Shown: positions 1 through 64,000 of the stretch, piece after piece
How positions within the stretch are numbered: position 1 is the first letter of the stretch
Layout: each line of letters begins with the position of its first letter
Source of the DNA: a virus
Lineage: Duplodnaviria > Caudoviricetes
Reading direction: 5' to 3' (one strand)
DNA length: 64,000 nucleotides
Virus record (IMG/VR): IMGVR_UViG_3300032237_000561
Location: 1-64,000 of that record
Translations under genes and position numbers: made by a program
Notes under the pieces: model-generated
What the model was told of the DNA's origin: nothing
Database searches by the model: none
Seen by the model: only the letters and a program-made list of their open reading frames with translations

Positions 1-2
1 AC

Positions 3-2468
3 ACCGACGACGCGCATATCTTCCTCGATGTCACCAAGGATGAGCGCAAGGACACCGGCCCGGATCATGTGGTCTCGGAGAAGGACATCGTCCACTTCGC
101 CCGCGTGATGGCGGCATGTGAGGCCAACGAGCAGCCCTACCCGCGTCAGCTGGTGGCGTTCCTGGCCCGCTACGCCCAGACCGCCGATGACCGGCCCTCG
201 GACTATCAGGCCCCCAACACCGAGGACGCGGAGCCGTCGCTGAACAAGCTGCGTGACTTCGCTGACCGCAAGCAGGAGGACGACTTCGGCGATATGGCCG
301 GACGGGTCCATGAGATTCAGGACGCGGTCGACAACGCCCGCAAGGACGGGGTGGATGCCTCGCAGTTCGTCGCGGCGGTGCGCCGGATTGTGGCCGACAA
401 CGGTACTCCCGACGGCTACGAGGCAGTACCTGGTGGCGCAAAAGGAACTCAGCTTTATCGTGAGAAGGCGGACGGAAAATCCGTTGGCGAAGCATGGGGT
501 GCTGATCGGGGCAACAGGGGTATCGAGGTTGGCCCGAATGGCAATCGTCAAGTCAAGTTTGACGGCAGTGGATCGCAAGGGCCGGACAACGGTAAGTTCA
601 ATTACGACGGCGGCGCATACGGCGGTGCTAGTGGCAAAGCTGACCCCCAGGGGTTTGCCGATAGCTTCCCAGGCGCGGCCCCTGACGCTCCCACACCCAA
701 CGGTGCCCGTGGCGGTCGTGGCGGCAACCCCCTGACCCCGCAGTCGGTCGGCAACGGTGCCGTCAAGCCTGGCTCACCTCCCGCCCCAGGTGCCCCCGTC
801 AAGCCCGGTGCTCCCGGTGCTCCCGGTGCCCCTGCTACTCCCGGTGCGGCCAGTGGCTTGCCTGCGGCAGGCGGCGGTACTGCGCCCGGCGGCGGTACTG
901 CGCCCGGCGGTGGCATGACCACAGGCGATGTTGCCGATGGTGGTGTAGCTGGTGCCGAGAACGGCAACAACTCGGCGATCACCTCCGATTCCCTCGCGGG
1001 CGGTAAGTACAAGGTCCAGAAGGGCGATACCCTCTCGGACATCGCCCAGCGCAGCTACGGCGACATGAACAAGTACCAGGACCTCGCGAAGGCCAATGGC
1101 ATCGCGAACCCGGACGTGATCACCGAAGGCCAGGAGATCGACATCGCCAACCCGACCGGTAACGGTGGGGTCTCCGGCGACAAGACCAACCCGGCGGGCG
1201 GCGGGTCGGACAAGAACCTCTCCACACCGGAGGCACCGGCGGCGACGACCGACGCGATAGCTCCCCCGCAGTCTCCTGGCGCGGGGACACCTGGTAGCAC
1301 CAGCAGCACGAGCGCGACCGGTGCCGCACCGGGGGCGGCAGAGGTGGGTGGGGTTCCTGCACCTCCCCCTGCACCCGCCCCCATCAAGGCGCAGAGTTCA
1401 CATCAGCGTCGGGCGGCTCCGACCGCCACGACACCGGCGGACCCTAACGCGGACCCAAATGCCACAACACCCGCGACGACGACTGCGCCCAAGCCGGGCG
1501 CGGCGGCGACTACCCCTCCGGCTCCGGCCTCAACGACCCCCGCACCGGGTGTCGCGGCCACCCCCGGTGGTGCAACCACACCGGGCACCGGTAGGTCTCA
1601 GCCGAAGGCTGGTCCTAGCGAGAGTGGCGACACCTACGACCCCAACGATCCCAACCAGACCCAGCAGCAGCAGGGGACCGGAGCGGACCGCAATGGTGGC
1701 GGACAGGCCGAGAACCCGAGCATGGGTGGCGGAATGGACGCGATGAGCGGTCTCGGTGGCCTGGGTGATCTGGCTTCCGGTGTCGGTTCGGCCCTCCCGG
1801 ACCTGGCTCAGGGCGCGATGTCGGCAGCCCCGGCCATCGCGAGCGGTGTCGGTAATGCGTTCAGCGGACTCATGTCCGGCCTGGGCGGCATCCTCGGCGC
1901 GGCCTCGCCCTCATCATCGCTGTTCTCCAGCCGTCAGGACTTCGACGACTGGGTCCGCTACGCCTACCCCACCGCTGACGGTGAGGGGAAGCTGCAGCCG
2001 CACACCCACCCGTTCGCCGGTTCGGGCTATCCGGGTCCGCTCGACATCGACACCTCCGAGGACTACGCCGACAAGGCCCGCAAGAAGCACGACGACGTGA
2101 CCGACCTGGGTGACGACCCGTTGTCGACCCCGATGGGTAAGTGGCAGCGTCAGTCGTCCCTCGATGACGACGATGACGGCCCCTACCGTGAGGCCAGCTT
2201 CGATGGGTACGACGACAACTCCGACATCGTCCGCTCGTTCCAGGCCAACCTGGGCGAGACCGCGCTCGGCGCGGGTGCCGGTGGTGGCGGACGGTTTGAC
2301 GACCTGGCCGGTGCCGCGCAGGGTTTCCTGCGGACCGCAGGACGGAACTACTCAATGGCCGAGCAGTCGGAACTGATCCGCGAAGGCGATAAGGGCGGGG
2401 CACGCAACCTCGACTCCCTGGACCTGACCGGCACCCATTACGAGGACATGCACACCCTCGGCTGGTGA
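3..2468 (+). CDS. 5'-truncated low-complexity head-region protein with a LysM domain
   Basis: Frame is open from position 3. LysM signature YKVQKGDTLSDIAQRSYGDMNKYQDLAKANGIANPDVITEGQEIDI at ~1002-1146 within G/P/A/T-rich linkers. Lies directly upstream of the prohead protease gene. Confidence 0.8.
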   Translation, partial: TDDAHIFLDVTKDERKDTGPDHVVSEKDIVHFARVMAACEANEQPYPRQLVAFLARYAQTADDRPSDYQAPNTEDAEPSLNKLRDFADRKQEDDFGDMAGRVHEIQDAVDNARKDGVDASQFVAAVRRIVADNGTPDGYEAVPGGAKGTQLYREKADGKSVGEAWGADRGNRGIEVGPNGNRQVKFDGSGSQGPDNGKFNYDGGAYGGASGKADPQGFADSFPGAAPDAPTPNGARGGRGGNPLTPQSVGNGAVKPGSPPAPGAPVKPGAPGAPGAPATPGAASGLPAAGGGTAPGGGTAPGGGMTTGDVADGGVAGAENGNNSAITSDSLAGGKYKVQKGDTLSDIAQRSYGDMNKYQDLAKANGIANPDVITEGQEIDIANPTGNGGVSGDKTNPAGGGSDKNLSTPEAPAATTDAIAPPQSPGAGTPGSTSSTSATGAAPGAAEVGGVPAPPPAPAPIKAQSSHQRRAAPTATTPADPNADPNATTPATTTAPKPGAAATTPPAPASTTPAPGVAATPGGATTPGTGRSQPKAGPSESGDTYDPNDPNQTQQQQGTGADRNGGGQAENPSMGGGMDAMSGLGGLGDLASGVGSALPDLAQGAMSAAPAIASGVGNAFSGLMSGLGGILGAASPSSSLFSSRQDFDDWVRYAYPTADGEGKLQPHTHPFAGSGYPGPLDIDTSEDYADKARKKHDDVTDLGDDPLSTPMGKWQRQSSLDDDDDGPYREASFDGYDDNSDIVRSFQANLGETALGAGAGGGGRFDDLAGAAQGFLRTAGRNYSMAEQSELIREGDKGGARNLDSLDLTGTHYEDMHTLGW

Positions 2469-2481
2469 GCAGGAGGACTGA

Positions 2482-5400
2482 GTGAGCACCCGGCACATCG
2501 CCGCCGAGACCGCTCGGCTGCACGACCTTACCCCTGAGGGGTCTTCTGGTGGTGCGTCCAAGAGGTTTCGTCAAAAGCTGGCCTCCGATGGTTTTACCGT
2601 CGATGAGGGTTTCCGGCTCAAGCCCGGCTATCTCTACACAGTGGTGCGCGCGATCAGTGCACGGGTCAATCAGAACTATGACGGCTGGCCGTCCGACGAG
2701 CTGAAGAAGTCCTACAAGACGTTCATCGGCAAGCCCTGCTTCGTCAACCACGAGAACCACGACCCCACCAAGGCCCGTGGTGTCGTCGTTGCGGCGCGGT
2801 ATGTCGAAAACGGCATGGATAAGTACGTCGAGGTCGTGCAGGAGATCGACGCGGGACGCTTCCCTAAGCTGGCCCATGAGATCAAAACCGGTGGCCTGGA
2901 TAGTGTTTCGATGGGGGCCGAGGCCGGTTTCACTATTTGCAGCTACTGCCACAACAAGGCTACCGATACCCACGACATGTGTGACCATGTCATCAACCAC
3001 AAGGGCAAGACCCTCTCACGCTTGGACCGCAAGACCGGTAAACGCGAAGATGTCTTGGTCTTCGAGTCCTGCCACAAGATCAGCTTCTTCGAGCTGAGTT
3101 ACGTCTTCGAGCCTGCCGACGAGACCGCCGTCGCGTCCAAGGTCGTGGTGGCCGGACTGCGTACCGCCGACACCCTCCCCGAGCAGAGCGGTGCCGCCAG
3201 CGGTACCTCTGCCGCGACTCCGTCGACCGGCGGATCGAACGATGGTAGTGCTGCAGGCGGTCTGCTGCAGACCATGAAGAACGACAACGCGCAGGGGATC
3301 GCCGAGTCTGCCGCCGGTTCTTCCTACGACCTGGGTGGGTCCGGCAAAGGCTCGACCAACGTCAAGGGCCAGCCGACCAACAATTACGACTGCACCGGCT
3401 TGGCCGGTGATCTGATGTCGGCGACCACCGGCAAGCAGGACCCCAGTGCTCCGATGACCACCGACGGCAAGGGTGGCCGGTTCAACACTACGACCGACAT
3501 GAAGAGCATGGGCCTGGTTCCTGGGATCAGCCCCGGTGAGTTCAATATCGGCCTGAACCCCAATCCGGGGACCAGCGGACACGCGGCGGTCCAGCTCCCC
3601 GGTGGCCAGAGGGCCGAGTCGAGCGGTAGGGACGGCGTGGAGTTCGGTCCCGGTGCCCGCGCGATCACCGATAAGCCCTTCACCCAACAGTGGCACATAC
3701 CGGGGACCTCCTACCCGGCTGGGGTCAATCCTCTGGGTGACCCCCGCAACGCGACCCCCTCGGTGGAACAGCTCCTGCTGCCCAGGACCTCAAGCCGCCA
3801 GGACAGTGCCGATCTCGCTGAGATCATGGCGATGGCCCGGACCGCGTCCGAAGACCTGGCCGTTCAGCCCCCTCCCGGTACCCCCACGATTCCCCAGAGC
3901 GTCATTGACAGCACCCCGGTGATCAACCTGTCCCCGGCGACCGAGCTGACCGGCCACGAGGCACCTGGACTTCCTAAATCTTCTGGCAAGTACACCAAGG
4001 ACGATTTCAATCACCCTTCCGGAAAGAAGCCGTGGGAGCGTGAAAATGAGTCCGATGCCGAGGATGCCGCTGCCATCGAGATCGAGTCGATGCTGCTGCG
4101 TACCGCCGAATTGACCCCCGAAGAGCTGGCCCGTAATGCCATGCACACCAGCATCATGACGACCTTGCCGACTTACGCTAAGGCGCATTTGGCGATGGAC
4201 GAACGCGGTGCCCCGAGTGGTGAAAGTATTGACTACGGATCGGGTCAGGCCGGGGTCCACCTGGCACCGACGGTCGGGCACAAGACTTTTGAGCCGTACT
4301 GGCATGAGGGTTCCGAGCCGGACTACAGGTCCGCCGACGAGATTCCTCCAGGTGCCCACGACCGGCTCACGAGCCTGAACGTCCTTAACGTCTTGCAGCC
4401 CGCCGACCGGGCCATCGCGATTAAGACGATGGGCGATAAGATGGCCCCCGGCGGACACGGCGTGGTCAGCGTTCGCAAGTGGAGCGGGGACGTGCAGAAT
4501 TCCGCGCCCCACCGCGATTACCTGGATCGTCAACCCGACCCGTCGGAAGACCCCAATTCTGTCATTACCGGTGGCGCGGGCGACCCGCGCTACCAGCACG
4601 GCTACACCAATCACCGCGAGCTGCTTGACGAACTGCAGGGCCACCTGGGTGACGGGTTTGATGTCAGTCCCGCCTATTACACCGAGCAGCACCCCACCGA
4701 CCCCAACAAGACGGTGAAGAGGCCGATTGGCTCTGGGTTCGCCGCTTACATCGTCAAGCACCCCGCTTCAATGGAAAGGAGCGGCGCAGTGAAAAGACTT
4801 GCGCGGCAACGAGCTTTACGATTGGCCTTCGGCGAGACCGAGGCCCCGATTGCGGTCGACACCCTCCGCGAGGAGGGTTCTGCCCCCGAGGATGACAATA
4901 ACGACTTCGAGCGTTACGTCGAGCCGCCGAAGGACCTGCAGGACCCCGACCTGTCGGAGGCCGGTCAGGTTGACCGCCAGCAGGAAGAGGCCGGTGCCCC
5001 CACCGATCAGACTGGTGGTGTTCCTGGTCCCGCCGAGGGCGGTGCCCCCCAGCAGCAGTTCATGACCCTGCAGATTCCGATCCCCGGCGGGGCACCCCAG
5101 ATTCCCCAGCAGGCCGCGCCGCCGCAGATGGCGCAGCCTCCGATGCCCGAAGAAGACCCTGCCGCGCAACCCCCGCAGCAGATCGCCGCGTCCCTGCTCG
5201 ACTACTTCGACGGCTACTACGGTCGTCGTGTGGCGAACTGGATGGACGCTATAGAAGCTCGACGGGATATGAATCCCGCCGAAGCCGCCGACTATCGACG
5301 GCAACTAGGAAAACTCTCGACCCTGGAAAACGGACGAGAACATTCAACAACCAATAGGAACCCCACGAAAGGAACCGCCAAGATGGCACGCAACAGCATC

Positions 5401-6558
5401 GCCAGCCGCAACAAGGTGGCGACCACTGGGCGGCGACAGCATTTCGCTGAAGGTCCGCTCGTGGACGGTGGCGACCGCAGTCGCAACGACCAGGGCGAGC
5501 AGGAAGAGGCTTTCATCAGCCAGACCCCTCCCCCAGTCTCCGGCGACTTCGTCACCGGTGAGCACCCCGGCATCAGCAATACCGAGCACAGCCTGGTGGC
5601 TCGTGTCCAGCAGGGCCGGGAGCAACTCCTCCGCGATGCCCGTCAGCTGGCCGCGATGCAGCAGCGTCGTGCCTCTGGCGAGGCCGGTGGTCCTACCGCC
5701 ACAGTCGTCGACCCGCGTGTCAACGCCGGTCCGGGTGCCGAGGAGCTGACCGGAGACGGTTTCATCTCGGCGGACCCCAACGACGGTGTCGTCCCGACCA
5801 ACCCCAAGGATGCCTCACTGCGCGCCTTCCAGGCGTTCGACGGCTGGCTGGCCCAGAAGACCGGTAAGTCTTCGCGTCGCCACACCGAGGCCAACATCAA
5901 GAAGGCTGCCGCCGCGTTCACCCGCGAGGCGGGCATCAGCCCCCAGATGCTGTTCCCCGCGCTGGGCATCGTCCTGCGCGAGGCACGTAAGAACGACAAA
6001 GCCAAGAAGGGAGCCTCCATGCGTAAGCGTTCGAACGATTCGCTGGAAGTCGCAGCACCGGACGGTCGCATCGACGTGGAGGCCCCGGTTTCGGGAACTA
6101 CCGACGCGGATGCACAAGCGTCGCAGTTCGACCTGCACGACTTCGGCCAGAACGCCGGAGACAGTGTCGCCAAGCCCGATCTGAGCACTGATCAGAACTG
6201 GGCACCTGGCGAAGCCTCTAAGACCAGCGCGATCAAGACCGCAGGTGGCCTCCTGGCCATGCGGTGTGCCGAAGGCATGATCGAGGCTGGCCTGGAGCCG
6301 AACGACCGCGAGCGGAAGTATCAGCTCGCTGCGGAGTTCGAAAACATGAATCGTGGCCTGATCCAAGATCGGGTCGCGCTTCTCGAAAGGTTCGCCTCGG
6401 TACGCCAGGCAGACCTTAGAAGGGTCGCCAGCGGAAGTTCTCGCGGGGCCGCACGTTCGCCGATCCCGGCAGGTCTCGGTGGTGGAACTCGCACCGCTGC
6501 GGCAGGCATGAGGACGGCGGCGAACGACCCCAGTAATGACAGCTCGCTGTTCATCTGA
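2482..6558 (+). CDS. Prohead (capsid maturation) protease polyprotein: protease + NlpC/P60 + SAM methyltransferase-like domain + scaffold
   Basis: N-terminal FVNH..D and DSVSMG His/Ser motifs with a CxxC..CxH Zn finger (aa ~45-226). YDCTG...GHAA NlpC/P60 dyad (Cys 3391, His 3580). IDYGSG...LNVLNV...YQHGYT class I MTase motifs (~4108-4760). Helical C-terminus. GGAGG RBS; located before decoration and capsid genes. Confidence 0.8.
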   Translation: MSTRHIAAETARLHDLTPEGSSGGASKRFRQKLASDGFTVDEGFRLKPGYLYTVVRAISARVNQNYDGWPSDELKKSYKTFIGKPCFVNHENHDPTKARGVVVAARYVENGMDKYVEVVQEIDAGRFPKLAHEIKTGGLDSVSMGAEAGFTICSYCHNKATDTHDMCDHVINHKGKTLSRLDRKTGKREDVLVFESCHKISFFELSYVFEPADETAVASKVVVAGLRTADTLPEQSGAASGTSAATPSTGGSNDGSAAGGLLQTMKNDNAQGIAESAAGSSYDLGGSGKGSTNVKGQPTNNYDCTGLAGDLMSATTGKQDPSAPMTTDGKGGRFNTTTDMKSMGLVPGISPGEFNIGLNPNPGTSGHAAVQLPGGQRAESSGRDGVEFGPGARAITDKPFTQQWHIPGTSYPAGVNPLGDPRNATPSVEQLLLPRTSSRQDSADLAEIMAMARTASEDLAVQPPPGTPTIPQSVIDSTPVINLSPATELTGHEAPGLPKSSGKYTKDDFNHPSGKKPWERENESDAEDAAAIEIESMLLRTAELTPEELARNAMHTSIMTTLPTYAKAHLAMDERGAPSGESIDYGSGQAGVHLAPTVGHKTFEPYWHEGSEPDYRSADEIPPGAHDRLTSLNVLNVLQPADRAIAIKTMGDKMAPGGHGVVSVRKWSGDVQNSAPHRDYLDRQPDPSEDPNSVITGGAGDPRYQHGYTNHRELLDELQGHLGDGFDVSPAYYTEQHPTDPNKTVKRPIGSGFAAYIVKHPASMERSGAVKRLARQRALRLAFGETEAPIAVDTLREEGSAPEDDNNDFERYVEPPKDLQDPDLSEAGQVDRQQEEAGAPTDQTGGVPGPAEGGAPQQQFMTLQIPIPGGAPQIPQQAAPPQMAQPPMPEEDPAAQPPQQIAASLLDYFDGYYGRRVANWMDAIEARRDMNPAEAADYRRQLGKLSTLENGREHSTTNRNPTKGTAKMARNSIASRNKVATTGRRQHFAEGPLVDGGDRSRNDQGEQEEAFISQTPPPVSGDFVTGEHPGISNTEHSLVARVQQGREQLLRDARQLAAMQQRRASGEAGGPTATVVDPRVNAGPGAEELTGDGFISADPNDGVVPTNPKDASLRAFQAFDGWLAQKTGKSSRRHTEANIKKAAAAFTREAGISPQMLFPALGIVLREARKNDKAKKGASMRKRSNDSLEVAAPDGRIDVEAPVSGTTDADAQASQFDLHDFGQNAGDSVAKPDLSTDQNWAPGEASKTSAIKTAGGLLAMRCAEGMIEAGLEPNDRERKYQLAAEFENMNRGLIQDRVALLERFASVRQADLRRVASGSSRGAARSPIPAGLGGGTRTAAAGMRTAANDPSNDSSLFI

Positions 6559-6602
6559 TCATCGAGCACAACAACTCTAACGAGAACTGAAAGGAGGAGG
6601 AG

Positions 6603-7139
6603 ATGTTTCGTCCACCGTTGTCCAATCCGGCCCAGAAGCGCACGTTGCGTCCGCTCTATGCGAACCACCAAGCGACTCCTTGGGGCGGGTTCCTCGACCC
6701 CGACCTAGACATCAACTTCGACATCCTTCCCGGCACCGTGATGCAGCGGCTGTACGGTGAGGTTTTTGCCCCCTACGTGGGAGCAGCGGGCACCGTGCCC
6801 TTCGGTCTGTCGGCCCTGTTCGTCGCGCCCCGTCTGGGCGTGAACGAGGTCTCCAGCACCGGCACCGGCCTGTTCACTGTATGGGTCGGTGGCGACCAGT
6901 CCGTCTTCGAGGTCTTGGCTCCGGCCTTCGACATCGAGGCCGATTGGCCGTCCGTCAACAACACCGGCCCACGTCGGGTCCTGCTGACCGCCAACTCCTC
7001 GGGTCGTCTGACCCCGGAAGGCGTGACTGCAGAAAACGCCATCGCGGAACTGATCGACATCCCGTCACCGGACAAGATCGTCATCCGTCTCAACCGTGTC
7101 GACCTCTCGTCGGCAACACCACTGGCAGGGGGTAGCTAG
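6603..7139 (+). CDS. Capsid decoration/cement protein (putative)
   Basis: 178 aa beta-rich ORF with strong RBS (AAGGAGGAGG) immediately upstream of the major capsid gene; call is positional. Confidence 0.6.
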   Translation: MFRPPLSNPAQKRTLRPLYANHQATPWGGFLDPDLDINFDILPGTVMQRLYGEVFAPYVGAAGTVPFGLSALFVAPRLGVNEVSSTGTGLFTVWVGGDQSVFEVLAPAFDIEADWPSVNNTGPRRVLLTANSSGRLTPEGVTAENAIAELIDIPSPDKIVIRLNRVDLSSATPLAGGS

Positions 7140-7141
7140 CC

Positions 7142-8143
7142 ATGAGCCTTCCAGTGGCAGCAGGTAGCGGCTTGGGCCGCTTCGCCCGGTCGTCCGAAGA
7201 CTACGTCTCGGACATCGTGGGAGCCAAGCGTCGCCTCGGCGGTCGCAAGCTCTCGGCTCGCGAGAAGCAGGCGAAACTCGCACACATTCTGGCCGACAAG
7301 ACCGGCGGAATTCAGCGACTCGGGCAAAGTATGATCGGCCCGATCCAGCTGCAGCTCCGCTACCAAGGTATCTTGCGGAATGTGTTGCTGGAGGACACCC
7401 TCACACCGGGTGTTCCGATCTTCTACGACGTGCTCGATGACCTCGGTCGTGCCTATATGCTGCACGGTAACGAGGGCGAGATCAAAATCACGCCGTTCGA
7501 AGGCAAGCGCGTCGAGGTGCAGCTGTTCCGCATCGCGTCATTCCCGCAAATCAAAAAGGAAGACCTGTACTACCTCCGTAGCAACATTGTGGAGTACACG
7601 CAGGACATGACCAAGCAGGCCATCATGCGGCAGGAAGACAGCAGGCTCATCACGCTGCTCGAAGCCGCCGCTGTGTCCTACCGCGCGGTCGACACTTCCT
7701 CGGTCCCCGGCTCGGGTGCACTGCCCAACGAGATCACCGTCGCAGGTAACTACCTGCAGCCGGATGACCTCTACACGGCGGTCACCTACACCGACCAGCG
7801 TCAGTTGGACAGCTCGCGTTTGCTGTGCAACCCGCAGGAGTACCGGGACTTCTACCGGTGGGATATCAACACCACCGGTTGGGCGTTCAAGGACTCGGTC
7901 GTTGCTGGCGAGCGTATCGTGCAGTTTGGTGAGTTCCAGATCGGCAAATCCATCATCATCCCGCGTGGCACCACCTACCTGACCCCGGACCCCGAGTTCC
8001 TCGGTGTCTTCCCGGTCATGTACTCCCTCGATGTCGAGGAGAACAACCAGGTAGAGCAGTTCCACAAGGGCTGGGTCATGGACGAGTTGGTCGGAATGGC
8101 CGTCCTCAACCCTCGTGGCATCGTGATCCTCCGCAAGGCGTAA
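7142..8143 (+). CDS. Major capsid protein (HK97 fold)
   Basis: 333 aa; internal VQLFRIASFPQI and C-terminal GWVMDELVGMAVLNPRGIV are typical of large-myovirus capsid proteins; follows protease/scaffold and decoration genes. Confidence 0.85.
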   Translation: MSLPVAAGSGLGRFARSSEDYVSDIVGAKRRLGGRKLSAREKQAKLAHILADKTGGIQRLGQSMIGPIQLQLRYQGILRNVLLEDTLTPGVPIFYDVLDDLGRAYMLHGNEGEIKITPFEGKRVEVQLFRIASFPQIKKEDLYYLRSNIVEYTQDMTKQAIMRQEDSRLITLLEAAAVSYRAVDTSSVPGSGALPNEITVAGNYLQPDDLYTAVTYTDQRQLDSSRLLCNPQEYRDFYRWDINTTGWAFKDSVVAGERIVQFGEFQIGKSIIIPRGTTYLTPDPEFLGVFPVMYSLDVEENNQVEQFHKGWVMDELVGMAVLNPRGIVILRKA

Positions 8144-8153
8144 TCGCGATCTA

Positions 8154-8210
8154 CAGCAAACACTCGGGGCGGCAATCTGGAGCAATCCGGGTGCCGCCCC
8201 GAGTTTGCTG
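8154..8210 (+). terminator. Long stem-loop after the capsid gene (terminator or processing site)
   Basis: cagcaaa-ca-ctcggggcggca-a-tctgga GCAA tccggg-tgccgccccgag-tttgctg: about 25 bp stem with a GNRA tetraloop. Confidence 0.7.
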
Positions 8211-8240
8211 AATAGCCAATATGGAAAGGTTGAGGCGGGG

Positions 8241-8690
8241 ATGTCGGACTGGGTTGACACCAGCGGAAACCCCTGGAGGTTTTCGTCGCTGACAGGTAGC
8301 TGGCAGGCTTATACCGGCACTACCTGGATCAACGCACCGTTGCCTTCTGGCGGTCTGGTCCGCGCAGAAACCTTGAACCCCAGCAGCAATGTCGTCATAG
8401 TCGAGACGATGGGGCCGCAGGGGCCTGCAGGGCCGCAGGGGCCTGTGGGGCCACCCGGTGTCAGCGGGATTTCCATCGAGGAAATCTTGTCCATCGAGTA
8501 TCAGGATGGTGTCAACAACACCTTCCCGTTATCAAATAGTGCCGATCTCAGTCAGGTTTTCCAAGTTTTTCGTAACGGCCTCATGGAATTTCAGGGCCAC
8601 GGCTACCTGGTGACACCGACACACGTCACCTTCACCACCCCGCCCCTGGACAGCGATGTCCTGACGGTCATCTACCAGAAAGCGCAGTAA
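8241..8690 (+). CDS. Small virion protein with short collagen stretch and C-terminal beta domain
   Basis: GPQGPAGPQGPVGPPG; C-terminal domain resembles that of 8696-9778; ATG 8241 is preceded by a purine-rich RBS. Confidence 0.75.
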   Translation: MSDWVDTSGNPWRFSSLTGSWQAYTGTTWINAPLPSGGLVRAETLNPSSNVVIVETMGPQGPAGPQGPVGPPGVSGISIEEILSIEYQDGVNNTFPLSNSADLSQVFQVFRNGLMEFQGHGYLVTPTHVTFTTPPLDSDVLTVIYQKAQ

Positions 8691-8695
8691 CAAAC

Positions 8696-13490
<4,795 letters not shown>

Positions 13491-13491
<1 letters not shown>

Positions 13492-15809
13492 TGTTCGCGG
13501 CACGGGCGGCGTTCATGGCCGGGGGCACACCGCCGCCGACCTATGTCTCTGTCTCGCCGTCTGCGGGCAAGTCCGGGGACACGATCACCGTCACGGGCAC
13601 CAACTTCGTGACCGGCTCGACCACGGTCACCGTGGGAGGGTTGTCGGCGACCTCGGTGAACGTCACCAGCGACACGACCCTCACCTGCGCCGTGCCTTCG
13701 GGTCTTGCACAGGCCACCGCCTACGCCATCGCCATCACCACCCCCGGCGGAACCGCCACCAGCGGGTCGGTGTTCACCAACTACAACGCCCCGACCGTGA
13801 CCTCGTCGTCGCCGTCGAGCGGCCTGGCCGGTGCGACCCTGACCCTGGGCGGCACCAACTTCGTCTCCGGCGGCACCTCGGTGACGGTCGGCGGTTTGGC
13901 GGCGGGCAGCGTCAGCGTGTCATCGTCCATCGCCCTGACCTGCACGGTCCCTGCTGGCCTCAGCCCCGGCTCGACTTACAACATCGTCGCCACCACCACC
14001 GGCGGTTCGGGCACCCGCAGCGCGGCGTTCACCGCCTCCTACCCCGTACCGACCATCAGCAGCTTCTCGACCATCCCCAACGGTGGCAGCAGTGGATCGG
14101 TCACGATCACCGGCACCGGCTTCTACTCCGGGGCCACGGTCAGCGTCGGTGGCAACGCGGCGACCAGCGTCGTGGTCAACTCCACCACCTCCATCACCTG
14201 CACGTTCCCGGCCCTGGCGACCGGCACCTACACGGTGACAGTCACCTCGCTGGGCGGGACGAGCGCGGGGGTGTCCGCTTCCTACCCGGCACCGCCAGTG
14301 ACCCCCACGGTGTCCAGCGTCACGCCGTCGTCTACCTCCACGGCCAGCCAGACCTACACCGTCAACGGCACCGGGTTCAACGCCACCGGCTCTCTGGCGG
14401 TGCTCATCGACGGCGCGACCTACGCCACCGGAGTTTCCATCGCCAGCAACACCCAGGCGACGTTCACCTACGCCGCCGCAGCCGGTTCCCACTCGGTGGC
14501 GGTCTACAACTACTCGGGTGGCTGGTCGAACACCCTGGCAGGTGCGTTCACAACCTACAACGCGCCGACGTACAGCAGCGTCACCCCGTCCTCTGGTGTC
14601 AACGGGACAAGCCTTTCAGTTACCGGCAGCAACTTCATCGTCGGCGGCACCACCGCCACGGTCGGTGGTGTGGCGGCGACGTGTTCCGCAAGCTCGACCA
14701 CTGCTGCAACAGTCACCGTGCCGACAATTGCCGCTTCCGGCGCAAAAAGCATCACGCTCACCACCGTTGGCGGAACGGCGACGGGCACGAACGTCTACAC
14801 CCACACCGGGCCGCCGACATACTCAAGCCTGACCCCGACGAGTGGTTTTGTGGGTACGTCTGTAACGATCAGCGGTACGCAATTCACCGGAGCTACATCA
14901 GTCACATTCGGAGGCGTGGCGGCAAGTTTCTCAGTAGCAAGCGCGACAAGCATTACCGCCACCATCCCTTCGATTTCTGCCGGTGCTGCGAGCGTTGTTA
15001 TCACCACGCCTGGTGGTAGTGCAACTGGCACGAATGCGTTTACCGTCAATCAGCCTGCGCCGACACTTTCTGGTGTTTCGCCGACGAGCGGCCTGGCCGG
15101 GTCGTCGGCGACCCTGACGGGCACGAACTTCGTGGTGGGCGGGACAACCTGTAGCGTCAGCGGTACTGCTGCCACGATTTCGGTGTCGTCGTCAACTTCG
15201 GCGACGGTGACCATCCCGTCGATTGCCGCTGGAGCCAAGACGATCACCGTCACCACCTCCGGCGGCACCTCCGGATCGGTGGCGTTCACCGTTAACACGC
15301 CGCCTCCCCCCGCGCCGACATCCGGCGCGCCCAACCCCGCAAGCGGTATTACTGGAACAACTTTCTTCTTGACAGGAACCAACTTCACCGCGCCCGTATC
15401 GGTGACGGTGGGCGGCGTAGGGGCTTCGGTGACGGTCAACAGCACAACGAGCCTGACGGTCACCTGCCCCAACGCCGGTGCATCGGGGGCCAAGTCGGTC
15501 GTCGTGACCGCCTCGGGCGGCAGCGTGATAGCCGGAACATTCACCTTCACCGGAATCCCGGTGGTCAGCTCCATCAGCCCCGCATCCGGCAACTCGACCA
15601 CCGCGCTGACCATCAGCGGCTCGAACTTCGCCGGGTCGACGGCCTGCTCAATTGGTGGTGTCGGGGTGGTCAGCAGGGTCGTCGTGAATGACAGCACCAT
15701 CACCTGCAAAGCATCTTCTGGTGTCCCGACCGGGACGGGAAAACAGGCAACGGTGACCGGCCCCGGTGGTTCAGGCACCGGAGGCACCTTCCAGAAGACA
15801 GCTGGCTAG
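13491..15809 (+). CDS. Protein of nine tandem IPT/TIG Ig-like domains (fibre tip/adhesin)
   Basis: Nine copies of P[TV]..S..P.SG..G...T[IL]TG[TS]NF...V.VGG; translationally coupled (TGATG) to the collagen gene. Confidence 0.85.
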
Positions 15810-15817
15810 GACAAGAA

Positions 15818-15867
15818 CCTGTGATGCCCCTGGTGGGTGTCCTGAATAGACAGAAGGAGGACCCACC
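15818..15867 (+). promoter_or_regulatory. CCTGTG-N17-CCTGAA motif with SD-sequestering hairpin (putative late promoter)
   Basis: Same motif and spacing recur at 20397, 22571, 28570, 45284 and 62422(-). ggtgggt..cct pairs with agg-acccacc over the RBS. Confidence 0.6.
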
Positions 15868-15870
15868 CCG

Positions 15871-17751
15871 ATGCGCCGTGTTGTTTCTGCCCGCGAGCAG
15901 GTGGAGATGCTGTCCTGGTTTCGACAGGCTGCTCCTGGCGAATTTACCCCTGGTGCTGGGCTGCCGTTGTCTCCTAAGGCCACCCCGCCGCCTCGTATTC
16001 AGAACCCTGGTCCGGCAGCGATCCCGCAGCGCGCCCCGGAGAAGCCGCTGCCCGAAGGCGACTGGGTCTCGCACCCGGATTGGCGTAATGCCTCCGACGG
16101 CCTGGCGTTTTACTCTTCGGTCCGACCGCCGATATCCTCAGACGTGCCGCATCCCAGCGAGGTGCTGGACCCATCCAACCCTGATCACGTCGAACGCCGC
16201 GTCTACAAAGTCACCCACCCCAAGACCAAGTCCGTCACCGAATACCATTACCCATCATGGATCGACCAGGCCAAGGATTCCGCCGACCCGGTTAACGACC
16301 CGTGGGGCGTGCAGACCATGCCCGACAAGGTCATCCACTTCCCCAACGGCATCCCCAAGGGCGAAGACGGCAAGACTCTGACCACCAAGCGTGGAGTGCC
16401 GGTTGATAAGGACACCCGCTGGCGTAACCGCAATGGCATCGACATTTCCAACGCGCACGGCCAGCCGGACAACACCCCCGAGCAGTTGGTGCAGAACCGG
16501 GTTGGCCACGAGCAATCGGCCACCCCGGAGCAGCACGAGAACCGCACCTGGTACCGGGGTGCACACGAGGAAACCAAGAACCTCGCCGACAAGACCCACG
16601 GCGACCACGAGCGCGTGGTGCACACCGTGTCGGCATTCTCTCCCAAAACTGAGTGGGACGAGAACATGGAGAAGGCGTTCCACTGGACCCTGAACAACCG
16701 CCCCGGCGGCGTGGGGCCGGGCGAGGGGCAAGCCTCTGAACCGTCGGTGCCGGGAATGCAGTCCCCGGTCAGCAAGGCCAGGGACATCTACAACCTGCCC
16801 GACGGCGAGTTCCAGAAGGTCAACCAGGGTCCGAAAACCTCTTCGTTCGCCAACAACATTCTCGACGACACCCCGGAGCGGGAGCCGCGCCCTGGCGTTC
16901 CCGACGACCACGGCTTCTATCAACATCAGATCAATCCTCACACCGGTGAGCCGGACTGGCGACTGCACACCGACCAGGACACCACTGTCGACACCCACGA
17001 CGTGCGGATGGCCAATACTGCTCCGCAGCAGCCCGGCGAGTCTCGCGAGAGCTACATGGGAAGACTGCGTCAGCTGCGTTACGAGACCCCGCTTCAGTTC
17101 GGCGCGAAGATCACTATGCCCGCACCCCGGCAGCAGGATGGGGAGTCGCACGAGGATTACTTCAAGCGGCTCAGTGATTCGGGCTTTAGCCCGACCATGA
17201 AGGAAAACGGCAAGGTGCATCCGGGCAAGGGCAAGACTCTTTACCCCGGCTACGAGATGATGGCCCGCAGCAATTGGGAGGCCCGCCGTCGCCTGAACGC
17301 CGCCGAGGAAGACCCTCTGCGTCACCGCGTTCCTAAGCAGGGCCAGAGCGTCACCTGGGGGAAATTTAAGGACGACCTGGATGAGGCTAAGAATAAGCAC
17401 ATGCCGCAGCCCGGCGAGCCACTCAAGAGCTTCCCTGACGATCCCACCGGAGAAGCGGTGGAGCAGTGGATGTCGAGAAATCCGCTCAAAGAACCGATAC
17501 CGCGCTACCGACGCGATATACGCAACGACAAGGGCGAATCGTACTGGACCGACCCGCGTCGACCTGACCTCGGCGATATTCGGCAGGCACCAGGATACGG
17601 TTTCCAGCCCTCGCACATGCGGCGCAAGAGCTACATCGAAGAACTTCTTTTTTCGGTCTCAGACACGTTGCAGCGCACCGCATTTGTCGATGAGGTAACA
17701 GAAACCCGGCATGTGCTGGCCTGGGTGGAGAACCTTTTCGGGGAACGCTGA
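15871..17751 (+). CDS. Leader-bearing protein 1; DUF7178-like (remote helix-hairpin-helix glycosylase-like) domain
   Basis: N-terminus MRRVVSAREQVEMLSWFRQA. Motifs WYRGAH, SAFSP..W..N, GPKTSSFANNI, TVDTH and QSVTW recalled from this phage family. Confidence 0.6.
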   Translation: MRRVVSAREQVEMLSWFRQAAPGEFTPGAGLPLSPKATPPPRIQNPGPAAIPQRAPEKPLPEGDWVSHPDWRNASDGLAFYSSVRPPISSDVPHPSEVLDPSNPDHVERRVYKVTHPKTKSVTEYHYPSWIDQAKDSADPVNDPWGVQTMPDKVIHFPNGIPKGEDGKTLTTKRGVPVDKDTRWRNRNGIDISNAHGQPDNTPEQLVQNRVGHEQSATPEQHENRTWYRGAHEETKNLADKTHGDHERVVHTVSAFSPKTEWDENMEKAFHWTLNNRPGGVGPGEGQASEPSVPGMQSPVSKARDIYNLPDGEFQKVNQGPKTSSFANNILDDTPEREPRPGVPDDHGFYQHQINPHTGEPDWRLHTDQDTTVDTHDVRMANTAPQQPGESRESYMGRLRQLRYETPLQFGAKITMPAPRQQDGESHEDYFKRLSDSGFSPTMKENGKVHPGKGKTLYPGYEMMARSNWEARRRLNAAEEDPLRHRVPKQGQSVTWGKFKDDLDEAKNKHMPQPGEPLKSFPDDPTGEAVEQWMSRNPLKEPIPRYRRDIRNDKGESYWTDPRRPDLGDIRQAPGYGFQPSHMRRKSYIEELLFSVSDTLQRTAFVDEVTETRHVLAWVENLFGER

Positions 17752-20084
17752 TGGCCCGCCGGATCGTCACGGCCCGTGAGCAGGTGGAGATGCTGTCCCC
17801 CTGGCGGCGCGAGGCTCTTATCAAAGAGGCAAAATACCCGCAGGTGTGGAGCGGCAAAGCCCCCTACGGACACCTCCCTTCGGGTCGCGCCCGTAACCGG
17901 CCACCGTCGGTGCGCCGCGATGCCGATGATCCTAATTCGGAGATTATCGACCCGAGCGAGATTCGCTATGAAGAATATGGTGATTCGGTTTCGGCCTTCC
18001 ACCCCAATGGCGAGCATATGGGTAACTATTCATGGGAAGACGATGGCGATCACGCCCACATCGGTATCGCCCAGGTCGATCCCAGGTATCAAGCGCAGGG
18101 TGTTGCTGGTGGCATCATCGACCACATTCGCGAACATCACCAACCTGACCTCGCCCATTCTGGGTACCAGGGTAATGGCACACTAAGTTATCAGGGCCGT
18201 GCCGGTGCCCTGCGCGACTTGGGAAACACCGAAGAAGAACACAACGATTACTTCAACACCACCCCATACAACTACGGGGAGTCACAGCCAGCGCAATTTA
18301 GTCTAAGGGACCCTGGTGGTGGAAGGAAGATACCCACCAAAACCGATGCCCAGCAGCGGGCGCATGACGAGTTGGTGCGGCAGTTCGAGGAAGACAAGAA
18401 CCACCCGAATTTCACAGGACAGCGCAGCAACGGCTCTTACTCTGGTAACTCAGACATGGTTGACGAGTATGGCGACCGGCACGAGTATGGCCACGACTCC
18501 GACGGCAATTATGTCGGAATATCTGACGGCAACAAGGATTCCGACGGGTACAGCGAAGAGGGCTACAACAGCGGAGGCTACGACCGCGACGGCTATAACC
18601 ACGAAGGTCTCGATCAAGAGGGCCGTGACGAGTACGGGTTCTCTGGGAAAACGGGACTAGACCGGGACGGGAAAACGCGGCACGGGTATACCCCCGGAGA
18701 CGGTACAGCTCCTGAGGGCACGGTCCCGATGAGTCAGATGGCGGAATATGCCAGTTCCCGGCACATCGCTCCGACGATGTATGCCGTGCGGCACCCCGGT
18801 GAGGTCAGCCCACACTCTGGTGGCCACCACGTCGGCAACGGAGACACCCTGTATTCCTCGCTGGATCGGGCGCGTGAGGTGGCCTACCATCCCGATGACC
18901 CCAGCAAGGACAAGAATATCGTCAGCGTCAATCACCTCGACCCCGATTATTTGCACACCGACGCAACAGGGTCGAGTCCTTGGGACTTTCACTATGCCCC
19001 CGTGTCGCCAATGTGGGATGCCGAAGATACGGCCTCTACCCCGGCGAGCGTCGTCCACGACCCGCAACGCCATCAGCGCATCCTGGGCGACCTGGGGCAT
19101 GGCTGGAGCCAGAGCACCGAGTCGCCCCTGAGCGAGAACTCGGGATTTGAATACACCGACCCAAACAGCGGTCGCACTGGCCGCATGTACCAGGAGCGCA
19201 ACGGAACCTGGGCCACACAGCATGAGCCACTGTTTGGTGCCCGCAGGCAAAACCGATACGACAACCACCGCGATGCCGCTAACGCCATCCGCGAAGGAAC
19301 CCAGCCCGGCCCCACAATGGACCAGCACGCCCTGGAGGTCAACAATAACTACGAGGCCACAGGGGGAGGCAATGTGGACTGGGACCCGCATCCCAATGGT
19401 GGGGGACTCATGGCGAGAACACCTCACGGCGACCTGCATCTGACCCAAGACCCCAATACGGGATACTGGAACTACCACGCCGGGCCGCACGGTTCCCAGC
19501 CCGGCGACGAGGGCGGCATAAGAAGCCCGATTCCTGAAAACAGCCCAACCCGCGCCGCCGCATACGGCATTCAGTCCATCACCCGTCGCCCATTTCACGG
19601 CGGTCTGGCCGACGAACTTGGCGACGGGTGGGGGCCGCACCCATCGTCAGTAGGGGGCTATGCGCGGCGGCTGCCGTCGGGCAATCATGCGTTTGTGAGG
19701 AAAAACGACGACGGGACCTACAATTCGGGTATTCAACGAGACAACGGCTGGGGCCAGCCATACGGACGGCCAACAGTTAATCGGGACAGCCCAGACCTTG
19801 CCCAAGCGAAGGAATTCATCCATCACCGCGAAAATCCTGTTCCGGCCAGTGAACTAGGAAAGGGGTGGGAAGATGAAGACGGGGGGCCTCGGTCATTCCC
19901 TGTCTACACCCAACAAGGTTATCATCCCTCTGGGGCCAATGCCATTGTCGCCTGGAGCAATCAGGGTGGCTGGAGACCTGGCGTGTATCACCAGGGAAAA
20001 TCGTATAACTCTCCTTTACACAAGACTCCCCATGAAGCTGCCAATTGGGCCAACAACCTCATGGATGACCTCGGTAACAAATAA
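17751..20084 (+). CDS. Leader-bearing protein 2; GNAT acetyltransferase + acidic pentapeptide repeats + repeated small domains
   Basis: N-terminus MARRIVTAREQVEMLSPWRREA. Acetyl-CoA motif A VDPRYQAQGVAGGII. GY[DNS]xx repeats at ~18460-18690. Three LGxGW-initiated modules. Confidence 0.7.
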   Translation: MARRIVTAREQVEMLSPWRREALIKEAKYPQVWSGKAPYGHLPSGRARNRPPSVRRDADDPNSEIIDPSEIRYEEYGDSVSAFHPNGEHMGNYSWEDDGDHAHIGIAQVDPRYQAQGVAGGIIDHIREHHQPDLAHSGYQGNGTLSYQGRAGALRDLGNTEEEHNDYFNTTPYNYGESQPAQFSLRDPGGGRKIPTKTDAQQRAHDELVRQFEEDKNHPNFTGQRSNGSYSGNSDMVDEYGDRHEYGHDSDGNYVGISDGNKDSDGYSEEGYNSGGYDRDGYNHEGLDQEGRDEYGFSGKTGLDRDGKTRHGYTPGDGTAPEGTVPMSQMAEYASSRHIAPTMYAVRHPGEVSPHSGGHHVGNGDTLYSSLDRAREVAYHPDDPSKDKNIVSVNHLDPDYLHTDATGSSPWDFHYAPVSPMWDAEDTASTPASVVHDPQRHQRILGDLGHGWSQSTESPLSENSGFEYTDPNSGRTGRMYQERNGTWATQHEPLFGARRQNRYDNHRDAANAIREGTQPGPTMDQHALEVNNNYEATGGGNVDWDPHPNGGGLMARTPHGDLHLTQDPNTGYWNYHAGPHGSQPGDEGGIRSPIPENSPTRAAAYGIQSITRRPFHGGLADELGDGWGPHPSSVGGYARRLPSGNHAFVRKNDDGTYNSGIQRDNGWGQPYGRPTVNRDSPDLAQAKEFIHHRENPVPASELGKGWEDEDGGPRSFPVYTQQGYHPSGANAIVAWSNQGGWRPGVYHQGKSYNSPLHKTPHEAANWANNLMDDLGNK

Positions 20085-20150
20085 CCTGTAGCTTAGTTAT
20101 AGTGTGCTATAGTGGACATTGAAGATAACCCACACACAGAAAGGTTTCCC

Positions 20151-20396
20151 GTGGAACCCAAGATTGTCGGCCCCTTCTCCCCCACAGAAGGTTCCAATAC
20201 TCGTATCCTCAAGATGGTCCAGGGCGACCAAGTTCTCGGGGAACTCTTCTACTACCAATCCACCGGCACCGTTGTGCATGTAAGACCCGGCAAGGGGCCG
20301 GTCCACGACCGGCTCGTTCAGGAAGCCAAGGGTCGCGGGCTGCTGCACGGCAAAGACATCCCCGATCATCTCCAACACGACCAAGAGCAACGGTAA
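20151..20396 (+). CDS. Hypothetical protein (81 aa)
   Basis: GAAAGG RBS before GTG 20151; extended -10-like TGCTATAGT at 20105-20113. Confidence 0.55.
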   Translation: MEPKIVGPFSPTEGSNTRILKMVQGDQVLGELFYYQSTGTVVHVRPGKGPVHDRLVQEAKGRGLLHGKDIPDHLQHDQEQR

Positions 20397-20440
20397 CCTG
20401 CCACCCACTCCCTGACCGCCTCTAATACTTAGAGGAGGTC
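20397..20440 (+). promoter_or_regulatory. CCTGCC-N17-CTCTAA motif with SD-sequestering hairpin
   Basis: gacc-g-cctctaa TAC ttagagg-a-ggtc (20414-20440) pairs over GAGGAGG. Confidence 0.6.
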
Positions 20441-20450
20441 TTCTTTCGTC

Positions 20451-21422
20451 ATGTCCCGCCGTATCGTCACTGCTCGCGAGCGGGTCGAGATGCTGTCGCC
20501 GTGGCGTACCGCCGAGCGGGCCGACAGGTTTGAGTGGGAACGCAGCTTCGACGGCCCCGGCGGCTGGATTCTCGTCACCCGGACCCCGGACGGCAACCCT
20601 GTCACGATCAGGACCGAGCCGACCAGGGGACAGCGTAGTGCCGCATTAGGGTCTGACAGGCCCACTACCGCAATCAACATTAACGACACCCACCAGGACT
20701 ACACCGGACAGATTCTGCGCGGCGAGAAGACCGTTGAGACCCGCAACACCAACTCGCTAAGGCCGTTGATAGGCGGCAGGTACGGAATCTCTCGCACCCA
20801 CGACAGCCGCAAGGTTCCGGCAATGGTGGTCGGCTACGCCACCCTCGGCGAGCCGAAGCTGTACGAGAACGCCGAAGACTTTGATGCCGACTACGACCTT
20901 CACCAGGTCGGCACAGATTCCCCGCACCACTTCAATAAGAGCCACACCGGGGTTAAGTTCGGCTACCCGCTGCACGACGTAGAGCAGGAGCCAGAACCGT
21001 TCCCGCCAGGACCGGGCAATCAGAAGTGGCGGTCGATCACCGCCATCCAGCAGCCCCCTGAGGGCCTGAACTTCCAGCACTGGGCGACCAACAAGCAGAT
21101 CGCCGATCACTTCGGTCGGTTCAATATGCCGATCATCGCCCCGGCGGTCACCGCTCATCTCAACGGCGAGATGGTCGGGTCGGTGGAATGGCACCCACAT
21201 TACGACAATGCCCCCGACCGGCGGGGCGAGGTCTCGATGATCAACGTCCCAGATAAGCACCAACGAAAGGGGATCGGGACCGCCCTGTACGACTGGGCGC
21301 GCACCAACGTGGAGCCGAACCTGCACCACTCACCGTTCCAGAGTTACGACGGCGAGGCGTGGGCCGCTGCCGAGGAGGACCGGCAGCACGAACCGTCTTA
21401 CCACACTTCCGCACTGTTTTGA
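20451..21422 (+). CDS. Leader-bearing protein 3; ASCH domain + GNAT acetyltransferase
   Basis: N-terminus MSRRIVTARERVEMLSPWRTA. ASCH signature ILRGEKTVETR. GNAT motif A VPDKHQRKGIGTALYD. Confidence 0.8.
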   Translation: MSRRIVTARERVEMLSPWRTAERADRFEWERSFDGPGGWILVTRTPDGNPVTIRTEPTRGQRSAALGSDRPTTAININDTHQDYTGQILRGEKTVETRNTNSLRPLIGGRYGISRTHDSRKVPAMVVGYATLGEPKLYENAEDFDADYDLHQVGTDSPHHFNKSHTGVKFGYPLHDVEQEPEPFPPGPGNQKWRSITAIQQPPEGLNFQHWATNKQIADHFGRFNMPIIAPAVTAHLNGEMVGSVEWHPHYDNAPDRRGEVSMINVPDKHQRKGIGTALYDWARTNVEPNLHHSPFQSYDGEAWAAAEEDRQHEPSYHTSALF

Positions 21423-21616
21423 TAAGGGGAATCGTATTGAATTTCGAAGCTATTGCCAGCGTGGTCATCATCACAGGATGGGCCTGTTTGTTCGGTTACG
21501 TCCTGACCGGATTACGTGAAGAGGAAGAGATGTCAAACCCCCCGGTTCCCTCACCAAGAGGTGAGGGCCGGTGCCGTCGGCTCCTCACCACCGCTAGAAA
21601 TCTAGGAGCACAATTT

Positions 21617-21988
21617 ATGTCAGTTCTCGATGACGCACTGGCCCGCTTCACCTCGTTCGTTACGAGCGTGGTGGCCCAACTCAAGGCAGCCGGTGAGACC
21701 AACGGGACGCAGACCGGCAAGCTCGCCGAGCTGCAGTCAGCCCTGGATACCGCCCTGGCTGATGACAATGCCGACAAGGCCGCTATCGCCGCCCTGCAGG
21801 ACGAGGTCAACACCTTGCAGGATTCGGTGGCCGCACAGATCAACGCCGCTATCGACAGCCTCCAAAACCCCCCGGCTGATGTGGTCGCCCCCGACCCCGT
21901 CGCTGTTAACGCTCCGGTCGTGGACGTTCCTGTGGCCGAAGACACCACCACACCAGTCGACCAGACCGGTGACACTCCCGTAGAGTAG
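21617..21988 (+). CDS. Coiled-coil protein with acidic/Pro tail; possible in-frame TM extension from TTG 21437
   Basis: AGGAG RBS before ATG 21617; heptad pattern LAELQSALD...IAALQDEVNTLQDSV. Confidence 0.65.
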   Translation: MSVLDDALARFTSFVTSVVAQLKAAGETNGTQTGKLAELQSALDTALADDNADKAAIAALQDEVNTLQDSVAAQINAAIDSLQNPPADVVAPDPVAVNAPVVDVPVAEDTTTPVDQTGDTPVE

Positions 21989-22342
21989 TCCTCGGGATCA
22001 CCTGGGTGGGTGATTTTCCTCCAGTGGGTGGAGGTGGGGAGGATTGAGCAGCGGAATGCTTTGGCGGACCGTCCTCTCCTCCCCTGGAAGCGGGCCTGTT
22101 TTTCCACTGAGCAGGCCCGCTTCCGCTATTTCAGGGACTATTGTCCTTTGTGGCCTGGGGAAAAGCGATTACTGTCGGAAAGTGTTACACCAATACCCCG
22201 GTCCTCGGTGGTCTTGTCAACAGTGCGAATGGACGATGAACACTCCGCAAGTGCGGGGTTGTTGCATGTATATCGTCTTTCAACGACAATAAAGTTATAG
22301 AGGGGTTGCAGAAACCCCCCTGACAGAAGTGGAGAGTCCGGC

Positions 22343-22561
22343 ATGAACACCTACCTGGTGACGCTGGCCGACCGCGAGACCGGCAAAGATCAGCGAATTT
22401 TAGTTCAGTCTCGGAACGACGACAACATGCAGGAGTTCGTCGATTCCGACGAAGTCCTCCCGACCCTGCTGCTGAAGAACCCAGTGGTGGTCGCCATCCA
22501 TCAGCTTCGCGTCAAGCGGCCCCCGCTGCATACCGTGATGCCGACTCTGATTCGGGGATAA
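22343..22561 (+). CDS. Hypothetical protein (72 aa)
   Basis: GGAG RBS, ATG start, phage-like codon usage. Confidence 0.55.
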   Translation: MNTYLVTLADRETGKDQRILVQSRNDDNMQEFVDSDEVLPTLLLKNPVVVAIHQLRVKRPPLHTVMPTLIRG

Positions 22562-22570
22562 TTCCCGGAC

Positions 22571-22639
22571 CCTGTGGTCGGGGTCGCTAGGCTCCTGAAC
22601 AGGTGAGGGGGTTGTCCCCTCCCTAGTGAAGGAGCCTAG
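22571..22639 (+). promoter_or_regulatory. CCTGTG-N17-CCTGAA motif with perfect 10-bp anti-SD stem
   Basis: ctaggctcct (22587-22596) is the reverse complement of aggagcctag (22630-22639), which contains the RBS of the 22641 gene. Confidence 0.65.
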
Positions 22640-22640
22640 T

Positions 22641-23306
22641 ATGACCACTTCCACCCAAGAAGCGCGCAAGTCGCTGCGCGAGCTGCGGGAATCGACCGGA
22701 ACGCTGTTCGCTAAGAACAACACTTCCACCAAGATCACCTGCAACACCGACAGCGTCAGCTTTGAGCTGGAGCCTGCCGGATACGACGACTCGATCCGCA
22801 TCGTGCCCAAGGAGTGCCTGAACGTCCCCGGCTTCCAGCGTCTCTGGATGCGGAACGCCGTCTCGATCTCCGATGACGACAAGATGGAGAACGAGATCAC
22901 CCTCCTCATGGGTGGCCAGGTTGCCTACACCCCCAAGGTGTATACCGTCGACAAGGACGGTGCCGCCATCGAGGTCGAGGCTGAGATGACCGAGAACCCG
23001 GCCAGCCGGGACATCGTCATGAAGGAGTCCGGCGATCCGACCGGGCGCGACTACACGATCCAGACCGAGCAGCGGTGCATCGTCTCCGGTCAGCCGGTCT
23101 ACATGACCCAGAAGCAGATCGACGAGGGCGAGCCGCCCCTGCACCCGGACTACGCCTTCGAGCGTTCTCGGATCGTGTCCACCCCGTCGCCCGACGGCAC
23201 CTGGAGCCATCAGCTGGTCCAGATCGAAACGGTCGCCAAGCCCGCGCCTGCGGCCAAAAAGACCCCTGCCAAGAAAGTCGCTCCCCGTAAGAGCACCGGC
23301 AGCTAG
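22641..23306 (+). CDS. Hypothetical head-region protein with Lys/Ala-rich tail
   Basis: Strong RBS and codon bias; ends PAAKKTPAKKVAPRK. Confidence 0.75.
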   Translation: MTTSTQEARKSLRELRESTGTLFAKNNTSTKITCNTDSVSFELEPAGYDDSIRIVPKECLNVPGFQRLWMRNAVSISDDDKMENEITLLMGGQVAYTPKVYTVDKDGAAIEVEAEMTENPASRDIVMKESGDPTGRDYTIQTEQRCIVSGQPVYMTQKQIDEGEPPLHPDYAFERSRIVSTPSPDGTWSHQLVQIETVAKPAPAAKKTPAKKVAPRKSTGS

Positions 23307-23320
23307 GAGAGAAGGAAGAT

Positions 23321-23602
23321 ATGACCAACCCCAGCCCGTTCGCGGACTCGATCTACGCCCAGCCGGGACTGACGCATCTGGTTCGCCAGTACGACAGCAA
23401 CCCCGGACGCGGTGAGTCCTACCTGTCGGCAATCGCGACCCCGTCCTGTGCGGCGTACTACGCCGAGTACGTCTCGGACCAGGCATCGCACGCGGTGGGT
23501 GTCCAGAACCCCAGCACCACGCGCGCGGAGATGACCTCACACGCTGACGCTTACGTGAACTTCTTCGACTCCACGTCGATTCAGCGCAACTACACAGGCT
23601 AG
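23321..23602 (+). CDS. Small hypothetical virion protein
   Basis: 93 aa ORF with RBS, within the structural operon. Confidence 0.65.
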   Translation: MTNPSPFADSIYAQPGLTHLVRQYDSNPGRGESYLSAIATPSCAAYYAEYVSDQASHAVGVQNPSTTRAEMTSHADAYVNFFDSTSIQRNYTG

Positions 23603-23618
23603 GCAGCAACGCTGTGAT

Positions 23619-23650
23619 CACTCCCCGGTGCCAGACCGCACCGGGGAGTG
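23619..23650 (+). terminator. 13-bp perfect stem-loop
   Basis: cactccccggtgc CAGACC gcaccggggagtg, intergenic, no U-tract. Confidence 0.6.
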
Positions 23651-23674
23651 GCTGCTGACCAAAGGAGGAGACAG

Positions 23675-24664
23675 GTGAGCACCAATTATCCAGCCGGGGT
23701 GGATCAGTTCAACGAACCCAGCCAGCCGGAGGTCACCTCGCTGTCTCAGGTCGGCGGTCAGCCCACGCCGGGCCGCAACCACGTCGAGCACCACCGGGAC
23801 CTCGGCGACGCGGTCCAGGCCCTCCAGACCCACGCGGCCCAGCGCGGCCACGACCATTCTGGCGACGGCAACGACACGGTCCGGGGCATCAAGCTGGCCC
23901 AGGCCAACACACACCAGAATGCCGACACCGACGGTTCGCTGACCGCGATCCATCACACTCTGGGCAGGCTCCCGTTTCAGGCCGCACCGGGCGACCATAC
24001 CCACGACTACGACGATGGGTCGATCACCAACGCCCCCTACATCCGGTGCACTTCCACCACCCGACCGGAAGACCCCACACCCGGTCTGGCGATCTACGAA
24101 ACCGATACCAACCGGATGCGGGTCTGGAACGATTTCGGCAACGGAAACGGCCTGCGGTGGAACATCCAGCCCGCCGCGAATATCCCGATAGTTCGACTGT
24201 CTCAGGCCACCACCCAGCGGATCACCACCGATGGCACCGCTATCCAGTGGGCCAAGAATGTCGGTGACGAGGATGGTTTTGGATTCTTCAGCTCCTCGGC
24301 CAACACCAAGATCAAGGTGACCGAGCCGGGGGTCTACCAGATCGACCTGGCCGTGCAGTGGGGTACACAATTCCTCCCCGAGGTGTGCACTGTAGTGGTC
24401 TGCGTCGGCAACCAGGAGACCGTGTTGCGTCATTCGATCTTCCAGCCGCCCAGCATCTTGTCGGCACTGGGCGCGGTGATTGACTCCGACTATTCCGTCA
24501 CCGTCCCGGTCTCGGGAAAATTGCGCCTGGCCGTGAATCAAGAGGTGTCGGTCAAGGCCCGCTACTCCGGCATCATCCCGGTAATCGGGACCTTTATCAA
24601 CACCTATCTCGATGCGCCTTCGAATGTGAAGTCGCGTATCGAGATGCACTACGTGGGACCATGA
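23675..24664 (+). CDS. Virion fibre/collar protein with C1q-like C-terminal domain
   Basis: GTG after AAGGAGGAG; TNYP..VD N-terminus, HxH motifs, IYETDT..RVW and VTEPGVYQI beta-sandwich. Confidence 0.65.
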   Translation: MSTNYPAGVDQFNEPSQPEVTSLSQVGGQPTPGRNHVEHHRDLGDAVQALQTHAAQRGHDHSGDGNDTVRGIKLAQANTHQNADTDGSLTAIHHTLGRLPFQAAPGDHTHDYDDGSITNAPYIRCTSTTRPEDPTPGLAIYETDTNRMRVWNDFGNGNGLRWNIQPAANIPIVRLSQATTQRITTDGTAIQWAKNVGDEDGFGFFSSSANTKIKVTEPGVYQIDLAVQWGTQFLPEVCTVVVCVGNQETVLRHSIFQPPSILSALGAVIDSDYSVTVPVSGKLRLAVNQEVSVKARYSGIIPVIGTFINTYLDAPSNVKSRIEMHYVGP

Positions 24665-24677
24665 CCCAAGGAGAGCC

Positions 24678-25670
24678 ATGACCGAACCGATCTATGGCCC
24701 CGAGGTCTACAGTCAGAAACTCGTCAGCCACGCCAAGGCCCGCAAGTTCGTTTCCCAGAACGGACGCGGGTACCTTTCTATTGGCATCGTCGACCGCGAC
24801 AACAAGGCGGTCGACCCCGACACCGATACCATTGCCCTGAAGGTCTGGCTCGATGCCCTGGACAACTCGACCGCCGATCCGCGCGGGACCAAGATCATCG
24901 ACGTAGATCACACCGACATTATCCGCGACGACAAGGGCATGTTCCGGTACGACATCGGACCGGAACACACCGGCCAGCGGGGTCTTCTGACGGTGGAGTG
25001 GTCGTATTCCGTTGGGGAAACAAACTTTACGTTTCAGGACGATATGCAAATTCTGGAGCAGATGCCCAACTACGAGGCACTCAACGACAAGACCAAGCTG
25101 ATGGTCGAGCAGGCCAGCTGGTTCTTCGCCGACCTCTTTGATTCGACGACCGGCGGGCCGTGGCTCAACGAGAACTTCCAGACTCACTTCACCTATGACC
25201 GCATGGCGTTCCTGCTGCGGATGGCGACGATGAAGTTCAACGTCTTGGGCTACCCGGTCACACAGTTCGGGGTCCTGACCGGCGATAAGGCGATCCCGGA
25301 CAACTACACCGATCTCCTGCTGTGGGGGACCAAGCTCGAAGCGATGCGGCACCTCATCACCAGCTACACCGAGATACCGGACTTCCGTAACATCGCGACG
25401 ACCTACACCGACCGACGTGACTACATGCAGCGGTGGCAGGCGGTACTAGCCGACGAGAAGCCGGACTACGAGAAGGCCGTCAAGATGAGTAAACGGTCTT
25501 TGCTCAAGCTGGGCCGTGGTTCGCTGTTGGTCGCTGGTGGTATCTACGGCGGCAGTGCCCGCAGCATGTACATCCCCGGCCTCTTCACGGCAATGACCCG
25601 CTCCATGCGGTTCTACCCGGCTGCCCCCAGCGTGAGTTGGGGTGCACAGGCGTTTGGACAACCCTGGTGA
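24678..25670 (+). CDS. Head-to-tail adaptor (neck) protein, putative
   Basis: 330 aa; N-terminal Ig-like part and helical C-terminus; position between head and tail genes. Confidence 0.55.
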   Translation: MTEPIYGPEVYSQKLVSHAKARKFVSQNGRGYLSIGIVDRDNKAVDPDTDTIALKVWLDALDNSTADPRGTKIIDVDHTDIIRDDKGMFRYDIGPEHTGQRGLLTVEWSYSVGETNFTFQDDMQILEQMPNYEALNDKTKLMVEQASWFFADLFDSTTGGPWLNENFQTHFTYDRMAFLLRMATMKFNVLGYPVTQFGVLTGDKAIPDNYTDLLLWGTKLEAMRHLITSYTEIPDFRNIATTYTDRRDYMQRWQAVLADEKPDYEKAVKMSKRSLLKLGRGSLLVAGGIYGGSARSMYIPGLFTAMTRSMRFYPAAPSVSWGAQAFGQPW

Positions 25671-26188
25671 GCCGCCACCTGATGGCACGGTTCCGGCATC
25701 TTGCGTCCACGCCCGGCCTGAACTGGCAGCATGGCGTGGCTTTTCCCCACACCACAGAATGGTTTGGTGATGCCGCAAAAGACGCTTTGACCGACCCGGC
25801 TCGAAATCCCGACCACTATAATCCTGCGAATAATTCAGTCGCTTTTGCAGATCATGGCGAACAACGCTACGGCCTGGAAGTCATGCCTCATCAGCCTTGG
25901 AAGGATTCGCCGCCGGGATGGTCGTGGACAATCCAGAAACAAAACGGACCGGATGCCAGCAACCCGGACCACTGGGGATACTACTTTCACTTGCAGCGGG
26001 AGCATGGCCCGAGTTCCGCCAACCCTTCAGGGGCTAACTACTCTGGCGGTGCAAACAACAGCACCCGAGAAGAGGCGATGGCCGACGCGGAACATAACTT
26101 GCAGAAGCATCTCAATCACCTAAACGGCCAGCGTCCAAATATCGGCGAGTACGACATCAACGACATCATGCGCGGTGAAGGTTTCTGA
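25667..26188 (+). CDS. Hypothetical W-rich protein, resembles 26963-27364
   Basis: GTGA overlap with upstream stop; begins MSRHLMARFRHLA; contains WSWTI...TREEAMADAE. Confidence 0.6.
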   Translation: MSRHLMARFRHLASTPGLNWQHGVAFPHTTEWFGDAAKDALTDPARNPDHYNPANNSVAFADHGEQRYGLEVMPHQPWKDSPPGWSWTIQKQNGPDASNPDHWGYYFHLQREHGPSSANPSGANYSGGANNSTREEAMADAEHNLQKHLNHLNGQRPNIGEYDINDIMRGEGF

Positions 26189-26784
26189 TGCCCCGCGTTG
26201 ATCTCCCCGAGCCGTATTCGATCCGGCTGGCCCGCCAGTCGGTGCGCGACTCCCTCATGTCGCACGGCGAAGAGTGCGTCCTCCTGCACATGTATCACGC
26301 CAACGAGGTACAAGACACCCACCCCCGGTGTCCGATCTGCTTTGACGACATCTACAAGCAGGGCAGTAAGTACGACTGTTCCCGTTGCTACGGAACGACT
26401 TTCGACGGCGGGGTCATGCACTCTTACCGGGCGTGGGCGATCTTCACTGACGCGACCGATGCCGAGACCTTCGGTAAGCGTGGTCTCTGGCATCCCATCG
26501 CCAGCTCGGTCCAGACTGAGCACCTCCCCGACCTCTGGCAGCGCGACTACATCATCCGGGTCGCCCGCTGGACCTCCGACCACCGGGTCGCCGAGGTCGA
26601 CGGTATCTACGTCCTGAAGCAGGTCGTTAACGAGAGCCTGCGGACCGGGGCGATGCACGCCCAGACGGTCTACGACACCATCGGCCAGCGGACCGATGTG
26701 TCGTTGATCGCCGACAACATGCCGATCAACCTGTTTCCGGTCAAGGGTGTCCGGTTCGACCGCTTCGACGGGAGGCCGCGCTGA
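26188..26784 (+). CDS. Head-closure/neck protein with Zn-finger insertion, putative
   Basis: CPIC...CSRCYGT.F.GG motif and position in the neck gene block. Confidence 0.6.
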   Translation: MPRVDLPEPYSIRLARQSVRDSLMSHGEECVLLHMYHANEVQDTHPRCPICFDDIYKQGSKYDCSRCYGTTFDGGVMHSYRAWAIFTDATDAETFGKRGLWHPIASSVQTEHLPDLWQRDYIIRVARWTSDHRVAEVDGIYVLKQVVNESLRTGAMHAQTVYDTIGQRTDVSLIADNMPINLFPVKGVRFDRFDGRPR

Positions 26785-26966
26785 TGGCAAGACCCACTAT
26801 CGCCCGGATCACCCTGGAGCGGGACATCACCGAATCTTTCCTTCGTCTTAGGCTGGCACGCGCCGAGCGTGACCGCAAAGAGGCCGAGGCGCACGAGGAG
26901 CGGCTGAACCGGCTGCTGGAGGGGATGCTGCGCGACGCGGCCCCGGTCGAGGAGATGGCTTCATGA
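26784..26966 (+). CDS. Small helical hypothetical protein
   Basis: Coupled on both sides (TGATG, ATGA). Confidence 0.6.
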   Translation: MARPTIARITLERDITESFLRLRLARAERDRKEAEAHEERLNRLLEGMLRDAAPVEEMAS

Positions 26967-27364
26967 GGATCGTTAGCGCACGCGAGCAGGTGCAGCTCCT
27001 GGCTGCCTGGCGGCGTACCGCCGGTTGGGCTGACTGGAAAGTCACCAATGAATACCCCGAACACGGTGGTGGCGCGCGGGATGAGGAAGCCAGGTTAGAA
27101 AACGGACACACCCTCGGAATTGGCAGCGGAAACTGGAACTCCAACGGACCACCCTGGCGGTGGCATTGGCACATCAGCGATGCCAACGACGAGTATGTGA
27201 CCGGCAGCGGCGAAGATAATCCTCCCGCTCACAGCCCGGAAGAGGCACGGCAGACAGCCGAACAGGCTTACGAGAAGATTTTCCCGGCAGGTAAGGCCAA
27301 CACCGGACCCCACGACTCCGGTGTGGACTACTCGGACCTGAACAAGTTCATGGAGGGTTCATGA
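26963..27364 (+). CDS. Leader-bearing protein 4; small W-rich domain
   Basis: N-terminus MRIVSAREQVQLLAAWRRTA; ATGA overlaps at both ends. Confidence 0.7.
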   Translation: MRIVSAREQVQLLAAWRRTAGWADWKVTNEYPEHGGGARDEEARLENGHTLGIGSGNWNSNGPPWRWHWHISDANDEYVTGSGEDNPPAHSPEEARQTAEQAYEKIFPAGKANTGPHDSGVDYSDLNKFMEGS

Positions 27365-27822
27365 CGAGAGTCGCTGTCCCTATTGCCCTTTCGGAGCTGA
27401 TCGCCCGCAAGGCTGTACAGAATGCCCGCCAGGATTTGGTCAAACGTAACTGGAAATCTGCCAGCGCGATTCATCCGTATTCGCAAGCAGGAAAAGTCGG
27501 CATCACTTCCACCGTCAACTATCTGCTTATTCAGAACCGGGGATTCAAGCCTTTCGTCATGTGGTGGGTCAAGAACCGGACGGTCCCGTTGGGATGCCCT
27601 CAAGGTGATGGACCGCACTTCCGTTTCGGCAACCCCGCCTCGGTCGGCGAACCTGGCGAGGTCGACATCCCGCACAAGGGCAAAGTGTGGCGCGCTAAGA
27701 GATGGCAGCATCCTGGCCTCACGCCAAAGAAATTCATGGAGACCGCGATCAGCCGAGCGATCAAAGACTCCCGTAAAGAAATCCAGAAATCGGTGATGGA
27801 CAACCTGCGGGGTGGCGCATGA
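27361..27822 (+). CDS. Basic neck/tail-completion protein (HK97 gp10-like), putative
   Basis: Basic 153 aa with HPG..PKKFMETAI motif; position before the terminator and sheath genes. Confidence 0.55.
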   Translation: MTRVAVPIALSELIARKAVQNARQDLVKRNWKSASAIHPYSQAGKVGITSTVNYLLIQNRGFKPFVMWWVKNRTVPLGCPQGDGPHFRFGNPASVGEPGEVDIPHKGKVWRAKRWQHPGLTPKKFMETAISRAIKDSRKEIQKSVMDNLRGGA

Positions 27823-28568
27823 CCGGCTGGCTTGACAACGAGACCCGGCCCGACCCGGCCCAGAGGGAAAACACCCCGTTCCCTGGCGCGGGCGGCTCCG
27901 GCATGATTGAGACCGTCAAGCGGGCGGTGATGAATGCCCTGCGCGAGGCTCTCACCGGGACCACCCTGAATCAGATGGTCAACGGGACCGATGTGACCAT
28001 CGACATGGAGTACCCCATCGAGAAGGAGAGCTACCCCGGCATCTGGGTCCAGTTCTCCTTCAACGAGATCGTCCAGGCCGGAATCGGCCACGAGCCGCTG
28101 ATCCGCAACGTCCTGGCCGAAGCCACCCCGACCAGCCCCGAGGTAGTCAACTGGGAGACCATCCGGGAATTCCAGTTCAAGGGCCGGGTCACCCTCACCA
28201 TCGTTGCCCTGACCTCGCTGGAACGCGACCGCCTGGCCGATGTGGTGATCACCATGTTGGCCTTTTCTCGGACCCCCAATACGGTCCTCACCGAACCCAC
28301 CAAGGACACCAAGCAGCTCCGGCAGTTGATCAGCAGCCTGGCCGAGAACCCGTATGTGTCGATGACCATCAACCACGATCAGGTCATCCCCGGAGGGCAG
28401 GCGATGACCACCGGGGTCCCGTGGGACGAGGAGATTCCCGGCTACGAGGACTCCTACAGCTTTGACATCCTGGGCCAGACCAACATCGTCTTCCACAACG
28501 ATGGCACCTACACCCTGAGAAACGTGGCACAGACCCCGGTCGTGGTAAGCCGCTACGACTGGCAGTGA
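27819..28568 (+). CDS. Tail terminator/completion protein, putative
   Basis: YP.I.VQ and IVALTSLERDRLAD motifs; directly upstream of the sheath gene. Confidence 0.6.
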   Translation: MTGWLDNETRPDPAQRENTPFPGAGGSGMIETVKRAVMNALREALTGTTLNQMVNGTDVTIDMEYPIEKESYPGIWVQFSFNEIVQAGIGHEPLIRNVLAEATPTSPEVVNWETIREFQFKGRVTLTIVALTSLERDRLADVVITMLAFSRTPNTVLTEPTKDTKQLRQLISSLAENPYVSMTINHDQVIPGGQAMTTGVPWDEEIPGYEDSYSFDILGQTNIVFHNDGTYTLRNVAQTPVVVSRYDWQ

Positions 28569-28569
28569 C

Positions 28570-28608
28570 CCTGTGAAGGCTGCCACCCCCACCAATAAGA
28601 CGTAGAGG
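28570..28608 (+). promoter_or_regulatory. CCTGTG-N17-CAATAA motif upstream of the sheath gene
   Basis: Same upstream hexamer and spacing as the other copies; no clear anti-SD stem. Confidence 0.5.
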
Positions 28609-28629
28609 GCATGGAAAGGGACTTACCAG

Positions 28630-30345
28630 ATGGCCATCGACTTCACCACGTACAACCCGCCGGGAATTTACACCGAGTCGGTAGGCGGGCCACAGCTCGC
28701 CGTCCGTTCGACGGTGCCCACCGCTGTGGCCATCTTCGGCACCAGCGTGGGTTACAAGACCTACCGCGAAGCGGTCAAGATCAACTCCGACGCGGCGAAC
28801 ACCCCCGGCGGCGACGTGGTGCCGCAGAACAGCAAAGAACTGACCAAGGCGGGCATCAAGGTCCTCACCGACGAAGACGGGTTGATCCCCAGTCCTGTGG
28901 TCATTGTGGTCGCGGGCACCACGGTCGACCTCACGGCCCCCGGATCGTCATTGACCGGGGTCAAGCCCGACGGGACTTCCGGTGCGGTCACCCTCACCGC
29001 CGGTGACTTGATCTACCTGAACAACCAGACCCCTTCCACGCAGAACGGTCTCTACACCTGGAACCGGGCAGCCGACGATGAAGAAGACGGCGCGGCCCTG
29101 ACCGTCGTGGTGGACACCTTCAAGCTGCTCAACCCTGACACCGGCAAGGCTTACATTCGTGGCCTGGACTACCTGATTGTCAAGACCGACTCCGGTGCAG
29201 GCAACCTGAATACCACCCGCGACGACAAGTACGCCATCAGGCGAATCGACCGTGGTGCCACCGCAGGAATCCAAGAAGGCAAGTACGTCCAGGCTTTTTA
29301 TCGCTACACCAGCAAGGACTACCACGCCGTCCATGCTCTTTACGACTACGACGATGTCCGCGAACTCTACGGTGAGCCGTTTGATTCCAACGGCAATATC
29401 CTGTCCGAGATCACTCTCGCCGCGAAGTTCGCCTTCATCAACGGCGCGTCTACGGTCCTGACCTGTGCGATAGACCGCGAGACCTATCCTTCAGAGGCCC
29501 GAGCCTACGAAGAGGCCCTCAAGCTCTTCCGGGACGAGGACCAGATCGCCATCATCGTGCCCGGCACCGGTGACAGCTACATCTATGAGCTGGTCAAGGA
29601 GCACGTCAATAAGCAATCCGAGAACAAGTACGAGCGTCGTGCCCTCCTGGGAATCGACGGCTCGGTTAACTCGGTCGAGACCAGCATCCGTCAGGGCTAC
29701 GCCGAAACCCTATCCAGCTCGCGTATCGGTCTGATCACTCCGAGCCGGTTCGAATACTACGCACCGGAGCTGAGCGACAAGGTCATTCTGGGCGGTCAGT
29801 ACATGGCTGCGGCGGTGGCCGGGAAGAGCGTCTCCCAGATCGCCTCGATGCCGCTGACCCGTAAGGTCATCGACGGTTTCGTCGGTCCCGCCGAGTCGCC
29901 GATGCAGCGTGAGGGCGAGAAGGACCTGGAGACCCAGGCCGGTCTGATGGTCATCGAGAAGACCCGCCGCAACCAGGTCCAGGTCCGACACGGGGTCACC
30001 ACCGACTTCTCGGAGCTGCTGACCCGCGAGTGGTCAATCATCGGCCAGCAGGACGTGATGGTCTACCGAGTCCGGGACTTCCTCGACGCAGACGGCCTGA
30101 TCGGCATGCCGATCTACGACACGACCCTGATTCAGGTCAAGGCCAGCGCGGAAGCCGCCCTGCAGACCCTGATCCGGGACGGGATCATCGTCGGCTACCA
30201 GAACCTCAAGGTCCGCCAGATCGCGACTTTGCCAGACGTGATCGAGGTCCGGTACGAGTGGAAGCCCGCCTACCCGCTCAACTACATCGTTGTCCGGTAC
30301 AGCGTCGCCGTCATGACCGGCGACGTGACCATCACCAACGTCTAA
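28630..30345 (+). CDS. Contractile tail sheath protein
   Basis: N-terminal Y.PPGIYTE, AAAVAG..S..PLT.K, VRHGVTT and C-terminal YEWKPAYPLNYIVV sheath motifs. Confidence 0.9.
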   Translation: MAIDFTTYNPPGIYTESVGGPQLAVRSTVPTAVAIFGTSVGYKTYREAVKINSDAANTPGGDVVPQNSKELTKAGIKVLTDEDGLIPSPVVIVVAGTTVDLTAPGSSLTGVKPDGTSGAVTLTAGDLIYLNNQTPSTQNGLYTWNRAADDEEDGAALTVVVDTFKLLNPDTGKAYIRGLDYLIVKTDSGAGNLNTTRDDKYAIRRIDRGATAGIQEGKYVQAFYRYTSKDYHAVHALYDYDDVRELYGEPFDSNGNILSEITLAAKFAFINGASTVLTCAIDRETYPSEARAYEEALKLFRDEDQIAIIVPGTGDSYIYELVKEHVNKQSENKYERRALLGIDGSVNSVETSIRQGYAETLSSSRIGLITPSRFEYYAPELSDKVILGGQYMAAAVAGKSVSQIASMPLTRKVIDGFVGPAESPMQREGEKDLETQAGLMVIEKTRRNQVQVRHGVTTDFSELLTREWSIIGQQDVMVYRVRDFLDADGLIGMPIYDTTLIQVKASAEAALQTLIRDGIIVGYQNLKVRQIATLPDVIEVRYEWKPAYPLNYIVVRYSVAVMTGDVTITNV

Positions 30346-30392
30346 TCAGCAAACCAGAAATTACACATCTAATTCGAGGGAGGTGACCACCG

Positions 30393-30860
30393 GTGGAGTC
30401 AAAAACCAGAATTGGTGGAGCCGGATTTACCACCATGACCTTCCGGGGCACCAGGTTGGCCTACATGCAGACACTGCAGGACACCCCGCCCCAGCCGGTG
30501 GCCGGTGCTCAAGTCGTGCAGGCCATCGACGACGAGCAACCGCAGGAGATCGTCACCTCGCTGGCTGTCGGTGCTGGCACACTCCGCATGACCTTCTACG
30601 AATTGTGGAATGAGCCGGTCTGGTCACGTTTACCAGGGCTGGAAGGAACGAACAACCTTCTCGAAGTTCTGAAGCGGCAAATCCAGATGGGTGAGGTCTC
30701 CTGCCGGAAGCTGATCAAGTCCCCGTCCGGGATCATCCGCGCCCGCGTCTACCACGGGTGTGTCCTGACCGACATCGACGAAGGCGAGCAGCTCAACATC
30801 GGGACGATGACATTGCCCAAAACGATAACAATGCAATATATCAAGACCACTATCGTCTAG
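30393..30860 (+). CDS. Tail tube protein
   Basis: 155 aa directly after the sheath; EIV....GTL....ELW and YHGCV motifs. Confidence 0.8.
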   Translation: MESKTRIGGAGFTTMTFRGTRLAYMQTLQDTPPQPVAGAQVVQAIDDEQPQEIVTSLAVGAGTLRMTFYELWNEPVWSRLPGLEGTNNLLEVLKRQIQMGEVSCRKLIKSPSGIIRARVYHGCVLTDIDEGEQLNIGTMTLPKTITMQYIKTTIV

Positions 30861-30869
30861 GAGTCTGCT

Positions 30870-32234
30870 GTGTCTATGCCCATCCAACGCCAGAGCGAAC
30901 AGTATGGCGCGTTCGACAGCGGCCCGCGCTGGGAGCGGGACCGGGGCAGTCATGACCTCCCCAAGGGTTTAGCTGGTTTGATGAACAGCATGGGGCCGAG
31001 CATCCAGGCCGGTTTGCTGAACACCCGACTGGCGGTCAACACCGAAGGCATGGACCCTGACAGCCACGCCTACCACACCGAGCTTCCGGTCAACGGCCCC
31101 GCGCCTGGCCGGATATACAACCCCGACTTCCGCGAGTACGAGCCGTCCGAACAGGACGAGCGCGACCAGGAGGGCGTGGCCGAGGACGACGAGTCGGGCT
31201 ACAACTGGGGACCCGATCCCCGCCGTGCGAGCCGCCACCCTTTTGACCGTACCGCCGGGGCGTGGCAGGACCTGATTGACAAAGACAGCCCCGGCCCCTT
31301 TGACGGCGAAAACCCCGAAGATTTCTTCACCAACTGGTTGGAGCGTGGCGGCGAAGAAGAGCACCGCCACCAAAAAGAGTCCGGTCGAATTAATGACTTT
31401 ATGCGGGGCAGTCACACCCCCGACCACGAGGTGCCGTGGGAAGAGACCGACGAGGGCTGGCATCATCCCGCGACCGGACAGAAAATCGTCCCCTCCGACG
31501 ACACTCCCGGTCACTGGCAGCTGACCTCTCCGACTGTCGGTGACCGTGGTATGGCCAAGATTCGGGCACCGCACGCCGACCCGCAGGCGATCATGGACTG
31601 GCAGAAATATCAGATGGGCGGTCCGGCACCCGAGGGCCACAAGCCGCAATTCCGCGACCACATTTTCCCGCCGAACCCGATCCCATCACGTCAGTCAGGT
31701 CTGTTTCGCAACGCCGGATGCGAAACCTGTGGCGTTCCCGTCTACCACATTTCTGGCACCGGCTGGGTCCATGCCGACGACGACGACAAAGACGGCGAAG
31801 AACACGACGAGGACCACCAGGCCGAGCCGGACCACGACGATGACCTCGGTCTGGGTTTGTCGTCGATGAACGCCGAACACGAACGGCGTGAGCTGCAGGG
31901 GCGGATCAGCGAGCCGGACGTGCATGTCCATCGTAATGAGCCGGATACCGAAGACTGGGAGAACGGCTACAAGGTCGAGCACAACGACCCCCGGTATCAC
32001 CGGTACGAACCCGACATGGAGCGCGAGGGTCGCCGTACCGCTGCCGGTGAGGCTCCCGCCCCTGTACAGGCACCTCAGGGTGGCGGCTACCAGATCGGTC
32101 ACCGGATCGGTCTGGACTGGCGGGACAAAGTAATCCCCGGCACCGTCATCGGCCTTGACGGCCCGAGTGTCAAAATCCGTTGGGACGACAAACAGTATTC
32201 CACCGAGGAGCCTCGTAATATCCGACTCCTCTAG
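30870..32234 (+). CDS. Acidic/His-rich modular protein with R-x-A junctions and SH3-like C-terminus
   Basis: Segments separated by RLA, RTA, RNA and RTA; CETC motif; C-terminal IG.RI...GTVIG...V.IRWDD. Confidence 0.65.
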   Translation: MSMPIQRQSEQYGAFDSGPRWERDRGSHDLPKGLAGLMNSMGPSIQAGLLNTRLAVNTEGMDPDSHAYHTELPVNGPAPGRIYNPDFREYEPSEQDERDQEGVAEDDESGYNWGPDPRRASRHPFDRTAGAWQDLIDKDSPGPFDGENPEDFFTNWLERGGEEEHRHQKESGRINDFMRGSHTPDHEVPWEETDEGWHHPATGQKIVPSDDTPGHWQLTSPTVGDRGMAKIRAPHADPQAIMDWQKYQMGGPAPEGHKPQFRDHIFPPNPIPSRQSGLFRNAGCETCGVPVYHISGTGWVHADDDDKDGEEHDEDHQAEPDHDDDLGLGLSSMNAEHERRELQGRISEPDVHVHRNEPDTEDWENGYKVEHNDPRYHRYEPDMEREGRRTAAGEAPAPVQAPQGGGYQIGHRIGLDWRDKVIPGTVIGLDGPSVKIRWDDKQYSTEEPRNIRLL

Positions 32235-32252
32235 TCACAGAAAGAACAGTTC

Positions 32253-32822
32253 ATGACCCCTAGTGCAGACCCCCGAGTAGAAGAAGATGCCCCCATCGAC
32301 CCCTCGGTCGATCCTGAAATCGTGCCACCCACAGCACCCGCTCCGGCCCGCCGCGTCGTCGCCGACGATTCTGTCCTTGATGAGGAAGAGACACCTCGAC
32401 CCGAGCCGGTGGAGGTTACTGAACTGTCCCCTCAGGAGAGGCTCGATTTCGCCTCTCTGATGACCTGTGGCCGACGTTCCAAGACCATCACGGTCATGGG
32501 CCACCCGGTAGTCATTCAGACCCTCACCGCCGCCGATGAGATGCGGATCGGGCTATTCACCAAGACCTACCTGGAATCCCAGATGGGCTTCCAGCGCGCC
32601 TACCAGGTAGCCGTCTGCGCCGCCGGGGTCCGCGAGGTCCAGGGCCAGCCTTTGTTCACCTCACTACGCGAGGTCACCAGTGAAGACGAGATTTTCGACA
32701 AGAGTGCCGAGGAGATACGGAAGTTCTATCCCATCGTGATCTCTCAGATTTACCAGGGGATCATGGACCTGGAGCGTGAATTTGCGGAGCTGGCGATCAA
32801 ACTGGGAAAACTGTCCGGCTAG
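32253..32822 (+). CDS. Tail assembly chaperone (G-like)
   Basis: Precedes the tape measure gene; slippery GGGAAAA at 32804-32810 just before the stop. Confidence 0.85.
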   Translation: MTPSADPRVEEDAPIDPSVDPEIVPPTAPAPARRVVADDSVLDEEETPRPEPVEVTELSPQERLDFASLMTCGRRSKTITVMGHPVVIQTLTAADEMRIGLFTKTYLESQMGFQRAYQVAVCAAGVREVQGQPLFTSLREVTSEDEIFDKSAEEIRKFYPIVISQIYQGIMDLEREFAELAIKLGKLSG

Positions 32823-33187
32823 ACGATTACTCGGAGTCCGAGATACGTCTAGCCTTCCACCAGGGGCTGCTCAGCCAGCGCGACCTCAATGCCTTCCAGA
32901 AGTGGGCCTTGCGCTACGCCATCGACATGAACCGACGTATCCAGCTGCAGGACACCGAGGACACGTTGCAGAGGCAGACCTGGTACCTGGAGCCGGGACG
33001 CTACCAGGAGCTGTTCCTGGCCGGTGCCTTCAGTCCAGAACCTCTCACCATTGCCGGGAGGGATGTAGAAGAAGTAGTAGACGATGTCGATGAGCTGGAC
33101 GCTTACTTTGAACAGCTGGAGAACCGGCGGACTATGACCGGGGCACAGGTGTTCGACACAGGGGCCGAGAACCAAGGATGGGTGTGA
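32253..33187 (+). CDS. Tail assembly chaperone, -1 frameshift product (GT-like)
   Basis: The -1 frame from 32810 (act gtc cgg cta ...) is open and joins ORF 32909-33187. Confidence 0.85.
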
Positions 33188-33188
33188 C

Positions 33189-35381
33189 ATGACGACCCCA
33201 GGCGGTGACGGCAATTTCGAATACACCGATGACTCGGTAATCGCTCGGGTCTCGGTCGATGTCCCCTCACAGGCCCTCACTGACCTCAATCAGCTGGCCG
33301 AGGCGATGGCTGCCATGCGGACCCAGTTGTCTGCTGTGGCGGATGCCCAGGAAAAGTGGTTGGAATTCCTCAACCAGATGCCCAAGGTCACTCAGGACAC
33401 CAATGATGCCATCAAGGACCAGATCACCCTGCTGGAACGGCAGACCTACCTCCAGGGCGAGCTAGGCGGCGGTCGCGGCGGGGGCCAGGGTGCGTCCGCT
33501 GGTGGCGGGGGCAGTTATTCAACTGCCGCCCCGGCGGGATACGCGCCACCGTGGGCACCGGGTACCCCCGGCACTGGGGCCACCCCTCCGGCCCCTGAGC
33601 AGATTGCCGAGAAATATCAGCGGATTCAGGCCGAGAATCCCGGACTGGATGCAAACGTCCAGTCGGCGCACGGTGCTGTCAACCCGGCACTTCTCTCGGT
33701 GGTCGGCGCGGCAGCAGCGGCAGTCGACCGCAAGATGGGTAGAGGTGAGGGCCGGGCCGGGAATTCGTCCCCGCAGCCGACCGGCGCGGAACGTGATAGT
33801 TCCGCTGCCCCGGACCAAGGCCAGGGCGGTGCTCCGAGCACTGCCGGGGACCCGAATACCCCCGGCGATCCCAGCCCCGACGACACCGACGCGGCCAAGA
33901 AGGACACCCTCCTGACCCAGTTGGTCAACGACTTTAAGGGCGGTAAGGGTGGCCGCGCCAGGAGGATGGCCAGTACCCTGCTCGGTTCGGCCAGCAACAG
34001 TCTCAGCAATCCCTCCAGCGGTGGCGGGATCATCGGACAGATCATGGGCAGCACGGCAGGCAAGGCTGCCGGTGCGGTCGGCCTGGGGGCCTTGGCCTAC
34101 AACAAGATTCAGGACCTCGGCGAGAAATACACCGAGTACCAGGGTCTTGGTTCGGTCCAGGGCGGCGACGCAATGACCGGCATGAAGTACGAGGCCCAGG
34201 CCCGGATCATGGGCCTCAACCCGTTCATCACCACCCAGCAGGCTCGTGAGGCGATGCAGAAGGCCCTCAAGGAGGGCTTCCGGGGCGAAAATTATGACAC
34301 CGTCCTCGACTTCATGACCGGTAACTTCAAGGAGCTGGGCATCTCGATGGGCCAGTCGATGGATTTGATGAAGGCCAGCGTCAAGGGACTCAATGAGGGC
34401 GACAGTCAGGCCGGGACCAAGAGCGACCTCGATAAGACCCTCAACACCATGAAGGAGATGTCCGCCGAGGGCGGTCTGTCCTTCCCGGAGCGGGTCAACC
34501 AGCTGCAGGACATGAAAGAAGAGATGTCGGCTCAGGGGTTTTCCTCGGAGGCGATCAACCGGGCCGCGCTCGGCACCCAGGAGGGCCTGGGCGACTCACT
34601 GGCACTCCGGGAGAGTGGTGGCCGGATCACGTCCCAGACCACCGGCTCCAACATGCTGATGACCCTGGCCGCGCAGAAGGCGGGGATCACCGGGATGCTT
34701 CCCAACGCCCTGCCCGCCGCCCTGGAAGCTGCGGGGATGGACCCCGACGAAATCCGCGACTCGGCGGCATCTCAGGTGGCCGGGTATGTGTCCGGCTACG
34801 CCGAGATGGGTAACCGGATCGCGGCATTCCAGATGCTGATGGGCCAGTACGGGGTAGAACTCACCTGGCCTGAGGCCGAGGCCCTCTACGGCAAGGTCAG
34901 TAAGGGGCAGGGCAGCCTGCCCTCCAAGCAGGCCAATAGCAAGGTCGCCCGCCAGGGCCAGACCCAGACCGCCGCCGGTTCGGCGGGCCGGACCTCGAAC
35001 AGCCCGGCGGACTCCGACTGGACAAAGAACCACCCCAACTACACCCCATCGGAGAACGCCGCCGGGGAATCGCAAAACTTCGAGGCAGCCGGTCGCGGCG
35101 GCGGCAACTTCTCGCCCAGCGGTAATGCCCCTGCCGCCATGCCGACGACCGGACAGCCGGTCCCCAGCTTCAGCAGTAACGGGACCGTCAGCGGCACGGT
35201 CACCATCACCGTCGACCAGGCGGGCCGGGTCACGGCACCGCCGACCATCCAGCTCACCGGCCAGCAGAAGGCTGCCCTAGCCGGATACAGCTCGGCTCAG
35301 CTCAACAACGCACCGCCAGGTGACCCGACCTATAACCATTCCTACAATGCCTTCCCGGCGGCGGCAGGGAGTGACGGATAA
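33189..35381 (+). CDS. Tape measure protein
   Basis: 730 aa A/G/M/Q-rich helical protein following the frameshifted chaperone. Confidence 0.8.
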   Translation: MTTPGGDGNFEYTDDSVIARVSVDVPSQALTDLNQLAEAMAAMRTQLSAVADAQEKWLEFLNQMPKVTQDTNDAIKDQITLLERQTYLQGELGGGRGGGQGASAGGGGSYSTAAPAGYAPPWAPGTPGTGATPPAPEQIAEKYQRIQAENPGLDANVQSAHGAVNPALLSVVGAAAAAVDRKMGRGEGRAGNSSPQPTGAERDSSAAPDQGQGGAPSTAGDPNTPGDPSPDDTDAAKKDTLLTQLVNDFKGGKGGRARRMASTLLGSASNSLSNPSSGGGIIGQIMGSTAGKAAGAVGLGALAYNKIQDLGEKYTEYQGLGSVQGGDAMTGMKYEAQARIMGLNPFITTQQAREAMQKALKEGFRGENYDTVLDFMTGNFKELGISMGQSMDLMKASVKGLNEGDSQAGTKSDLDKTLNTMKEMSAEGGLSFPERVNQLQDMKEEMSAQGFSSEAINRAALGTQEGLGDSLALRESGGRITSQTTGSNMLMTLAAQKAGITGMLPNALPAALEAAGMDPDEIRDSAASQVAGYVSGYAEMGNRIAAFQMLMGQYGVELTWPEAEALYGKVSKGQGSLPSKQANSKVARQGQTQTAAGSAGRTSNSPADSDWTKNHPNYTPSENAAGESQNFEAAGRGGGNFSPSGNAPAAMPTTGQPVPSFSSNGTVSGTVTITVDQAGRVTAPPTIQLTGQQKAALAGYSSAQLNNAPPGDPTYNHSYNAFPAAAGSDG

Positions 35382-36088
35382 TGGCCTTCGGAGATTACGA
35401 ATTCCCCCAGAAGTCCGCCCCGATCAGTTCGGGTGAGAAGGGCATCGCCAGCCTGTCCCACCCCGAGGTCGGCACTTTGCGTTTTCGTTCCAACCCCAAA
35501 GAGTTCAACTGGAGCTACACACTGACCAAGAGGGTCGACCAGACCTACGGGGGCCGGGTGATTCAGCTCCTGGGGACCCGGATCGAAGACTTCTCGTTCA
35601 AGGCCGACTGCGGTGCCGGTCGGTGGGATTACATGAACCGGGTCGCGACCTTCATGCGGGATGTGATGATCCGCCAGCGCGGCGGGACCCCGGCCACCTT
35701 CGAGTACACCACCCGTGGATGGAAGTTCAACGCCTTTGTCGCCTCGATCCCGTTCGCCGACGCGGTCGAGGAGGTCCTGCGCGAATTCGAGGTAGGGCTG
35801 AAGGTGCAGGAGGACATCTCCGGTGTCATGAGCAAAAACACCCTCGGTGCCGAGCTTCGTCGACTGCAGGACGGGGTCGGTTTCCGACGGTCTAAGTACA
35901 ACGACCCGATCTTCGCCGAGAACCAGAATGGAATCACCACCCCCAACATGGGACCGATTGGCGACATGATCAACATCGTCACCACCCAGGAGCAGAACTT
36001 CCTCGGTCAGGCTGGTCAGGCTTTAGCCCAGTCCGCCGATCTACTGAGCAAGCTCACCGCACCGAATGGAGGGCCAACGAGTGGCTGA
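35381..36088 (+). CDS. Tail tube initiator/baseplate tube-like protein, putative
   Basis: F..NP....SY....DQTYGG.VIQ motif; follows the tape measure gene. Confidence 0.6.
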   Translation: MAFGDYEFPQKSAPISSGEKGIASLSHPEVGTLRFRSNPKEFNWSYTLTKRVDQTYGGRVIQLLGTRIEDFSFKADCGAGRWDYMNRVATFMRDVMIRQRGGTPATFEYTTRGWKFNAFVASIPFADAVEEVLREFEVGLKVQEDISGVMSKNTLGAELRRLQDGVGFRRSKYNDPIFAENQNGITTPNMGPIGDMINIVTTQEQNFLGQAGQALAQSADLLSKLTAPNGGPTSG

Positions 36089-36254
36089 TTTTGTAAGCAA
36101 CTGCCCCATCTCCGGTCCGCGCAACGTCAACTGGAAACTCGCCTGGGACATCGGTGGGATGGGCTGGAGCTACGAGTGGGGCATGTTCTACGCCGTCTCC
36201 GGCCAAGACGATATGGTGCCGATGCGTAAACCCGATTTTCCATCGGGGGTTTGA
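36081..36254 (+). CDS. Small baseplate-region protein
   Basis: GGAGG RBS before GTG 36081; fills the gap between flanking genes. Confidence 0.5.
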   Translation: MADFVSNCPISGPRNVNWKLAWDIGGMGWSYEWGMFYAVSGQDDMVPMRKPDFPSGV

Positions 36255-36256
36255 TC

Positions 36257-36883
36257 ATGTCCAAACTTGTTATCAAGGGCCACGGCGGCAAAAGGTTCGA
36301 ACTGAACATCGTTCAGTTCCGTTCGCCGATGTCGGCGGCGATCAACTCGGTGCAGACCCGAAACATGATGCACCACTTCCCGATTCGCGCCGGGCAGCCC
36401 GACATCCAGTTCACTGCTCAGTTCGCGTCGATACCCGACAAGCACGAGTTTCAAGACTTTGTCCGAGACCACCAGCGCAACGCTCTCAACGACAAGTACG
36501 GTTCTTCGTCAACCAGCTCCGGGGCGATCACCCTGCTCTGGCCGGAACGCAACATCGACAGCTGGACCGGATACATCATCAACATGCCGATCCGCGAGGC
36601 CCGATTCGACTACGCCCCTAAGGTGACTTTCGGTGTGGCCCTGGTGGATTCGCTGATGAGCGAGCGCACCTTCAACCTGAGCCTGGGTAATAACTTCTGG
36701 ACAATCCTCGGGGACGCGATCAGTGCTTACATTCCCCGTCCCGGTGATATCGACGGACTGATCCAGCCGCCGACGATCCCGTCCTCGGTCGTCACCGATT
36801 ACAACAACGCCAACAACAACAACAACAACAACACGACGACGGTCAACACCCTGTACTACAACACAGGACCGGGCAGGCAATGA
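36257..36883 (+). CDS. Baseplate tube-like protein, putative
   Basis: Position in the baseplate block; poly-Asn tail encoded by (AAC)7 at 36812-36832. Confidence 0.6.
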   Translation: MSKLVIKGHGGKRFELNIVQFRSPMSAAINSVQTRNMMHHFPIRAGQPDIQFTAQFASIPDKHEFQDFVRDHQRNALNDKYGSSSTSSGAITLLWPERNIDSWTGYIINMPIREARFDYAPKVTFGVALVDSLMSERTFNLSLGNNFWTILGDAISAYIPRPGDIDGLIQPPTIPSSVVTDYNNANNNNNNNTTTVNTLYYNTGPGRQ

Positions 36884-39765
36884 CCGCACCCGACCCGGCC
36901 ACCTCGGCGATCCAAGACACCAACGCTCAGGCCACCATCAACGGTCTGCCCGCACCTAGCAAGGCTCAGGCCGAGCAGAATGTCTTGACCAACATCGACC
37001 CCACCTCACCACCGGCGATGAAGACTCTGGTCTATTCACCGGATGTCCGTATCTATATCGCGCGCGGCAACAAACAGTACGATGTGTCTAACGACATCGT
37101 CGCCTGGTCGATTCGGCGGGTGGAGAACTCGGTCTCTTCGGCAGTCTTCCGGTTGTCCAACAAGGCCACCGAAAGCGGTGGCAAGAAGATGCGCTACAAC
37201 CAGCTCTTCGAGCGGATGGACCGGGTGGTGATCTGGCTCAAGCGTGTCGAATGGGTCCAGGTCTTCTCTGGCTATCTCGACAGTGTGCCGCACGTCCAGC
37301 TTTATCCGGGCACGGTGAACTTCCGAGCCAGCTGCACCCTGAAGCGTCTGCTACACACCTACTGGGACCCAGGTCTTCCTGAGTCCCAGACCATCTTTGA
37401 TCAGCCGGGTCAGGCCCAGCAGGAGCTGGCCAACGGTGAGGCTGCCCTGGACATGGGTCTGGGTTCGCTGCTGCGCCGACTTCTGGTCCTTGTCGGCGGA
37501 TGGGACGCGAAGAACATTCACGTCCAGAGGTTCCCCCTCGGCTTCTTCCAGTTCATGGAGCAGCAGATCAGGCAGATGACCCCCGGAGACGAAGCCGCCG
37601 TCGAGAGCTTCAAAGGCTTACTCCTGGGCGAGGGCGACACCAGCCTCGGTCCGGGACGGGCTGCCAGCATGCAGCAGGGCGTGACAATGGGCGGTTACGC
37701 CGTCGGACCGCAGGATCGAATGCTGGAAGTGATCCGGGCCGTGGACGAGATGGGCATGGGTGTCGACACGACCAGCCTGGCCGCAGCGCAAGGCATTGGG
37801 ACTGCCGCTACGGGCGGTTCCGACAACAAGGATAAGCCCGCCTGGCAGGCCCAGCAGGAGGTCGGTAAGAACTGGTCTGAAGCGGCCTTGAAAAACGATG
37901 CCGCGATCCACTGCTACATGACTATCGCCGCCGAATCGAACTGGATCATGTACGCAAACCGGGCGATCCCGGAATCGTTGGGCTACCCCCATGAGGGCGA
38001 GTCCACCGACGGTACCTCGGTGGGCCTGTACCAGCAGCAGAACTATGGCGAGTGGGGCAGCCTCGCCCAGCGGATGAACGTCAAGGCATCTACTCAGATG
38101 TTCCTCCAGTCCCTCAACCGGGTGCAATGGCGCAACATGGACCGGGCTGCGGCTTGTCAGGCGGTACAGCGGTCCAAGTTTGCCGACGGGTCGAACTACA
38201 AAATTCATGAGGCTGCCGCCATCGAGGCGGTCCGTTCTATCCGTTCTGGGACAGGGACCGCCCTCGGTGCTGCCGGTCAGAACAACACCAGCCCGACCAA
38301 CCCCATCCCCGGAATCGGGGAGACCGTCATCGGTGGGGCACCTTCGCCTACCCTGCCCGGCACCGTGGGCACCCCGGTCCCCTCAATCCCGACCACCAAC
38401 GGAATGCCCACCGCGACGGCGGTGACATCCACGGCCACCAGAGGACCCCTCTACGACACCGGTGGTGCCCTCACCTGTGCCCTAGCCCAGTGCGGTAAGC
38501 CCTACGTCTACGGGTCCAACGGGCCGGATACCTTTGACTGTTCGAGCCTGACCCAGTTCGCCTACCGGTCCATCGGCCTGGAGATCGGTCGGACCACCTA
38601 CGTCCAGGCCGGAAACCTGCAACGTATCCCGCCCGCCAACCTGGTCCCCGGCGACATCATCCAGCCCCACCCCGGCCACACCGGAATGTATGTCGGTCCG
38701 GGTCAGTGGGTCGCGGCACCGCAGACCGGTGACGTAGTTCGGATACAGGACATCTATTTCCCGCTCCAGACCGCTGTCTGCTTCCGGGTACCAGGAGCCG
38801 AGTACGGCGGCACCCTGCCTGCCCCCTACGACTTGGCCCGAGCACTATCGGCTTCCAATGCTCAGGTTGGCACCGTCACCGGAGGACTCAACGGCAGCAC
38901 CGGCACCGGCCAGACCGAGCCGATTGCCCGCAACCTCTTTACCTACCAATTCATGCCCGGACAGTTCACCAGTGATATCTCAATCCTATTCGGAGGTCAG
39001 AAAGGAAGCGAAGAAAAGGCTTTCATCAACGACCAGCCGTTGATTCAGACGGTGGTGAGTTTCGCCCAGGCCGGTTTACGCAATTTCCAGTCCGCGCCCA
39101 ACGGGGATTTCATCGCCTATTACCCGGACTATTTCGGACTCGACGGCAAGGACGCGGTATTTGCCCTTGAAGACATTGAGATGAAGAACGTCCAGATCGA
39201 CCTGAACGACGACGCGATGGCCACCCATGTTTATATCGCCGGTTCACAGACGATCAACGCCAGCGACAACGGAATCCTGGGCTGGCTCAACTCCAAGGGT
39301 GTCGCCACCGTGGAGAATGAGTGGCTGTTCCGGCGGATGACCGCCGCCGCACCACACGTCCCCGGTGAGCTATTCCAGTCCGGTAAGCAGATCATGGAAA
39401 AGTTCGGTGTCCGGCCCCTGAGTCAGACCATGTCCTCGGTGATGGCCGGTCCTATGGAATTCCTACTGGCCGTGCAAATCTTTATGAAGAAATGGGCCGA
39501 ACAGTATTCGACCGTCATCGACACCACATTCATGCCGGAAATCTTCCCTGGAATGCGTGTCCACCTCGTCGGACACAACCTTCAGGTGTATGTTTCTGAG
39601 GTAACACATTCTGGAGATTTTGAGAACGGATTCGCCACGACCATGACCATTATGGCCCCGTCCAATCCAAACATCCTGAAGATGGCCACGTCGATTTTCA
39701 GCGCAAAGGCCCAGGAAACGTCGAACCGCCAGGACCTTTTCCGTAATGCCTCGGAGTCCACCTAA
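36880..39765 (+). CDS. Baseplate hub with inserted lysozyme-like and NlpC/P60 domains
   Basis: Hub N-terminus (VFSGYLDSV) and C-terminus (FMPEIFPGMRV...YVSEVTH). AES...SVGLYQQ..WG lysozyme-like motif. GKPYVYG..GPDTFDCSSL...GHTGMY NlpC/P60 motif. Confidence 0.85.
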   Translation: MTAPDPATSAIQDTNAQATINGLPAPSKAQAEQNVLTNIDPTSPPAMKTLVYSPDVRIYIARGNKQYDVSNDIVAWSIRRVENSVSSAVFRLSNKATESGGKKMRYNQLFERMDRVVIWLKRVEWVQVFSGYLDSVPHVQLYPGTVNFRASCTLKRLLHTYWDPGLPESQTIFDQPGQAQQELANGEAALDMGLGSLLRRLLVLVGGWDAKNIHVQRFPLGFFQFMEQQIRQMTPGDEAAVESFKGLLLGEGDTSLGPGRAASMQQGVTMGGYAVGPQDRMLEVIRAVDEMGMGVDTTSLAAAQGIGTAATGGSDNKDKPAWQAQQEVGKNWSEAALKNDAAIHCYMTIAAESNWIMYANRAIPESLGYPHEGESTDGTSVGLYQQQNYGEWGSLAQRMNVKASTQMFLQSLNRVQWRNMDRAAACQAVQRSKFADGSNYKIHEAAAIEAVRSIRSGTGTALGAAGQNNTSPTNPIPGIGETVIGGAPSPTLPGTVGTPVPSIPTTNGMPTATAVTSTATRGPLYDTGGALTCALAQCGKPYVYGSNGPDTFDCSSLTQFAYRSIGLEIGRTTYVQAGNLQRIPPANLVPGDIIQPHPGHTGMYVGPGQWVAAPQTGDVVRIQDIYFPLQTAVCFRVPGAEYGGTLPAPYDLARALSASNAQVGTVTGGLNGSTGTGQTEPIARNLFTYQFMPGQFTSDISILFGGQKGSEEKAFINDQPLIQTVVSFAQAGLRNFQSAPNGDFIAYYPDYFGLDGKDAVFALEDIEMKNVQIDLNDDAMATHVYIAGSQTINASDNGILGWLNSKGVATVENEWLFRRMTAAAPHVPGELFQSGKQIMEKFGVRPLSQTMSSVMAGPMEFLLAVQIFMKKWAEQYSTVIDTTFMPEIFPGMRVHLVGHNLQVYVSEVTHSGDFENGFATTMTIMAPSNPNILKMATSIFSAKAQETSNRQDLFRNASEST

Positions 39766-42700
39766 TGGCATACGACACAGGATTCTCCCGACGCAGTAGC
39801 TCTGAGCGTGACCTCCAGCCGGTCGCGATCATCTCGGTGGACCCCATCAGCCGGACCGCCGTAGCGGTCACCCGGACCCGACACAACCTCACCATCAACA
39901 CCGCCTACGCGACCGGTGACACCATCACCGTCCCGGCCTCCGGCGAGCAGTGGTACATCGAAAGATTTGATGGCGAGTGGAGGCTCTACGGTCGTATCCC
40001 CTTCAACGATGAGACCCTCAACATCAAGCCTGAAGAGGGCCAGGTCTCAGTCGGGTCGGCACGCGGTCCCCTGGAACTGAACGGCCCCGAGGTGCGGTTC
40101 AACAGTAAGGTATTCCGGCTCAACGGAGTCTATTACCGGGACTCCGGTACGGCACTGGAGCGGTCTACCGATCAGGTCACCTGGGGGGCGGTCAGCGCGG
40201 CCACCGCGACCACCCTGGCTCAGGACCTCGCCGCCTCGCTGGCCGGATATCAGGGCACCGATGAGACCGGGGCATTATCGGCCCTCAAGGACTGGAGTGG
40301 TCTGGTACAGACCATCGTCGACAACTTTTCCGAGTTCTGGAATGTGTTGTGCCAGAACGTCTTTATCGGTGGACTCAAAGACTTGGGCTTCGGTGACACC
40401 GACCTGTCGAAGACCGTCAATGGCCTGCAGAACTTCTTGAACTACCTTTTCGGGGTAGTCTTCTGCGACTTCGACGGAAACCTAACACCACAGACCGTCC
40501 TGGCCCGGCTGCGTGACCTGCTGTCCCCAATTATTTCTAACCCTTTCATCACCGGACTACAAGGGATCGCGACCGCCCTCGGTGTCAACGTCGGTAACCT
40601 GCTCAACGACGTAGTGGCGGGACTGACCGGACTGATCGAGCTGGTCTGGAATATCGTCACCTGCCAGTGGGACCAGCTCGACCTTACCGGTTTGCAGGCC
40701 ATCATCGACATCTTCACCAACGGCACGGGCGACTTCGGCCCGGCGGCGATCATCAACTTCCTCAAGACAATCTTCCTTGATCCGATATTCAGCAATCTGG
40801 CTACGGGAACCCTCACCCCGATCATCGGCACCTTCCTCAACGGCCTCAAGCAGGTCGCCGATCTGATCACCGGGGCACTCACTGGGCAGCAGTTCGACTC
40901 GCTGCTGGAAGGTGTCGTCCAGGGCGTGCAGGATTTCGTCCAGCTCATCTATGACACGGTCACTGAAATCCTGGGCGGCAGCCCCCTGACCCGGCTGCCC
41001 GACATCGCCGCCATCATCGCCCTGATCACCGAGGGTGCCTCCGCGTTCTCCCCCGCCAACATCGTGCGCTCGGTGACCGACTTCTTCACCCTGTTCGGCT
41101 CCCCGACGTTCATCAACGACGGGGTCGACACGGGAATCCCCAACCCGGTGGGCATCTTCTTCACCGCGCTAGGGGACTTCTGGCAGGCGATCATCGGCCT
41201 CATTCCCGGTGCCACCGACGGGGGCCTGTTCAAGAACGCGATCAACGCCGTCGCCGAGATGTTCAGCATCCTCCAGAGCCTGATCTTCGTTAATCCTTTT
41301 GATGCAGAAAGCCTCGACGGCTTCAATGCGGCGGTGGCCAAGGTGGAGGCCGCGTTCGCCTCCACGCTCGCGGCGGCGGGGGTTCCGGCACAAATCCTGA
41401 ACGTACTAAAGACCATCCTGAACAGCCTCATCAACAACCCGCTCGTCAAGATCGCGCAAGAAATCTTCACCTATCTCGGAACTGGCCTCACCGGCACCAA
41501 CCTGCTCGGCCAGATCGTGGACGGCAGCGAACAGGTCTTCAACCTCCTGATGAAGATCATAACCGATGTTCTGATCCCGCTTGACGATACGGCGTGGAAC
41601 ACGTTGCTGCCCTTCATCCCCGCCGCCGTCTGGGTCAACATTAGAGCGACCGCTCTCCCCGACTTCGGTGTGAACTTCCTCGGCGGACTCGGCCCGCTGC
41701 TGAAAGTCATTTTTGAGGCACTGGAGACCTTCCTCGGCCTGGACCCCGACAATATCTCCAACTTCTTCAAGAACATTCTGGTCTTCTTCGGCGACACAGT
41801 GTCTCATTTCTTCACCCTTCTGTTCACCGACCAAACAGAAGCAATCAAGTATTTCCTCGTTGACGTGCTGGGAATCGCGGAGGACATCGGCGGCGGGGTA
41901 CTTAACTTCGTCAGCAGCTTCATCGGCAACGCGGGCGATGTCCTCACCGACCTGCTGACCAAGCTGCTCTCGGTGTTCGGCATCGACTTCGACCCGAGAG
42001 ACGAGAACGGCGACCCGGTCGAGTTCAACGCCGCCACGGCCCTGACCGCCTTCGTCAACAAGTTCCTGACGACCGGGTTGGGCGGCGTGATCGGCACGAC
42101 CGTCACCGAGTTGACGCGGTTCTTCACCCGACTCAAAAACTTATTCGGTCTTGCGGACTTCTTCACCTCGGGCACGTTCGACTTCGCCGCCGCCGCAACG
42201 GGTTTCATCAACAACGTGCTGTACTACGCCCCCACCGCCGCAGTCAGCACCTTGCAGGGGATCATCGAGACCGCCACCAGCCTGGTCTACAAGCTCGCGC
42301 AGGCCGTCATCACCGCGATCCGGGGAATCCCGTTCGTCGGCACCGGGATCGCCGACTTCCTGCAAACGCAGCTCAACAACTTCGTCAATTTCAGCCGGTT
42401 CGGGGTCAGGTCGGGGACCAACCTCATCTCCGACCCCGGCGGCGAGATCGCCACGTTCTGGACCGCAGTCGATTCCAGCAACGTGCGGATACAACCCAAC
42501 GTCGAGCAGAACACCAACACCGCCTACCGGCGTTCCGGCTCGACCAGCCTGACGATCACCTCCGACGGCGCGTCCCCCCGGTGGTTCTTCTGGAACGTCA
42601 ACGACCTCGGTGTGATCACCCCCATCACCACCGAACCGGGGGAGGTGTTCTCGGCCTCGTGCTGGGTCCTGTACCCGGTCACCGTGTCCGGTGTCGCCAA

Positions 42701-44765
42701 CCCCGGCGCGTCGGGCACCGTCACCGTGTTCGCCCAGTTCTACAGCAGCACCGGTGCCGTGGCGTTGCAGACCTACTACGCCGACAAGGCGGTGACCCAG
42801 AACAACACCACCTGGGTCCAGGTGTCGGGCGGGTTCACGGTCCCCGCCGGGTACGACCGGGTCTCGTTCGGCTTCATGTTGAGGAACAACTACACCACCT
42901 CGGGTGCCAAGTTCTACGTCGATGACATGCTGGTCCGCGAGACCACCGCCGTCCAGAACGTCACTGATGCCACTGTCCAGGCCGTCGTCGGCGGCACCGG
43001 GACCGGCTACACCCCCGCCGACGTTACGACTGCGCTCGGCGGTGTCAACAACATGGCGCAGGGGTACACCCAGTCGGGCACCAACCTCCTGGCCGACCCG
43101 AAGATCGACTACCCGGCGTTCTGGGTCGGGTCGGCGACCGGGCTGACGACCAGCACCACCTACTACAACTCGTCGGCGCGGAGCCTGGAGCTGACCGCGA
43201 ACGGCAGCAGCATCAGCTTCGACTGGACGGTCAACAACAACCACGCCGTCGCCCCGGTGTCCGCCTACGCCGGACGAATCTTCTACGTCGAGTGCACCAC
43301 GTTCACCCCGACCTCCCAGACGGCGACGGTCGCCCTGCGCGCCCGTGGCTACAGCTTCAAGACCAGGGCCTACGGATCGGCCCTCACCGCGAAGACGTTC
43401 ACCGCAGCCGGGACGTGGTCGGCGGTGTCGACCCCCAACCCCTACACCGCTGGCACCACCGCCAACAACGGGTTGTGGACGAACAAACTGTACGGCTACT
43501 TCACGGTGCCGGTCGGGTACGACGGCTTCACCGCCGGGATCACGGTGACCTCCGCCTCGACCACGGCCAAGTTCTACTTTGACGACCTGGCCATCTACGA
43601 CGTGACCGAGTCGGTCAACACCAACGAAAGGCTGTACAATCGTCCGACCCCCGCTACGGCGATCATCACCGATGCGATCCCGACAGGCATCCCGGCGGCG
43701 AACGTCGCGGGCCTCACCGGAGTGGGAAGCATTTCCGCAACAGTCGACGGCCTCAACACCACGGTCAACACGGCAGGAACTGGCCTAGTCGCCAAAACGA
43801 GTGCCCTCGACAGCACGGTCAACACGGCAGGAACTGGCCTAGTCGCCAAAACGAGTGCCCTCGACAGCACGGTCAACACGGCGGGAACCGGGCTTAAAGC
43901 GGTCAGTGACGGCACCAACACGGCACTGTGGGGAACCACCACCAACGGCACCACGTTCCTCGCCTCCAAGCTGTCGACGTTGATCAGCAGCCTGTCTACC
44001 ATCAAGGCCGACGGCACCGATCCCATGTCGACCCTGCTGAACAACATAACCACGTCCCTGAGCAAGAACACCTACACCACGTCAACCGTCGCCGGTGTCA
44101 AGCTCGCCACCGACAAGGCAAGGACGGACGCGGACACCTCCGCTCTCAGGATCAACGCCACCAACACCCTGCTGTACGGGGCCGACGCTGGCGGCAACGG
44201 CGGCAAGATTCTGCTCACCGCCCTGCCCGACTCGTTGAGCACCGTGGGGTCGGGCGCGATCATCGCGAGGCAGAATCCTGGCTCCAACTACCCGATCAAC
44301 GCCACTGGTCAGACCACCCTGGCCTCGTTCTTCAACCAGCCGATCAGGGTGACCCCCGACATTACGATGCCGACAGGCTCCTATGGCGGGTACAACTGGT
44401 ACACGGCGGAGTTCATCGTGAGCAAGGCCGGGTGGTACGGCTGCGAGATTGGTTTGAGGCTGGCAAACCCCTACGCGGGCGGCAACTACAACTTCACGCC
44501 AATCATCTACAAGAAACCGAGCGGGGGCGTGTCCGCCGTCCACAGGTACGGAACCGAAATCATCGGATTGCAGACGGCGACAGGCACCAGGAAGGCCCGG
44601 TTCGCCAACTCAAGCTGGATACTGTACCTCGCTGCTGGTGATTCGGTGCAGGCGGGATACGATGCAGGTCTGATCGACGGCGACGGGACTCAGCGTCTCA
44701 ACTTCTTCACCCAGGACAACACCGGCAACGACAGCTACTTCGCCATCTCCCTGCTCAACCTGTAA
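39765..44765 (+). CDS. Central spike/adhesin: OB-like N-terminus, long amphipathic helical region, two carbohydrate-binding-like domains, C-terminal beta domain
   Basis: Follows the hub gene. P..GEQW.IER N-terminal motif; about 700 aa F/L/I-rich helices; NLISDP and NLLADP jelly-roll modules each ending FY.DD. Confidence 0.7.
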   Translation: MAYDTGFSRRSSSERDLQPVAIISVDPISRTAVAVTRTRHNLTINTAYATGDTITVPASGEQWYIERFDGEWRLYGRIPFNDETLNIKPEEGQVSVGSARGPLELNGPEVRFNSKVFRLNGVYYRDSGTALERSTDQVTWGAVSAATATTLAQDLAASLAGYQGTDETGALSALKDWSGLVQTIVDNFSEFWNVLCQNVFIGGLKDLGFGDTDLSKTVNGLQNFLNYLFGVVFCDFDGNLTPQTVLARLRDLLSPIISNPFITGLQGIATALGVNVGNLLNDVVAGLTGLIELVWNIVTCQWDQLDLTGLQAIIDIFTNGTGDFGPAAIINFLKTIFLDPIFSNLATGTLTPIIGTFLNGLKQVADLITGALTGQQFDSLLEGVVQGVQDFVQLIYDTVTEILGGSPLTRLPDIAAIIALITEGASAFSPANIVRSVTDFFTLFGSPTFINDGVDTGIPNPVGIFFTALGDFWQAIIGLIPGATDGGLFKNAINAVAEMFSILQSLIFVNPFDAESLDGFNAAVAKVEAAFASTLAAAGVPAQILNVLKTILNSLINNPLVKIAQEIFTYLGTGLTGTNLLGQIVDGSEQVFNLLMKIITDVLIPLDDTAWNTLLPFIPAAVWVNIRATALPDFGVNFLGGLGPLLKVIFEALETFLGLDPDNISNFFKNILVFFGDTVSHFFTLLFTDQTEAIKYFLVDVLGIAEDIGGGVLNFVSSFIGNAGDVLTDLLTKLLSVFGIDFDPRDENGDPVEFNAATALTAFVNKFLTTGLGGVIGTTVTELTRFFTRLKNLFGLADFFTSGTFDFAAAATGFINNVLYYAPTAAVSTLQGIIETATSLVYKLAQAVITAIRGIPFVGTGIADFLQTQLNNFVNFSRFGVRSGTNLISDPGGEIATFWTAVDSSNVRIQPNVEQNTNTAYRRSGSTSLTITSDGASPRWFFWNVNDLGVITPITTEPGEVFSASCWVLYPVTVSGVANPGASGTVTVFAQFYSSTGAVALQTYYADKAVTQNNTTWVQVSGGFTVPAGYDRVSFGFMLRNNYTTSGAKFYVDDMLVRETTAVQNVTDATVQAVVGGTGTGYTPADVTTALGGVNNMAQGYTQSGTNLLADPKIDYPAFWVGSATGLTTSTTYYNSSARSLELTANGSSISFDWTVNNNHAVAPVSAYAGRIFYVECTTFTPTSQTATVALRARGYSFKTRAYGSALTAKTFTAAGTWSAVSTPNPYTAGTTANNGLWTNKLYGYFTVPVGYDGFTAGITVTSASTTAKFYFDDLAIYDVTESVNTNERLYNRPTPATAIITDAIPTGIPAANVAGLTGVGSISATVDGLNTTVNTAGTGLVAKTSALDSTVNTAGTGLVAKTSALDSTVNTAGTGLKAVSDGTNTALWGTTTNGTTFLASKLSTLISSLSTIKADGTDPMSTLLNNITTSLSKNTYTTSTVAGVKLATDKARTDADTSALRINATNTLLYGADAGGNGGKILLTALPDSLSTVGSGAIIARQNPGSNYPINATGQTTLASFFNQPIRVTPDITMPTGSYGGYNWYTAEFIVSKAGWYGCEIGLRLANPYAGGNYNFTPIIYKKPSGGVSAVHRYGTEIIGLQTATGTRKARFANSSWILYLAAGDSVQAGYDAGLIDGDGTQRLNFFTQDNTGNDSYFAISLLNL
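43760..43882 (+). repeat. Perfect 54-bp tandem repeat (2.3 copies)
   Basis: cacggtcaacacggcaggaactggcctagtcgccaaaacgagtgccctcgacag at 43760 and 43814, partial at 43868; encodes TVNTAGTGLVAKTSALDS. Confidence 0.95.
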
Positions 44766-44797
44766 CCCGAAAACCCCGACCCGGAAAGGGAACACCA

Positions 44798-45031
44798 ATG
44801 GAATACACGATAGGTCACGTCAAGCGCAACACCACCACCGGTGAGGTCGCCGTCCGCACCCTGTTCCCCCTCGGCGAGAACATCCAGCAGCAGATGATGG
44901 AGTGGCTCTGCGCCGCCCCTAGCAGCGGCCCCCGCAGCACCTGGACGACCGAGGTCGAGGGGAGCGACTGGGAAGACCTGTACGTCCCGCCGCCCGCTGA
45001 ACCCACCCCCGCCCCCGAACCCACCCCCTAG
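44798..45031 (+). CDS. Small tail-associated protein
   Basis: GAAAGGG RBS; GHVKR..TGEVAVRT.F motif recalled from small genes following mycobacteriophage minor tail genes. Confidence 0.65.
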   Translation: MEYTIGHVKRNTTTGEVAVRTLFPLGENIQQQMMEWLCAAPSSGPRSTWTTEVEGSDWEDLYVPPPAEPTPAPEPTP

Positions 45032-45049
45032 CAGAAAGACACATCCATC

Positions 45050-45277
45050 ATGACGAAACATATCCGCATCGAGGTCAATGGCGCAGAGCTGGTCAACGGC
45101 GAGTTCTCCGAGATCAGCTTCACCGACGGCTCCAACGGGGTCAAGTTCGAGGCCAAGAATGGGCGCATCTCCGGCAACAGTGATGGTAATGGCCTACTCG
45201 ACCTGCTCACCAAGGCCAGCAAGGCCCGGACCGCCGATCCGGTCGTTGAGGTGGTCGGCGAGGCCATCGAAGCCTAG
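45050..45277 (+). CDS. Hypothetical protein (75 aa)
   Basis: GAAAG RBS and typical codon bias. Confidence 0.6.
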   Translation: MTKHIRIEVNGAELVNGEFSEISFTDGSNGVKFEAKNGRISGNSDGNGLLDLLTKASKARTADPVVEVVGEAIEA

Positions 45278-45283
45278 CCCGAC

Positions 45284-45327
45284 CCTGTGGTGGCCCTCCA
45301 CAGCGACCATAACTACTGAGGAGGGCC
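45284..45327 (+). promoter_or_regulatory. CCTGTG-N17-CCATAA motif with SD-sequestering hairpin
   Basis: ggccctcc-a-cag (45292-45303) pairs with ctg-a-ggagggcc (45316-45327). Confidence 0.65.
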
Positions 45328-45330
45328 GCG

Positions 45331-45780
45331 ATGAGCTACAGCCTGGCCATTGTCGATGGCGACCTGGCCCAGAGGGGTTCGCGGCTGGATGCCGTCTACG
45401 GTGTGGACAAGCTCAAGCAGGACATGTACTGCTGGCTCACCGAGAGGTACGGCGGGGACCGTTTCCATGTCAACATGGGGTCCATCCTTGAGGAATTCAT
45501 TGGCGGCATCGCCAAGGAGTCCACCCGCGTCGAGGTGCAGTCCGAAATCTTCCGGGTCCTCCAGAACTACCAGGCCATGCAGCTACGCCGATTCAAGGAA
45601 AACCCCGAGAAGATGTCGTCCAGCGAGCTGCTTCTCTCGGTCGAGGACATCGTCGCCAAGATGAACTACGACACCATCTGGGTGACGGTCAAGGTTCGCA
45701 ACGGCTCCAAAGAGTTCACCACCATCAAGATCACCAGCGGCCAGGGTGCCGGACAGATGATCAACCCGCCGAACCGATAA
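45331..45780 (+). CDS. Baseplate wedge/sheath initiator (gp25/GPW-like)
   Basis: GDL...G..KL.QD...L.E.YG.DRFH..MGS.L..FIG motif; precedes baseplate J. Confidence 0.8.
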   Translation: MSYSLAIVDGDLAQRGSRLDAVYGVDKLKQDMYCWLTERYGGDRFHVNMGSILEEFIGGIAKESTRVEVQSEIFRVLQNYQAMQLRRFKENPEKMSSSELLLSVEDIVAKMNYDTIWVTVKVRNGSKEFTTIKITSGQGAGQMINPPNR

Positions 45781-45798
45781 GTCCCGATAGGAGCCAAA

Positions 45799-47664
45799 GT
45801 GGCGAAGACTCCCGACGTTGTCGCTAAAGAAATCATCAACAAGCTGCAGGTCACCGCACCGGGCTTCTCGCTGGAACTGGGCACCCCCGAGCGCAAGATC
45901 GTCGATGCGGTCGCTGAGTCGATCTCGGAAGCCTATATCGACCAGTACCTCGTCGGCTCGCTCCTCGACATCGAGAGCAAGGCCGGACTGGAGCTGGAGC
46001 AGTTCTGCGGCATTTTCGGATTCGGTCGGCTCCAGGGAAAGAAGGCCACCGGGACCGTCCGGGTCGAGCTGAACACCGCCAATAGCCAGGACATCAACAT
46101 CGCTCTGGGCAGCCAGTTCTACACCCGGCAGTCTTTGCCGGGAGCGGGCAGCCCGATGTTCTTCTCGTCCACACAGGCGGTGATCATCCCGGCGGGTAGC
46201 TACCTCGTGGACGTGCCGGTCCAGTGCACCGTCCCCGGCACCACCGGCAACGTACCCCCCGACACCATCGTCTATGTCGGGGACATCCTCGGCTCCACCT
46301 CGGTGACCAACCTTCAGGCCCTGACCGGCGGCGTGGACACCGAGTCCGATGGCGAACTGCGTCAGAGGTTTAAGGACACCTTCCTGCGGTCGGTGGTGGG
46401 GACCGAGGACTGGTATCTGGGTCTGTGCTACCAGAACACAAACATCTCCAAAGCGGCCTGCTTCGGTCCGGTCAAGAAATACGCCACCCAGCTCGTCATC
46501 CCCGCTGATACCGGCAGCAACCCCACCCCGGTTTACATGGACCCCCTGATTGCCCAGGACATCAAGTACGCCTGGGACGGCAACCAGCATGTCACCGTGT
46601 ACAAGAATCTCGGTCAAGATAATGAGGTCTTCTACCGTCGCGGTGTGGACTACCTGTGGGTAGCCGGACCCACCCCGCGCCTGGCTCGAATCGTGAACGG
46701 CTCACTTGATGTCGGCGACCTGATCGACTTGGAGTTTGAGTACGCCACCCGGTCGAGCCGTAACGACCCCGCGAATGGGATCACCAACAAGGTCGATATT
46801 TTCGTCAACGGTTCGGTCCCCTACACCGTCACCGAGCGGACCAAAATATCCTCGACCACCCTGTCCGCCACCGCCACCGACCGCCTGTATCGGGGCAACT
46901 TCGTTCGGGTCGGTACCGATGGCCTGCCCGGTCAGAACTCCACCTTGACCGGATTTGAAAGCCACCGCTTCACCCGGCTCGGCTCGACCCCGGTGATCTC
47001 GTTCCCGTCGATCATCACCATCACCAGTATCGTCAACAGCACCCCTATCTCCGAGAATTATGTTCAAGGAATTGACTTTCACCTGATCCGATCCGCGCCG
47101 GAGAACAACGCCAACCCCACCACACTCCTGGCCGGTTCACCGTATGAGATCGCCGGAATCGAGTGGATGCCCGAAGGGCCAAGTATCGGCACCGCCGTCA
47201 CTTTGAGCTACATCTACAACCGGACCCCGGAAATGCTGCAGGCGGTCATCAAGACCAGCAAGCAGATCACCACCGACGTTCTGGTCCATCAGGCGGGATA
47301 CCAGTACCTCACAATCTGCCTTTCGGTGGAATACGACCGGGGATTCGGGGTGCAGCAGGTCAATAACGCAATACAGGACCGGCTGCGGTCCTATTTCTCC
47401 GGTCTGGGATTCGGTGCCTGGATCGAAATGAGCGACCTAACCCTCGCCGTGCATCAGGTGCTGGGAGTGGACAACGTCAAGATCACTAAATCAACCGACC
47501 CCGGAGTGGCCGAAACCAATAGCGAGAACTACGGGGTCAAGGTGTTCGGCGACAGCGCGGATGTTGTTGCGGCACAACACTATGACAACGAGGACTTCAA
47601 GCTGCGCGACAACCAGCTTCCTGTTTTCCTCGAAGCCATTATCCGCCGGATGGCGAACCGGTGA
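45799..47664 (+). CDS. Baseplate J-like wedge protein
   Basis: KKATGTV, VQC..PGTTGNV and TGGVDTESDGELRQR motifs. Confidence 0.9.
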   Translation: MAKTPDVVAKEIINKLQVTAPGFSLELGTPERKIVDAVAESISEAYIDQYLVGSLLDIESKAGLELEQFCGIFGFGRLQGKKATGTVRVELNTANSQDINIALGSQFYTRQSLPGAGSPMFFSSTQAVIIPAGSYLVDVPVQCTVPGTTGNVPPDTIVYVGDILGSTSVTNLQALTGGVDTESDGELRQRFKDTFLRSVVGTEDWYLGLCYQNTNISKAACFGPVKKYATQLVIPADTGSNPTPVYMDPLIAQDIKYAWDGNQHVTVYKNLGQDNEVFYRRGVDYLWVAGPTPRLARIVNGSLDVGDLIDLEFEYATRSSRNDPANGITNKVDIFVNGSVPYTVTERTKISSTTLSATATDRLYRGNFVRVGTDGLPGQNSTLTGFESHRFTRLGSTPVISFPSIITITSIVNSTPISENYVQGIDFHLIRSAPENNANPTTLLAGSPYEIAGIEWMPEGPSIGTAVTLSYIYNRTPEMLQAVIKTSKQITTDVLVHQAGYQYLTICLSVEYDRGFGVQQVNNAIQDRLRSYFSGLGFGAWIEMSDLTLAVHQVLGVDNVKITKSTDPGVAETNSENYGVKVFGDSADVVAAQHYDNEDFKLRDNQLPVFLEAIIRRMANR

Positions 47665-47676
47665 TCGGGGCGCAGT

Positions 47677-47799
47677 GTGGGCAGGCATCCGTTCAAACCC
47701 GACCCACACCATGCGGCGTATATCGGACTGATCCTGTCCTTGATCTCTTTCGGGGTATCGGTGGCCGCTCTGGGCGCAGCCGTATCTCTGGGCCGGTGA
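47677..47799 (+). CDS. Possible 40-aa membrane peptide
   Basis: GTG-start ORF MGRHPFKPDPHHAAYIGLILSLISFGVSVAALGAAVSLGR fills the intergenic gap; one hydrophobic helix; weak RBS. Confidence 0.4.
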   Translation: MGRHPFKPDPHHAAYIGLILSLISFGVSVAALGAAVSLGR

Positions 47800-47803
47800 T
47801 CTG

Positions 47804-49264
47804 ATGGCATCCCAGACCCCGTTCCCCTTGATGCCGCCGAAATCCACCGAGCTTCGGCTTGATCACTTTGATGAAAGGGTGTACCGGACCGACCAGGAAA
47901 CCCTGCTGTTCAAATTCGTCGATGCGATGTGCGGAGACGCGGGTGCGGGGACCCTCAAGAAGCAGATTTTCCTGCAACGGATATCCGGCGCGTTGGACAA
48001 CATCTACGGCTCAGATTTGGACTACATCTTCGGCAATATCCGTTTCCTGAGCCGGGCCGAATCCGAGTCGTACACCCACAACACGATGAGTTCCATGCTG
48101 GTCTCCGAACAGTGGGATGAGGTGTCCGCCAAGGACGCTCAGTACCGCAGCCGTATCCGCGAGTTCTTTACCGCTTGCGGACACGGCAACACCGCCGAAG
48201 GAATCCGTCAGGTGGTGCACGCCGCGACCAGCGCGGACTGTCAGGTCATCGAAAGCTGGAGGTACATCGACAACTTCGGCATCACTGAGTCCCTCGGGCG
48301 CGCTGACGGCCTGTCATATGCCGCCGTAGACCTTTCCACCGGGCACCGGGTCCTGTTCGACACCGAAAGTGCCGCAACGGATTTCATCACCGGAAAGAGC
48401 GACTGGCAAATTCAGGAGAACAAGGCCCGTTCCGAGGTCACCGTCGTCCCGCACAAAGAAGGGGGACTGACCGAAAAAGAAAACCGACTCCTGCTGCAGA
48501 TGCTCAACCGGATGCGTAATGTCGACACCGTCGTCACCATTGACCCGGACGGATTGAGTGTGCATTCCCCGGTCGGTATTCGCGCGGTCAGCTCCGACTC
48601 CACCTACTACCAGGTGGAGAAAGTCGTCACCGGTACCCCGGTCCTTGATCAGATGCCTGCACCGGAAATGTTGGCCATCGACCTGGACCCGACCGAGAGC
48701 TGGCTCAAGGCCAACTCGCCAGAGCTGGCCCCCTACGCCCAGTTCAACATCAGTCAGGAATACGGATATACCTACCTGATCTCCGGCGGCAAGCGGTCAC
48801 CCATCGACCAGGTCAGCTATGGGACCCTTCAGAAGGACGGTAGCGTCAAGAACGAAGCGGCCTTTGAGTGGTACGAGCAGACCGAGCAGTACGGGGCGTG
48901 GACGGCCTACGAGAAGGCCGACAGCCCCGACAACTACCCCGGTGGTCGTAACGGTCTGACACCTACCGCCGCACCGGCCCTGAACGCCGACCGTTCGGCT
49001 TACCGATTCGCTTACTCCAGCCAGGCCCAGTATGTGGCGCAGAAGCAGATCGAGATCAATAACCTTGGTGGGCAAGCCAACGATGTTCGTTACCGGATGC
49101 CCGCCCAGAAGACCAACACCTCGAAGCGGTCTTACACCCCGGACCTCGCCATCGCCTACACGGCCCCGGTCCGGGAGTCCACCGTGACCAGTAGTTGGAC
49201 GGCACAAAAGCCACGCACATTCCTTGCGGAGCTTCGCGACCCGTCGCCATTTGTGAAGGGATAG
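47804..49264 (+). CDS. Baseplate wedge protein (gpI-like), putative
   Basis: LDYIFG...D.QYRSRI...G.T.EGI motif; follows baseplate J. Confidence 0.7.
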   Translation: MASQTPFPLMPPKSTELRLDHFDERVYRTDQETLLFKFVDAMCGDAGAGTLKKQIFLQRISGALDNIYGSDLDYIFGNIRFLSRAESESYTHNTMSSMLVSEQWDEVSAKDAQYRSRIREFFTACGHGNTAEGIRQVVHAATSADCQVIESWRYIDNFGITESLGRADGLSYAAVDLSTGHRVLFDTESAATDFITGKSDWQIQENKARSEVTVVPHKEGGLTEKENRLLLQMLNRMRNVDTVVTIDPDGLSVHSPVGIRAVSSDSTYYQVEKVVTGTPVLDQMPAPEMLAIDLDPTESWLKANSPELAPYAQFNISQEYGYTYLISGGKRSPIDQVSYGTLQKDGSVKNEAAFEWYEQTEQYGAWTAYEKADSPDNYPGGRNGLTPTAAPALNADRSAYRFAYSSQAQYVAQKQIEINNLGGQANDVRYRMPAQKTNTSKRSYTPDLAIAYTAPVRESTVTSSWTAQKPRTFLAELRDPSPFVKG

Positions 49265-49268
49265 CCCA

Positions 49269-52200
49269 GTGGCTAACAACACCAGTTTCTATTACGACTT
49301 CAACCACTCACTGCCCCTGGTGCAGATGATCTTGAAGTTGCTCGGCAAGAGTGACGACCCCAATCAGGCGCAGATGACCGCCGACACCAACCGTGAATGG
49401 TTTTCACAACCGCGTCCGGGAAAGTCACCCGAAACTGAGTGTGTCACAGTCGCTTTCCGCATCCCGCTCTCGGTCTCAGAGATTTCCACCGAGGTCCTTC
49501 GGATGCCGTGCAATGCCGAGCTGTGGTACCAGGACCGATCCAACAACTGGCGACCTATTCTGGACATGCAGCGTTTCCCGCTCAAGGCGCGGATAAACCG
49601 ATCCGATACCAAGAGCTGGTTCAAGTGGTCCAACAAGTGCTACCCGATTGTGGCCAAGAAGGTTCAGGTACGACTGACCCGCTATTACGATGCGGTCCTT
49701 GACACCACCGAATTCCCGGTCGGCCTGCGTAACACCTTGATTCGAAGAAATGTCTACGACCGCAGTCAGGGCGGTTTCTTCGAGGACGAGATGGACGTGA
49801 TGGGCAATGTGGTGTCCAAGTACGTCCGGGACTGGGACGCGACCAAAGCTGTCGACGACAATTACACCTCGTTCTGGAAGTCCGCCCCCCAGCCCGACCC
49901 GTCGGCGGTAGTCTCGCTGTATCTGGATGTACGCGCCGAGGACGGCAGTCCTCAGGTTATCGACAAGGTCTACATCGACCCCGTTTACGCCAACCAACAT
50001 CTCAATCTGTACTACAGCTCCGATTCCGCTATCGGAACCCGTTCCCTGTCGCCGATCACCCTGCCTCCGGCGGTAGGGACAGAAGCTGAACCCACCGTGC
50101 TCAACGCCGAATGGCGTTACGGTCGCGGACTGACCGACACGGCCACAGGAGTCGGCGACTCCTACTACACCTGGCCGCTGAACGTCGGTCCACAGAACAA
50201 CAAGGATGCCTGGATCGGCGTGGAGTGGAGACCCAACTTCTCCACCGCACCCGACCCCAACCTGGCCCACAATCCGATCCTGTTCGCTGCCGGTGAGCCG
50301 ACCAGCACGACGGCCAAACCATGCCTGTCCTACGACCCGGCCAACCGCACCTTCGCCTTGGATTTCTTCGGCAAGGATGTCGAAGGAAACGTCTTCGCCG
50401 TAGGCGATTCCTATGTCACTTCCGAGATCAGCCAGGAATGGGAAGCCGGTGACTCGATCAAGATCGTCGCCGGGTGGCGCACGGTTTCTAAAATCTGGAG
50501 CGTCTGGATCAAGGTGGTCGATGCCCGTGGCCGGACCATCGCCTCCCTCGACCAACAAGACATCGACCTACCAGACTTGGTCAGCTTCGACGGGACCGCC
50601 AAGGTGGCCGACTTCCGGGGCAGCCTGGCCAACCTGGTGATCAAGATAGAGAGCCACACCGACTCCTCGGAGTCCTTTCTGGCCAACCCGGAAATCTATT
50701 GCGAACCCGACCCGGTTCTGCCCAACGACTCCGGCAAGTATCCGGCCACGACCCTCGACAACGCCATCTATGTGGCCCCCTGGTTGGGCCGAGAGCACGG
50801 CTCGGGTGGTTCGTCGCCGTCGCACTTCGAGGACAAGACGTGGACCCCGATCTGGCGCGACTACATCGCCATCAAGGGCATGCTGCATCTGCCGCAGCCG
50901 ATCTCGATGCAGTACCTCAAGCTGGAGTTCACCAACCTCACCGAGCAGCCGTACCCGATCTACGAGTCCGGCATCGACGTGAAGTACAAGATTTTCCCGG
51001 TCTCGGTAACTCAAACCTCCTCCCTCGGACCCCGGCTCTACACCGGCGAGGGTGGATTCCTGGGACTGGGCACCTTCGTCTCGGCCAACGGGGTCAAGTC
51101 GGTCAACTGGCTGGACCCCAACTCGGTGATGCAGGCTATCGGGGCGGTCACCACCATCCAGACCCCGCCGGTGGTGATCAACACCGGCAACCCCTATCTG
51201 AGCGACACCTTGCCCAACCAGGGGGTGGCAGAGGTTGAGAATTCCCGGCGAATCGAAGCGGCCTCCAGCTACGTCTACTCCCGTGACGTAATCCAGCCCT
51301 ACGTGATGGCCCAGGACCGGTACAACACAATCATTCGGGCCGAAGGACTCCAGGCGATCCAGCCCTATGTCGACGTGCCGTGGACCGAGATTGAAGCCGC
51401 CAACCCCAACACGATCACTAAAGTGAAGTCGACCGGCACCATGCCGATCCGGGGCACAGATTGGTGGATTTATCCCGGCCAGCAGCTCAAGGTTCCGGCT
51501 TCGGTGATGCGTAAACTCACCGACACCCAGACCGTGACCGAACGTAAGTTCACCCTGGAGCGTCGGGTCCGGTTCAACACCACCAGCGTCCACCGCTATG
51601 AGTGGCGGACCGTCAAGCGCGATGCGGCCATCGCCTACTTCGCCGGTCTCCGCGAGGTGCAGCCCTACACCTCAACCTACATCTCCGGCGAGGACACCCC
51701 GGTCTACAAGTTCCCCAGCTACACCGATCAGCACTGGGTGCTCACCAACGCCAAGCGTTTTTCTGAAGAAGTCACCGACAGCGACGGCACCCATAAGGTC
51801 GATTACAGCCCGATCACTGCCGCCCTCCCGGCGGTCTTCGGAGTGATCAGCTCCAAGGAACTAATCAGCCAATCCGACTTCTCCAAGGTGGCTCTGGATT
51901 TTCAGGATTCCGGTCTGGCCAAGTCCAACCCGATGTGGGTCGACATCGACGAGAACACCGCCAGCATCGACGACACCGAACTGTCGCCCTACTTCGGGGT
52001 GATCCCGGAGAACATCTCCAAGTCCAGCTGGAACGATGCCATTGCCGCCTGGGGTGTCCCCAACTCGACCAGCGGGCTATCCGTCGACCCGAAATTTGAT
52101 ACCGAGTGGGGTGCCCCCTACGGTCTGGTGAGCATCAACGTCGACAATGACCGACGGTACCTGGGCAAGCGGGTAATTCACTTCACCCGCGCCGCCGGGG

Positions 52201-53339
52201 CCGGTCAGGCAGGGATCAAACTCAGGCAATGGACGAACTTCTCCCCCGGAGCGCAGTTTCGAATCGGGGCGGTCTTCTACCGCCCCCGGAGCACCGGGAA
52301 CAACATCATCCTCCGGCTCAAGCGTGATGATGGCACCACGGTGATCGAGGAGACCCTCGGCACCTCCCGTTCGGTGATCACCACCAATGTCAATATCCGC
52401 ACACCGGGTTCCGCCGTCGGTGATACCGCCTCGGCGAGTAACAACCTGATCTATCTGTCTGGCCAGACCAAGTCCTCCGAAAACGGACTGTATCGGTTCA
52501 AGGGGGACACCACGCCCCTGGAATGGGTGCCGGACTACGTGCCCTCGGGGCGGTGGTTCGAGGCGGTCACCTCTTTCGCCGAAATCCCCGAGACCCTGGC
52601 CAATTCCAGCTTCGACAACAACCTCATCGGCTGGATTCCTGCGGGCGGCACCTGGACGGCGGTCAGCGACAAGGGCTACACCGGACTGAAGTCGGCCAAG
52701 CTCACCACCAACTCCACCCTGTCCACCCTGACCTCGGAGGGCATCGAGTGTGTCCTGGGGAGCACCGTGAAAGCCTCGGCCTGGGTGAACTGGTCGGGCC
52801 TGACGGCCACCGGGGGCGGCATCACGCTCCGGGCATTGTTCTACAACAGCGACGACGAACTCGTCCTCAACGAGGGGGCCGGGGAGGTGTTTTTCCCGTC
52901 CTCTGCGGCAAGCGAGGGCTGGGTACCGCTGTCCGGGGCGGTGATCGTCCCGACCGGCCTGGGGATCACTCAGGTGGCCTTCCAGGTGGCCGTAGACGGC
53001 GATCTGGGGGCCGGTGGTTCGGTGTGGGTCGATGACTTCACTACCGACGTTCCCGGTGCCCCACGACAGCAGTACGTCGTCGAGCTGACCATCGAAGGAG
53101 ACGAGGAGGAGGAGCTGTATGTCTCGGAGCTGTACACCGAGACCACCCCTATCCGCTACTTCGTCCGGCTGGGTCCGCCGGGGACCACCCCCATCGAGGT
53201 GACCGACCTCCGGTACACCAAGGCCCAGGCCATCGTGACGGCTACCGAGCCGGTCAACCAGATGCAGGTGCAGGCGGTCATCACCAGCGACAGCTCGTAT
53301 GCCTTCGGATGCACGATCACCCCCAACTACCTGAAGTAG
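49269..53339 (+). CDS. Large baseplate/tail protein with carbohydrate-binding-like domains
   Basis: 1356 aa, beta-rich; LANSSFDN...W..DDF jelly-roll module; position in the baseplate block. Confidence 0.7.
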   Translation: MANNTSFYYDFNHSLPLVQMILKLLGKSDDPNQAQMTADTNREWFSQPRPGKSPETECVTVAFRIPLSVSEISTEVLRMPCNAELWYQDRSNNWRPILDMQRFPLKARINRSDTKSWFKWSNKCYPIVAKKVQVRLTRYYDAVLDTTEFPVGLRNTLIRRNVYDRSQGGFFEDEMDVMGNVVSKYVRDWDATKAVDDNYTSFWKSAPQPDPSAVVSLYLDVRAEDGSPQVIDKVYIDPVYANQHLNLYYSSDSAIGTRSLSPITLPPAVGTEAEPTVLNAEWRYGRGLTDTATGVGDSYYTWPLNVGPQNNKDAWIGVEWRPNFSTAPDPNLAHNPILFAAGEPTSTTAKPCLSYDPANRTFALDFFGKDVEGNVFAVGDSYVTSEISQEWEAGDSIKIVAGWRTVSKIWSVWIKVVDARGRTIASLDQQDIDLPDLVSFDGTAKVADFRGSLANLVIKIESHTDSSESFLANPEIYCEPDPVLPNDSGKYPATTLDNAIYVAPWLGREHGSGGSSPSHFEDKTWTPIWRDYIAIKGMLHLPQPISMQYLKLEFTNLTEQPYPIYESGIDVKYKIFPVSVTQTSSLGPRLYTGEGGFLGLGTFVSANGVKSVNWLDPNSVMQAIGAVTTIQTPPVVINTGNPYLSDTLPNQGVAEVENSRRIEAASSYVYSRDVIQPYVMAQDRYNTIIRAEGLQAIQPYVDVPWTEIEAANPNTITKVKSTGTMPIRGTDWWIYPGQQLKVPASVMRKLTDTQTVTERKFTLERRVRFNTTSVHRYEWRTVKRDAAIAYFAGLREVQPYTSTYISGEDTPVYKFPSYTDQHWVLTNAKRFSEEVTDSDGTHKVDYSPITAALPAVFGVISSKELISQSDFSKVALDFQDSGLAKSNPMWVDIDENTASIDDTELSPYFGVIPENISKSSWNDAIAAWGVPNSTSGLSVDPKFDTEWGAPYGLVSINVDNDRRYLGKRVIHFTRAAGAGQAGIKLRQWTNFSPGAQFRIGAVFYRPRSTGNNIILRLKRDDGTTVIEETLGTSRSVITTNVNIRTPGSAVGDTASASNNLIYLSGQTKSSENGLYRFKGDTTPLEWVPDYVPSGRWFEAVTSFAEIPETLANSSFDNNLIGWIPAGGTWTAVSDKGYTGLKSAKLTTNSTLSTLTSEGIECVLGSTVKASAWVNWSGLTATGGGITLRALFYNSDDELVLNEGAGEVFFPSSAASEGWVPLSGAVIVPTGLGITQVAFQVAVDGDLGAGGSVWVDDFTTDVPGAPRQQYVVELTIEGDEEEELYVSELYTETTPIRYFVRLGPPGTTPIEVTDLRYTKAQAIVTATEPVNQMQVQAVITSDSSYAFGCTITPNYLK

Positions 53340-53352
53340 AAAGAAGAAAAAC

Positions 53353-54582
53353 ATGACGATGTACGTCCGGGTTGTCACGCCGACGACGATCACGATCAGC
53401 GACCCCAATCAGATCGACGACGTTCTGCTCGACGGCAATCATCCGTATGCGATCCTGCCGCTGTGGGCCGCGCAGCGTCCCGAGTTTCAAGAGCTGTGGG
53501 CCGACGAGCGGGTCGAGGTCGCCACCGACCCCGCGTTCAACAACCTCATCACTGAGATTCCGGCCAGCGAGTTGCCCGGCACCGGCGGCTCGATTCCCAC
53601 CTCGCTCCATGTCGAGGAAATCGTAGACGTAGATGGCCACACGGTGCTGCGTCTGGCCGACGGCACCGCAACCCCCGGCACCGCGTCTAACTACCTCGTC
53701 GTCACCAACGCCAACGTCGGCGACGCGCCGTCCATCGCGGTCGAGGCGACCGTCGATACCAACGTCGACCTGGAGGTGTCCTCGCTGGGCACCGGCAAGT
53801 TCTTTGCCAAGAACAGCGGCGGGACCATGCTGGAGACCTGGGGCTACCCGAACGCCGTCCACCACCTGGCCATCGCCAACTCGGCGGCGGGCCAGCCCGT
53901 GGAGTTCGGTGTAATCGGCCAGCCCGGCGATGTCGACATCAACGCCTACCCGATGGGCACCGGCAGGTTTAACGTCAACCAGGCCCCGGTCATCACCGGC
54001 GTGCAGTCGCTAAACAACCAGGGCGCGCCGAGGTGGAGCTACAGCTCGCCGACCAACTCACTCGGTCAGTACGCCGTGCAGGAGAACTCGCTGGCGGTGG
54101 GGCTGCCCAACCCGGCGTGGGCGGCGGACATCGTCGCCAGTCCCGGCGACTACCTCATCAGCTTCAACGGGGGGCCGCAGGACGTGCCCATCTCCGGGAT
54201 CACCGGACCGGGCGCGGGGACCAACGTCTACACCCTGACCGGGACCTGGCCCGCGAACGCGACCGGCTTCCCGATCACCATCGCCGCCGCCGTGAGTCAG
54301 TCGTACACGCTGCAAGCCAGCGACGTGGGCAAGTTGATCGCCGTGAACAGTGGCGACACCTTCACCGTCAACATACCGCTGATGGCCGTGTCCGGTTTCC
54401 AGGTGGGTGCCCGGATCGAGTTGGCCCAGACCGGCACCGGTGGGGTGTATGTGTCCCTCGCGGACGAATCCATCAGCCTAATTTCTCACCAGGGTTGGAC
54501 GGCACTCAATGGCCGGGGGGCCACCGCGACCCTGACCCTGGTCGCCCAGAACACCTGGCTCCTGGCGGGGTCGCTGGACTAG
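53353..54582 (+). CDS. Tail fibre-like protein
   Basis: C-terminal SYTL.ASD.GK.I...F.VG.RI...Q.GTG.V...NTWLL.G.L fibre domain; last gene of the structural block. Confidence 0.65.
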   Translation: MTMYVRVVTPTTITISDPNQIDDVLLDGNHPYAILPLWAAQRPEFQELWADERVEVATDPAFNNLITEIPASELPGTGGSIPTSLHVEEIVDVDGHTVLRLADGTATPGTASNYLVVTNANVGDAPSIAVEATVDTNVDLEVSSLGTGKFFAKNSGGTMLETWGYPNAVHHLAIANSAAGQPVEFGVIGQPGDVDINAYPMGTGRFNVNQAPVITGVQSLNNQGAPRWSYSSPTNSLGQYAVQENSLAVGLPNPAWAADIVASPGDYLISFNGGPQDVPISGITGPGAGTNVYTLTGTWPANATGFPITIAAAVSQSYTLQASDVGKLIAVNSGDTFTVNIPLMAVSGFQVGARIELAQTGTGGVYVSLADESISLISHQGWTALNGRGATATLTLVAQNTWLLAGSLD

Positions 54583-54896
54583 TCCTGGTACCACATGCCG
54601 TTCGCGCGGACGTACCGGGCGATCCCGAGGGTGTCGTGCTGTGCGGCCTCGATGGCGCGGCGCGCGGCGCGGGTGAGGGCGGCAGCGGCCAAGCCGTTGC
54701 CTTTCATCTCCGAGTAGAGCTGCCAGCCCGACACGGTGGTCGGGATGGTCACCTCTTTGCCCTGGTAGGTGTCCTCGATGAGGTCGGCGAACACCCCACG
54801 CGGCTCGGTGTCCCAGGCCCCGAAGTGGGCGTAGCTTTCCTGGGCCTGCTCGAACTTCTTGACCGCGTCGGCGAAGCTCAGTGTGGTGGTGGTCAT
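54579..54896 (-). CDS. Hypothetical protein (105 aa)
   Basis: GAAAGAG RBS before MTTTTLSF; converges on the tail block. Confidence 0.7.
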   Translation of the reverse strand: MTTTTLSFADAVKKFEQAQESYAHFGAWDTEPRGVFADLIEDTYQGKEVTIPTTVSGWQLYSEMKGNGLAAAALTRAARRAIEAAQHDTLGIARYVRANGMWYQD

Positions 54897-54897
54897 G

Positions 54898-55323
54898 TCA
54901 GTTGCTCTCTTTCTTGTTGCCGGGGAAGTGCTCGCTGCGGCGCAGCAGGCCGACGACGTAGGACAGCACCTCACGGCGACCGTCGTTGTAGGCCCGCTTG
55001 CCGTCGTTGAGGCGGCTGCCGCCGGTGTCGTCGGGGTGCTGGGTGGCCAGACCGGCGACGGTGTCGTACTGGGCCAGCAGGGTCTCCTGCATGGTCCAGC
55101 CCTGCTCGACACCCCAGTGCACGATCTCGTAGAACTCCTTCTCCAGGTAGGCGAGCACGTCGGCCTGGCCCCGAAGGCGTTCGATGTTGATGGCCGCGTC
55201 GATGATGCGGCTAGACGGCCTCTCGGTGATCCGACCGACGGCATCGGTGATGATGTTGCGGATGTCTTCGGCCCGCTGGTTGCGGTAGAGCTTGAGCGGG
55301 AGGGTGATGGTGGTGGCGGTCAT
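54898..55323 (-). CDS. Hypothetical protein (141 aa)
   Basis: GAAAG..GG RBS; typical codon bias on the minus strand. Confidence 0.7.
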   Translation of the reverse strand: MTATTITLPLKLYRNQRAEDIRNIITDAVGRITERPSSRIIDAAINIERLRGQADVLAYLEKEFYEIVHWGVEQGWTMQETLLAQYDTVAGLATQHPDDTGGSRLNDGKRAYNDGRREVLSYVVGLLRRSEHFPGNKKESN

Positions 55324-55406
55324 GGTGCCTGCTTTCTTCTGTGGGTGGGCGGTGGTCATGTATTCAATTGTAGTTTCGGGGTCTGACAAAAATCAGACTT
55401 CACGGA

Positions 55407-55604
55407 TCACAGCTCTACAACGCGAGCCTGGCGCACCGGATTGAACAGGTTGTAATACTGGGCCTGCTTTTCGGCGGAATTACGAGTGGCGTACCGGCCA
55501 CGAGCGAGAAAGTATCCCTCGGTGAGAGTCTCCCCGCGCTGGACGGCGCGGTGCACCGACAATTTGTCCCGCCAAATTTCAACGGCGTAAGGGCGGGTGC
55601 TCAT
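55407..55604 (-). CDS. Hypothetical protein (65 aa)
   Basis: ATG abuts the stop of the upstream gene. Confidence 0.55.
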   Translation of the reverse strand: MSTRPYAVEIWRDKLSVHRAVQRGETLTEGYFLARGRYATRNSAEKQAQYYNLFNPVRQARVVEL

Positions 55605-55919
55605 CTAGGCCAGCACCTCGCGGCCCAGATCGGTGATCCGGTAGTCCGGCAGCAGCCGGGCGTTGAACAGATCGAACAGGCCCTCGGCGGTCGGCTCGAT
55701 GAGGCCCTTCTCCTTGAGGGCGAGAAGCACGTCGGCCAGGGCCAGGCCCTTGGGCTTGTTGCCCATGCCCTCCCAAGCCGTCCAGGTGGTGGCCGGGATC
55801 ACGCCGTTGTCGCTCCAGGCGAACGCGCCTAGGATGCGGTGCTGACGGGAGCCGAGCTTGACGGTGCCCCGGCTTGTCTCGTAGGTGGAAATTTTGCGGT
55901 TAGTGGTGGAATATGCCAT
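55605..55919 (-). CDS. Winged-helix-like hypothetical protein, probably leaderless
   Basis: L..KGLIE...YRITDLGREVL pattern; ATG lies 7 nt downstream of a -10 element. Confidence 0.65.
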   Translation of the reverse strand: MAYSTTNRKISTYETSRGTVKLGSRQHRILGAFAWSDNGVIPATTWTAWEGMGNKPKGLALADVLLALKEKGLIEPTAEGLFDLFNARLLPDYRITDLGREVLA

Positions 55920-55926
55920 ATCAGGA

Positions 55927-55955
55927 ACGATACATGAGCAACAGCTTGATTGCAA
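55927..55955 (-). promoter_or_regulatory. SigA-type promoter, leftward
   Basis: TTGCAA-N17-TATCGT on the minus strand. Confidence 0.65.
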
Positions 55956-55991
55956 ATCATGTGACAAAAAAACTTCTCTGCCTGGCTTATG

Positions 55992-56020
55992 TTGACATCA
56001 TGATGTAGTGAGAGTACCGT
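55992..56020 (+). promoter_or_regulatory. SigA-type promoter, rightward
   Basis: TTGACA-N17-TACCGT. Confidence 0.75.
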
Positions 56021-56057
56021 CAATACTGTCACCACCCACCGACCCAAGGAGCACCGC

Positions 56058-56558
56058 ATGACCCGCAGCTACGAGCGCGACGGCAAGCACTACGATTTCG
56101 CCGTCCTGACCCATCTGGTCGAGACCGGCGAGGCCACCTTCTACGAAGGCCCCTCCATCTACGTCATCAAGACCGAAGACGGCACGGTCGCGGTCCGCCC
56201 CCATCAGGTGATCTTTACCTCGACCCCGGCACCCTTCACCCTGACCCAGGTCGAGGAGATCGCCGCACCCTCACCGATGGACGGCTACTACGGCCAGGAA
56301 CGCTACGACGGCGAAGACATCGGCCCGCACGGCGTGGTCTTCCAGGGCGCGCAGGAGCTGGCCGTGAAGTTTCTGGGCGATAACCCGGACGGCATCGACC
56401 CCCTGGAGATCGTCCGCCGCATCCTCGACGACCAGACCGGCGAGTACACCCGGTTCCTGCAGAACGAGATCGACGGTACTGCGCCCCTCGCCCGCCGTAG
56501 CTCATCCTGGGTCTCGGCGGACGAGGAGGATGAAATCCTGAAGCACTTTGGTATCTGA
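56058..56558 (+). CDS. Hypothetical acidic protein
   Basis: AAGGAG RBS, downstream of the promoter. Confidence 0.75.
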   Translation: MTRSYERDGKHYDFAVLTHLVETGEATFYEGPSIYVIKTEDGTVAVRPHQVIFTSTPAPFTLTQVEEIAAPSPMDGYYGQERYDGEDIGPHGVVFQGAQELAVKFLGDNPDGIDPLEIVRRILDDQTGEYTRFLQNEIDGTAPLARRSSSWVSADEEDEILKHFGI

Positions 56559-56618
56559 GACCGTTTCATGCTACAGTGAGCATGTAGCATCCACACACTA
56601 TCGAAAGGAGCCATCCAC

Positions 56619-56810
56619 ATGGCGAAGAAGACAAACCCCGGCATCGTGATGGCCCCCGCCATGACCCAGGCCCAGCTGCAGAAGCTGCTCGGCCTGCGGA
56701 GCAGCTCTGCTGCCCTGCCCCAGGCCAGCAAGCGCGATCTACTGGGCCGTCGCAACGGCAAGATCGCCCGCCGGAACCGCGCCGAGTCCCTACGCCGGGA
56801 CTCCTGGTAA
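56619..56810 (+). CDS. Small basic hypothetical protein
   Basis: GAAAGGAG RBS; TGCTACAGT extended -10 upstream. Confidence 0.65.
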   Translation: MAKKTNPGIVMAPAMTQAQLQKLLGLRSSSAALPQASKRDLLGRRNGKIARRNRAESLRRDSW

Positions 56811-56849
56811 AACCAAAAAACTCCACCCACCCACTCAGGAGGAACCCTG

Positions 56850-57089
56850 ATGACGAAGTATCCCAGTAAGGAAGCCCGCGAGATCGTCAAGATGGCCCGC
56901 AAGCTCGGGTGGGCCTTCATCGGGTACACCGGCACCAATCATCTACTGCTGGTCCACGAGAACGGGAGCCGCTACGTCCTGGCCGCGACCCCCTCTAGTC
57001 ACCGGAACCGAGCGAACTCGATCTCCATGCTGGAGAAGCTGGCCGGGTGCAAGCTGCACCCTAAAGGCCGGATGAGACAGGTCAGCTGA
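56850..57089 (+). CDS. HicA-like (dsRBD-fold) protein
   Basis: REIVK.A..LGW.....G.NH....H..G....L..TPS pattern with the conserved His; AGGAGG RBS. Confidence 0.6.
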   Translation: MTKYPSKEAREIVKMARKLGWAFIGYTGTNHLLLVHENGSRYVLAATPSSHRNRANSISMLEKLAGCKLHPKGRMRQVS

Positions 57090-57417
57090 ATTTCTCCAGG
57101 GAATTGACGAAACTCGACCATACGACCTCGTCGTGGCCGTTCTCTCCCGGCGGTCGCGGTCTCCCGGCCTTCATCCAAGCACGATGAGCCTGGTATCCGC
57201 CCGGAATAGTTTTCGTCCAGGGTCGGCGGAAGTATTCGGCCTCGTTGCCTTCATGCAGGATGCCGATGGCCCGCAGAATCATCGCCCACCGCTCCACACC
57301 GCGCTTGACGCGGCGTTCGGATTCGGAGCCGGGTTCAATGGGCACGGCACCGATCCTATACCACACCGCCCAAGAATCGTTACCCGAAATTTCACTGGGT
57401 AGTGACGACGAACACAT
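57082..57417 (-). CDS. Hypothetical protein (start uncertain)
   Basis: Only plausible frame filling the gap; W-rich globular-looking sequence. Confidence 0.4.
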   Translation of the reverse strand: MCSSSLPSEISGNDSWAVWYRIGAVPIEPGSESERRVKRGVERWAMILRAIGILHEGNEAEYFRRPWTKTIPGGYQAHRAWMKAGRPRPPGENGHDEVVWSSFVNSLEKFS

Positions 57418-57465
57418 GGGAATAGGTGAGCGGCACCGTGCCGAACGGGATCGAGGTAATCGCCT

Positions 57466-57735
57466 GTGGCTTTGTCCGAGCATTACGAACGAGCCAATGA
57501 CAGCCTGGTCAAGCGCACCTGTAAGACCTGTGAGTGGTACAAGACCATGCCACCTCATGAGCAGGACTTCTTCGACGAGAAGGTCCGCGAAGCCCTCCTG
57601 ACGCGGGGGAACATGCAGCGTCTGCGTCGGGCCGTCCTTGCCGAAGGTCATGAGGTCGCCCGGTCGACCTTCCACGGCCATGTCCATGAACATCATCTGG
57701 AACTATCCGCTCAACGGCGGGAAGGAACCCTGTGA
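57466..57735 (+). CDS. Small Zn-binding/HTH-like protein
   Basis: CKTC...H...H ligands; GTGA-coupled to the phosphoesterase gene. Confidence 0.65.
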   Translation: MALSEHYERANDSLVKRTCKTCEWYKTMPPHEQDFFDEKVREALLTRGNMQRLRRAVLAEGHEVARSTFHGHVHEHHLELSAQRREGTL

Positions 57736-58907
57736 GCCTCGAAGATTCCTGGGACGAAGTCAACGGCACCGATGATCAACATTCCTGGCGGGCCGACTGG
57801 GCCGGTGACGAGGGCACCATCACCACCGGCGCGCTACCGGACGGATTCGACCCCCACGATTTTGACGAGGTCCTGAACCGGCTCGGCTACGCCCCCGGCG
57901 AGGTCCGCATGGAGCTGGTCTCGGCCAGCCGGTGGGAGCAGCGGACCGCCGTCCGGGGCGACGACGGACGTAAGACCGGCGAGATGACTTCGGTCTACCT
58001 CAACGCCTACAAGTACAAGGCCTTGAGAAACGCCTTCATGGTCAATCTCCCGGCTTTATACGCCGCCGTGAAGGCATCCCGGCCCAGTAAGTCCGAACCC
58101 AAGCTCACGGGCCGCTCAGCGGTCGTCTGCTGGGCTGATATCCAGGTGGGGAAGACCGATCACCTGGGGGGCCTGGAGGAGCTGCTTCAACGCCTGGAGG
58201 ATAAGCGGGTCGCACTCCAGGCGTGGCTCAAAGAGGAGAAGATCGACCATGTCGTGCTCTGCGATGTCGGCGACATCGTTGAGGGCTTCGAGAACGTGTC
58301 GTCCCAGACCCGGACCAACTGTTTGAGCCTGATGCAGCAGATCGACACCGCCGCCACCGAGTTCTGGCGCACCATCAAGGTCTGCGAGAAAGCCGGTCCG
58401 GTCGATGTGCTTTCCATCCCGTCCAACCATTGCCAGTGGCGCAAGGGCAAGGGACTGGTCGGTAAACCCGGCGACGACTGGGGGCTGCACATCTCTCAGC
58501 GTCTGGAGCAGCTCAACGAAGAAGCCGGACTTCGGGCAACCTTTCACCGCCCCGATACCGACTGGAACGAGGGGATGACCTTCAAAGTGGGCGGCGGCAT
58601 AATCGGCCTGGCTCACGGCCACCAGGCCAGCGGACCTAACGGAATCATCCCCTGGTGGATGAAACAGAAGCACCAGGGTCGGCTGTGCTGCGACGTTTTG
58701 GTCACCGGACATTTTCACTTCCCCAGCTTCCGGCCCTCCGGTCGCGACCCGGAGACCGGCAAGTCCAGTTACCACATCCAGGCATCTACTCTCGACAACG
58801 GTTCGTCCTGGGTGGCCAACAAGTTTGGTGAAGACGGGGACCCCGCTTTGACAGTTTTTGTGATGGACCAGGATGGTTTCGACGTTCGCAGTTTCGCGCT
58901 ACTTTAA
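57732..58907 (+). CDS. Calcineurin-like metallophosphoesterase (Mre11/SbcD-like)
   Basis: DIQVG, GDIVEG, SNH, AHGH and GHFH metal-binding motifs. Confidence 0.85.
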   Translation: MSLEDSWDEVNGTDDQHSWRADWAGDEGTITTGALPDGFDPHDFDEVLNRLGYAPGEVRMELVSASRWEQRTAVRGDDGRKTGEMTSVYLNAYKYKALRNAFMVNLPALYAAVKASRPSKSEPKLTGRSAVVCWADIQVGKTDHLGGLEELLQRLEDKRVALQAWLKEEKIDHVVLCDVGDIVEGFENVSSQTRTNCLSLMQQIDTAATEFWRTIKVCEKAGPVDVLSIPSNHCQWRKGKGLVGKPGDDWGLHISQRLEQLNEEAGLRATFHRPDTDWNEGMTFKVGGGIIGLAHGHQASGPNGIIPWWMKQKHQGRLCCDVLVTGHFHFPSFRPSGRDPETGKSSYHIQASTLDNGSSWVANKFGEDGDPALTVFVMDQDGFDVRSFALL

Positions 58908-58920
58908 AGGGGCTGGACAC

Positions 58921-59226
58921 ATGCAGGTGAGGGTCATCAAGTTCTTCGGTCGAGAAGTGCTGAGAATCGAAAACCATTACGAGGCAACGGTTTCCGATGT
59001 CATCAAGGCGATGATTGAGGCACGCGAGGCGACTGAAGAAATTCAGTACGTCTGCGAGTGTAGCTGTGGCGATGAGGAGGACGACGACGAGGAGGAGAGC
59101 GACGAAGAAGGCATTCGAGGCAGGTTCTCTGACATGACCGACCGGATTGTCTGGGATGCCCGAACCGACGACTACCCGCTCCCGTTTTCCAACCCCGATA
59201 ACGAAGAGGACGAGCCTAAACCATAA
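58921..59226 (+). CDS. Acidic hypothetical protein
   Basis: ATG 58921 with upstream AAGGGG; poly-D/E tract. Confidence 0.55.
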   Translation: MQVRVIKFFGREVLRIENHYEATVSDVIKAMIEAREATEEIQYVCECSCGDEEDDDEEESDEEGIRGRFSDMTDRIVWDARTDDYPLPFSNPDNEEDEPKP

Positions 59227-59719
59227 TTTCGGGTCGTCCCAAGTCGACAATATCGGTGAGTAAATGCAGCTTGACCTGGGGCAGCGCGTGAGTAGGTCCG
59301 TGACCAAGATCAGTAAGTGTTGACTTGTCTAACAGCTCCTGCGCTTCGGCATAGCCGACAAAATTAACAATGTTTTCCCGAACAATCGCCAAGATATAAA
59401 TGTCTGCCGGATTCTGCGCCTTCTTAGGGGTCGCGAGCAGACGACCATCTGTTCGGGTAGTCGCCTTGATGTCGATACGGATACCGTCAATCACCGAATC
59501 AATGCTTCCGCTACGGGGCTTGACTCCGAAATCTGGATAAGTGTTAGTGGCCTTGCCCCAGGCCATCTCGGCCACCATGCCGGTCATCTCAAGCTCAATG
59601 GCCTGATGGTTTTTGTCAAGCCTCCGGTCGATGACACTCAACGACTGGTTGATACAACGCCGCATAGTCGACATGAAATGAACAACACCCATTTCGCTGG
59701 GATTAAGTTCGACAATCAT
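59216..59719 (-). CDS. PD-(D/E)xK-like nuclease-fold protein, putative
   Basis: G..AE, D and IDIKAT motifs; TAATG coupling to the helicase; visibly lower GC. Confidence 0.55.
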   Translation of the reverse strand: MIVELNPSEMGVVHFMSTMRRCINQSLSVIDRRLDKNHQAIELEMTGMVAEMAWGKATNTYPDFGVKPRSGSIDSVIDGIRIDIKATTRTDGRLLATPKKAQNPADIYILAIVRENIVNFVGYAEAQELLDKSTLTDLGHGPTHALPQVKLHLLTDIVDLGRPEIMV

Positions 59720-61581
59720 TACGGTGCCTCTCCGAACAACAGCCATTCCAGGTTGTGGTTCTCATCGCGGGTGGAAAGGTCACCATAACTAAGTTCTTCT
59801 TGAGTTCCTTGCACCGCTGCGGCGAGTCGCCGACGATTTTCGCAGGTCTCCCACACCCGCTCCTCGACCGAGTCCTCGGTGATGAGGACGTAAGCCGTCA
59901 GGCCGTCCAGGTGGGAGTCGGCGCGGTCGATGCGGGCGTTGCGTTGGGCCAGGTCGTCATAGCTGTAGGTCGGGTCCACGTTGATCACGTAGCGGGCCTC
60001 TTGCAGGTTCAGGCCGTGGGTCCCGGCATCGCTGGAACAGAAGGCGGTGATGTTGGGGTCGGCTTTGAACCGGTCCTGGGCGCGCTGAGACTCTTTGGCC
60101 GACTGGCCGGTCCCGTAGTGCAGGACGTGCGGCACCGTGAGATGTCGGGCCAGCGGCAGCAGACCCAGCTCGGTCCAGTGGCAGAAGACCACCGCTTTGT
60201 CCTGGCCCTCCCGGATGTCGTCGAGGAGACCGTTAAGGACCTCGATCTTGGAGCTGTGCGCTGCATCGAGTAATTCAGGTCGCTCGGCGAGAAGCTCGGC
60301 GGCTTCAGGAGATGAGCTGTGCCGCAATGCTTCTGGGTTGATGCAGGCGATCCGGGCCATCAGATAGAAGGGGGACAGACCCTCACCGTTGCGGTGAGCG
60401 ATCCGGGCCTTGGCGGTGATGAGGTCGAGTAGCTCACGGGTGCCAGGTGTCGCCTGGACCGAAACCTCCAGTGTCTCAATGCCTTTAAACTGTTCCCGAA
60501 CTCCGGGGTCGGTCTTGCGGACCGCCATCGTCCGGTCCCCGACCCGGTGTCGGACCTCTTGGAGCTTGGTGAGGTTCCAGTCGTAGGTGGTGAAGGAGAA
60601 CTGCCCGCCGCTCTTGGTCCGTACCGGGACGCTGTTGACCCGGTCGGCGTAGCGGGAGATGAAGTCGGTCTTGGTCGACAGCGGGTTGCGGGCCGGGCGA
60701 CCGTCGAGGGAAAAGACATCCCTGAATCTCAGCGGATTGCCGCCGACGACGGTCGCCGACATCGGCCACACGGTGGCGGTACAGGCGGCGGTCAGCCGGT
60801 CCAGGGCCATCCTGGCCTTGTTCTGCCCGTTGTCGGTAATCAACTTGTGACCCTCGTCGAGGACCCACAAGACACGACGACCGAAGGTCAGGGCGGCGAT
60901 CTCCTCCTCGTCGTGCCACAACTTTTCGTAATTCATGACAAAAACCTGGTGCGGATCGTCATACCCCTTACGACGCTTGGCCTTGGTCCCGTCGTTGATC
61001 ACCGCATCCAGACCGGCGGGGTTGACGAAGGTCCGGCGCAGGTTTTCCTTGAGCTTGCTCAGGGTGCAGGCGATGACGAGGTCGATGTCGTCGGAGTCGA
61101 AGAGGGCCTTGGCGGCGGCACCGGAAGTGAAACTCTTTCCGGCACCGGCAGACCAATTCCAGAAGTACAGCCGGTCGGGGCTTTCGGTGCCCTGACGGGC
61201 ACGCTCCAGGGCACGATTGAGGGAGAAGGTCTGAAAGGGCCGGAGCGTGTATCCCTCGATCTCCAGGGGCTGTGACCAGCGTTCTATATCAGATTGGATA
61301 TGAGCGGTCGAGGGGGTCCAGAAGACGTGGTAGCCGTCCTGGCCCAGGAGGTCGGTGAATCGACGAGCGAGGTGAACCTCGTTGAGGATCAGGTGACGGG
61401 ACATCCAGTCCTCGTAGGAGCCGTAGAACAGTCCCCGAGCGGTCGCATCGAGCGGCTCAAAGCTCAGGTATCCGGGGTAGTCGGGGTGTTCCTCGACAAG
61501 GATGATCCGGGCCGGTGGGATGCCCGAGTCCAAAAGGTCGGCGACGCGCTTCTCCACGTCATCCAGGGTGGGTAACGACAT
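59719..61581 (-). CDS. SNF2-like superfamily 2 helicase/ATPase
   Basis: LRPFQ, AGAGKS (Walker A), VLDEGH, MSAT, GTHGLNLQ.A and QRNARIDR motifs. Confidence 0.9.
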   Translation of the reverse strand: MSLPTLDDVEKRVADLLDSGIPPARIILVEEHPDYPGYLSFEPLDATARGLFYGSYEDWMSRHLILNEVHLARRFTDLLGQDGYHVFWTPSTAHIQSDIERWSQPLEIEGYTLRPFQTFSLNRALERARQGTESPDRLYFWNWSAGAGKSFTSGAAAKALFDSDDIDLVIACTLSKLKENLRRTFVNPAGLDAVINDGTKAKRRKGYDDPHQVFVMNYEKLWHDEEEIAALTFGRRVLWVLDEGHKLITDNGQNKARMALDRLTAACTATVWPMSATVVGGNPLRFRDVFSLDGRPARNPLSTKTDFISRYADRVNSVPVRTKSGGQFSFTTYDWNLTKLQEVRHRVGDRTMAVRKTDPGVREQFKGIETLEVSVQATPGTRELLDLITAKARIAHRNGEGLSPFYLMARIACINPEALRHSSSPEAAELLAERPELLDAAHSSKIEVLNGLLDDIREGQDKAVVFCHWTELGLLPLARHLTVPHVLHYGTGQSAKESQRAQDRFKADPNITAFCSSDAGTHGLNLQEARYVINVDPTYSYDDLAQRNARIDRADSHLDGLTAYVLITEDSVEERVWETCENRRRLAAAVQGTQEELSYGDLSTRDENHNLEWLLFGEAP

Positions 61582-61601
61582 GATGTGTAGAGACTACAGG
61601 A

Positions 61602-62375
61602 TCAGAACGGGTATCCATAGCGACTGGCGGTGATGTGATCGTCACGAAGCCCGTGATCCATGATCGGGTTCCAGTCATTTCCGTAATGACTGAAGTCGTC
61701 GGACTCTTCGGCGTTGTGCGGCACTCTGAGGTCTCGTATTGTCAGCGGGGCCTTCTTATGCTTGAGCATGACTTCGTACTCGTGGTTGAAGTTTCCAGAC
61801 CCGGCACGGTTGTGGTTTTCACCGGCATGATTCCAGTCGGCATCAAGGAAGGTCGGCAAGTACCGCCCGTACCCGGAAGAGTTGTATGACCCTTCCCCGA
61901 TCCCTCGACCGTAATTGTCGGCAACATCAAAGTCGGTACTCCAATGCTCCCCGGTGCCGCCCTTGGCCCTGAAACCGTCCAGAATTGCGTCGGCCAGTCC
62001 GGGGTGGTCGAACTCGCCGCCCCGGTCGTCGTAACGGATGTCAGCATCGGGGAACAGTCCAGGGTCATCGACCGGCTGGCCCTGGCCGTAGGTCATCTGC
62101 CAGACCTTGCGGAAAGCCGGGTCGTGAGTGTCAATGGGAACGCCGCGCATCAGGCGACCGACCTCACCCTTGACCTTTTCCATACCGGGAAGGGTCGGCT
62201 GGGGTAGCCGTTCTTTGCCGGAAAACTCAGAGTTTTTGGGACGAGATGCCCACTCGGCTTGGGCACCCGGATCGCCCTTGATTTTCTTCTCGTAATTTTT
62301 ACGATCCCTGGTCGGGCCATGAGTCCACGGCCCCAGCATTTCTGCTTGCTCGCGGGCGGTGATGATGCGGCGCAT
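61602..62375 (-). CDS. Leader-bearing protein 5; ADP-ribosyltransferase (R-S-E clade)-like domain
   Basis: N-terminus MRRIITAREQAEMLGPW; LMRG, HWSTD..VA..YG and EYEV motifs in the canonical order. Confidence 0.7.
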   Translation of the reverse strand: MRRIITAREQAEMLGPWTHGPTRDRKNYEKKIKGDPGAQAEWASRPKNSEFSGKERLPQPTLPGMEKVKGEVGRLMRGVPIDTHDPAFRKVWQMTYGQGQPVDDPGLFPDADIRYDDRGGEFDHPGLADAILDGFRAKGGTGEHWSTDFDVADNYGRGIGEGSYNSSGYGRYLPTFLDADWNHAGENHNRAGSGNFNHEYEVMLKHKKAPLTIRDLRVPHNAEESDDFSHYGNDWNPIMDHGLRDDHITASRYGYPF

Positions 62376-62380
62376 GAAAC

Positions 62381-62422
62381 GACCTCCTGCTGATTCAAGG
62401 CGGTCATGGCCGACACGGCAGG
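62381..62422 (-). promoter_or_regulatory. CCTGCC-N17-CTTGAA motif with SD-sequestering hairpin
   Basis: Minus strand reads cctgcc gtgtcggccatgaccgc cttgaa tcagcaggaggtc; gacc-g-cct pairs with agg-a-ggtc. Confidence 0.6.
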
Positions 62423-62428
62423 GGGAGG

Positions 62429-62860
62429 GTGTTGCACCCCGAATGACACGGGTGTAACTTGTGGCGAAGGCCCCCGACTACAAGAGCCGAGGGCCTTCAC
62501 AACTTAATAAAAAACATCCACCAGAGATTTTACCTCACACTCTAAACTGGGTCAAACCCCCAGTCATCTCCCGAGGTCTCCGGTTAACAGCCGGAAGCAA
62601 GAGCCGTCAGAGGGTGTGTCCCTCCGACCCGCCACCCGGCAGCGTTCAAGGCAGACCCGGCGTGCAAGTACCCACGAGGTGGCGGGATATGTCCGGTTCT
62701 GCGGCAGGCGAGTAATACCCGTAGCCGACAGTGACGCGACGACCCTGCGGGCAGTGAAATACCATAAGGAACCCCAGGACTCGGTAAACGGACGGGGGTC
62801 ATTCCCTGTTGTTTCGCGGTGCTGTTCCTGCTAGTGCAGGGACAGCTCTGCTCTCCCCTT
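62429..62860. ncRNA. Candidate structured non-coding RNA or origin region
   Basis: No convincing ORF; at least seven stems visible by eye; family not recognised. Confidence 0.35.
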
Positions 62861-62924
62861 CCTGGTGCCGGATCAGGGGATGAAAAGACCAAAGAAACAT
62901 CAGAGATGCTGTAGTGTGACCCAC

Positions 62925-63308
62925 ATGCAAGTCAAGGATGAACGTCTCTGGCTAGAACAGCTCTCGGAGCTGAAGGCCGATGAGATGAGCCAGAAGTTCT
63001 CCGATTTCCTGGTTTTCTGGGGTAATACTGCCGACACTATGCTGGGCGAGAGCAATGAAGATTTACAGCCATATGATGCGGTAAGCAAAGCCTTTGAGGT
63101 AGCCGAGCAAACTTTTGGCTTCCTGTCGGTCGAGTGGCTAGGGCAGATGCTCCTGGTGATCATCGAGCACTGGTTCCAGGGCGATTGTCTGTGGGATTCG
63201 CTGTCGTTGTTCGAGCGTCGTATGGTCGAACAGGCGACCGCCTTGAAGATCGTGGAGATGCAGAACCTCGCCGCCGAGAGTGTGCCGACACCAGCGGAAA
63301 CGCCGTAG
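62925..63308 (+). CDS. Hypothetical helical protein, probably leaderless
   Basis: TAGTGT -10-like element 7 nt before the ATG; no SD. Confidence 0.65.
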   Translation: MQVKDERLWLEQLSELKADEMSQKFSDFLVFWGNTADTMLGESNEDLQPYDAVSKAFEVAEQTFGFLSVEWLGQMLLVIIEHWFQGDCLWDSLSLFERRMVEQATALKIVEMQNLAAESVPTPAETP

Positions 63309-63309
63309 T

Positions 63310-63338
63310 TTGACTTTGTCTGGGCTATAGCTTATTCT
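63310..63338 (+). promoter_or_regulatory. SigA-type promoter
   Basis: TTGACT-N17-TATTCT. Confidence 0.65.
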
Positions 63339-63374
63339 GGTGATACCACCCACTGAGACGAAAGAAGTGATCAC

Positions 63375-64000
63375 ATGACCAAGCCAAACAAGAACCTCGC
63401 CCCCAACGAGATCATCGCGTTGCTGAAGAAGCACGACAAGAATCTCGTCAAGGCCATCCTCAAGGAGGTCGACACCGCTGCCGCTCAGGAGAAGAGCGGT
63501 AACAACGTCGAGCTGCGGAAGGCGGCGATGCAGAAGGCCCTCAAGGATTCCAACAGCATCGTCCTGGCCAAGTACACCGAGGCCGCGAATGACCTGATCC
63601 CGTTCGGCCAGAAGCTGTCGGCCAACGGCGACCGGATCGTCTCTGAGGGTCTCGACGAGAACGAGGTCGTCACCGCGATGGAGCTGTACCTCAAGGTCAA
63701 GCTGACCACCGAGGGCGCGGATGCCATGAAGGACATGGTCCGCAACATGGTCTTCCGTTCGATGGACTTGGCTGCCGCCGAGCAGGGCGAGGAATTCCCC
63801 GAGCACACCAACATGGTGATGGACGTGCCCGAGATCGGTAAGCGTTTTTGCCGCGAAGGTGCGGGCCGTAAGGATGCCGAGTTCGACATGGACGCGCTGC
63901 GCGCTTCTGTCGGCGATGAGGTCTTCTTCGCCATCACCACCGAGAAGGTCGAGGTCACCCGTGTGGTGGACGACCAGGCCCTCTCGGTGGCCATCCTGGC
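63375..64000 (+). CDS. 3'-truncated hypothetical protein (absent from the ORF track)
   Basis: MTKPNKNLAPNEIIALLKKHDK... is open to the window end with strong codon bias; GAAAGAAG RBS. Confidence 0.8.
   Translation, partial: MTKPNKNLAPNEIIALLKKHDKNLVKAILKEVDTAAAQEKSGNNVELRKAAMQKALKDSNSIVLAKYTEAANDLIPFGQKLSANGDRIVSEGLDENEVVTAMELYLKVKLTTEGADAMKDMVRNMVFRSMDLAAAEQGEEFPEHTNMVMDVPEIGKRFCREGAGRKDAEFDMDALRASVGDEVFFAITTEKVEVTRVVDDQALSVAIL

Follow-up and report, generated by a model that had tools for sequence, protein, structure and literature searches.

The stretch of DNA analysed here (the window; 64,000 nt) belongs to a 94.6-kb contig of a relative of cluster C mycobacteriophages. In the window, the C-terminal part of a LysM-containing head-module protein is followed by a gene for a protease/scaffold polyprotein, downstream of which lie the genes for a cement protein (PF23968) and the major capsid protein (phrog_2522). 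The protease is therefore placed in the head module beside the scaffold and major capsid genes, and it is fused to the scaffold-like region. Tripeptides of the type basic-x-Ala, chiefly Arg-Thr-Ala (RTA), are found at the borders between the parts of the polyprotein, and a 20-aa leader of the form M-RR-IVTAREQVEML-PW is present at the N-terminus of five proteins encoded in the window (Table 1). All nine positions quoted for such tripeptides in an earlier note on this DNA (RTA at 2331, 3160, 3838, 4099, 6490, 6511, 31248 and 32034; RLA at 4819) are borne out by translation. The note's placement of sites relative to the end of the protease, the NlpC/P60-like stretch and the methyltransferase also holds.

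Table 1. Features of the window discussed in the text. A slash marks a predicted cut.
Feature	Position	Strand	Description
LysM-containing head-module protein	3..2468	+	C-terminal 821 aa; homologue of I3 gp102
Protease/scaffold polyprotein	2482-6558	+	1358 aa
Prohead protease domain (predicted)	2482..3159	+	residues 1-226; phrog_18299 head maturation protease, E 1e-20
RTA site 1	3160..3168	+	residues 227-229; immediately behind last protease-domain strand
Passenger cassette 1	3169..3837	+	putative NlpC/P60-like cell-wall peptidase (YDCTG...H)
RTA site 2	3838..3846	+	residues 453-455; closes cassette 1
RTA site 3 (IEIESMLLRTA)	4099..4107	+	residues 540-542; ahead of methyltransferase cassette
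Passenger cassette 2	4108..4818	+	predicted class I SAM-dependent methyltransferase fold
RLA site	4819..4827	+	residues 780-782; directly ahead of conserved scaffold start FGETEAP
Conserved scaffold-like region	4828..6489	+	phrog_2774 C-terminal part
Tandem RTA sites GGGTRTA/AAGMRTA/A	6490..6519	+	residues 1337/1344; 22 and 15 aa from C-terminus
Conserved C-terminal tail ANDPSNDSSLFI	6520..6558	+	piece predicted to be released
R-F-A of major capsid protein (GSGLGRFA/RSSEDYV)	7178..7186	+	residues 13-15
Leader MRRVVSAREQVEMLSWFRQA	15871..15930	+	626-aa protein (DUF7178); ends RQA
Leader MARRIVTAREQVEMLSPWRREA	17751..17816	+	777-aa protein; ends REA
Leader MSRRIVTARERVEMLSPWRTA	20451..20513	+	323-aa ASCH+GNAT protein; ends RTA
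Leader MRIVSAREQVQLLAAWRRTA	26963..27022	+	133-aa protein; ends RTA
Modular 454-aa protein (DUF7251)	30870..32234	+	between tail tube and chaperone genes
Fifth leader MRRIITAREQAEMLGPW	62325..62375	-	257-aa ORF; leader profile match 34 bits

The AF2 model of the protease domain (pLDDT 88.7, pTM 0.83), which ends at about residue 224, displays an assemblin-like beta-barrel fold when compared with known structures. Its best Foldseek matches were 5jbl and herpesvirus proteases. In VIA-align comparisons the model matched the VZV protease 1vzv (Z 10.3, rmsd 2.3, 114 aligned) and T4 gp21 5jbl (Z 10.1, rmsd 2.6, 131 aligned, 21% identity), and the first 37 entries were all assemblins or gp21, the next unrelated fold having a Z of 5.8. 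With regard to the Ser-His-His/Glu triad of this protease family, H90, S143 (within VSMG), H169 and E195 are invariant among 25 diverse homologues. The domain also carries an inserted zinc-ribbon-like CxxC...CxH motif, and H169 may, with C153, C156 and C167, coordinate zinc instead of acting in catalysis. Judged by the model, the N-terminal domain is predicted to be a capsid-maturation serine protease of the kind represented by assemblin and T4 gp21 (MEROPS clan SH).

Two putative enzyme cassettes are inserted between the protease and the scaffold-like region. The first (residues 228-452), flanked by RTA sites 1 and 2, is homologous to residues 701-856 of P0017, which bear PF00877, and is thus, by transitive homology, a predicted NlpC/P60 relative; it also matches phrog_10780, a tape-measure lysin region. 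Behind RTA site 2 stands a module, SEDLAVxPPGTPTIPQSVID, which in other homologues is found directly behind the protease domain. Foldseek matches of the second cassette (prob 1.0) include the SAM methyltransferases 2p8j and METTL6, and the predicted fold spans residues about 556-760 (pLDDT >85 for about 560-760). In the predicted structure, RTA site 3 falls in a low-confidence stretch just before this folded domain.

RTA occurs five times in the polyprotein, whereas 0.65 copies are expected from its composition (Poisson P about 6e-4), and for R-x-A the count is 22, with 10 expected. Among the enriched tripeptides of the polyprotein RTA ranks only third and, for this reason, the window-only enrichment fails correction for about 1100 tripeptides. 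When the whole 94.6-kb contig was considered, RTA was found 6 times in head-core genes (1.1 expected), once in tail and baseplate genes (2.2 expected) and 6 times in non-structural genes (4.3 expected). The enrichment on the contig is confined to head genes; a comparison of head proteins with tail and replication proteins had been suggested in the earlier note. The same note mentioned RTA in two tail-region proteins; the gene at 39765 is indeed a tail gene, whereas that at 57732 lies in the non-structural part, and in both genes RTA is within chance expectation.

These counts bear on an explanation by chance, composition and common descent: in a proteome of 62% GC the residues R, T and A are frequent, Ala/Arg-rich helices yield R-x-A, and conservation would be inherited. 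The modest window-only enrichment after multiple testing agrees with this explanation, as do the mildly elevated number of R-x-A even in non-structural genes (85 vs 67 expected) and the conservation of the scaffold sites together with their surroundings. However, the composition-matched expectation is exceeded 4-5 fold in head proteins only, the motif turns up again in surroundings that are not homologous and among representatives that are <=50% identical, Pro is strongly depleted at P2, and the cassette boundaries match the motif to the residue. Such an origin is already disfavoured, and we regard it as very improbable.

RTA is present in 120/120 polyprotein homologues, with 261 copies against 72 expected (the homologues are related, and the counts are therefore of non-independent events), and in nearly all of them it lies 14-22 residues from the C-terminus. 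With each 15-residue context counted once, 187 copies remain against 38 expected. Apart from the Cys/His motifs of the protease and the low-complexity PQQ, RTA is the top-enriched tripeptide; KLA, KVA, KTA, RQA, RVA and RLA exceed their expectation 2.5-4 fold, and a 5-7 fold depletion of Pro is seen at P2. RTA is found in unrelated, often tandem contexts, such as FGASRRTA, IEIEAMLLRTA, VLRTA/GFKTA, RTAAAGMRTA and RTARRTA. Synonymous positions vary among the codons of the sites and leaders, and selection therefore acts on the protein.

In most distinct homologue variants PADETAVASKVVVAG leads into L-(x)-[RKH]-x-A, beyond which the sequences are unrelated; about a third of the distinct variants have no basic-x-Ala after the protease domain, among them cultured C1 phages, which read VAGRQERQPDG there. 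Where the window has the 223-aa NlpC/P60-like cassette between RTA227 and RTA453, P0005 contains a 38-aa Cys-rich insert between the same two sites, and P0006 has a single RAA with cassette 1 absent. These comparisons indicate that passenger cassettes are exchanged exactly between R-x-A sites, with boundaries that coincide to the residue. RTA site 3 is kept as IEIE[SA]ML[LH]RTA in P0002-P0006 and P0016. Directly ahead of the scaffold start, [FWY]GE.EAP, [RKH]-x-A is present in 69/84 distinct variants and P1 Ala in 78/84, while at the last C-terminal site the corresponding figures are 88/105 and 102/105. The scaffold region itself holds many conserved [RK]-x-A (RVA, KTA and others), which are not separable from general conservation because their surroundings are equally conserved.

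Alternatively, R-T-A might be an uncut docking or assembly signal that contacts the capsid protein, portal or scaffold, in which case virions would retain the leader and the scaffold tail uncleaved. As such a role would suggest, the motif is found within conserved stretches that could serve as epitopes, one being the scaffold tail and another the leader helix together with W-R-T-A. Yet an epitope is unexpected on both flanks of an exchangeable cassette, in close tandem and precisely where the protease fold ends. Apart from the tripeptide, the surrounding sequences are unrelated, and the polypeptide itself includes a protease domain of the appropriate family. We therefore consider a docking role distinctly unlikely.

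Candidate cut sites are also found outside the polyprotein. The N-terminus of the capsid protein is kept as GSGLGR-[FTIVYH]-[AS]-[RK] in about 120 homologues (79-98% identity); many capsid homologues read GSGLQRTA and some R-F-S, and the motif resembles the C-terminal site of the scaffold, SGLxQGxQRTA. In the LysM protein, RTA (2331-2339) lies 44 aa before the C-terminus, and I3 gp102 keeps the site as F-[LQ]-R-T-A/G-R-x-Y-S, with more [RK]-x-A sites just upstream. The modular protein encoded at 30870 contains RLA (31026) and two RTA (31248 and 32034). Its module after RLA (VNTEGMDPDSHAYHT) is located directly behind a leader and R-x-A in P0378 and P0244, and a second module is found behind the leader in P0322; the protein may reside in the head.

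As the earlier note had observed, R-x-A ends four of the five leaders in the window, the exception being the one that starts at 62375 on the minus strand, which runs on as W-T-H-G-P; no Pfam family was matched by its 257-aa ORF. The leader is also present on I3 gp110 and gp111, and a profile search retrieved 150 representatives with <=50% mutual identity and lengths of 33-1375 aa. The same short N-terminal leader is thus carried by otherwise unrelated proteins of one phage. [RKH]-x-A follows the leader Trp within 0-3 residues in 126/149 representatives, a count to be read with the R and A columns of the profile in mind, which bias near-threshold matches (even so, 54 of the 60 best matches have the motif). 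The ending seen most often is RTA (50), followed by REA (21), RVA (12) and RLA (11), and P1' is most often A (53), M (21), S (19) or G (11). Because some lineages use I-[ET]-A (I-E-A, H-I-T-A) or x-x-G/S at the end of the leader, Ala at P1 varies less than the basic residue at P3. In some relatives leaders are found internally, inside multi-cargo polyproteins, and the bodies of leader-bearing cargo proteins contain 35 RTA against 8.1 expected and 19 HTA against 6.8. The consensus in which the leader ends is also seen at the junctions of the polyprotein and at the N-terminus of the capsid protein.

Two known types of N-terminal signal were considered for the leader. It contains the RR of a Tat signal peptide, but its helix AREQVEML is charged, there is no hydrophobic stretch, and the ending is R-x-A, not A-x-A. 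Nor does it belong to the T4 CTS family, as it has no MKTYQEFIAE-like homology and its predicted P1 is Ala, not Glu; the leader system would be an analogue of the T4 CTS, not a member of that family.

The steadiness of P1 Ala relative to P3 is a point in favour of a further alternative, in which processing by the phage protease is real but follows another determinant or register: a small P1 (Ala, Gly, Ser) in an exposed linker, a cut after Arg, or a second protease from the host, with the basic P3 serving some other role. I-E-A, I-T-A and L-Q-A at leader ends and at the scaffold start, G or S at P1 of some sites (e.g. R-F-S in the capsid protein) and the cut after A-L-A in phage G (PMC5646251) are consistent with it. 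On the other hand, P3 is Arg, Lys or His in the large majority of the leaders (126/149) and scaffold starts (69/84), and the enriched tripeptides are RTA and HTA specifically, not x-T-A generally. Against this alternative also counts that recognition of the P1-P3 type is known for the assemblin/gp21 fold. Overall, a different determinant or register appears unlikely.

Based on sequence and on the modelled fold, basic-x-Ala, chiefly Arg-Thr-Ala, is very probably the cut site of the phage's own herpesvirus-like head protease. We consider it likely that the reading holds as a whole, i.e. that an assemblin/gp21-type protease cleaves the polyprotein, the capsid protein and the leaders at [R>K,H]-x-A, with Ala as P1. 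The earlier note had proposed cleavage after basic-x-Ala by this enzyme; enrichment, recurrence, cassette swaps, the capsid R-x-[AS] and the protease fold speak for the proposal, with strong support confined to [RH]-T-A and to [RK]-x-A at defined positions. That cutting occurs, and in exactly this register, is what we infer from these observations. In the literature we found no published proteomic, Edman or gel evidence of cuts for this phage or its cluster C relatives.

During head assembly the protease would most likely cleave [R>K,H]-x-A behind its Ala, with R-T-A preferred and A, S, G or M as the next residue. A cut at RTA 227-229 would free the protease domain, one at 453-455 the NlpC/P60-like cassette, and those at 540-542 and at RLA 780-782 the methyltransferase cassette. 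Cuts at the tandem RTA 1337/1344 would take the last 15-22 residues off the scaffold, and the tail ANDPSNDSSLFI may, by analogy, bind the capsid protein. The capsid protein would be trimmed by 15 residues through a cut at R-F-A 13-15. From the N-termini of cargo proteins the protease would strip the leader of roughly 20 aa, M-RR-IVTAREQVEML-PW-R-x-A, which probably targets otherwise unrelated proteins to the capsid by bringing them into the prohead; the released enzymes might then stay in the head and be delivered with the DNA.

Herpesvirus assemblins cut at (V/L/I)-x-A/S; their R site ends the protease domain and their M site lies about 25 aa before the end of the scaffold. The polyprotein described here shares with pUL26 (HSV) and pUL80a (HCMV) the protease fold (Z 8-10.3) and its N-terminal position in a protease-scaffold fusion. 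RTA site 1, at the protease end, would correspond to the R site and the tandem RTA, about 20 residues from the scaffold C-terminus, to the M site, with Ala at P1 of the predicted cuts. In contrast to assemblins, P3 is basic and not hydrophobic, P1' is A, M, S or G and not Ser, enzyme cassettes lie between protease and scaffold, and the protease domain has the CxxC...CxH insert; furthermore, the window phage infects actinobacteria and its cleavage is predicted.

T4 gp21 cuts after Glu, at (L/I)-x-E. The fold, the presence of one short site on many head proteins, and a short leader that is common to unrelated proteins and ends in the protease consensus (the CTS of IPI-III and Alt in T4, a predicted consensus here) are features which T4 has in common with the window phage. 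However, the predicted P1 is Ala here, gp21 is separate from the scaffold gp22 in T4, the window leader is unrelated in sequence to the CTS and about twice as long, and cargo is here also contained within the protease gene itself. In lambda (C/Nu3) and HK97 (gp4), protease and scaffold functions are likewise located in one gene region beside the capsid gene, and both are removed at maturation. Lambda C is a ClpP/S49-type enzyme, and in HK97 the cut in the delta domain follows a Lys; to our knowledge, neither phage has passenger enzymes or a shared cargo leader.

The capsid protein of phage G, gp27, is homologous to that of the window phage (E 2e-29) and loses 27 residues, as determined by N-terminal sequencing (PMC5646251, Table 1); the cut therefore falls after ...EGRVALA/Q, with Ala at P1. 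This site, A-L-A/Q, has R-V-A two residues earlier and differs in having Ala, not a basic residue, at P3; it is not aligned with the R-F-A of the window, and phage G has no reported leader family. In the giant phages phiKZ (gp175) and SPN3US (gp245), many head and ejection proteins are cut at one tripeptide, giving N-terminal propeptides that hold multiple copies of the motif, A/S/G-x-E (AXE in SPN3US) (PMC10052503). They share with the window phage a single tripeptide consensus on many head proteins. Their proteases are not part of a protease-scaffold-cassette fusion, and mass spectrometry has been used to map their cuts, whereas those in the window phage are predicted.

The window forms the initial 64 kb of a 94.6-kb contig, whose source is an uncultured phage related to the cluster C mycobacteriophages (Bixzunavirus). 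Its cement and capsid genes are ∼81% identical at the DNA level to those of phages I3, Cali and Catera, and weaker matches were obtained to Gordonia and Rhodococcus phages. No match to the cement protein was found by sequence search of the PDB. The row of fibre-like genes downstream of the capsid gene encodes a protein with a collagen-like Gly-x-y repeat, a 1220-aa ORF of very high GC and a 772-aa protein containing nine IPT/TIG domains.

Features of the window named in the text
Feature	Position	Strand	Remarks
LysM-containing protein, C-terminal 821 aa	3–2468		homologue of I3 gp102
Polyprotein, 1358 aa	2482–6558		homologue of I3 gp103
Zinc-ribbon-like insert of the polyprotein	2938–2988		residues 153–169
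Cement protein	6603–7139		PF23968
Major capsid protein	7142–8143		
Fibre-like gene row	8205–15809		
Leader-bearing cargo	15871		DUF7178
Leader-bearing cargo	20451–21422		ASCH and GNAT acetyltransferase domains
Modular protein, 454 aa	30870–32234		between tail tube and tail chaperone genes; Asp/Glu/His-rich; DUF7251
Fifth leader-bearing ORF, 257 aa	61602–62375	minus	non-structural block; leader MRRIITAREQAEMLGPW, then T-H-G-P

Residues 66–221 of the polyprotein correspond to a head maturation protease (PHROGs). The protease domain, the two cassettes that follow it and the scaffold have no family in Pfam or NCBIfam, and PDB sequence searches with the polyprotein and its protease domain returned no match. 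An earlier fold of residues 1–783 was poor over residues 1–500 and usable for the methyltransferase only; the protease was refolded with 24 stand-alone and fused homologues, resulting in a confident model (pLDDT 88.7). The top Foldseek matches of this model were T4 gp21 and herpesvirus proteases. When ranked by VIA-align, entries 1–37 all belonged to the assemblin/gp21 family (Z 10.3 for the VZV protease and 10.1 for gp21, at 21% identity), the next fold scoring Z 5.8. H90, S143 (in the motif VSMG) and a CxxC...CxH insert are invariant in the protease homologues. The insert, which is zinc-ribbon-like and lies within the assemblin-fold domain, was found in 25/25 fused and stand-alone homologues; its H169 could coordinate zinc or act as the third member of the catalytic triad. 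One protease fragment, P0391, is 91% identical and labelled as a Roseovarius MAG, probably through a binning error, since relatives of this phage infect actinobacteria. The last strand of the protease domain ends at residue 223 and model confidence falls after residue 220; an RTA follows at 227–229.

An earlier note on this DNA had placed RTA and related tripeptides at nine coordinates, all of which were confirmed by translation (9/9), and had proposed that the prohead protease cuts after [RKH]-x-A, in which case the motif should be enriched in head genes over tail and replication genes. This is what was observed: RTA occurs six times in the head-core genes (1.1 expected), once in the tail and baseplate genes (2.2 expected) and six times in the non-structural genes (4.3 expected). 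The polyprotein alone contains five RTA against 0.65 expected, and 22 R-x-A against 10. By itself this count is not compelling, because RTA ranks just third in enrichment among ∼1100 tripeptides there. RTA codons vary from site to site and the leaders described below vary at synonymous positions; therefore, it is the protein that is under constraint, rather than a signal in the DNA or RNA. On the basis of these differences, a recombination signal at the DNA level and a conserved region for translation initiation were both rejected.

Across the polyprotein family, RTA is present in 120/120 homologues, with a total of 261 copies versus 72 expected, often in tandem with few residues between copies. 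In nearly all of them one copy lies 14–22 residues from the C-terminus (GGGTRTA/, GMRTA/ANDP, SGLVQGAQRTA/G; slashes denote the predicted cut), and the remaining copies occupy mutually unrelated contexts (FGASRRTA/, IEIEAMLLRTA/, FE..VLRTA/GFK[TV]A, GPPLHHSQRTA/). When each 15-residue context was counted once, RTA was observed 187 times versus 38 expected, and the tripeptides ranking higher were solely protease Cys/His motifs and the low-complexity PQQ. KLA, KVA, KTA, RQA, RVA and RLA are enriched 2.5–4 fold, and Pro is 5–7 fold rarer than expected in the middle position. Conservation of [RK]-x-A inside the scaffold was rejected as evidence, as the entire region is conserved and the sites do not stand out from it. 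That composition and common ancestry produced the recurrence would fit this blanket conservation and the third rank in the window's polyprotein; considering the enrichment over unrelated contexts, it is very improbable.

The passenger cassettes provide a second line of evidence. The domain map in the earlier note proved to be right: residues ∼556–760 are confidently modelled as a class I SAM-methyltransferase fold, and residues 228–452, between the first and second RTA and without a Pfam match of their own, are homologous to the segment of P0017, a related phage protein, that carries PF00877 (NlpC/P60), as well as to the lysin-like region of tape-measure proteins. This cassette is bounded exactly by RTA227 and RTA453. 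Between the same two sites P0005 carries a 38-aa Cys-rich insert, and P0006 has a single RAA without a cassette. The protease domain has an invariant end, PADETAVASKVVVAG, which in most distinct variants is followed by L-(x)-[RKH]-x-A, after which the sequences diverge completely. At the scaffold start, [FWY]GE.EAP, [RKH]-x-A stands immediately upstream in 69/84 variants and Ala occupies P1 in 78/84. Certain junctions in some lineages have no basic-x-Ala, for example the protease end in C1 phages. Processing by a different register or determinant would fit the greater constancy of Ala at P1; this appears unlikely, given the basic P3 at most scaffold starts and leader ends. P0026, a 2183-aa homologue, contains a ∼300-aa cassette in three tandem repeats, each ending in FGASRRTA/AWGST, and the cassette was therefore duplicated along with its site. 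Three other homologues (P0043, P0045 and P0060) carry the Hint/intein-associated domain PF05203; thus, this head gene has been a target of intein invasion in some phages.

An N-terminal leader, M-(x)-RR-IV[ST]AREQVEML-(S)PW, is common to five ORFs of the window, and, as noted earlier, four of the five leaders end in R-x-A (R-Q-A, R-E-A, R-T-A and R-T-A). In the minus-strand ORF at 62375, the fifth, no basic-x-Ala follows the leader, and the protein has no Pfam family; it could represent a cargo that stays uncut or is handled differently, or else a degenerate copy. The leader is also present on I3 gp110 (…PWIKHA) and gp111 (…PWYREA) and on three IMG/VR contigs, and an exact DNA pattern for it matched 4 viral contigs only. 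A search of 1.84 billion protein representatives with a profile built from nine leaders yielded 163 matches. Pairwise identity among the 150 matches listed does not exceed 50%, and they are 33–1375 aa long, with the leader at residue 1 in almost all. Among them, [RKH]-x-A follows the Trp within 0–3 residues in 126/149; the profile included the R and A columns, which biases near-threshold matches, yet the motif is still found in 54 of the best 60. Among the matches listed, the leaders end most often in RTA (50), REA (21), RVA (12) and RLA (11), P1' is A, M, S or G, and endings without [RKH]-x-A are mostly [LMH]-I-[ET]-A or R-x-G/S. With the leaders stripped, the cargo bodies contain 35 RTA versus 8.1 expected and 19 HTA versus 6.8. 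Several relatives (P0241, P0243, P0244, P0250, P0251 and P0273) are polyproteins with multiple cargoes, in which the leader recurs internally in two or three copies; in one such lineage all leader copies end in [MIL]-I-E-A rather than R-x-A, which suggests covariation of protease specificity. A Tat or Sec signal peptide was ruled out, as the leader has no hydrophobic region, and so was a T4-like cut after Glu inside the leader, as no such motif recurs at junctions and RTA was top in the unbiased tripeptide scan.

The motif extends to other proteins. The capsid N-terminus reads GSGLGR-[FTIVYH]-[AS]-[RK]-x-S-[DE]-[DE]-Y-V in ∼120 homologues, many of which have GSGLQRTA, resembling the C-terminal site of the scaffold (SGLxQGxQRTA). 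I3 gp102 retains the near-C-terminal RTA of the LysM protein and has additional sites slightly upstream. The modular 454-aa protein is made of modules found elsewhere immediately behind the leader and R-x-A of other phages' cargo; one, VNTEGMDPDSHAYHT, follows RLA in this protein, RTA in P0378 and REA in P0244. An uncut docking motif could accompany the leaders and the scaffold tail; with the motif at the protease end, on both cassette borders and in tandem copies as well, it is quite an unlikely explanation. Taken together, these patterns indicate that [R>K,H]-x-A, with R-T-A as the best form, is probably the cleavage consensus of this protease. Cleavage would release the protease, both passenger enzymes and the core of the scaffold, remove the tail of the scaffold, shorten the capsid protein by 15 residues, and strip a capsid-targeting leader from the cargo. 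Such a rule explains why a cell-wall peptidase and a methyltransferase reside inside a head protease gene and predicts exact, checkable mature ends for the capsid protein, scaffold, protease and cargo set.

More tentatively, Bixzunavirus-like actinophages, including >200 cultured cluster C mycobacteriophages, may possess a common programmable capsid-loading system, in which the 20-aa leader and R-T-A site tag diverse enzymes, R-T-A-bounded slots in the protease-scaffold gene take exchangeable cassettes (cell-wall peptidase, methyltransferase and others), and the precursor is cut after Ala at R-like and M-like sites exactly as in herpesviruses. Cluster C mycobacteriophages are a large and easily grown group, and the leader is a candidate tag for loading chosen proteins into the heads of mycobacteria-infecting phages.

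In the literature searched, we found no paper on cleavage, virion termini or the virion proteome of cluster C phages, and nothing on their head maturation; the Myrna cryo-EM paper does not mention cleavage (PMC7150772). The nearest experimental datum comes from phage G, whose capsid protein is homologous to that of the window and loses 27 residues according to N-terminal sequencing (PMC5646251, Table 1). Mapped on the deposited sequence, this cut falls after ...EGRVALA/Q, with Ala at P1; it does not align with the R-F-A of the window, and direct homology of the two sites was therefore rejected. SPN3US gp245 cuts after A-x-E (PMC10052503).

The polyprotein resembles the herpesvirus scheme in having an N-terminal assemblin-fold protease, a predicted site at its end and another ∼20 aa from the C-terminus. 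In herpesviruses, assemblin cleavage follows (V/L/I)-x-A and takes place at two positions, the R site where the protease domain ends and the M site ∼25 aa from the scaffold C-terminus; T4 gp21 cuts after (L/I)-x-E. Unlike in herpesviruses, P3 is basic and enzyme cassettes are inserted between the sites. Ala cuts at the protease end and near the scaffold C-terminus would make for a closer link between phage and herpesvirus maturation than that offered by the Glu-specific enzymes of T4 and phiKZ, and the capsid-loading system, if real, would come nearer to the herpesvirus maturation scheme than any phage counterpart so far.

Follow-up and report, generated by a model that had tools for sequence, protein, structure and literature searches.

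The window analysed here spans the first 64 kb of a 94.6-kb record of an uncultured phage related to the cluster C mycobacteriophages (Ceeclamvirinae). It carries a two-part sequence in front of several structural genes and again in front of a gene resembling ADP-ribosyltransferases (ART). The locus raises the question of whether this sequence is a signal at all and, if so, what it signals and what reads it. The first-pass annotation had listed six intergenic copies and taken them for a late promoter recognised by a phage-encoded sigma factor or activator. We recovered all six, at 15818, 20397, 22571, 28570 and 45284 on the plus strand and at 62422..62394 on the minus strand, each with a spacer of exactly 17 nt.

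The pattern CCTGYS-N17-CNNKAA occurs seven times in the window, against 0.94 matches expected and a maximum of 4 in 100 dinucleotide shuffles. It is not commoner in coding DNA: six of the seven strict matches are intergenic and the intergenic share of the genome is only 7.2%, which by our own arithmetic corresponds to a binomial p of about 1e-6. The gaps that hold the sites measure 53–79 nt (609 nt for 62422), with a same-strand gene directly 3′ of each. Sense-strand counts at N17 are 8, 10 and 14 in this genome, in phage Alice and in the relative G001, respectively, compared with 0–6 at the other spacings between N11 and N23, and antisense counts at N17 are 1, 0 and 0. In all three genomes, enrichment is confined to the N17 spacing and the sense strand, which is the fixed-spacing, two-box behaviour of sigma-70-family promoters.

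We built a position weight matrix (PWM) from 25 seed sites. Its scores are bimodal over the full record, with seven gene-proximal sites at 18.8 bits or above, the next at 11 and the remainder below 4. Matches of at least 12 bits lie on the gene strand in 9/10, 13/13 and 16/16 cases, as a sense-oriented signal should, and the sole minus-strand match among them precedes a minus-strand gene. Since the training sites were chosen by pattern, scoring these seed sites with the matrix is circular, a problem that affects neither the non-seed hits nor the controls for spacing and strand. Matches at 23247 (inside a coding sequence, −18.6 bits, a chance occurrence) and 44759 (−5.7 bits) were rejected as members. 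The pattern was defined post hoc on data already seen, and one could suspect an accident or compositional artefact of short G+C-rich intergenic DNA. The shuffle, spacing and strand controls oppose this, and the motif is kept in phages of two host genera whose sheath proteins are 46–68% identical to that of the window phage; conservation and spacing controls together effectively refute such an artefact.

The fuller consensus is aCCCTGT(G/A)-N17-C(T/C)(C/T)(G/T)AA-N4 followed by a T and a run of purines. This last element is a third conserved box, 4 nt past box 2, which was absent from the earlier description. The distance from box 2 to the start codon varies from 7 to 45 nt, and every strong site precedes a start codon on its own strand by 16–45 nt.

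Copy 1 (15818..15857, plus strand; CCTGTG-N17-CCTGAA-taga-CAGAAGG, 28.1 bits) is located 24 nt before the ATG of a leader-bearing gene (15871–17751, plus strand; phrog_2878/DUF7178) and has orthologous sites in G001, G002, Alice, Tonenili and Phabba. Copy 2 (20397..20436, plus strand; CCTGCC-N17-CTCTAA-tact-TAGAGGA, 22.2 bits) precedes a second leader-bearing gene, encoding an ASCH+GNAT protein (20451–21422, plus strand). Copy 3 (22571..22610, plus strand; CCTGTG-N17-CCTGAA-cagg-TGAGGGG, 29.6 bits) precedes the phrog_2784 gene at 22641–23306 (plus strand), a homologue of Alice gp110, and is matched by orthologous sites in G001, G002, Alice (60043) and Phabba (62424). The tail sheath gene (28630–30345, plus strand) follows copy 4 (28570..28609, plus strand; CCTGTG-N17-CAATAA-gacg-TAGAGGG, 28.7 bits), and a baseplate gene (45331–45780, plus strand) follows copy 5 (45284..45323, plus strand; CCTGTG-N17-CCATAA-ctac-TGAGGAG, 24.1 bits), which has orthologues at 93697 in G001 and 46590 in G002. 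Copy 6 (62383..62422, minus strand; CCTGCC-N17-CTTGAA-tcag-CAGGAGG, 21.7 bits) lies before the leader-bearing, ART-like gene (61602–62375, minus strand); its orthologue in L061 retains the boxes with a changed spacer and scores 20.3 bits.

The family extends beyond these six. Three further members (79319, 80561 and 87588) lie outside the window, and a weaker internal one (5322..5361, plus strand; CCTGGA-N17-CAACAA-ccaa-TAGGAAC) is situated inside the protease open reading frame (2482–6558). The internal copy is followed by a Shine–Dalgarno (SD) sequence and an in-frame ATG at 5383, marking a nested gene that lies ahead of the major head gene. It is conserved in Alice (45956), Tonenili (51669) and G001 (40932), and the SD and nested in-frame ATG are present in all four genomes. 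The supposed weaker variant at 9780, in turn, is no copy of the motif: the sequence at 9780..9808 (plus strand) scores −8.8 bits and is a palindrome, GGTTGCGGTCGACCGCAAC followed by UUU, that folds like a terminator behind the head-decoration gene.

Both boxes and the N17 distance are kept, with varying spacer sequence, before orthologous genes in Alice, Tonenili, Phabba, Gordonia phage Skog, Settecandela and uncultured relatives. The footprint is seen at the sheath site, where boxes and N17 are constant and the spacer changes among L009–L012, Phabba, Tonenili, Alice, Skog and Settecandela. The sites in Alice precede gp81, gp89 (LysM), gp90 (the protease homologue), gp98, gp106, gp110, gp120 (sheath), gp159 (minor tail/lysin), gp232 (a virion protein) and gp236 (endolysin–holin–lysin B). 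All strong Alice sites either belong with the virion block, upstream of it or inside it, or precede lysis genes, and the replication and small-gene regions of that phage contain none. A pattern scan of viral contigs for additional orthologues to assess covariation yielded G001 alone, and a protein scan of metagenome contigs for relatives found none. Conservation with a varying spacer, the exact N17 distance and the association with virion and lysis genes in Alice strongly support a late-gene signal of fixed orientation and promoter-like geometry.

At most sites, the spacer and box 2 are complementary to the SD region downstream, with compensatory changes among orthologues. In copy 1 (15832..15867, plus strand), the spacer and the start of box 2, GGTGGGTgTCCT, pair with the SD region AGGagGACCCACC (−18.4 kcal/mol), and G001 shows the compensated pair GGCGGGC/GCCCGCC. 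The CCTCTAA of box 2 in copy 2 pairs with TTAGAGG, which overlaps the SD (20414..20440, plus strand). Copy 3 forms a long-range hairpin (22583..22645, plus strand) in which GTCGCTAGGCTCCT, from the spacer and box 2, pairs with AGGAGCCTAGTATGAC, comprising SD and start codon (−45.9 kcal/mol), and which encloses a small inner stem–loop. Copy 5 pairs its spacer GGCCCTCC with the SD GGAGGGCC (45287..45332, plus strand; −25.8 kcal/mol) and copy 6 pairs GACCGCCT with the SD AGGAGGTC (62378..62407, minus strand; −15 kcal/mol), the computed SD accessibility of copy 6 being unchanged on truncation. Folding of each site gave no hairpin for the internal copy at 5322 and no strong one for the sheath site.

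In each genome, spacers form stronger duplexes with their cognate SD than with non-cognate ones (p = 0.0016, <0.0001 and 0.0004). The SD–AUG region has a probability of 0.36 of being unpaired in read-through RNA, which rises to 0.51 when the RNA begins at the predicted +1 (Wilcoxon p = 1.3e-6). Compared with 401 control genes, the sites stand out both in sequestration (p = 5e-4) and in the gain upon truncation (p = 1e-4). The 5′ arms are made up of spacer and box 2, and the predicted +1 falls in the loop; the anti-SD arm is always upstream of +1, even where the leader is 40 nt or longer. The GAA of box 2 and the following N4 are nearly always looped out, with box 3 overlapping the SD. The stems differ among sites in position and length, and the loops in size, whereas the distance between boxes 1 and 2 is rigid at 17 nt. 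A hairpin sequestering SD and start codon in RNA made from upstream, as in the T4 gene e/I-TevI type, is predicted here in silico.

We consider it probable (about 0.6) that the sites are late promoters set in the 5′ arm of a hairpin that sequesters the ribosome site. Box 1 (CCTGTr) would be the −35-like element, box 2 (CtcGAA), exactly 17 bp downstream, the −10-like element, and box 3 (T plus purines, 4 nt beyond box 2) the initiation region. With box 3 in that role, late mRNA would start 5–8 nt past box 2, just before the SD. As the spacer at most sites, often together with the first bases of box 2, is complementary to the SD of its own gene, RNA reading through from upstream would fold into a hairpin that hides the ribosome site, and promoter-started RNA, which lacks the 5′ arm, would be translatable. 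Box 2 does not have the A(−11)/T(−7) signature of SigA −10 elements, and we know of no sigma consensus that it matches; a promoter of this kind would need a phage-modified polymerase, host SigA alone probably being insufficient. The late promoter proposed at the outset thus stands as an oriented late-gene signal with promoter-like geometry. What we infer is that it is a promoter and not a signal in RNA, that RNA polymerase starts at these sites, where +1 falls, that expression is late in this phage and which protein is the reader.

The motif is distinct from the promoters of the early region, as had been stated, and the early regions carry a separate SigA-like class. A sigma-70 scan found none of the six sites, and their boxes do not match TTGACA/TAnnnT, so recognition by SigA was rejected. 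The early promoters of the window phage read TTTGCG-N6-7-CTGTAG-N6-TAtcgT. Like the late motif, host SigA and early promoters are bipartite with a 17-bp spacer, but the late motif has neither a TTGACA-like nor a TAnnnT-like hexamer. Early CTGTAG and late box 1 have the core CTGT(A/G) in common, which in the late motif lies 10 bp further from the downstream box. One early-type, SigA-like promoter (20074..20103, plus strand; CCTGTAGcttagtTATAGT) is found before the small gene at 20151–20396 and could be the source of read-through RNA for copy 2; a SigA-like candidate (62527..62555, minus strand; TTGACC-17-TAAAAT) precedes copy 6 by about 105 nt on that strand.

A search for the sigma factor gene predicted by the first-pass annotation revealed a conserved sigma region-4-like protein and no detectable sigma region 2. 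The protein (G000 78904–79443) has 179 amino acids, is the homologue of Alice gp204 and gives weak Sigma70_r4_2 matches in all five genomes. Homologues occur in about 220 phage records, a number similar to that for the sheath, and the one in phage Finch is annotated 'RNA polymerase sigma factor'. In an exhaustive structural alignment of its AF2 model (pLDDT 78), the best 23 matches are all sigma-factor chains, mostly ECF sigmas, aligned via region 4 (Z 5.6–7.2 over residues 57–123). This is a middling match, and the region-4-like fold is also common to LuxR/NarL-type regulators. Foldseek E-values were all above 0.6, so the coherent sigma-4 list comes only from the exhaustive alignment, and a profile search against PDB sequences gave no match. 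Sigma70_r2 had no match over the cut-off in five genomes, that of the window being 62% complete, and Sigma70_r4 gave only weak matches elsewhere. Single-subunit RNA polymerase (PF00940) was not matched, and the control was equally silent. ECF sigma promoters have an AAC core at −35 and a CGT core at −10; CCTGTr/CtcGAA mismatches both, box 2 being only loosely like TCnAA-type −10 elements. The gp204 homologue is the best candidate for the reader of box 1.

A more speculative idea, which we think unlikely to hold, is that this protein reads CTGT(A/G) in early and late promoters alike. Early promoters have the core in the spacer, 6 nt from the −10 element, where a bound protein would silence them; in late promoters, it is one helical turn further upstream, at the −35 position, where binding would recruit polymerase. 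Early shut-off, late recruitment and the anti-SD hairpins would then make up an early-to-late switch. If true, a dual-reading protein with embedded anti-SD hairpins would be a compact genome-wide switch of transcription and translation across an actinobacteriophage family.

The boxes might instead act in RNA: an RNA-binding protein or endoribonuclease, of the phage or its host, would recognise them in polycistronic late mRNA, open or cut the SD hairpin and so turn translation on. Mu Com, which acts on mom mRNA, and the Start-Associated Sequences (SAS) of cluster K phages are comparable cases. Since the hairpins are real and covary, the spacer region must be transcribed and selected as RNA, and for this reason the boxes themselves may have an RNA-level role; the looped GAA-N4 and the overlap of box 3 with the SD fit it too, and the TAGGAG-like box 3 is similar to ATAGGAG, the core of the SAS (PMC3203893). 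The 17-nt distance, however, is rigid despite variable stems and loops, which suits recognition of a DNA duplex better than that of a folded RNA. Furthermore, the best-conserved site (sheath) and the internal site do without a hairpin, and the anti-SD arm is invariably placed before the predicted +1, also at sites with room for it further down, a placement that only the promoter model requires. We regard action in RNA as fairly unlikely.

It is decidedly unlikely that the boxes are DNA sites for a phage regulator outside the holoenzyme, either an activator bound beside a weak promoter or a repressor with stoperator-like sites set in one orientation between genes. Such a regulator would account for the many oriented intergenic copies and for the recurrence of the box 1 core CTGT(A/G) in the early-promoter spacer, and the sigma-4-like fold is equally the LuxR/NarL helix-turn-helix fold. 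These phages, though, are lytic myoviruses with no known repressor. The many oriented intergenic copies are reminiscent of cluster A stoperators, contiguous 13-bp asymmetric repressor sites spread through a temperate phage genome (PMC3029335), but the motif consists of two boxes set at a sigma-like distance, with a 17-nt spacer of varying sequence between them and a third box where the start would be expected, and its sites are limited to virion and lysis genes instead of being genome-wide; in this it does not fit the stoperator definition. Stable stems at gene ends could also suggest that the units are mainly factor-independent terminators, or hairpins stabilising 3′ ends between late operons, with the boxes as incidental loop or flank. 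Mycobacterial terminators often lack U-tracts, and a terminator scan does pick one site (20419–20435). Against this, the 3′ arm is always the SD and start region of the next gene, the boxes are conserved at the hairpin-less sheath and internal sites, and the genuine terminator-like hairpin at 9780 has no boxes, all of which makes terminators highly improbable.

Among known systems, Bacillus phage SPO1 has sigma cascades (gp28 and gp33/34) with their own bipartite promoters. As in SPO1, −35-like and −10-like boxes that are set about 17 bp apart and differ from host promoters would mark a temporal class here; unlike SPO1, only a region-4-like domain without region 2 is found, and the boxes have no sequence similarity to SPO1 promoters. 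The hairpin arrangement has its counterpart in T4 gene e (lysozyme), I-TevI, segB and Aeh1 mobE, where a late promoter lies inside the DNA encoding the 5′ strand of an RBS hairpin, as demonstrated experimentally for gene e and I-TevI (PMC3014915, PMC2988022). As there, the predicted promoter here adjoins the ribosome site, upstream RNA would hide the SD and proximal RNA would lack the 5′ arm; sites 20397 and 62422 also share with the T4 type a SigA-like promoter upstream. T4 uses a single TATAAATA box read by gp55/gp33/clamp, a consensus contained in none of our motif sites, compared with a bipartite motif plus initiator box here. Few T4 genes use the arrangement, whereas the computed folds predict it here for most promoter-class members, across many virion genes.

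In cluster K, SAS is a contiguous 13-mer, GGGATAGGAGCCC, 3–8 bp from the start codon, and ESAS consists of two inverted repeats of 17 bp that follow a consensus, both of unexplained function (PMC3203893). Like our motif, SAS/ESAS are oriented, conserved, positioned just before the starts of a subset of genes and overlap the SD. Our motif, by contrast, comprises three boxes and a gap fixed at 17 nt, varies in its distance from box 2 to the start and pairs differently at each site instead of by a consensus; only box 3 resembles the SAS core, and the motif does not fit the SAS/ESAS definition. A 2022 review of mycobacteriophages notes that few late promoters have been characterised and that these are highly active and worth investigating (PMC9262239). 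In the searchable literature we found no description of the motif and no late promoter or transcriptome for cluster C/Bixzunavirus, and a search of sequencing runs listed none of RNA for this DNA. The motif is most likely a previously undescribed late promoter of a large mycobacteriophage-like myovirus family.

The motif had been thought to tie the three leader-bearing genes, including the ART-like gene, to virion assembly. Late expression is the part of this that we retain; because the motif also heads the endolysin–holin–lysin B cassette in Alice, the link is not specific to assembly. The ADP-ribosyltransferase identity is based solely on invariant R / S-T / E-x-E residues: the protein has no Pfam, PHROG or PDB sequence match, and its AF2 model (pLDDT 38) was set aside.

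If confirmed, the motif would define the late regulon for the sequenced cluster C-type phages, which number more than 200, and for related Gordonia phages. It would predict a gene class for many unknown genes and place the leader-tagged cargo proteins and the ART-like gene among the late-expressed ones, and it would provide strong, phage-dependent expression signals for mycobacterial genetics. It would also mean that an unrelated phage lineage of high G+C content has made general use of the T4 trick of hiding the ribosome site in read-through RNA.

We found all six copies of the bipartite motif that the first-pass annotation had reported with an exact 17-nt spacer (15818, 20397, 22571, 28570 and 45284 on the plus strand; 62422 on the minus strand). 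A same-strand start codon lies 18–41 nt 3′ of each of these intergenic copies. The search pattern matches seven times in the window, versus 0.94 matches expected from shuffles, and six of the seven lie in the intergenic 7.2% of the genome. The in-gene match at 23247 was considered as a member and judged to be due to chance.

The full virus record (G000) comprises 94,593 bp, of which the window is the first 64 kb; it is 62% complete (CheckV) and has a G+C content of 62%. Its closer protein matches are the cluster C mycobacteriophage myoviruses (Ceeclamvirinae) Alice, Tonenili and Phabba, with a tail sheath identity of 51–64% at the amino-acid level; farther matches are Gordonia phage Skog, Rhodococcus phage Finch and Mycobacterium phage Settecandela. 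Uncultured IMG/VR relatives have sheaths that are 63–68% identical, and the IMG/VR relative G001 (150 kb) is 97% complete. Our gene map, annotated by PHROG and Pfam scans, contains a LysM protein (69–2468), a head protease fusion (2482–6558), the major head protein (7154–8143), head decoration (8696–9778), a collagen-like fibre (9829–13491), the tail sheath (28630–30345) and a baseplate protein (45331–45780), with the replication and early region from ~54 kb on.

The best control for the reality of the motif is its spacing. In this genome, Alice and G001, the box pair is enriched at N17 only and on the sense strand only (8, 10 and 14 sense versus 1, 0 and 0 antisense matches, respectively), and the same two boxes give 0–6 matches at other spacings. 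An alignment of 25 sites from three genomes reveals conservation outside the search pattern: 'aC' 5′ of box 1, the T at position 5 of that box, the A two positions 3′ of box 2 and, 4 nt after box 2, a third box composed of T (19 of 25 sites) and purines that continue into the Shine-Dalgarno (SD) sequence. The consensus is aCCCTGT(G/A)-N17-C(T/C)(C/T)(G/T)AA-(t/g)Agg-T(A/G)RRGG. A position weight matrix (PWM) trained on the same 25 sites, so that scores of the seed sites are partly circular, gives bimodal scores in the full record, with seven gene-proximal sites at 18.8 bits or more, the next at 11 and the remainder below 4. Matches of at least 12 bits lie on the gene strand in 9 of 10, 13 of 13 and 16 of 16 cases in the three genomes, and the sole minus-strand match precedes the minus-strand ADP-ribosyltransferase (ART)-like gene.

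The motif is longer and its family larger than initially described. Beyond the window, new members lie at 80561, before the gene of a 1458-aa beta-propeller/Calx-beta protein, at 87588, and at 79319–79347 (19.5 bits; conserved in the G001 orthologue). The last is situated inside the 3′ end of a sigma-4-like gene (see below), 150 nt before a DUF7236 gene, and may act as an internal promoter or in autoregulation. The protease ORF (2482–6558) contains a weaker copy at 5322, for which G001, Alice and Tonenili have conserved counterparts. In this genome, Alice and Tonenili, GAAAGGA and ATG come after the copy, and the ATG is in frame in the two genomes checked for frame (5383 here, 46017 in Alice). 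The nested gene (5383–6558; MARNSIASRNKV...), with its own SD and the weak motif copy, lies just upstream of the major head gene, and the motif thus predicts a biologically sensible internal expression signal; its product is probably a separately made, scaffold-like C-terminal protein. This nested in-frame gene is conserved in Alice, Tonenili and G001 and is unannotated in Alice.

The supposed weak variant at 9780 does not belong to the family. It scores −8.8 bits, and positions 9780–9800, directly after the head-decoration gene, form a terminator-like palindrome (GGTTGCGGTCGACCGCAAC) followed by TTT (UUU in the RNA). The GC3 of the head-decoration gene is 0.92, and its expression is probably very high. 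A good site in G001 (103802, reverse complement; CCTGGA-N17-CCTGAA-tagg-TGATCGG) has a degenerate orthologue at 57440–57470 of the window (ACTGGG-N17-TGGGAA; PWM −3.1), and going by these sequences the site before gene 57466–57735 has apparently been lost in this genome.

At the sheath gene, four IMG/VR relatives, Phabba, Tonenili and Alice keep the boxes and their 17-nt distance, with a changed spacer. Skog and Settecandela keep the site in this way too, the latter with a box 1 that reads GCTGTG; the motif is not evident in Finch. Orthologous sites of the leader, phrog_2784, baseplate, LysM, protease and ART-like genes follow the same pattern of kept boxes and changed spacer. Strong sites in Alice precede gp81 (adjoining the portal gene), gp89 (LysM), gp90 (protease homologue, with a further site at its internal start), gp98 (leader-bearing), gp106 (head decoration comes next), gp110, gp120 (sheath), gp159 (a minor tail protein that has lysin activity and whose gene stands alone among tRNA genes), gp232 (virion structural protein) and gp236 (endolysin, then holin and lysin B). 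The sole outlier is gp69, just 5′ of the structural block, and the PWM scan gives no strong site in the replication module or the small early gene blocks. This distribution over virion and lysis genes is the signature of a late class. The proposed link to virion assembly accordingly holds for late expression and not for virion incorporation as such, since the lysis genes of the gp236 cassette carry the motif as well.

The ART-like gene (61602–62375, minus strand) heads an operon that also holds a SNF2-type helicase, and its motif is kept in an orthologue with 55% identity. R77, S-T147 and E199-x-E201 are invariant in 15 homologues and are compatible with a putative R-S-E ADP-ribosyltransferase. 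Searches of Pfam, PHROG and PDB sequences gave no match to the protein, and its AF2 model failed (pLDDT 38).

A sigma-70 consensus scan picks up none of the motif sites; the motif is not a host-type promoter. It also differs, as originally noted, from the early-region promoters, which form a separate class that is conserved equally well (TTTGCG-N6-7-CTGTAG-N6-TAtcgT) and has CCACCCAC-rich leaders after it. Copies lie at 20086–20103, 56000–56060, 62940–62985 and 63310–63338 in the window and at 88646, 89552, 91449 and 92906 of the full record, and the class is found in Alice and G001 too. Late box 1 and the early CTGTAG have a CTGT(A/G) core in common, the early copy being in the spacer, 10 bp nearer the −10 box. 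Because of this shared core, one protein could repress early and activate late promoters, an idea that we regard as quite improbable.

For the phage-encoded sigma factor suggested as reader of the motif, there is a candidate with a region-4-like fold. Sigma70_r4_2 gives a weak but recurrent match in one orthologous gene (78904–79443 of the full record, L036:14904–15443; outside the window), whereas Sigma70_r2 has no match over the cut-off in this genome (62% complete), G001, Alice, Phabba or Tonenili. The encoded 179-aa protein (phrog_2931, a homologue of Alice gp204) is a highly conserved core gene product, with 56–94% identity over 279 metagenomic proteins and homologues in ~220 phage records, about as many as for the sheath; Finch is the only phage in which a homologue carries the annotation 'RNA polymerase sigma factor'. 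In our reading, the segment LPLRQRQAFELICLRGYTESAA... of the 179-aa protein resembles sigma region 4.2. Foldseek matches to the AF2 model (pLDDT 78) are weak; an exhaustive structural search has only sigma factors among its top 23 chains, all of them aligned through region 4 and most of the ECF type (such as SigH, SigR, SigE, BldN, SigW, SigL, SigC and SigK; Z 5.6–7.2 over residues 57–123). The modelled fold match is middling and common to LuxR-type regulators, and the first 56 residues do not correspond to region 2; we therefore treat the protein as a candidate reader of the −35 box (box 1) and not as a demonstrated sigma factor.

For most sites, the SD region of the gene itself is complementary to the spacer, in many cases together with the initial bases of box 2. 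Within each of three genomes, cognate upstream and downstream halves pair more strongly than non-cognate ones (mean duplex energies −19.7 versus −14.8, −23.9 versus −16.0 and −20.5 versus −16.7 kcal/mol; permutation p = 0.0016, <0.0001 and 0.0004). Orthologues show compensatory change (GGTGGGT/ACCCACC here, GGCGGGC/GCCCGCC in G001), and in Phabba the arm occupies another part of the spacer, with its own partner. Stem position, stem length and loop size vary by site while the distance between boxes 1 and 2 is constant, and the anti-SD arm is always 5′ of the predicted start point, even with leaders of at least 40 nt. The mean unpaired probability of SD-AUG is 0.36 in read-through RNA versus 0.51 when the RNA begins 7 nt 3′ of box 2 (Wilcoxon p = 1.3e-6). 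Compared with 401 motif-free genes, motif-bearing genes are more strongly sequestered in read-through RNA (p = 5e-4) and gain more from truncation (p = 1e-4), and their truncated RNAs are ordinary (p = 0.54). As the sheath and internal sites have no hairpin, the boxes do not depend on it.

Motif and hairpins together match a single known design, that of a late promoter in which a translational gate is embedded; we assign this reading a probability of about 0.6. The promoter would sit in the DNA encoding the 5′ strand of a structure that sequesters the ribosome-binding site (RBS); RNA reading through from upstream would hide the ribosome site, and promoter-started RNA would begin 3′ of the anti-SD arm. 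Upstream of two motif sites, SigA-like promoters could be the source of such read-through RNA: one at 20074–20103, 5′ of the small gene that precedes the ASCH-GNAT gene, and one at 62555–62527, on the same strand as the ART-like gene. In the main rival, the boxes act at the RNA level, where an activator or nuclease would recognise them. The existence and importance of spacer-containing RNA are proved by the covarying hairpins, and box 3 is similar to the core of cluster K's unexplained Start-Associated Sequences (PMC3203893), but the 17-nt spacing is rigid over variable stems and hairpin-free sites exist; we consider this rival unlikely. The statements on timing, structure and accessibility are all computational.

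The late promoter with a gate has precedents, demonstrated in T4 gene e and I-TevI and, as a proposal, in segB and mobE (PMC3014915, PMC2988022). Few mycobacteriophage late promoters have been characterised, according to a 2022 review (PMC9262239), and our literature search found neither this motif nor the transcriptome of a cluster C phage described. Late promoter classes of phages and a T4-like gate are known as such; what would be new in this phage group is the consensus of the late promoter and its combination with an RBS-hairpin gate that is used across most of the promoter class.

Follow-up and report, generated by a model that had tools for sequence, protein, structure and literature searches.

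Five genes of a tailed phage, a relative of the Cluster C mycobacteriophages (Bxz1/Myrna), begin with nearly the same peptide and continue into bodies among which BLASTP, run pairwise within the set, finds no similarity. All five lie in the window analysed here, namely the first 64,000 nt of a 94,593-bp genome (IMG/VR record IMGVR_UViG_3300032237_000561), for which a megablast search with the leader region returned no near-identical phage genome. Four are flanked by the capsid genes (7142) on one side and the tail sheath (28630) on the other, and the fifth is encoded on the minus strand at a distance of 35 kb. The original prediction, made by a model from the letters of the window, had described both the five near-identical N-termini and this placement, and all are present as described. 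The positions of the leader genes and of the features discussed with them are collected in Table 1.

Table 1. Leader genes and associated features of the window (positions in nt; residues in aa)
Feature	Position	Strand	Description
Head-module protein	2482..6558	+	1358 aa; prohead-protease-like domain aa 66-221; candidate processing enzyme or receptor
Capsid cement protein	6603..7139	+	Pfam Phage_cement_3, E 5e-95
Major capsid protein	7142..8143	+	90% identity with capsid proteins of Cluster C1; relative of phage G gp27
Motif L-S-A-R-E	7250..7264	+	capsid protein N-terminal arm, aa 37-41, context RKLSAREKQAKL
Leader gene 1	15871..17751	+	626 aa; leader aa 1-21, nt 15871-15933; disordered Pro-rich linker to ~aa 56; DUF7178 body
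Leader gene 2	17751..20084	+	777 aa; leader nt 17751-17816; sub-threshold GNAT hint ~aa 85-135
Leader gene 3	20451..21422	+	323 aa; leader nt 20451-20516; body ASCH-like + GNAT
Conserved gene block	24678..28568	+	330, 198, 60, 153, 249 aa; head-completion or neck genes judged by position
Leader gene 4	26963..27364	+	133 aa; leader nt 26963-27025; small Trp-rich body; cassette slot between conserved neck genes
Tail sheath	28630..30345	+	64% identical to Myrna's sheath; closes head-neck block
Leader gene 5	61602..62375	-	257 aa; leader nt 62310-62375; body like R-S-E ADP-ribosyltransferase
Promoter-like site	62527..62555	-	TTGACC-17-TAAAAT, host-type, ~150 nt upstream of leader gene 5

Among the neighbouring proteins, the 1358-aa head-module protein matches phrog_18299, 'head maturation protease', with an E value of 3e-19, and is assigned in a protein atlas to Peptidase_S77/S80/S78 with a score of 0.88, which is a lead only, so that any protease specificity drawn from the family is likewise a lead. 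Searches of its protease domain against PDB sequences and NCBIfam gave nothing informative, and the cement protein has no match in the PDB. Modules homologous to later parts of the 1358-aa protein occur in some leader proteins, and further modules in common with leader cargo are found in a DUF7251 protein (30870-32234), whose gene is flanked by those of the tail tube and the tail chaperones. The leader cassettes are inserted among the genes of the conserved block, both in this genome and in its relatives.

A portable peptide under selection

A local HMM of the leader, searched against the whole 94,593-bp genome, recovers the five genes with E values of 8e-16 to 4e-13, each beginning with M-x-R-R-I-V-T-A-R-E-Q-x-E-M-L-S-P-W-R-x-A, and finds no sixth copy there, the next best match having E = 1.4. 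Across 147 homologous leaders the conserved stretch is 22 residues long and its end is sharp, reading ...P-W-R-x-A-[ASMG], with information content at background directly past position 22; the earlier estimate that similarity ends after about 20 aa is borne out. The leader consists of a short helix around T-A-R-E-Q-x-E-M-L, in which A-R-E is invariant, followed by S-P-W-R-x-A. Similarity sets in at the start codon, 5' of which only the ribosome-binding site is conserved.

Synonymous codon differences between the copies had been taken as a sign that selection acts on the peptide, and substitution counts agree: over a 15-codon core of the leader the mean pS is 0.61, synonymous sites being nearly saturated, and the mean pN is 0.20. 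Nearly every residue of a 17-aa core is more than 90% conserved among phages whose neck proteins are just 50-77% identical. The near-saturated synonymous sites, together with the unconserved upstream DNA, exclude an RNA or DNA element in place of a peptide, and the one promoter pattern considered 5' of the leader genes, TGACCGCCT..T.AAT, was found once only. A Sec or Tat secretion signal is likewise excluded, as the leader has no hydrophobic core of 12-20 residues after its basic N-region, the stretch after the two arginines being IVTAREQVEMLSPWR, which is charged throughout. Sequence comparison confirms the leader as a real portable tag on unrelated proteins.

Bodies behind the leader

The labels first given to the five bodies hold in part. 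In leader gene 1 the DUF7178 assignment (PF23802) is secure at 51.4 bits against a gathering cut-off of 27 (E 1.6e-13), and in leader gene 3 the GNAT domain (Acetyltransf_1) passes with 26.8 bits against 20.7, while the ASCH label of the same protein falls slightly short (19.5 against 21.2). The GNAT label of leader gene 2 is no more than a sub-threshold hint, its match of 14.8 bits lying below the cut-off of 27 (E 0.037), and no family match was found for the Trp-rich body of the 133-aa protein of leader gene 4. A second Trp-rich ORF, at 25637, was considered as a paralogue of that gene, a relationship that found no support.

The AF2 model of the leader gene 1 product is of low confidence over aa 1-56 (pLDDT below 50), where aa 7-13 form a helix, and is well folded in the body, giving the picture of a detached leader, a low-confidence linker of ~35 residues and then a confident fold. 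In a VIA comparison this body shows a weak alignment to HhH-GPD glycosylases (Z 7.6).

For leader gene 5, the ADP-ribosyltransferase (ART) label is retained on the strength of its R-G, S-T and E-x-E motifs and of fold matches to ART toxins that are weak but uniform. In 17 homologues R77-G78, H144-x-S-T and E199-x-E201 show little or no variation and follow the R-S-E order. A Foldseek search with its AF2 model (pLDDT 65.8) gave no significant match, and the VIA comparison returned a weak alignment to TreX (Z 4.7, rmsd 3.3 Å, 98 residues), with ART toxins or PARPs filling all of the top rows. Downstream of leader gene 5, likewise on the minus strand, follows a gene for an SNF2-type helicase (59719-61581), and this pairing recurs in two related loci (L021 and L038). 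The promoter-like site ahead of leader gene 5 matches the consensus at 10 of 12 positions and is the best-scoring site within 56-64 kb. Its location outside the late block, the host-type promoter and the helicase neighbour suggest early expression. Upstream of the gene, ARAGORN found no tRNA or tmRNA and Rfam no other RNA family.

Distribution across phages

Searched against 1.84e9 proteins, the leader profile retrieves 169 clusters at E <= 1e-3, and among the matches listed the leader lies within the first residues in 147 of 149 real ones. Behind it stand ~92 body groups when clustering is performed at 50% coverage; single linkage with no coverage filter joined 114 proteins via shared modules. 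Pfam families on the cargo of the 149 relatives are GNAT, DUF7178, ParB_N, glutaredoxin, Gln_amidase toxin, SLT, SprT and Arr-type ART, and the cargo reaches 1,375 aa, with many copies per genome. This spread strongly supports the original prediction of a portable tag with interchangeable enzymatic cargo, and N-terminal matches on diverse enzymatic domains, confined to phages with this capsid type, are the support that the prediction had named in advance. The leader occurs in 213 of 50,697 phage genomes, every one a Cluster C or Skog-like Gordonia phage, and these records are nested within the 229 that have this capsid protein. At each of the 12 IMG/VR leader loci, the helicase or Cluster-C-type genes for capsid, cement, neck or sheath accompany the leader.

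Within this lineage, the cassettes occupy recurrent places in the virion genes. One slot between conserved neck genes holds different cargo in HyRo, in two further loci (L012 and L015) and in the window; a DUF7178 leader protein, which we call ancestral, and a three-leader polyprotein directly follow the capsid gene; and in the Gordonia phage Skog the cassettes come after the minor tail genes. Up to five leader genes are found inside 10 kb at L033, and the locus flanks of L019 and L021 were also scanned for leader genes.

The form of the leader depends on the phage. Gordonia phages retain the canonical leader, and the mycobacteriophage Settecandela, which belongs to a sister lineage, whose capsid protein is 74% identical and which shares its host strain (M. 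smegmatis mc2155) with the C1 phages, has variant leaders on cargo homologous to that of canonical leaders (gp68, E 4e-15; the ART module of gp57, E 6e-6). A different leader on homologous cargo in the same host indicates that what the tag follows is the phage, and neither the host nor the enzyme. Rhodococcus phage Finch, with a capsid protein that is 77% identical, lacks the leader, from which it follows that the capsid does not need the tag system. In C1 phages, one cargo family (JayJay gene 129, LRRHood gp117) occurs at a neck slot with no leader.

A candidate signal for loading the virus particle

The best explanation of these sequence patterns, to which we assign a probability of roughly 0.55, is that the leader loads enzymes into the virus particle. 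The leader would then be a phage-specific address tag, tethered by a flexible linker to otherwise unrelated enzymes, and would be recognised, as the particle is assembled and most likely within the prohead, by a receptor that the phage itself encodes, the candidates being the scaffold or protease-fusion protein, the inside of the capsid and the portal. Enzymes so tagged would be packed in the virion and would reach the next host along with the DNA. The prohead protease would probably trim the tag, and there are two candidate cut sites, one after A-R-E, which resembles a motif of the capsid N-arm, and one after R-x-A, where conservation ends so sharply.

Counting for loading are the portability of the tag, its restriction to phages of one capsid lineage, its dependence on the phage and not on host or cargo, the cassettes within the late virion block, the purifying selection on the peptide with its sharp boundary, the detached leader of the AF2 model, the prohead-protease-like domain beside the capsid gene, the recurrence of A-R-E only in the capsid N-arm and the precedent of other phages; counting against it are the uncertain family of the protease, the early-looking leader gene 5, the lack of a leader in Finch, the leaderless C1 cargo, the missing co-variation in the N-arm (see below) and the labels of the Myrna GenBank record, where several 'virion structural proteins' are named and the leader protein gp102 is not among them. 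No virion proteomics of a Cluster C phage turned up in the literature searched.

A more specific and distinctly more doubtful proposal is that the leader is a two-part capsid-loading tag of an actinophage-wide injection system. Its R-x-[IV]-[ST]-A-R-E half would mimic the maturation site of the capsid N-arm and be cut by a Glu-specific prohead protease, and its Q-x-E-M-L-S-P-W-R-x-A half would anchor the cargo in the head. Leaders aside, the pattern [LIVM][ST]A[RKA]E occurs in just one real gene of this genome, at the capsid N-arm, and the L-S-A-R-E of the N-arm and the A-R-E of the leader may possibly share a putative Glu-type protease site. In relatives the N-arm motif reads SARE, SARD, STYE, STPE or TAAE, and no co-variation with the leader was found among them; for the phage G capsid protein, PMC12484599 gives no cleavage site. 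If the two-part proposal were true, it would describe a new system that packs ARTs, acetyltransferases, a deamidase, nucleases and a glycosylase-like protein and injects them into mycobacteria and their relatives, and that could be reused for delivering chosen proteins to cells that are hard to transform.

The most serious alternative to particle loading, itself improbable, is that the leader binds a phage-encoded partner outside the virion, whether an inhibitor or chaperone that keeps toxic enzymes silent or stable or a factor that concentrates them, and that the enzymes act in the same infection, with no injection. A leader that tracks the phage lineage demands a phage-encoded partner, structural or not, and this alternative would also accommodate the copy in the early-looking operon by the helicase, the many toxin-like cargo domains (ARTs, GNATs, deamidase, nucleases) and the omission of gp102 from Myrna's labelled virion proteins. 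However, most leader genes share the strand of the late block and are embedded among genes for head, neck and tail, the loci examined show no small conserved gene for a partner beside the cassettes, and the shared N-terminal tags known from phages are packaging signals.

A lower likelihood attaches to the idea that the tagged proteins are bound for the tail, neck or baseplate and not for the head interior, for instance by loading into the tail lumen with the tape measure or by docking on the neck. The insertion of cassettes between neck genes, just upstream of the sheath, would suit such an address, as would their position in Skog and the modules that the DUF7251 protein shares with leader cargo, a DUF7251-associated module standing behind a leader in some relatives. 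The ancestral DUF7178 leader protein and the three-leader polyprotein, right after the capsid gene, point instead to the head, and cargo of 1,375 aa in many copies per genome suits the head more than the tail lumen; in any case, an address of this kind is a variant of the capsid-loading reading and not its opposite.

Less probable again is a short linear motif that some host component (for example the ribosome, a secretion machine or a protease adaptor) would bind, all tagged enzymes thereby meeting one fate in the host. The leader is indeed short, helical and very strongly conserved, and is carried by enzymes that are likely aimed at host targets, but Settecandela and the C1 phages use different leaders in one and the same host strain while phages of Gordonia keep the canonical one, the 185,579 prokaryote genomes searched have the leader on a single phage-like 1.7-kb contig only, and the missing hydrophobic core argues against secretion through Sec or Tat. 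Weakest of all, and very unlikely, is a shared 5' coding segment kept for expression or recombination (translation initiation, a downstream box or homology for cassette exchange) with no role for the peptide, which would account for the clear exchange of cassettes at the leader boundary and for the Met directly after the leader in 16 of 147 cases, as though the leader had been fused to an older start codon, but is at odds with conservation of the peptide and its core residues despite near-saturated synonymous sites and unconserved upstream DNA.

Returning to the loading of particles, such a signal would account for the enzyme genes scattered among head and neck genes, and would reveal a large hidden set of injected actinophage effectors with at least 90 cargo architectures, a rich source of anti-defence and host-takeover enzymes, as well as a simple 22-residue handle with which chosen proteins might be packed into mycobacterial phages. 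Our literature searches found no paper describing the leader tag, which Pope 2011 does not mention, and although few phages have been sequenced as heavily as the Cluster C mycobacteriophages (>200 genomes), their leader genes are all annotated 'hypothetical protein'. Whatever its purpose, such conservation on so many unrelated proteins marks an interaction central to the biology of these phages.

Comparison with known packaging and delivery systems

Phage T4 packages an ADP-ribosyltransferase, Alt, in its particle. The T4 internal proteins IPI-III use a capsid targeting sequence, or CTS (Mullaney and Black 1996, as cited in PMC9024508). The likeness to the present leader lies in a short N-terminal peptide common to otherwise unrelated proteins of one myovirus, here the products of five genes, in a prohead protease gene near the capsid gene (here a protease-like domain), in an ART-like enzyme among the cargo, in an acidic residue (Glu) at a candidate cut site and in a cargo set that varies strongly between relatives. 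By inspection, however, the leader consensus does not resemble the T4 tag, and the leader is not a member of that family by descent; at 22 aa it is about twice as long, with conservation reaching 13 residues beyond the candidate Glu, the putative protease is part of a 1358-aa protein and of uncertain family, and the hosts are Actinobacteria. By analogy, it would function like a CTS at most.

In the Dar anti-restriction system of phage P1, ~30 N-terminal residues of DarB suffice to send a reporter into the capsid, and the cargo reaches the next host, while that study reports no consensus common to the Dar N-termini (PMC9024508). An N-terminal packaging signal on a large enzyme of a myovirus is the point of likeness; the difference is that here one consensus serves many proteins per genome and 169 clusters overall.

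Two further systems are more distant. The MuF polymorphic toxins of temperate phage heads combine a MuF domain of ~300 aa with swappable C-terminal toxins. Like polymorphic toxin systems at large, they share with the leader proteins a shuffling of domains between loci and a conserved N-terminal trafficking part, behind which the C-terminal enzymes or toxins vary, among them ARTs, deamidases and nucleases. The conserved part here is a 22-residue peptide, in contrast to the much larger MuF domain, and neither the five leader proteins nor the 149 relatives have a Pfam match to Phage_Mu_F. Encapsulin cargo-loading peptides, which mostly stand at the C-terminus of their cargo, stay uncleaved and are part of cellular nanocompartments, offer an analogy only, in that a short terminal peptide on unrelated enzymes docks inside an HK97-fold shell.

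The leader as a portable N-terminal module

The leader, a peptide of about 22 residues common to the N-termini of five window genes, is a portable module that precedes otherwise different bodies. All five open reading frames and N-terminal peptides of the original prediction are present. When each open frame of the 94,593-bp genome was scanned with an HMM made from these N-termini, the same five genes and no others stood out (E 8e-16 to 4e-13); the score ranked after them has E = 1.4. As had been claimed, no similarity could be detected between any of the bodies, and the only element common to the DNA 5' of the five starts is a ribosome-binding site. Over the 15-codon leader core, mean pS is 0.61, near saturation, against a mean pN of 0.20, three times rarer, which indicates that the copies are old and that, as proposed earlier, selection acts on the peptide. 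Five is a lower bound for the number of leader genes, since the contig begins mid-gene and is about 60 kb shorter than the genomes of its Cluster C relatives. This is probably an incomplete or a reduced record; the 64-kb window yielded no tRNA, against 30 or more in the relatives.

Scoring 1.84 billion representative proteins with a 30-position profile built from the five leaders gave 169 matches at E <= 1e-3. Among the 150 matches listed, one is a false repeat protein and 147 of the other 149 carry the motif in their first residues, with the consensus M-x-R-R-[IV]-[VIL]-T-A-R-E-Q-x-E-M-L-[SA]-P-W-R-x-A-[ASMG]. Across these 147 leaders the tryptophan is invariant, followed by A (145), Q (144), R and L (143 each) and P (141), and information content falls to background directly past the consensus, so that the similarity is indeed confined to about 20 aa. 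The leader-bearing proteins among the matches listed are 33 to 1,375 aa long, and the 147 bodies form about 92 groups when clustered at 50% coverage. Pfam recognises a minority of the bodies listed, namely GNAT (12), DUF7178 (7), ParB_N (2) and one each of glutaredoxin, DUF7251, papain-fold glutamine-deamidase toxin, SLT transglycosylase, SprT-like and Arr-type ADP-ribosyltransferase. Modules are shuffled between leader-bearing proteins, and in 16 a methionine directly follows the leader, as if it had been fused to an older start codon.

Restriction to one phage lineage

Mycobacteriophage Myrna has a tail sheath 64% identical to the one encoded here, and the major capsid protein, related to phage G gp27 (PDB 6WKK), shares 90% identity with its counterparts in Bxz1-type Cluster C1 phages. 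The head module holds this capsid protein, a cement protein and a 1358-aa protein, one domain of which resembles prohead proteases (phrog_18299, E 3e-19). The stretch from the capsid gene to the first leader gene also encodes two repeat proteins of very large size (see table), which are probably head fibres or decoration.

The leader is restricted to this lineage. A tblastn search with the 22-residue peptide against 50,697 phage genomes found it in 213 records, in one to three copies each, comprising 207 Cluster C mycobacteriophages and six Gordonia phages of the Skog/SCentae type, all nested in the 229 records with this capsid protein; the original prediction of N-terminal matches on diverse bodies, confined to phages with this capsid type, therefore holds. 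In each of the 12 leader-bearing IMG/VR loci, Cluster-C-type structural genes (capsid, cement, neck or sheath) or the helicase are present as well. A scan of 185,579 prokaryote species, one genome per species, gave a single match, on a 1.7-kb MAG contig; since this contig carries the gene for the 198-aa neck protein of the phage too, it is a mis-binned phage fragment. The leader records nearly coincide with the 206 having the DUF7178 protein, which is the sole leader protein in Myrna and so probably the original tag bearer. The leader is absent from all 138.9 kb of Rhodococcus phage Finch (capsid protein 77% identical), which makes the system an accessory of this capsid lineage.

Settecandela (Phrappuccinovirus), whose capsid protein is 74% identical, has the same M. 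smegmatis strain as host. The gene after its capsid gene starts VKRIITHREQAEAMQWWQ and has an ART module with homology to that of window gene 62375 (E 6e-6). Its neck slot holds genes 67 and 68, which begin with M-[ST]-(V)-AILKQA[QE]Q[FY]SWR, the gp68 body being homologous (E 4e-15) to modules of canonical-leader proteins. The Gordonia phages, from another host genus, keep the canonical leader. Judged from these sequences, the tag tracks the phage, and neither host nor enzyme; variant leaders on homologous cargo, together with the canonical leader in Gordonia phages, point to a phage-encoded receptor.

Placement of leader genes

In metagenomic relatives, leader genes with differing cargo occupy the same slots between conserved homologues of window genes 24678, 26188, 27361 and 27819, and HyRo has an extra 142-aa leader gene flanked by its 330-aa and 198-aa genes. 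One locus (L033) has five leader genes in 10 kb, another (L019, part of a 152-kb soil contig) three consecutive ones after the lysis genes, and in Skog they come after the tail genes and include an annotated acetyltransferase. Directly after the capsid gene of L036, a single open frame contains three in-frame leaders, each followed by an acidic stretch, and then a DUF7178 body; the profile match P0001 is arranged alike, which argues against an artefact. The arrangement looks like a polyprotein of leader-cargo units that would be cut at each leader.

Several other genes touch on the leader. The 183-aa ORF in the slot that holds a leader gene in HyRo, L012 and Settecandela has a likely start, MARFRHLAS..., that may be a decayed leader. 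The DUF7251 protein, a homologue of Myrna gp125 and LRRHood gp122, shares modules of its variable middle with leader-bearing proteins (97% identity with part of P0054 over one 63-aa segment) and has a degenerate leader remnant, LLNTRLAVNTE, before a GMDPDSHAYH module that in P0009 and P0011 is preceded by an intact internal leader.

Coordinates of the features discussed (window positions unless a locus is named)
Position	Strand	Feature
1-2468		LysM-bearing head-module gene (phrog_2940), containing the contig 5' end
7250-7264		Capsid protein N-arm, residues 37-41, RKLSAREKQAKL
9829-13491		1220-aa collagen-repeat protein, CBM_5_12 hint
13491-15809		772-aa protein, nine IPT/TIG domains
15871-17751	+	Leader gene, DUF7178 protein
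17751 (start)	+	Leader gene
20451 (start)	+	Leader gene
25637-26188		183-aa Trp- and His-rich ORF without family, between 330-aa and 198-aa genes
26963 (start)	+	Leader gene
30870-32234		454-aa DUF7251 protein, between tail tube and tail chaperones
62375 (start)	-	Leader gene 5, ART-like
62462-62555	-	Strong host-type promoter match, then GC-rich hairpin GAAGGCCC...GGGCCTTC, both before leader gene 5
62560-62900		Structured-looking 350 nt upstream; no tRNA, tmRNA or Rfam family match
L036:1573-5500		IMG/VR frame with three leaders
L018:3747-5849		Gordonia phage Skog gene 165, annotated 'glycosylase'; start MARRIVTAREQHSFRF, leader first half only
L016:34232-35032		JayJay gene 129, PGDPTYRVPT family
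L011:32602-33402		LRRHood gp117, PGDPTYRVPT family

A proposed capsid-loading role

That the leader directs capsid loading, followed by cleavage and injection, as first proposed, is a well-motivated inference that we put at slightly better than even (about 0.55). The T4 capsid targeting sequence and the signal at the N-terminus of P1 DarB that directs its packaging come nearest as precedents, each sufficient to bring foreign proteins into capsids (PMC9024508). No system described there has nearly as many cargo families as the leader, which is unrelated in sequence to the T4 tag and about twice as long. Polymorphic toxin systems have a similar logic, but the leader proteins are without a MuF domain. 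The leader motif strings did not occur in the literature searched.

The pattern [LIVM][ST]A[RKA]E is found seven times in open frames of at least 100 aa across the whole genome: once per leader, once in an antisense frame and once in the N-arm of the capsid protein, its sole real-gene site besides the leaders. The arm motif resembles the first half of the leader, RRIVTAREQVEML, and lies in a typical place for a maturation cut; the two also agree at P7 (R), P5 (hydrophobic) and P5' (L). Among relatives the capsid motif takes the forms SARE, SARD, STYE, STPE and TAAE against an unchanged leader TARE, the acidic P1 residue being its sole constant. The nearest named atlas clusters of the protease domain are the Glu-specific S77 and S80 prohead proteases, and S78, an assignment (score 0.88) that is only a lead. 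We give modest weight to the hypothesis that leader and capsid arm would have a cleavage site in common.

Some observations count against loading. The Myrna record labels several proteins as virion structural, its leader protein gp102 not among them; a literature search for virion proteomics of Cluster C phages found none. Gene 62375, encoded on the minus strand, lies beside a helicase, a pairing that recurs in L021 and L038, and 150 nt 3' of TTGACC-17-TAAAAT, the best host-type promoter match in the region; predicted promoter and neighbour together suggest early expression, whereas the homologue of this gene in L019 is located behind the lysis genes, together with other leader genes. A cargo family (PGDPTYRVPT...RHRQFN, possibly ParB-like) that is leader-bearing in many metagenomic phages occurs at a neck slot of C1 phages with the start MSLGDRSQIYAGRRQHQATPW and no leader, which we also count against the loading model. 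The pentapeptide QATPW is also present near the N-terminus of the cement protein.

Structure of the cargo

AF2 models the leader of the DUF7178 protein as a short helix (aa 7-13), joined by a low-confidence linker up to aa 56 to a confidently folded body (pLDDT 80-94). Foldseek returned no match for this body, and a full PDB scan with aa 202-510 placed HhH-GPD DNA glycosylases or a related queuine-salvage enzyme (DUF2419) in 19 of the top 20 rows, the top alignment (VIA) being weak (Z 7.6, rmsd 3.6 A, 174 residues). The glycosylase-like fold is a lead rather than an assignment; on this model, the oldest tag bearer may act on DNA. The protein encoded by gene 62375 has R-G, S-T and E-x-E motifs that are invariant or nearly so in 17 homologues, and its model (pLDDT 65.8) aligns weakly (Z up to 4.7), and exclusively, to ART toxins and PARPs.
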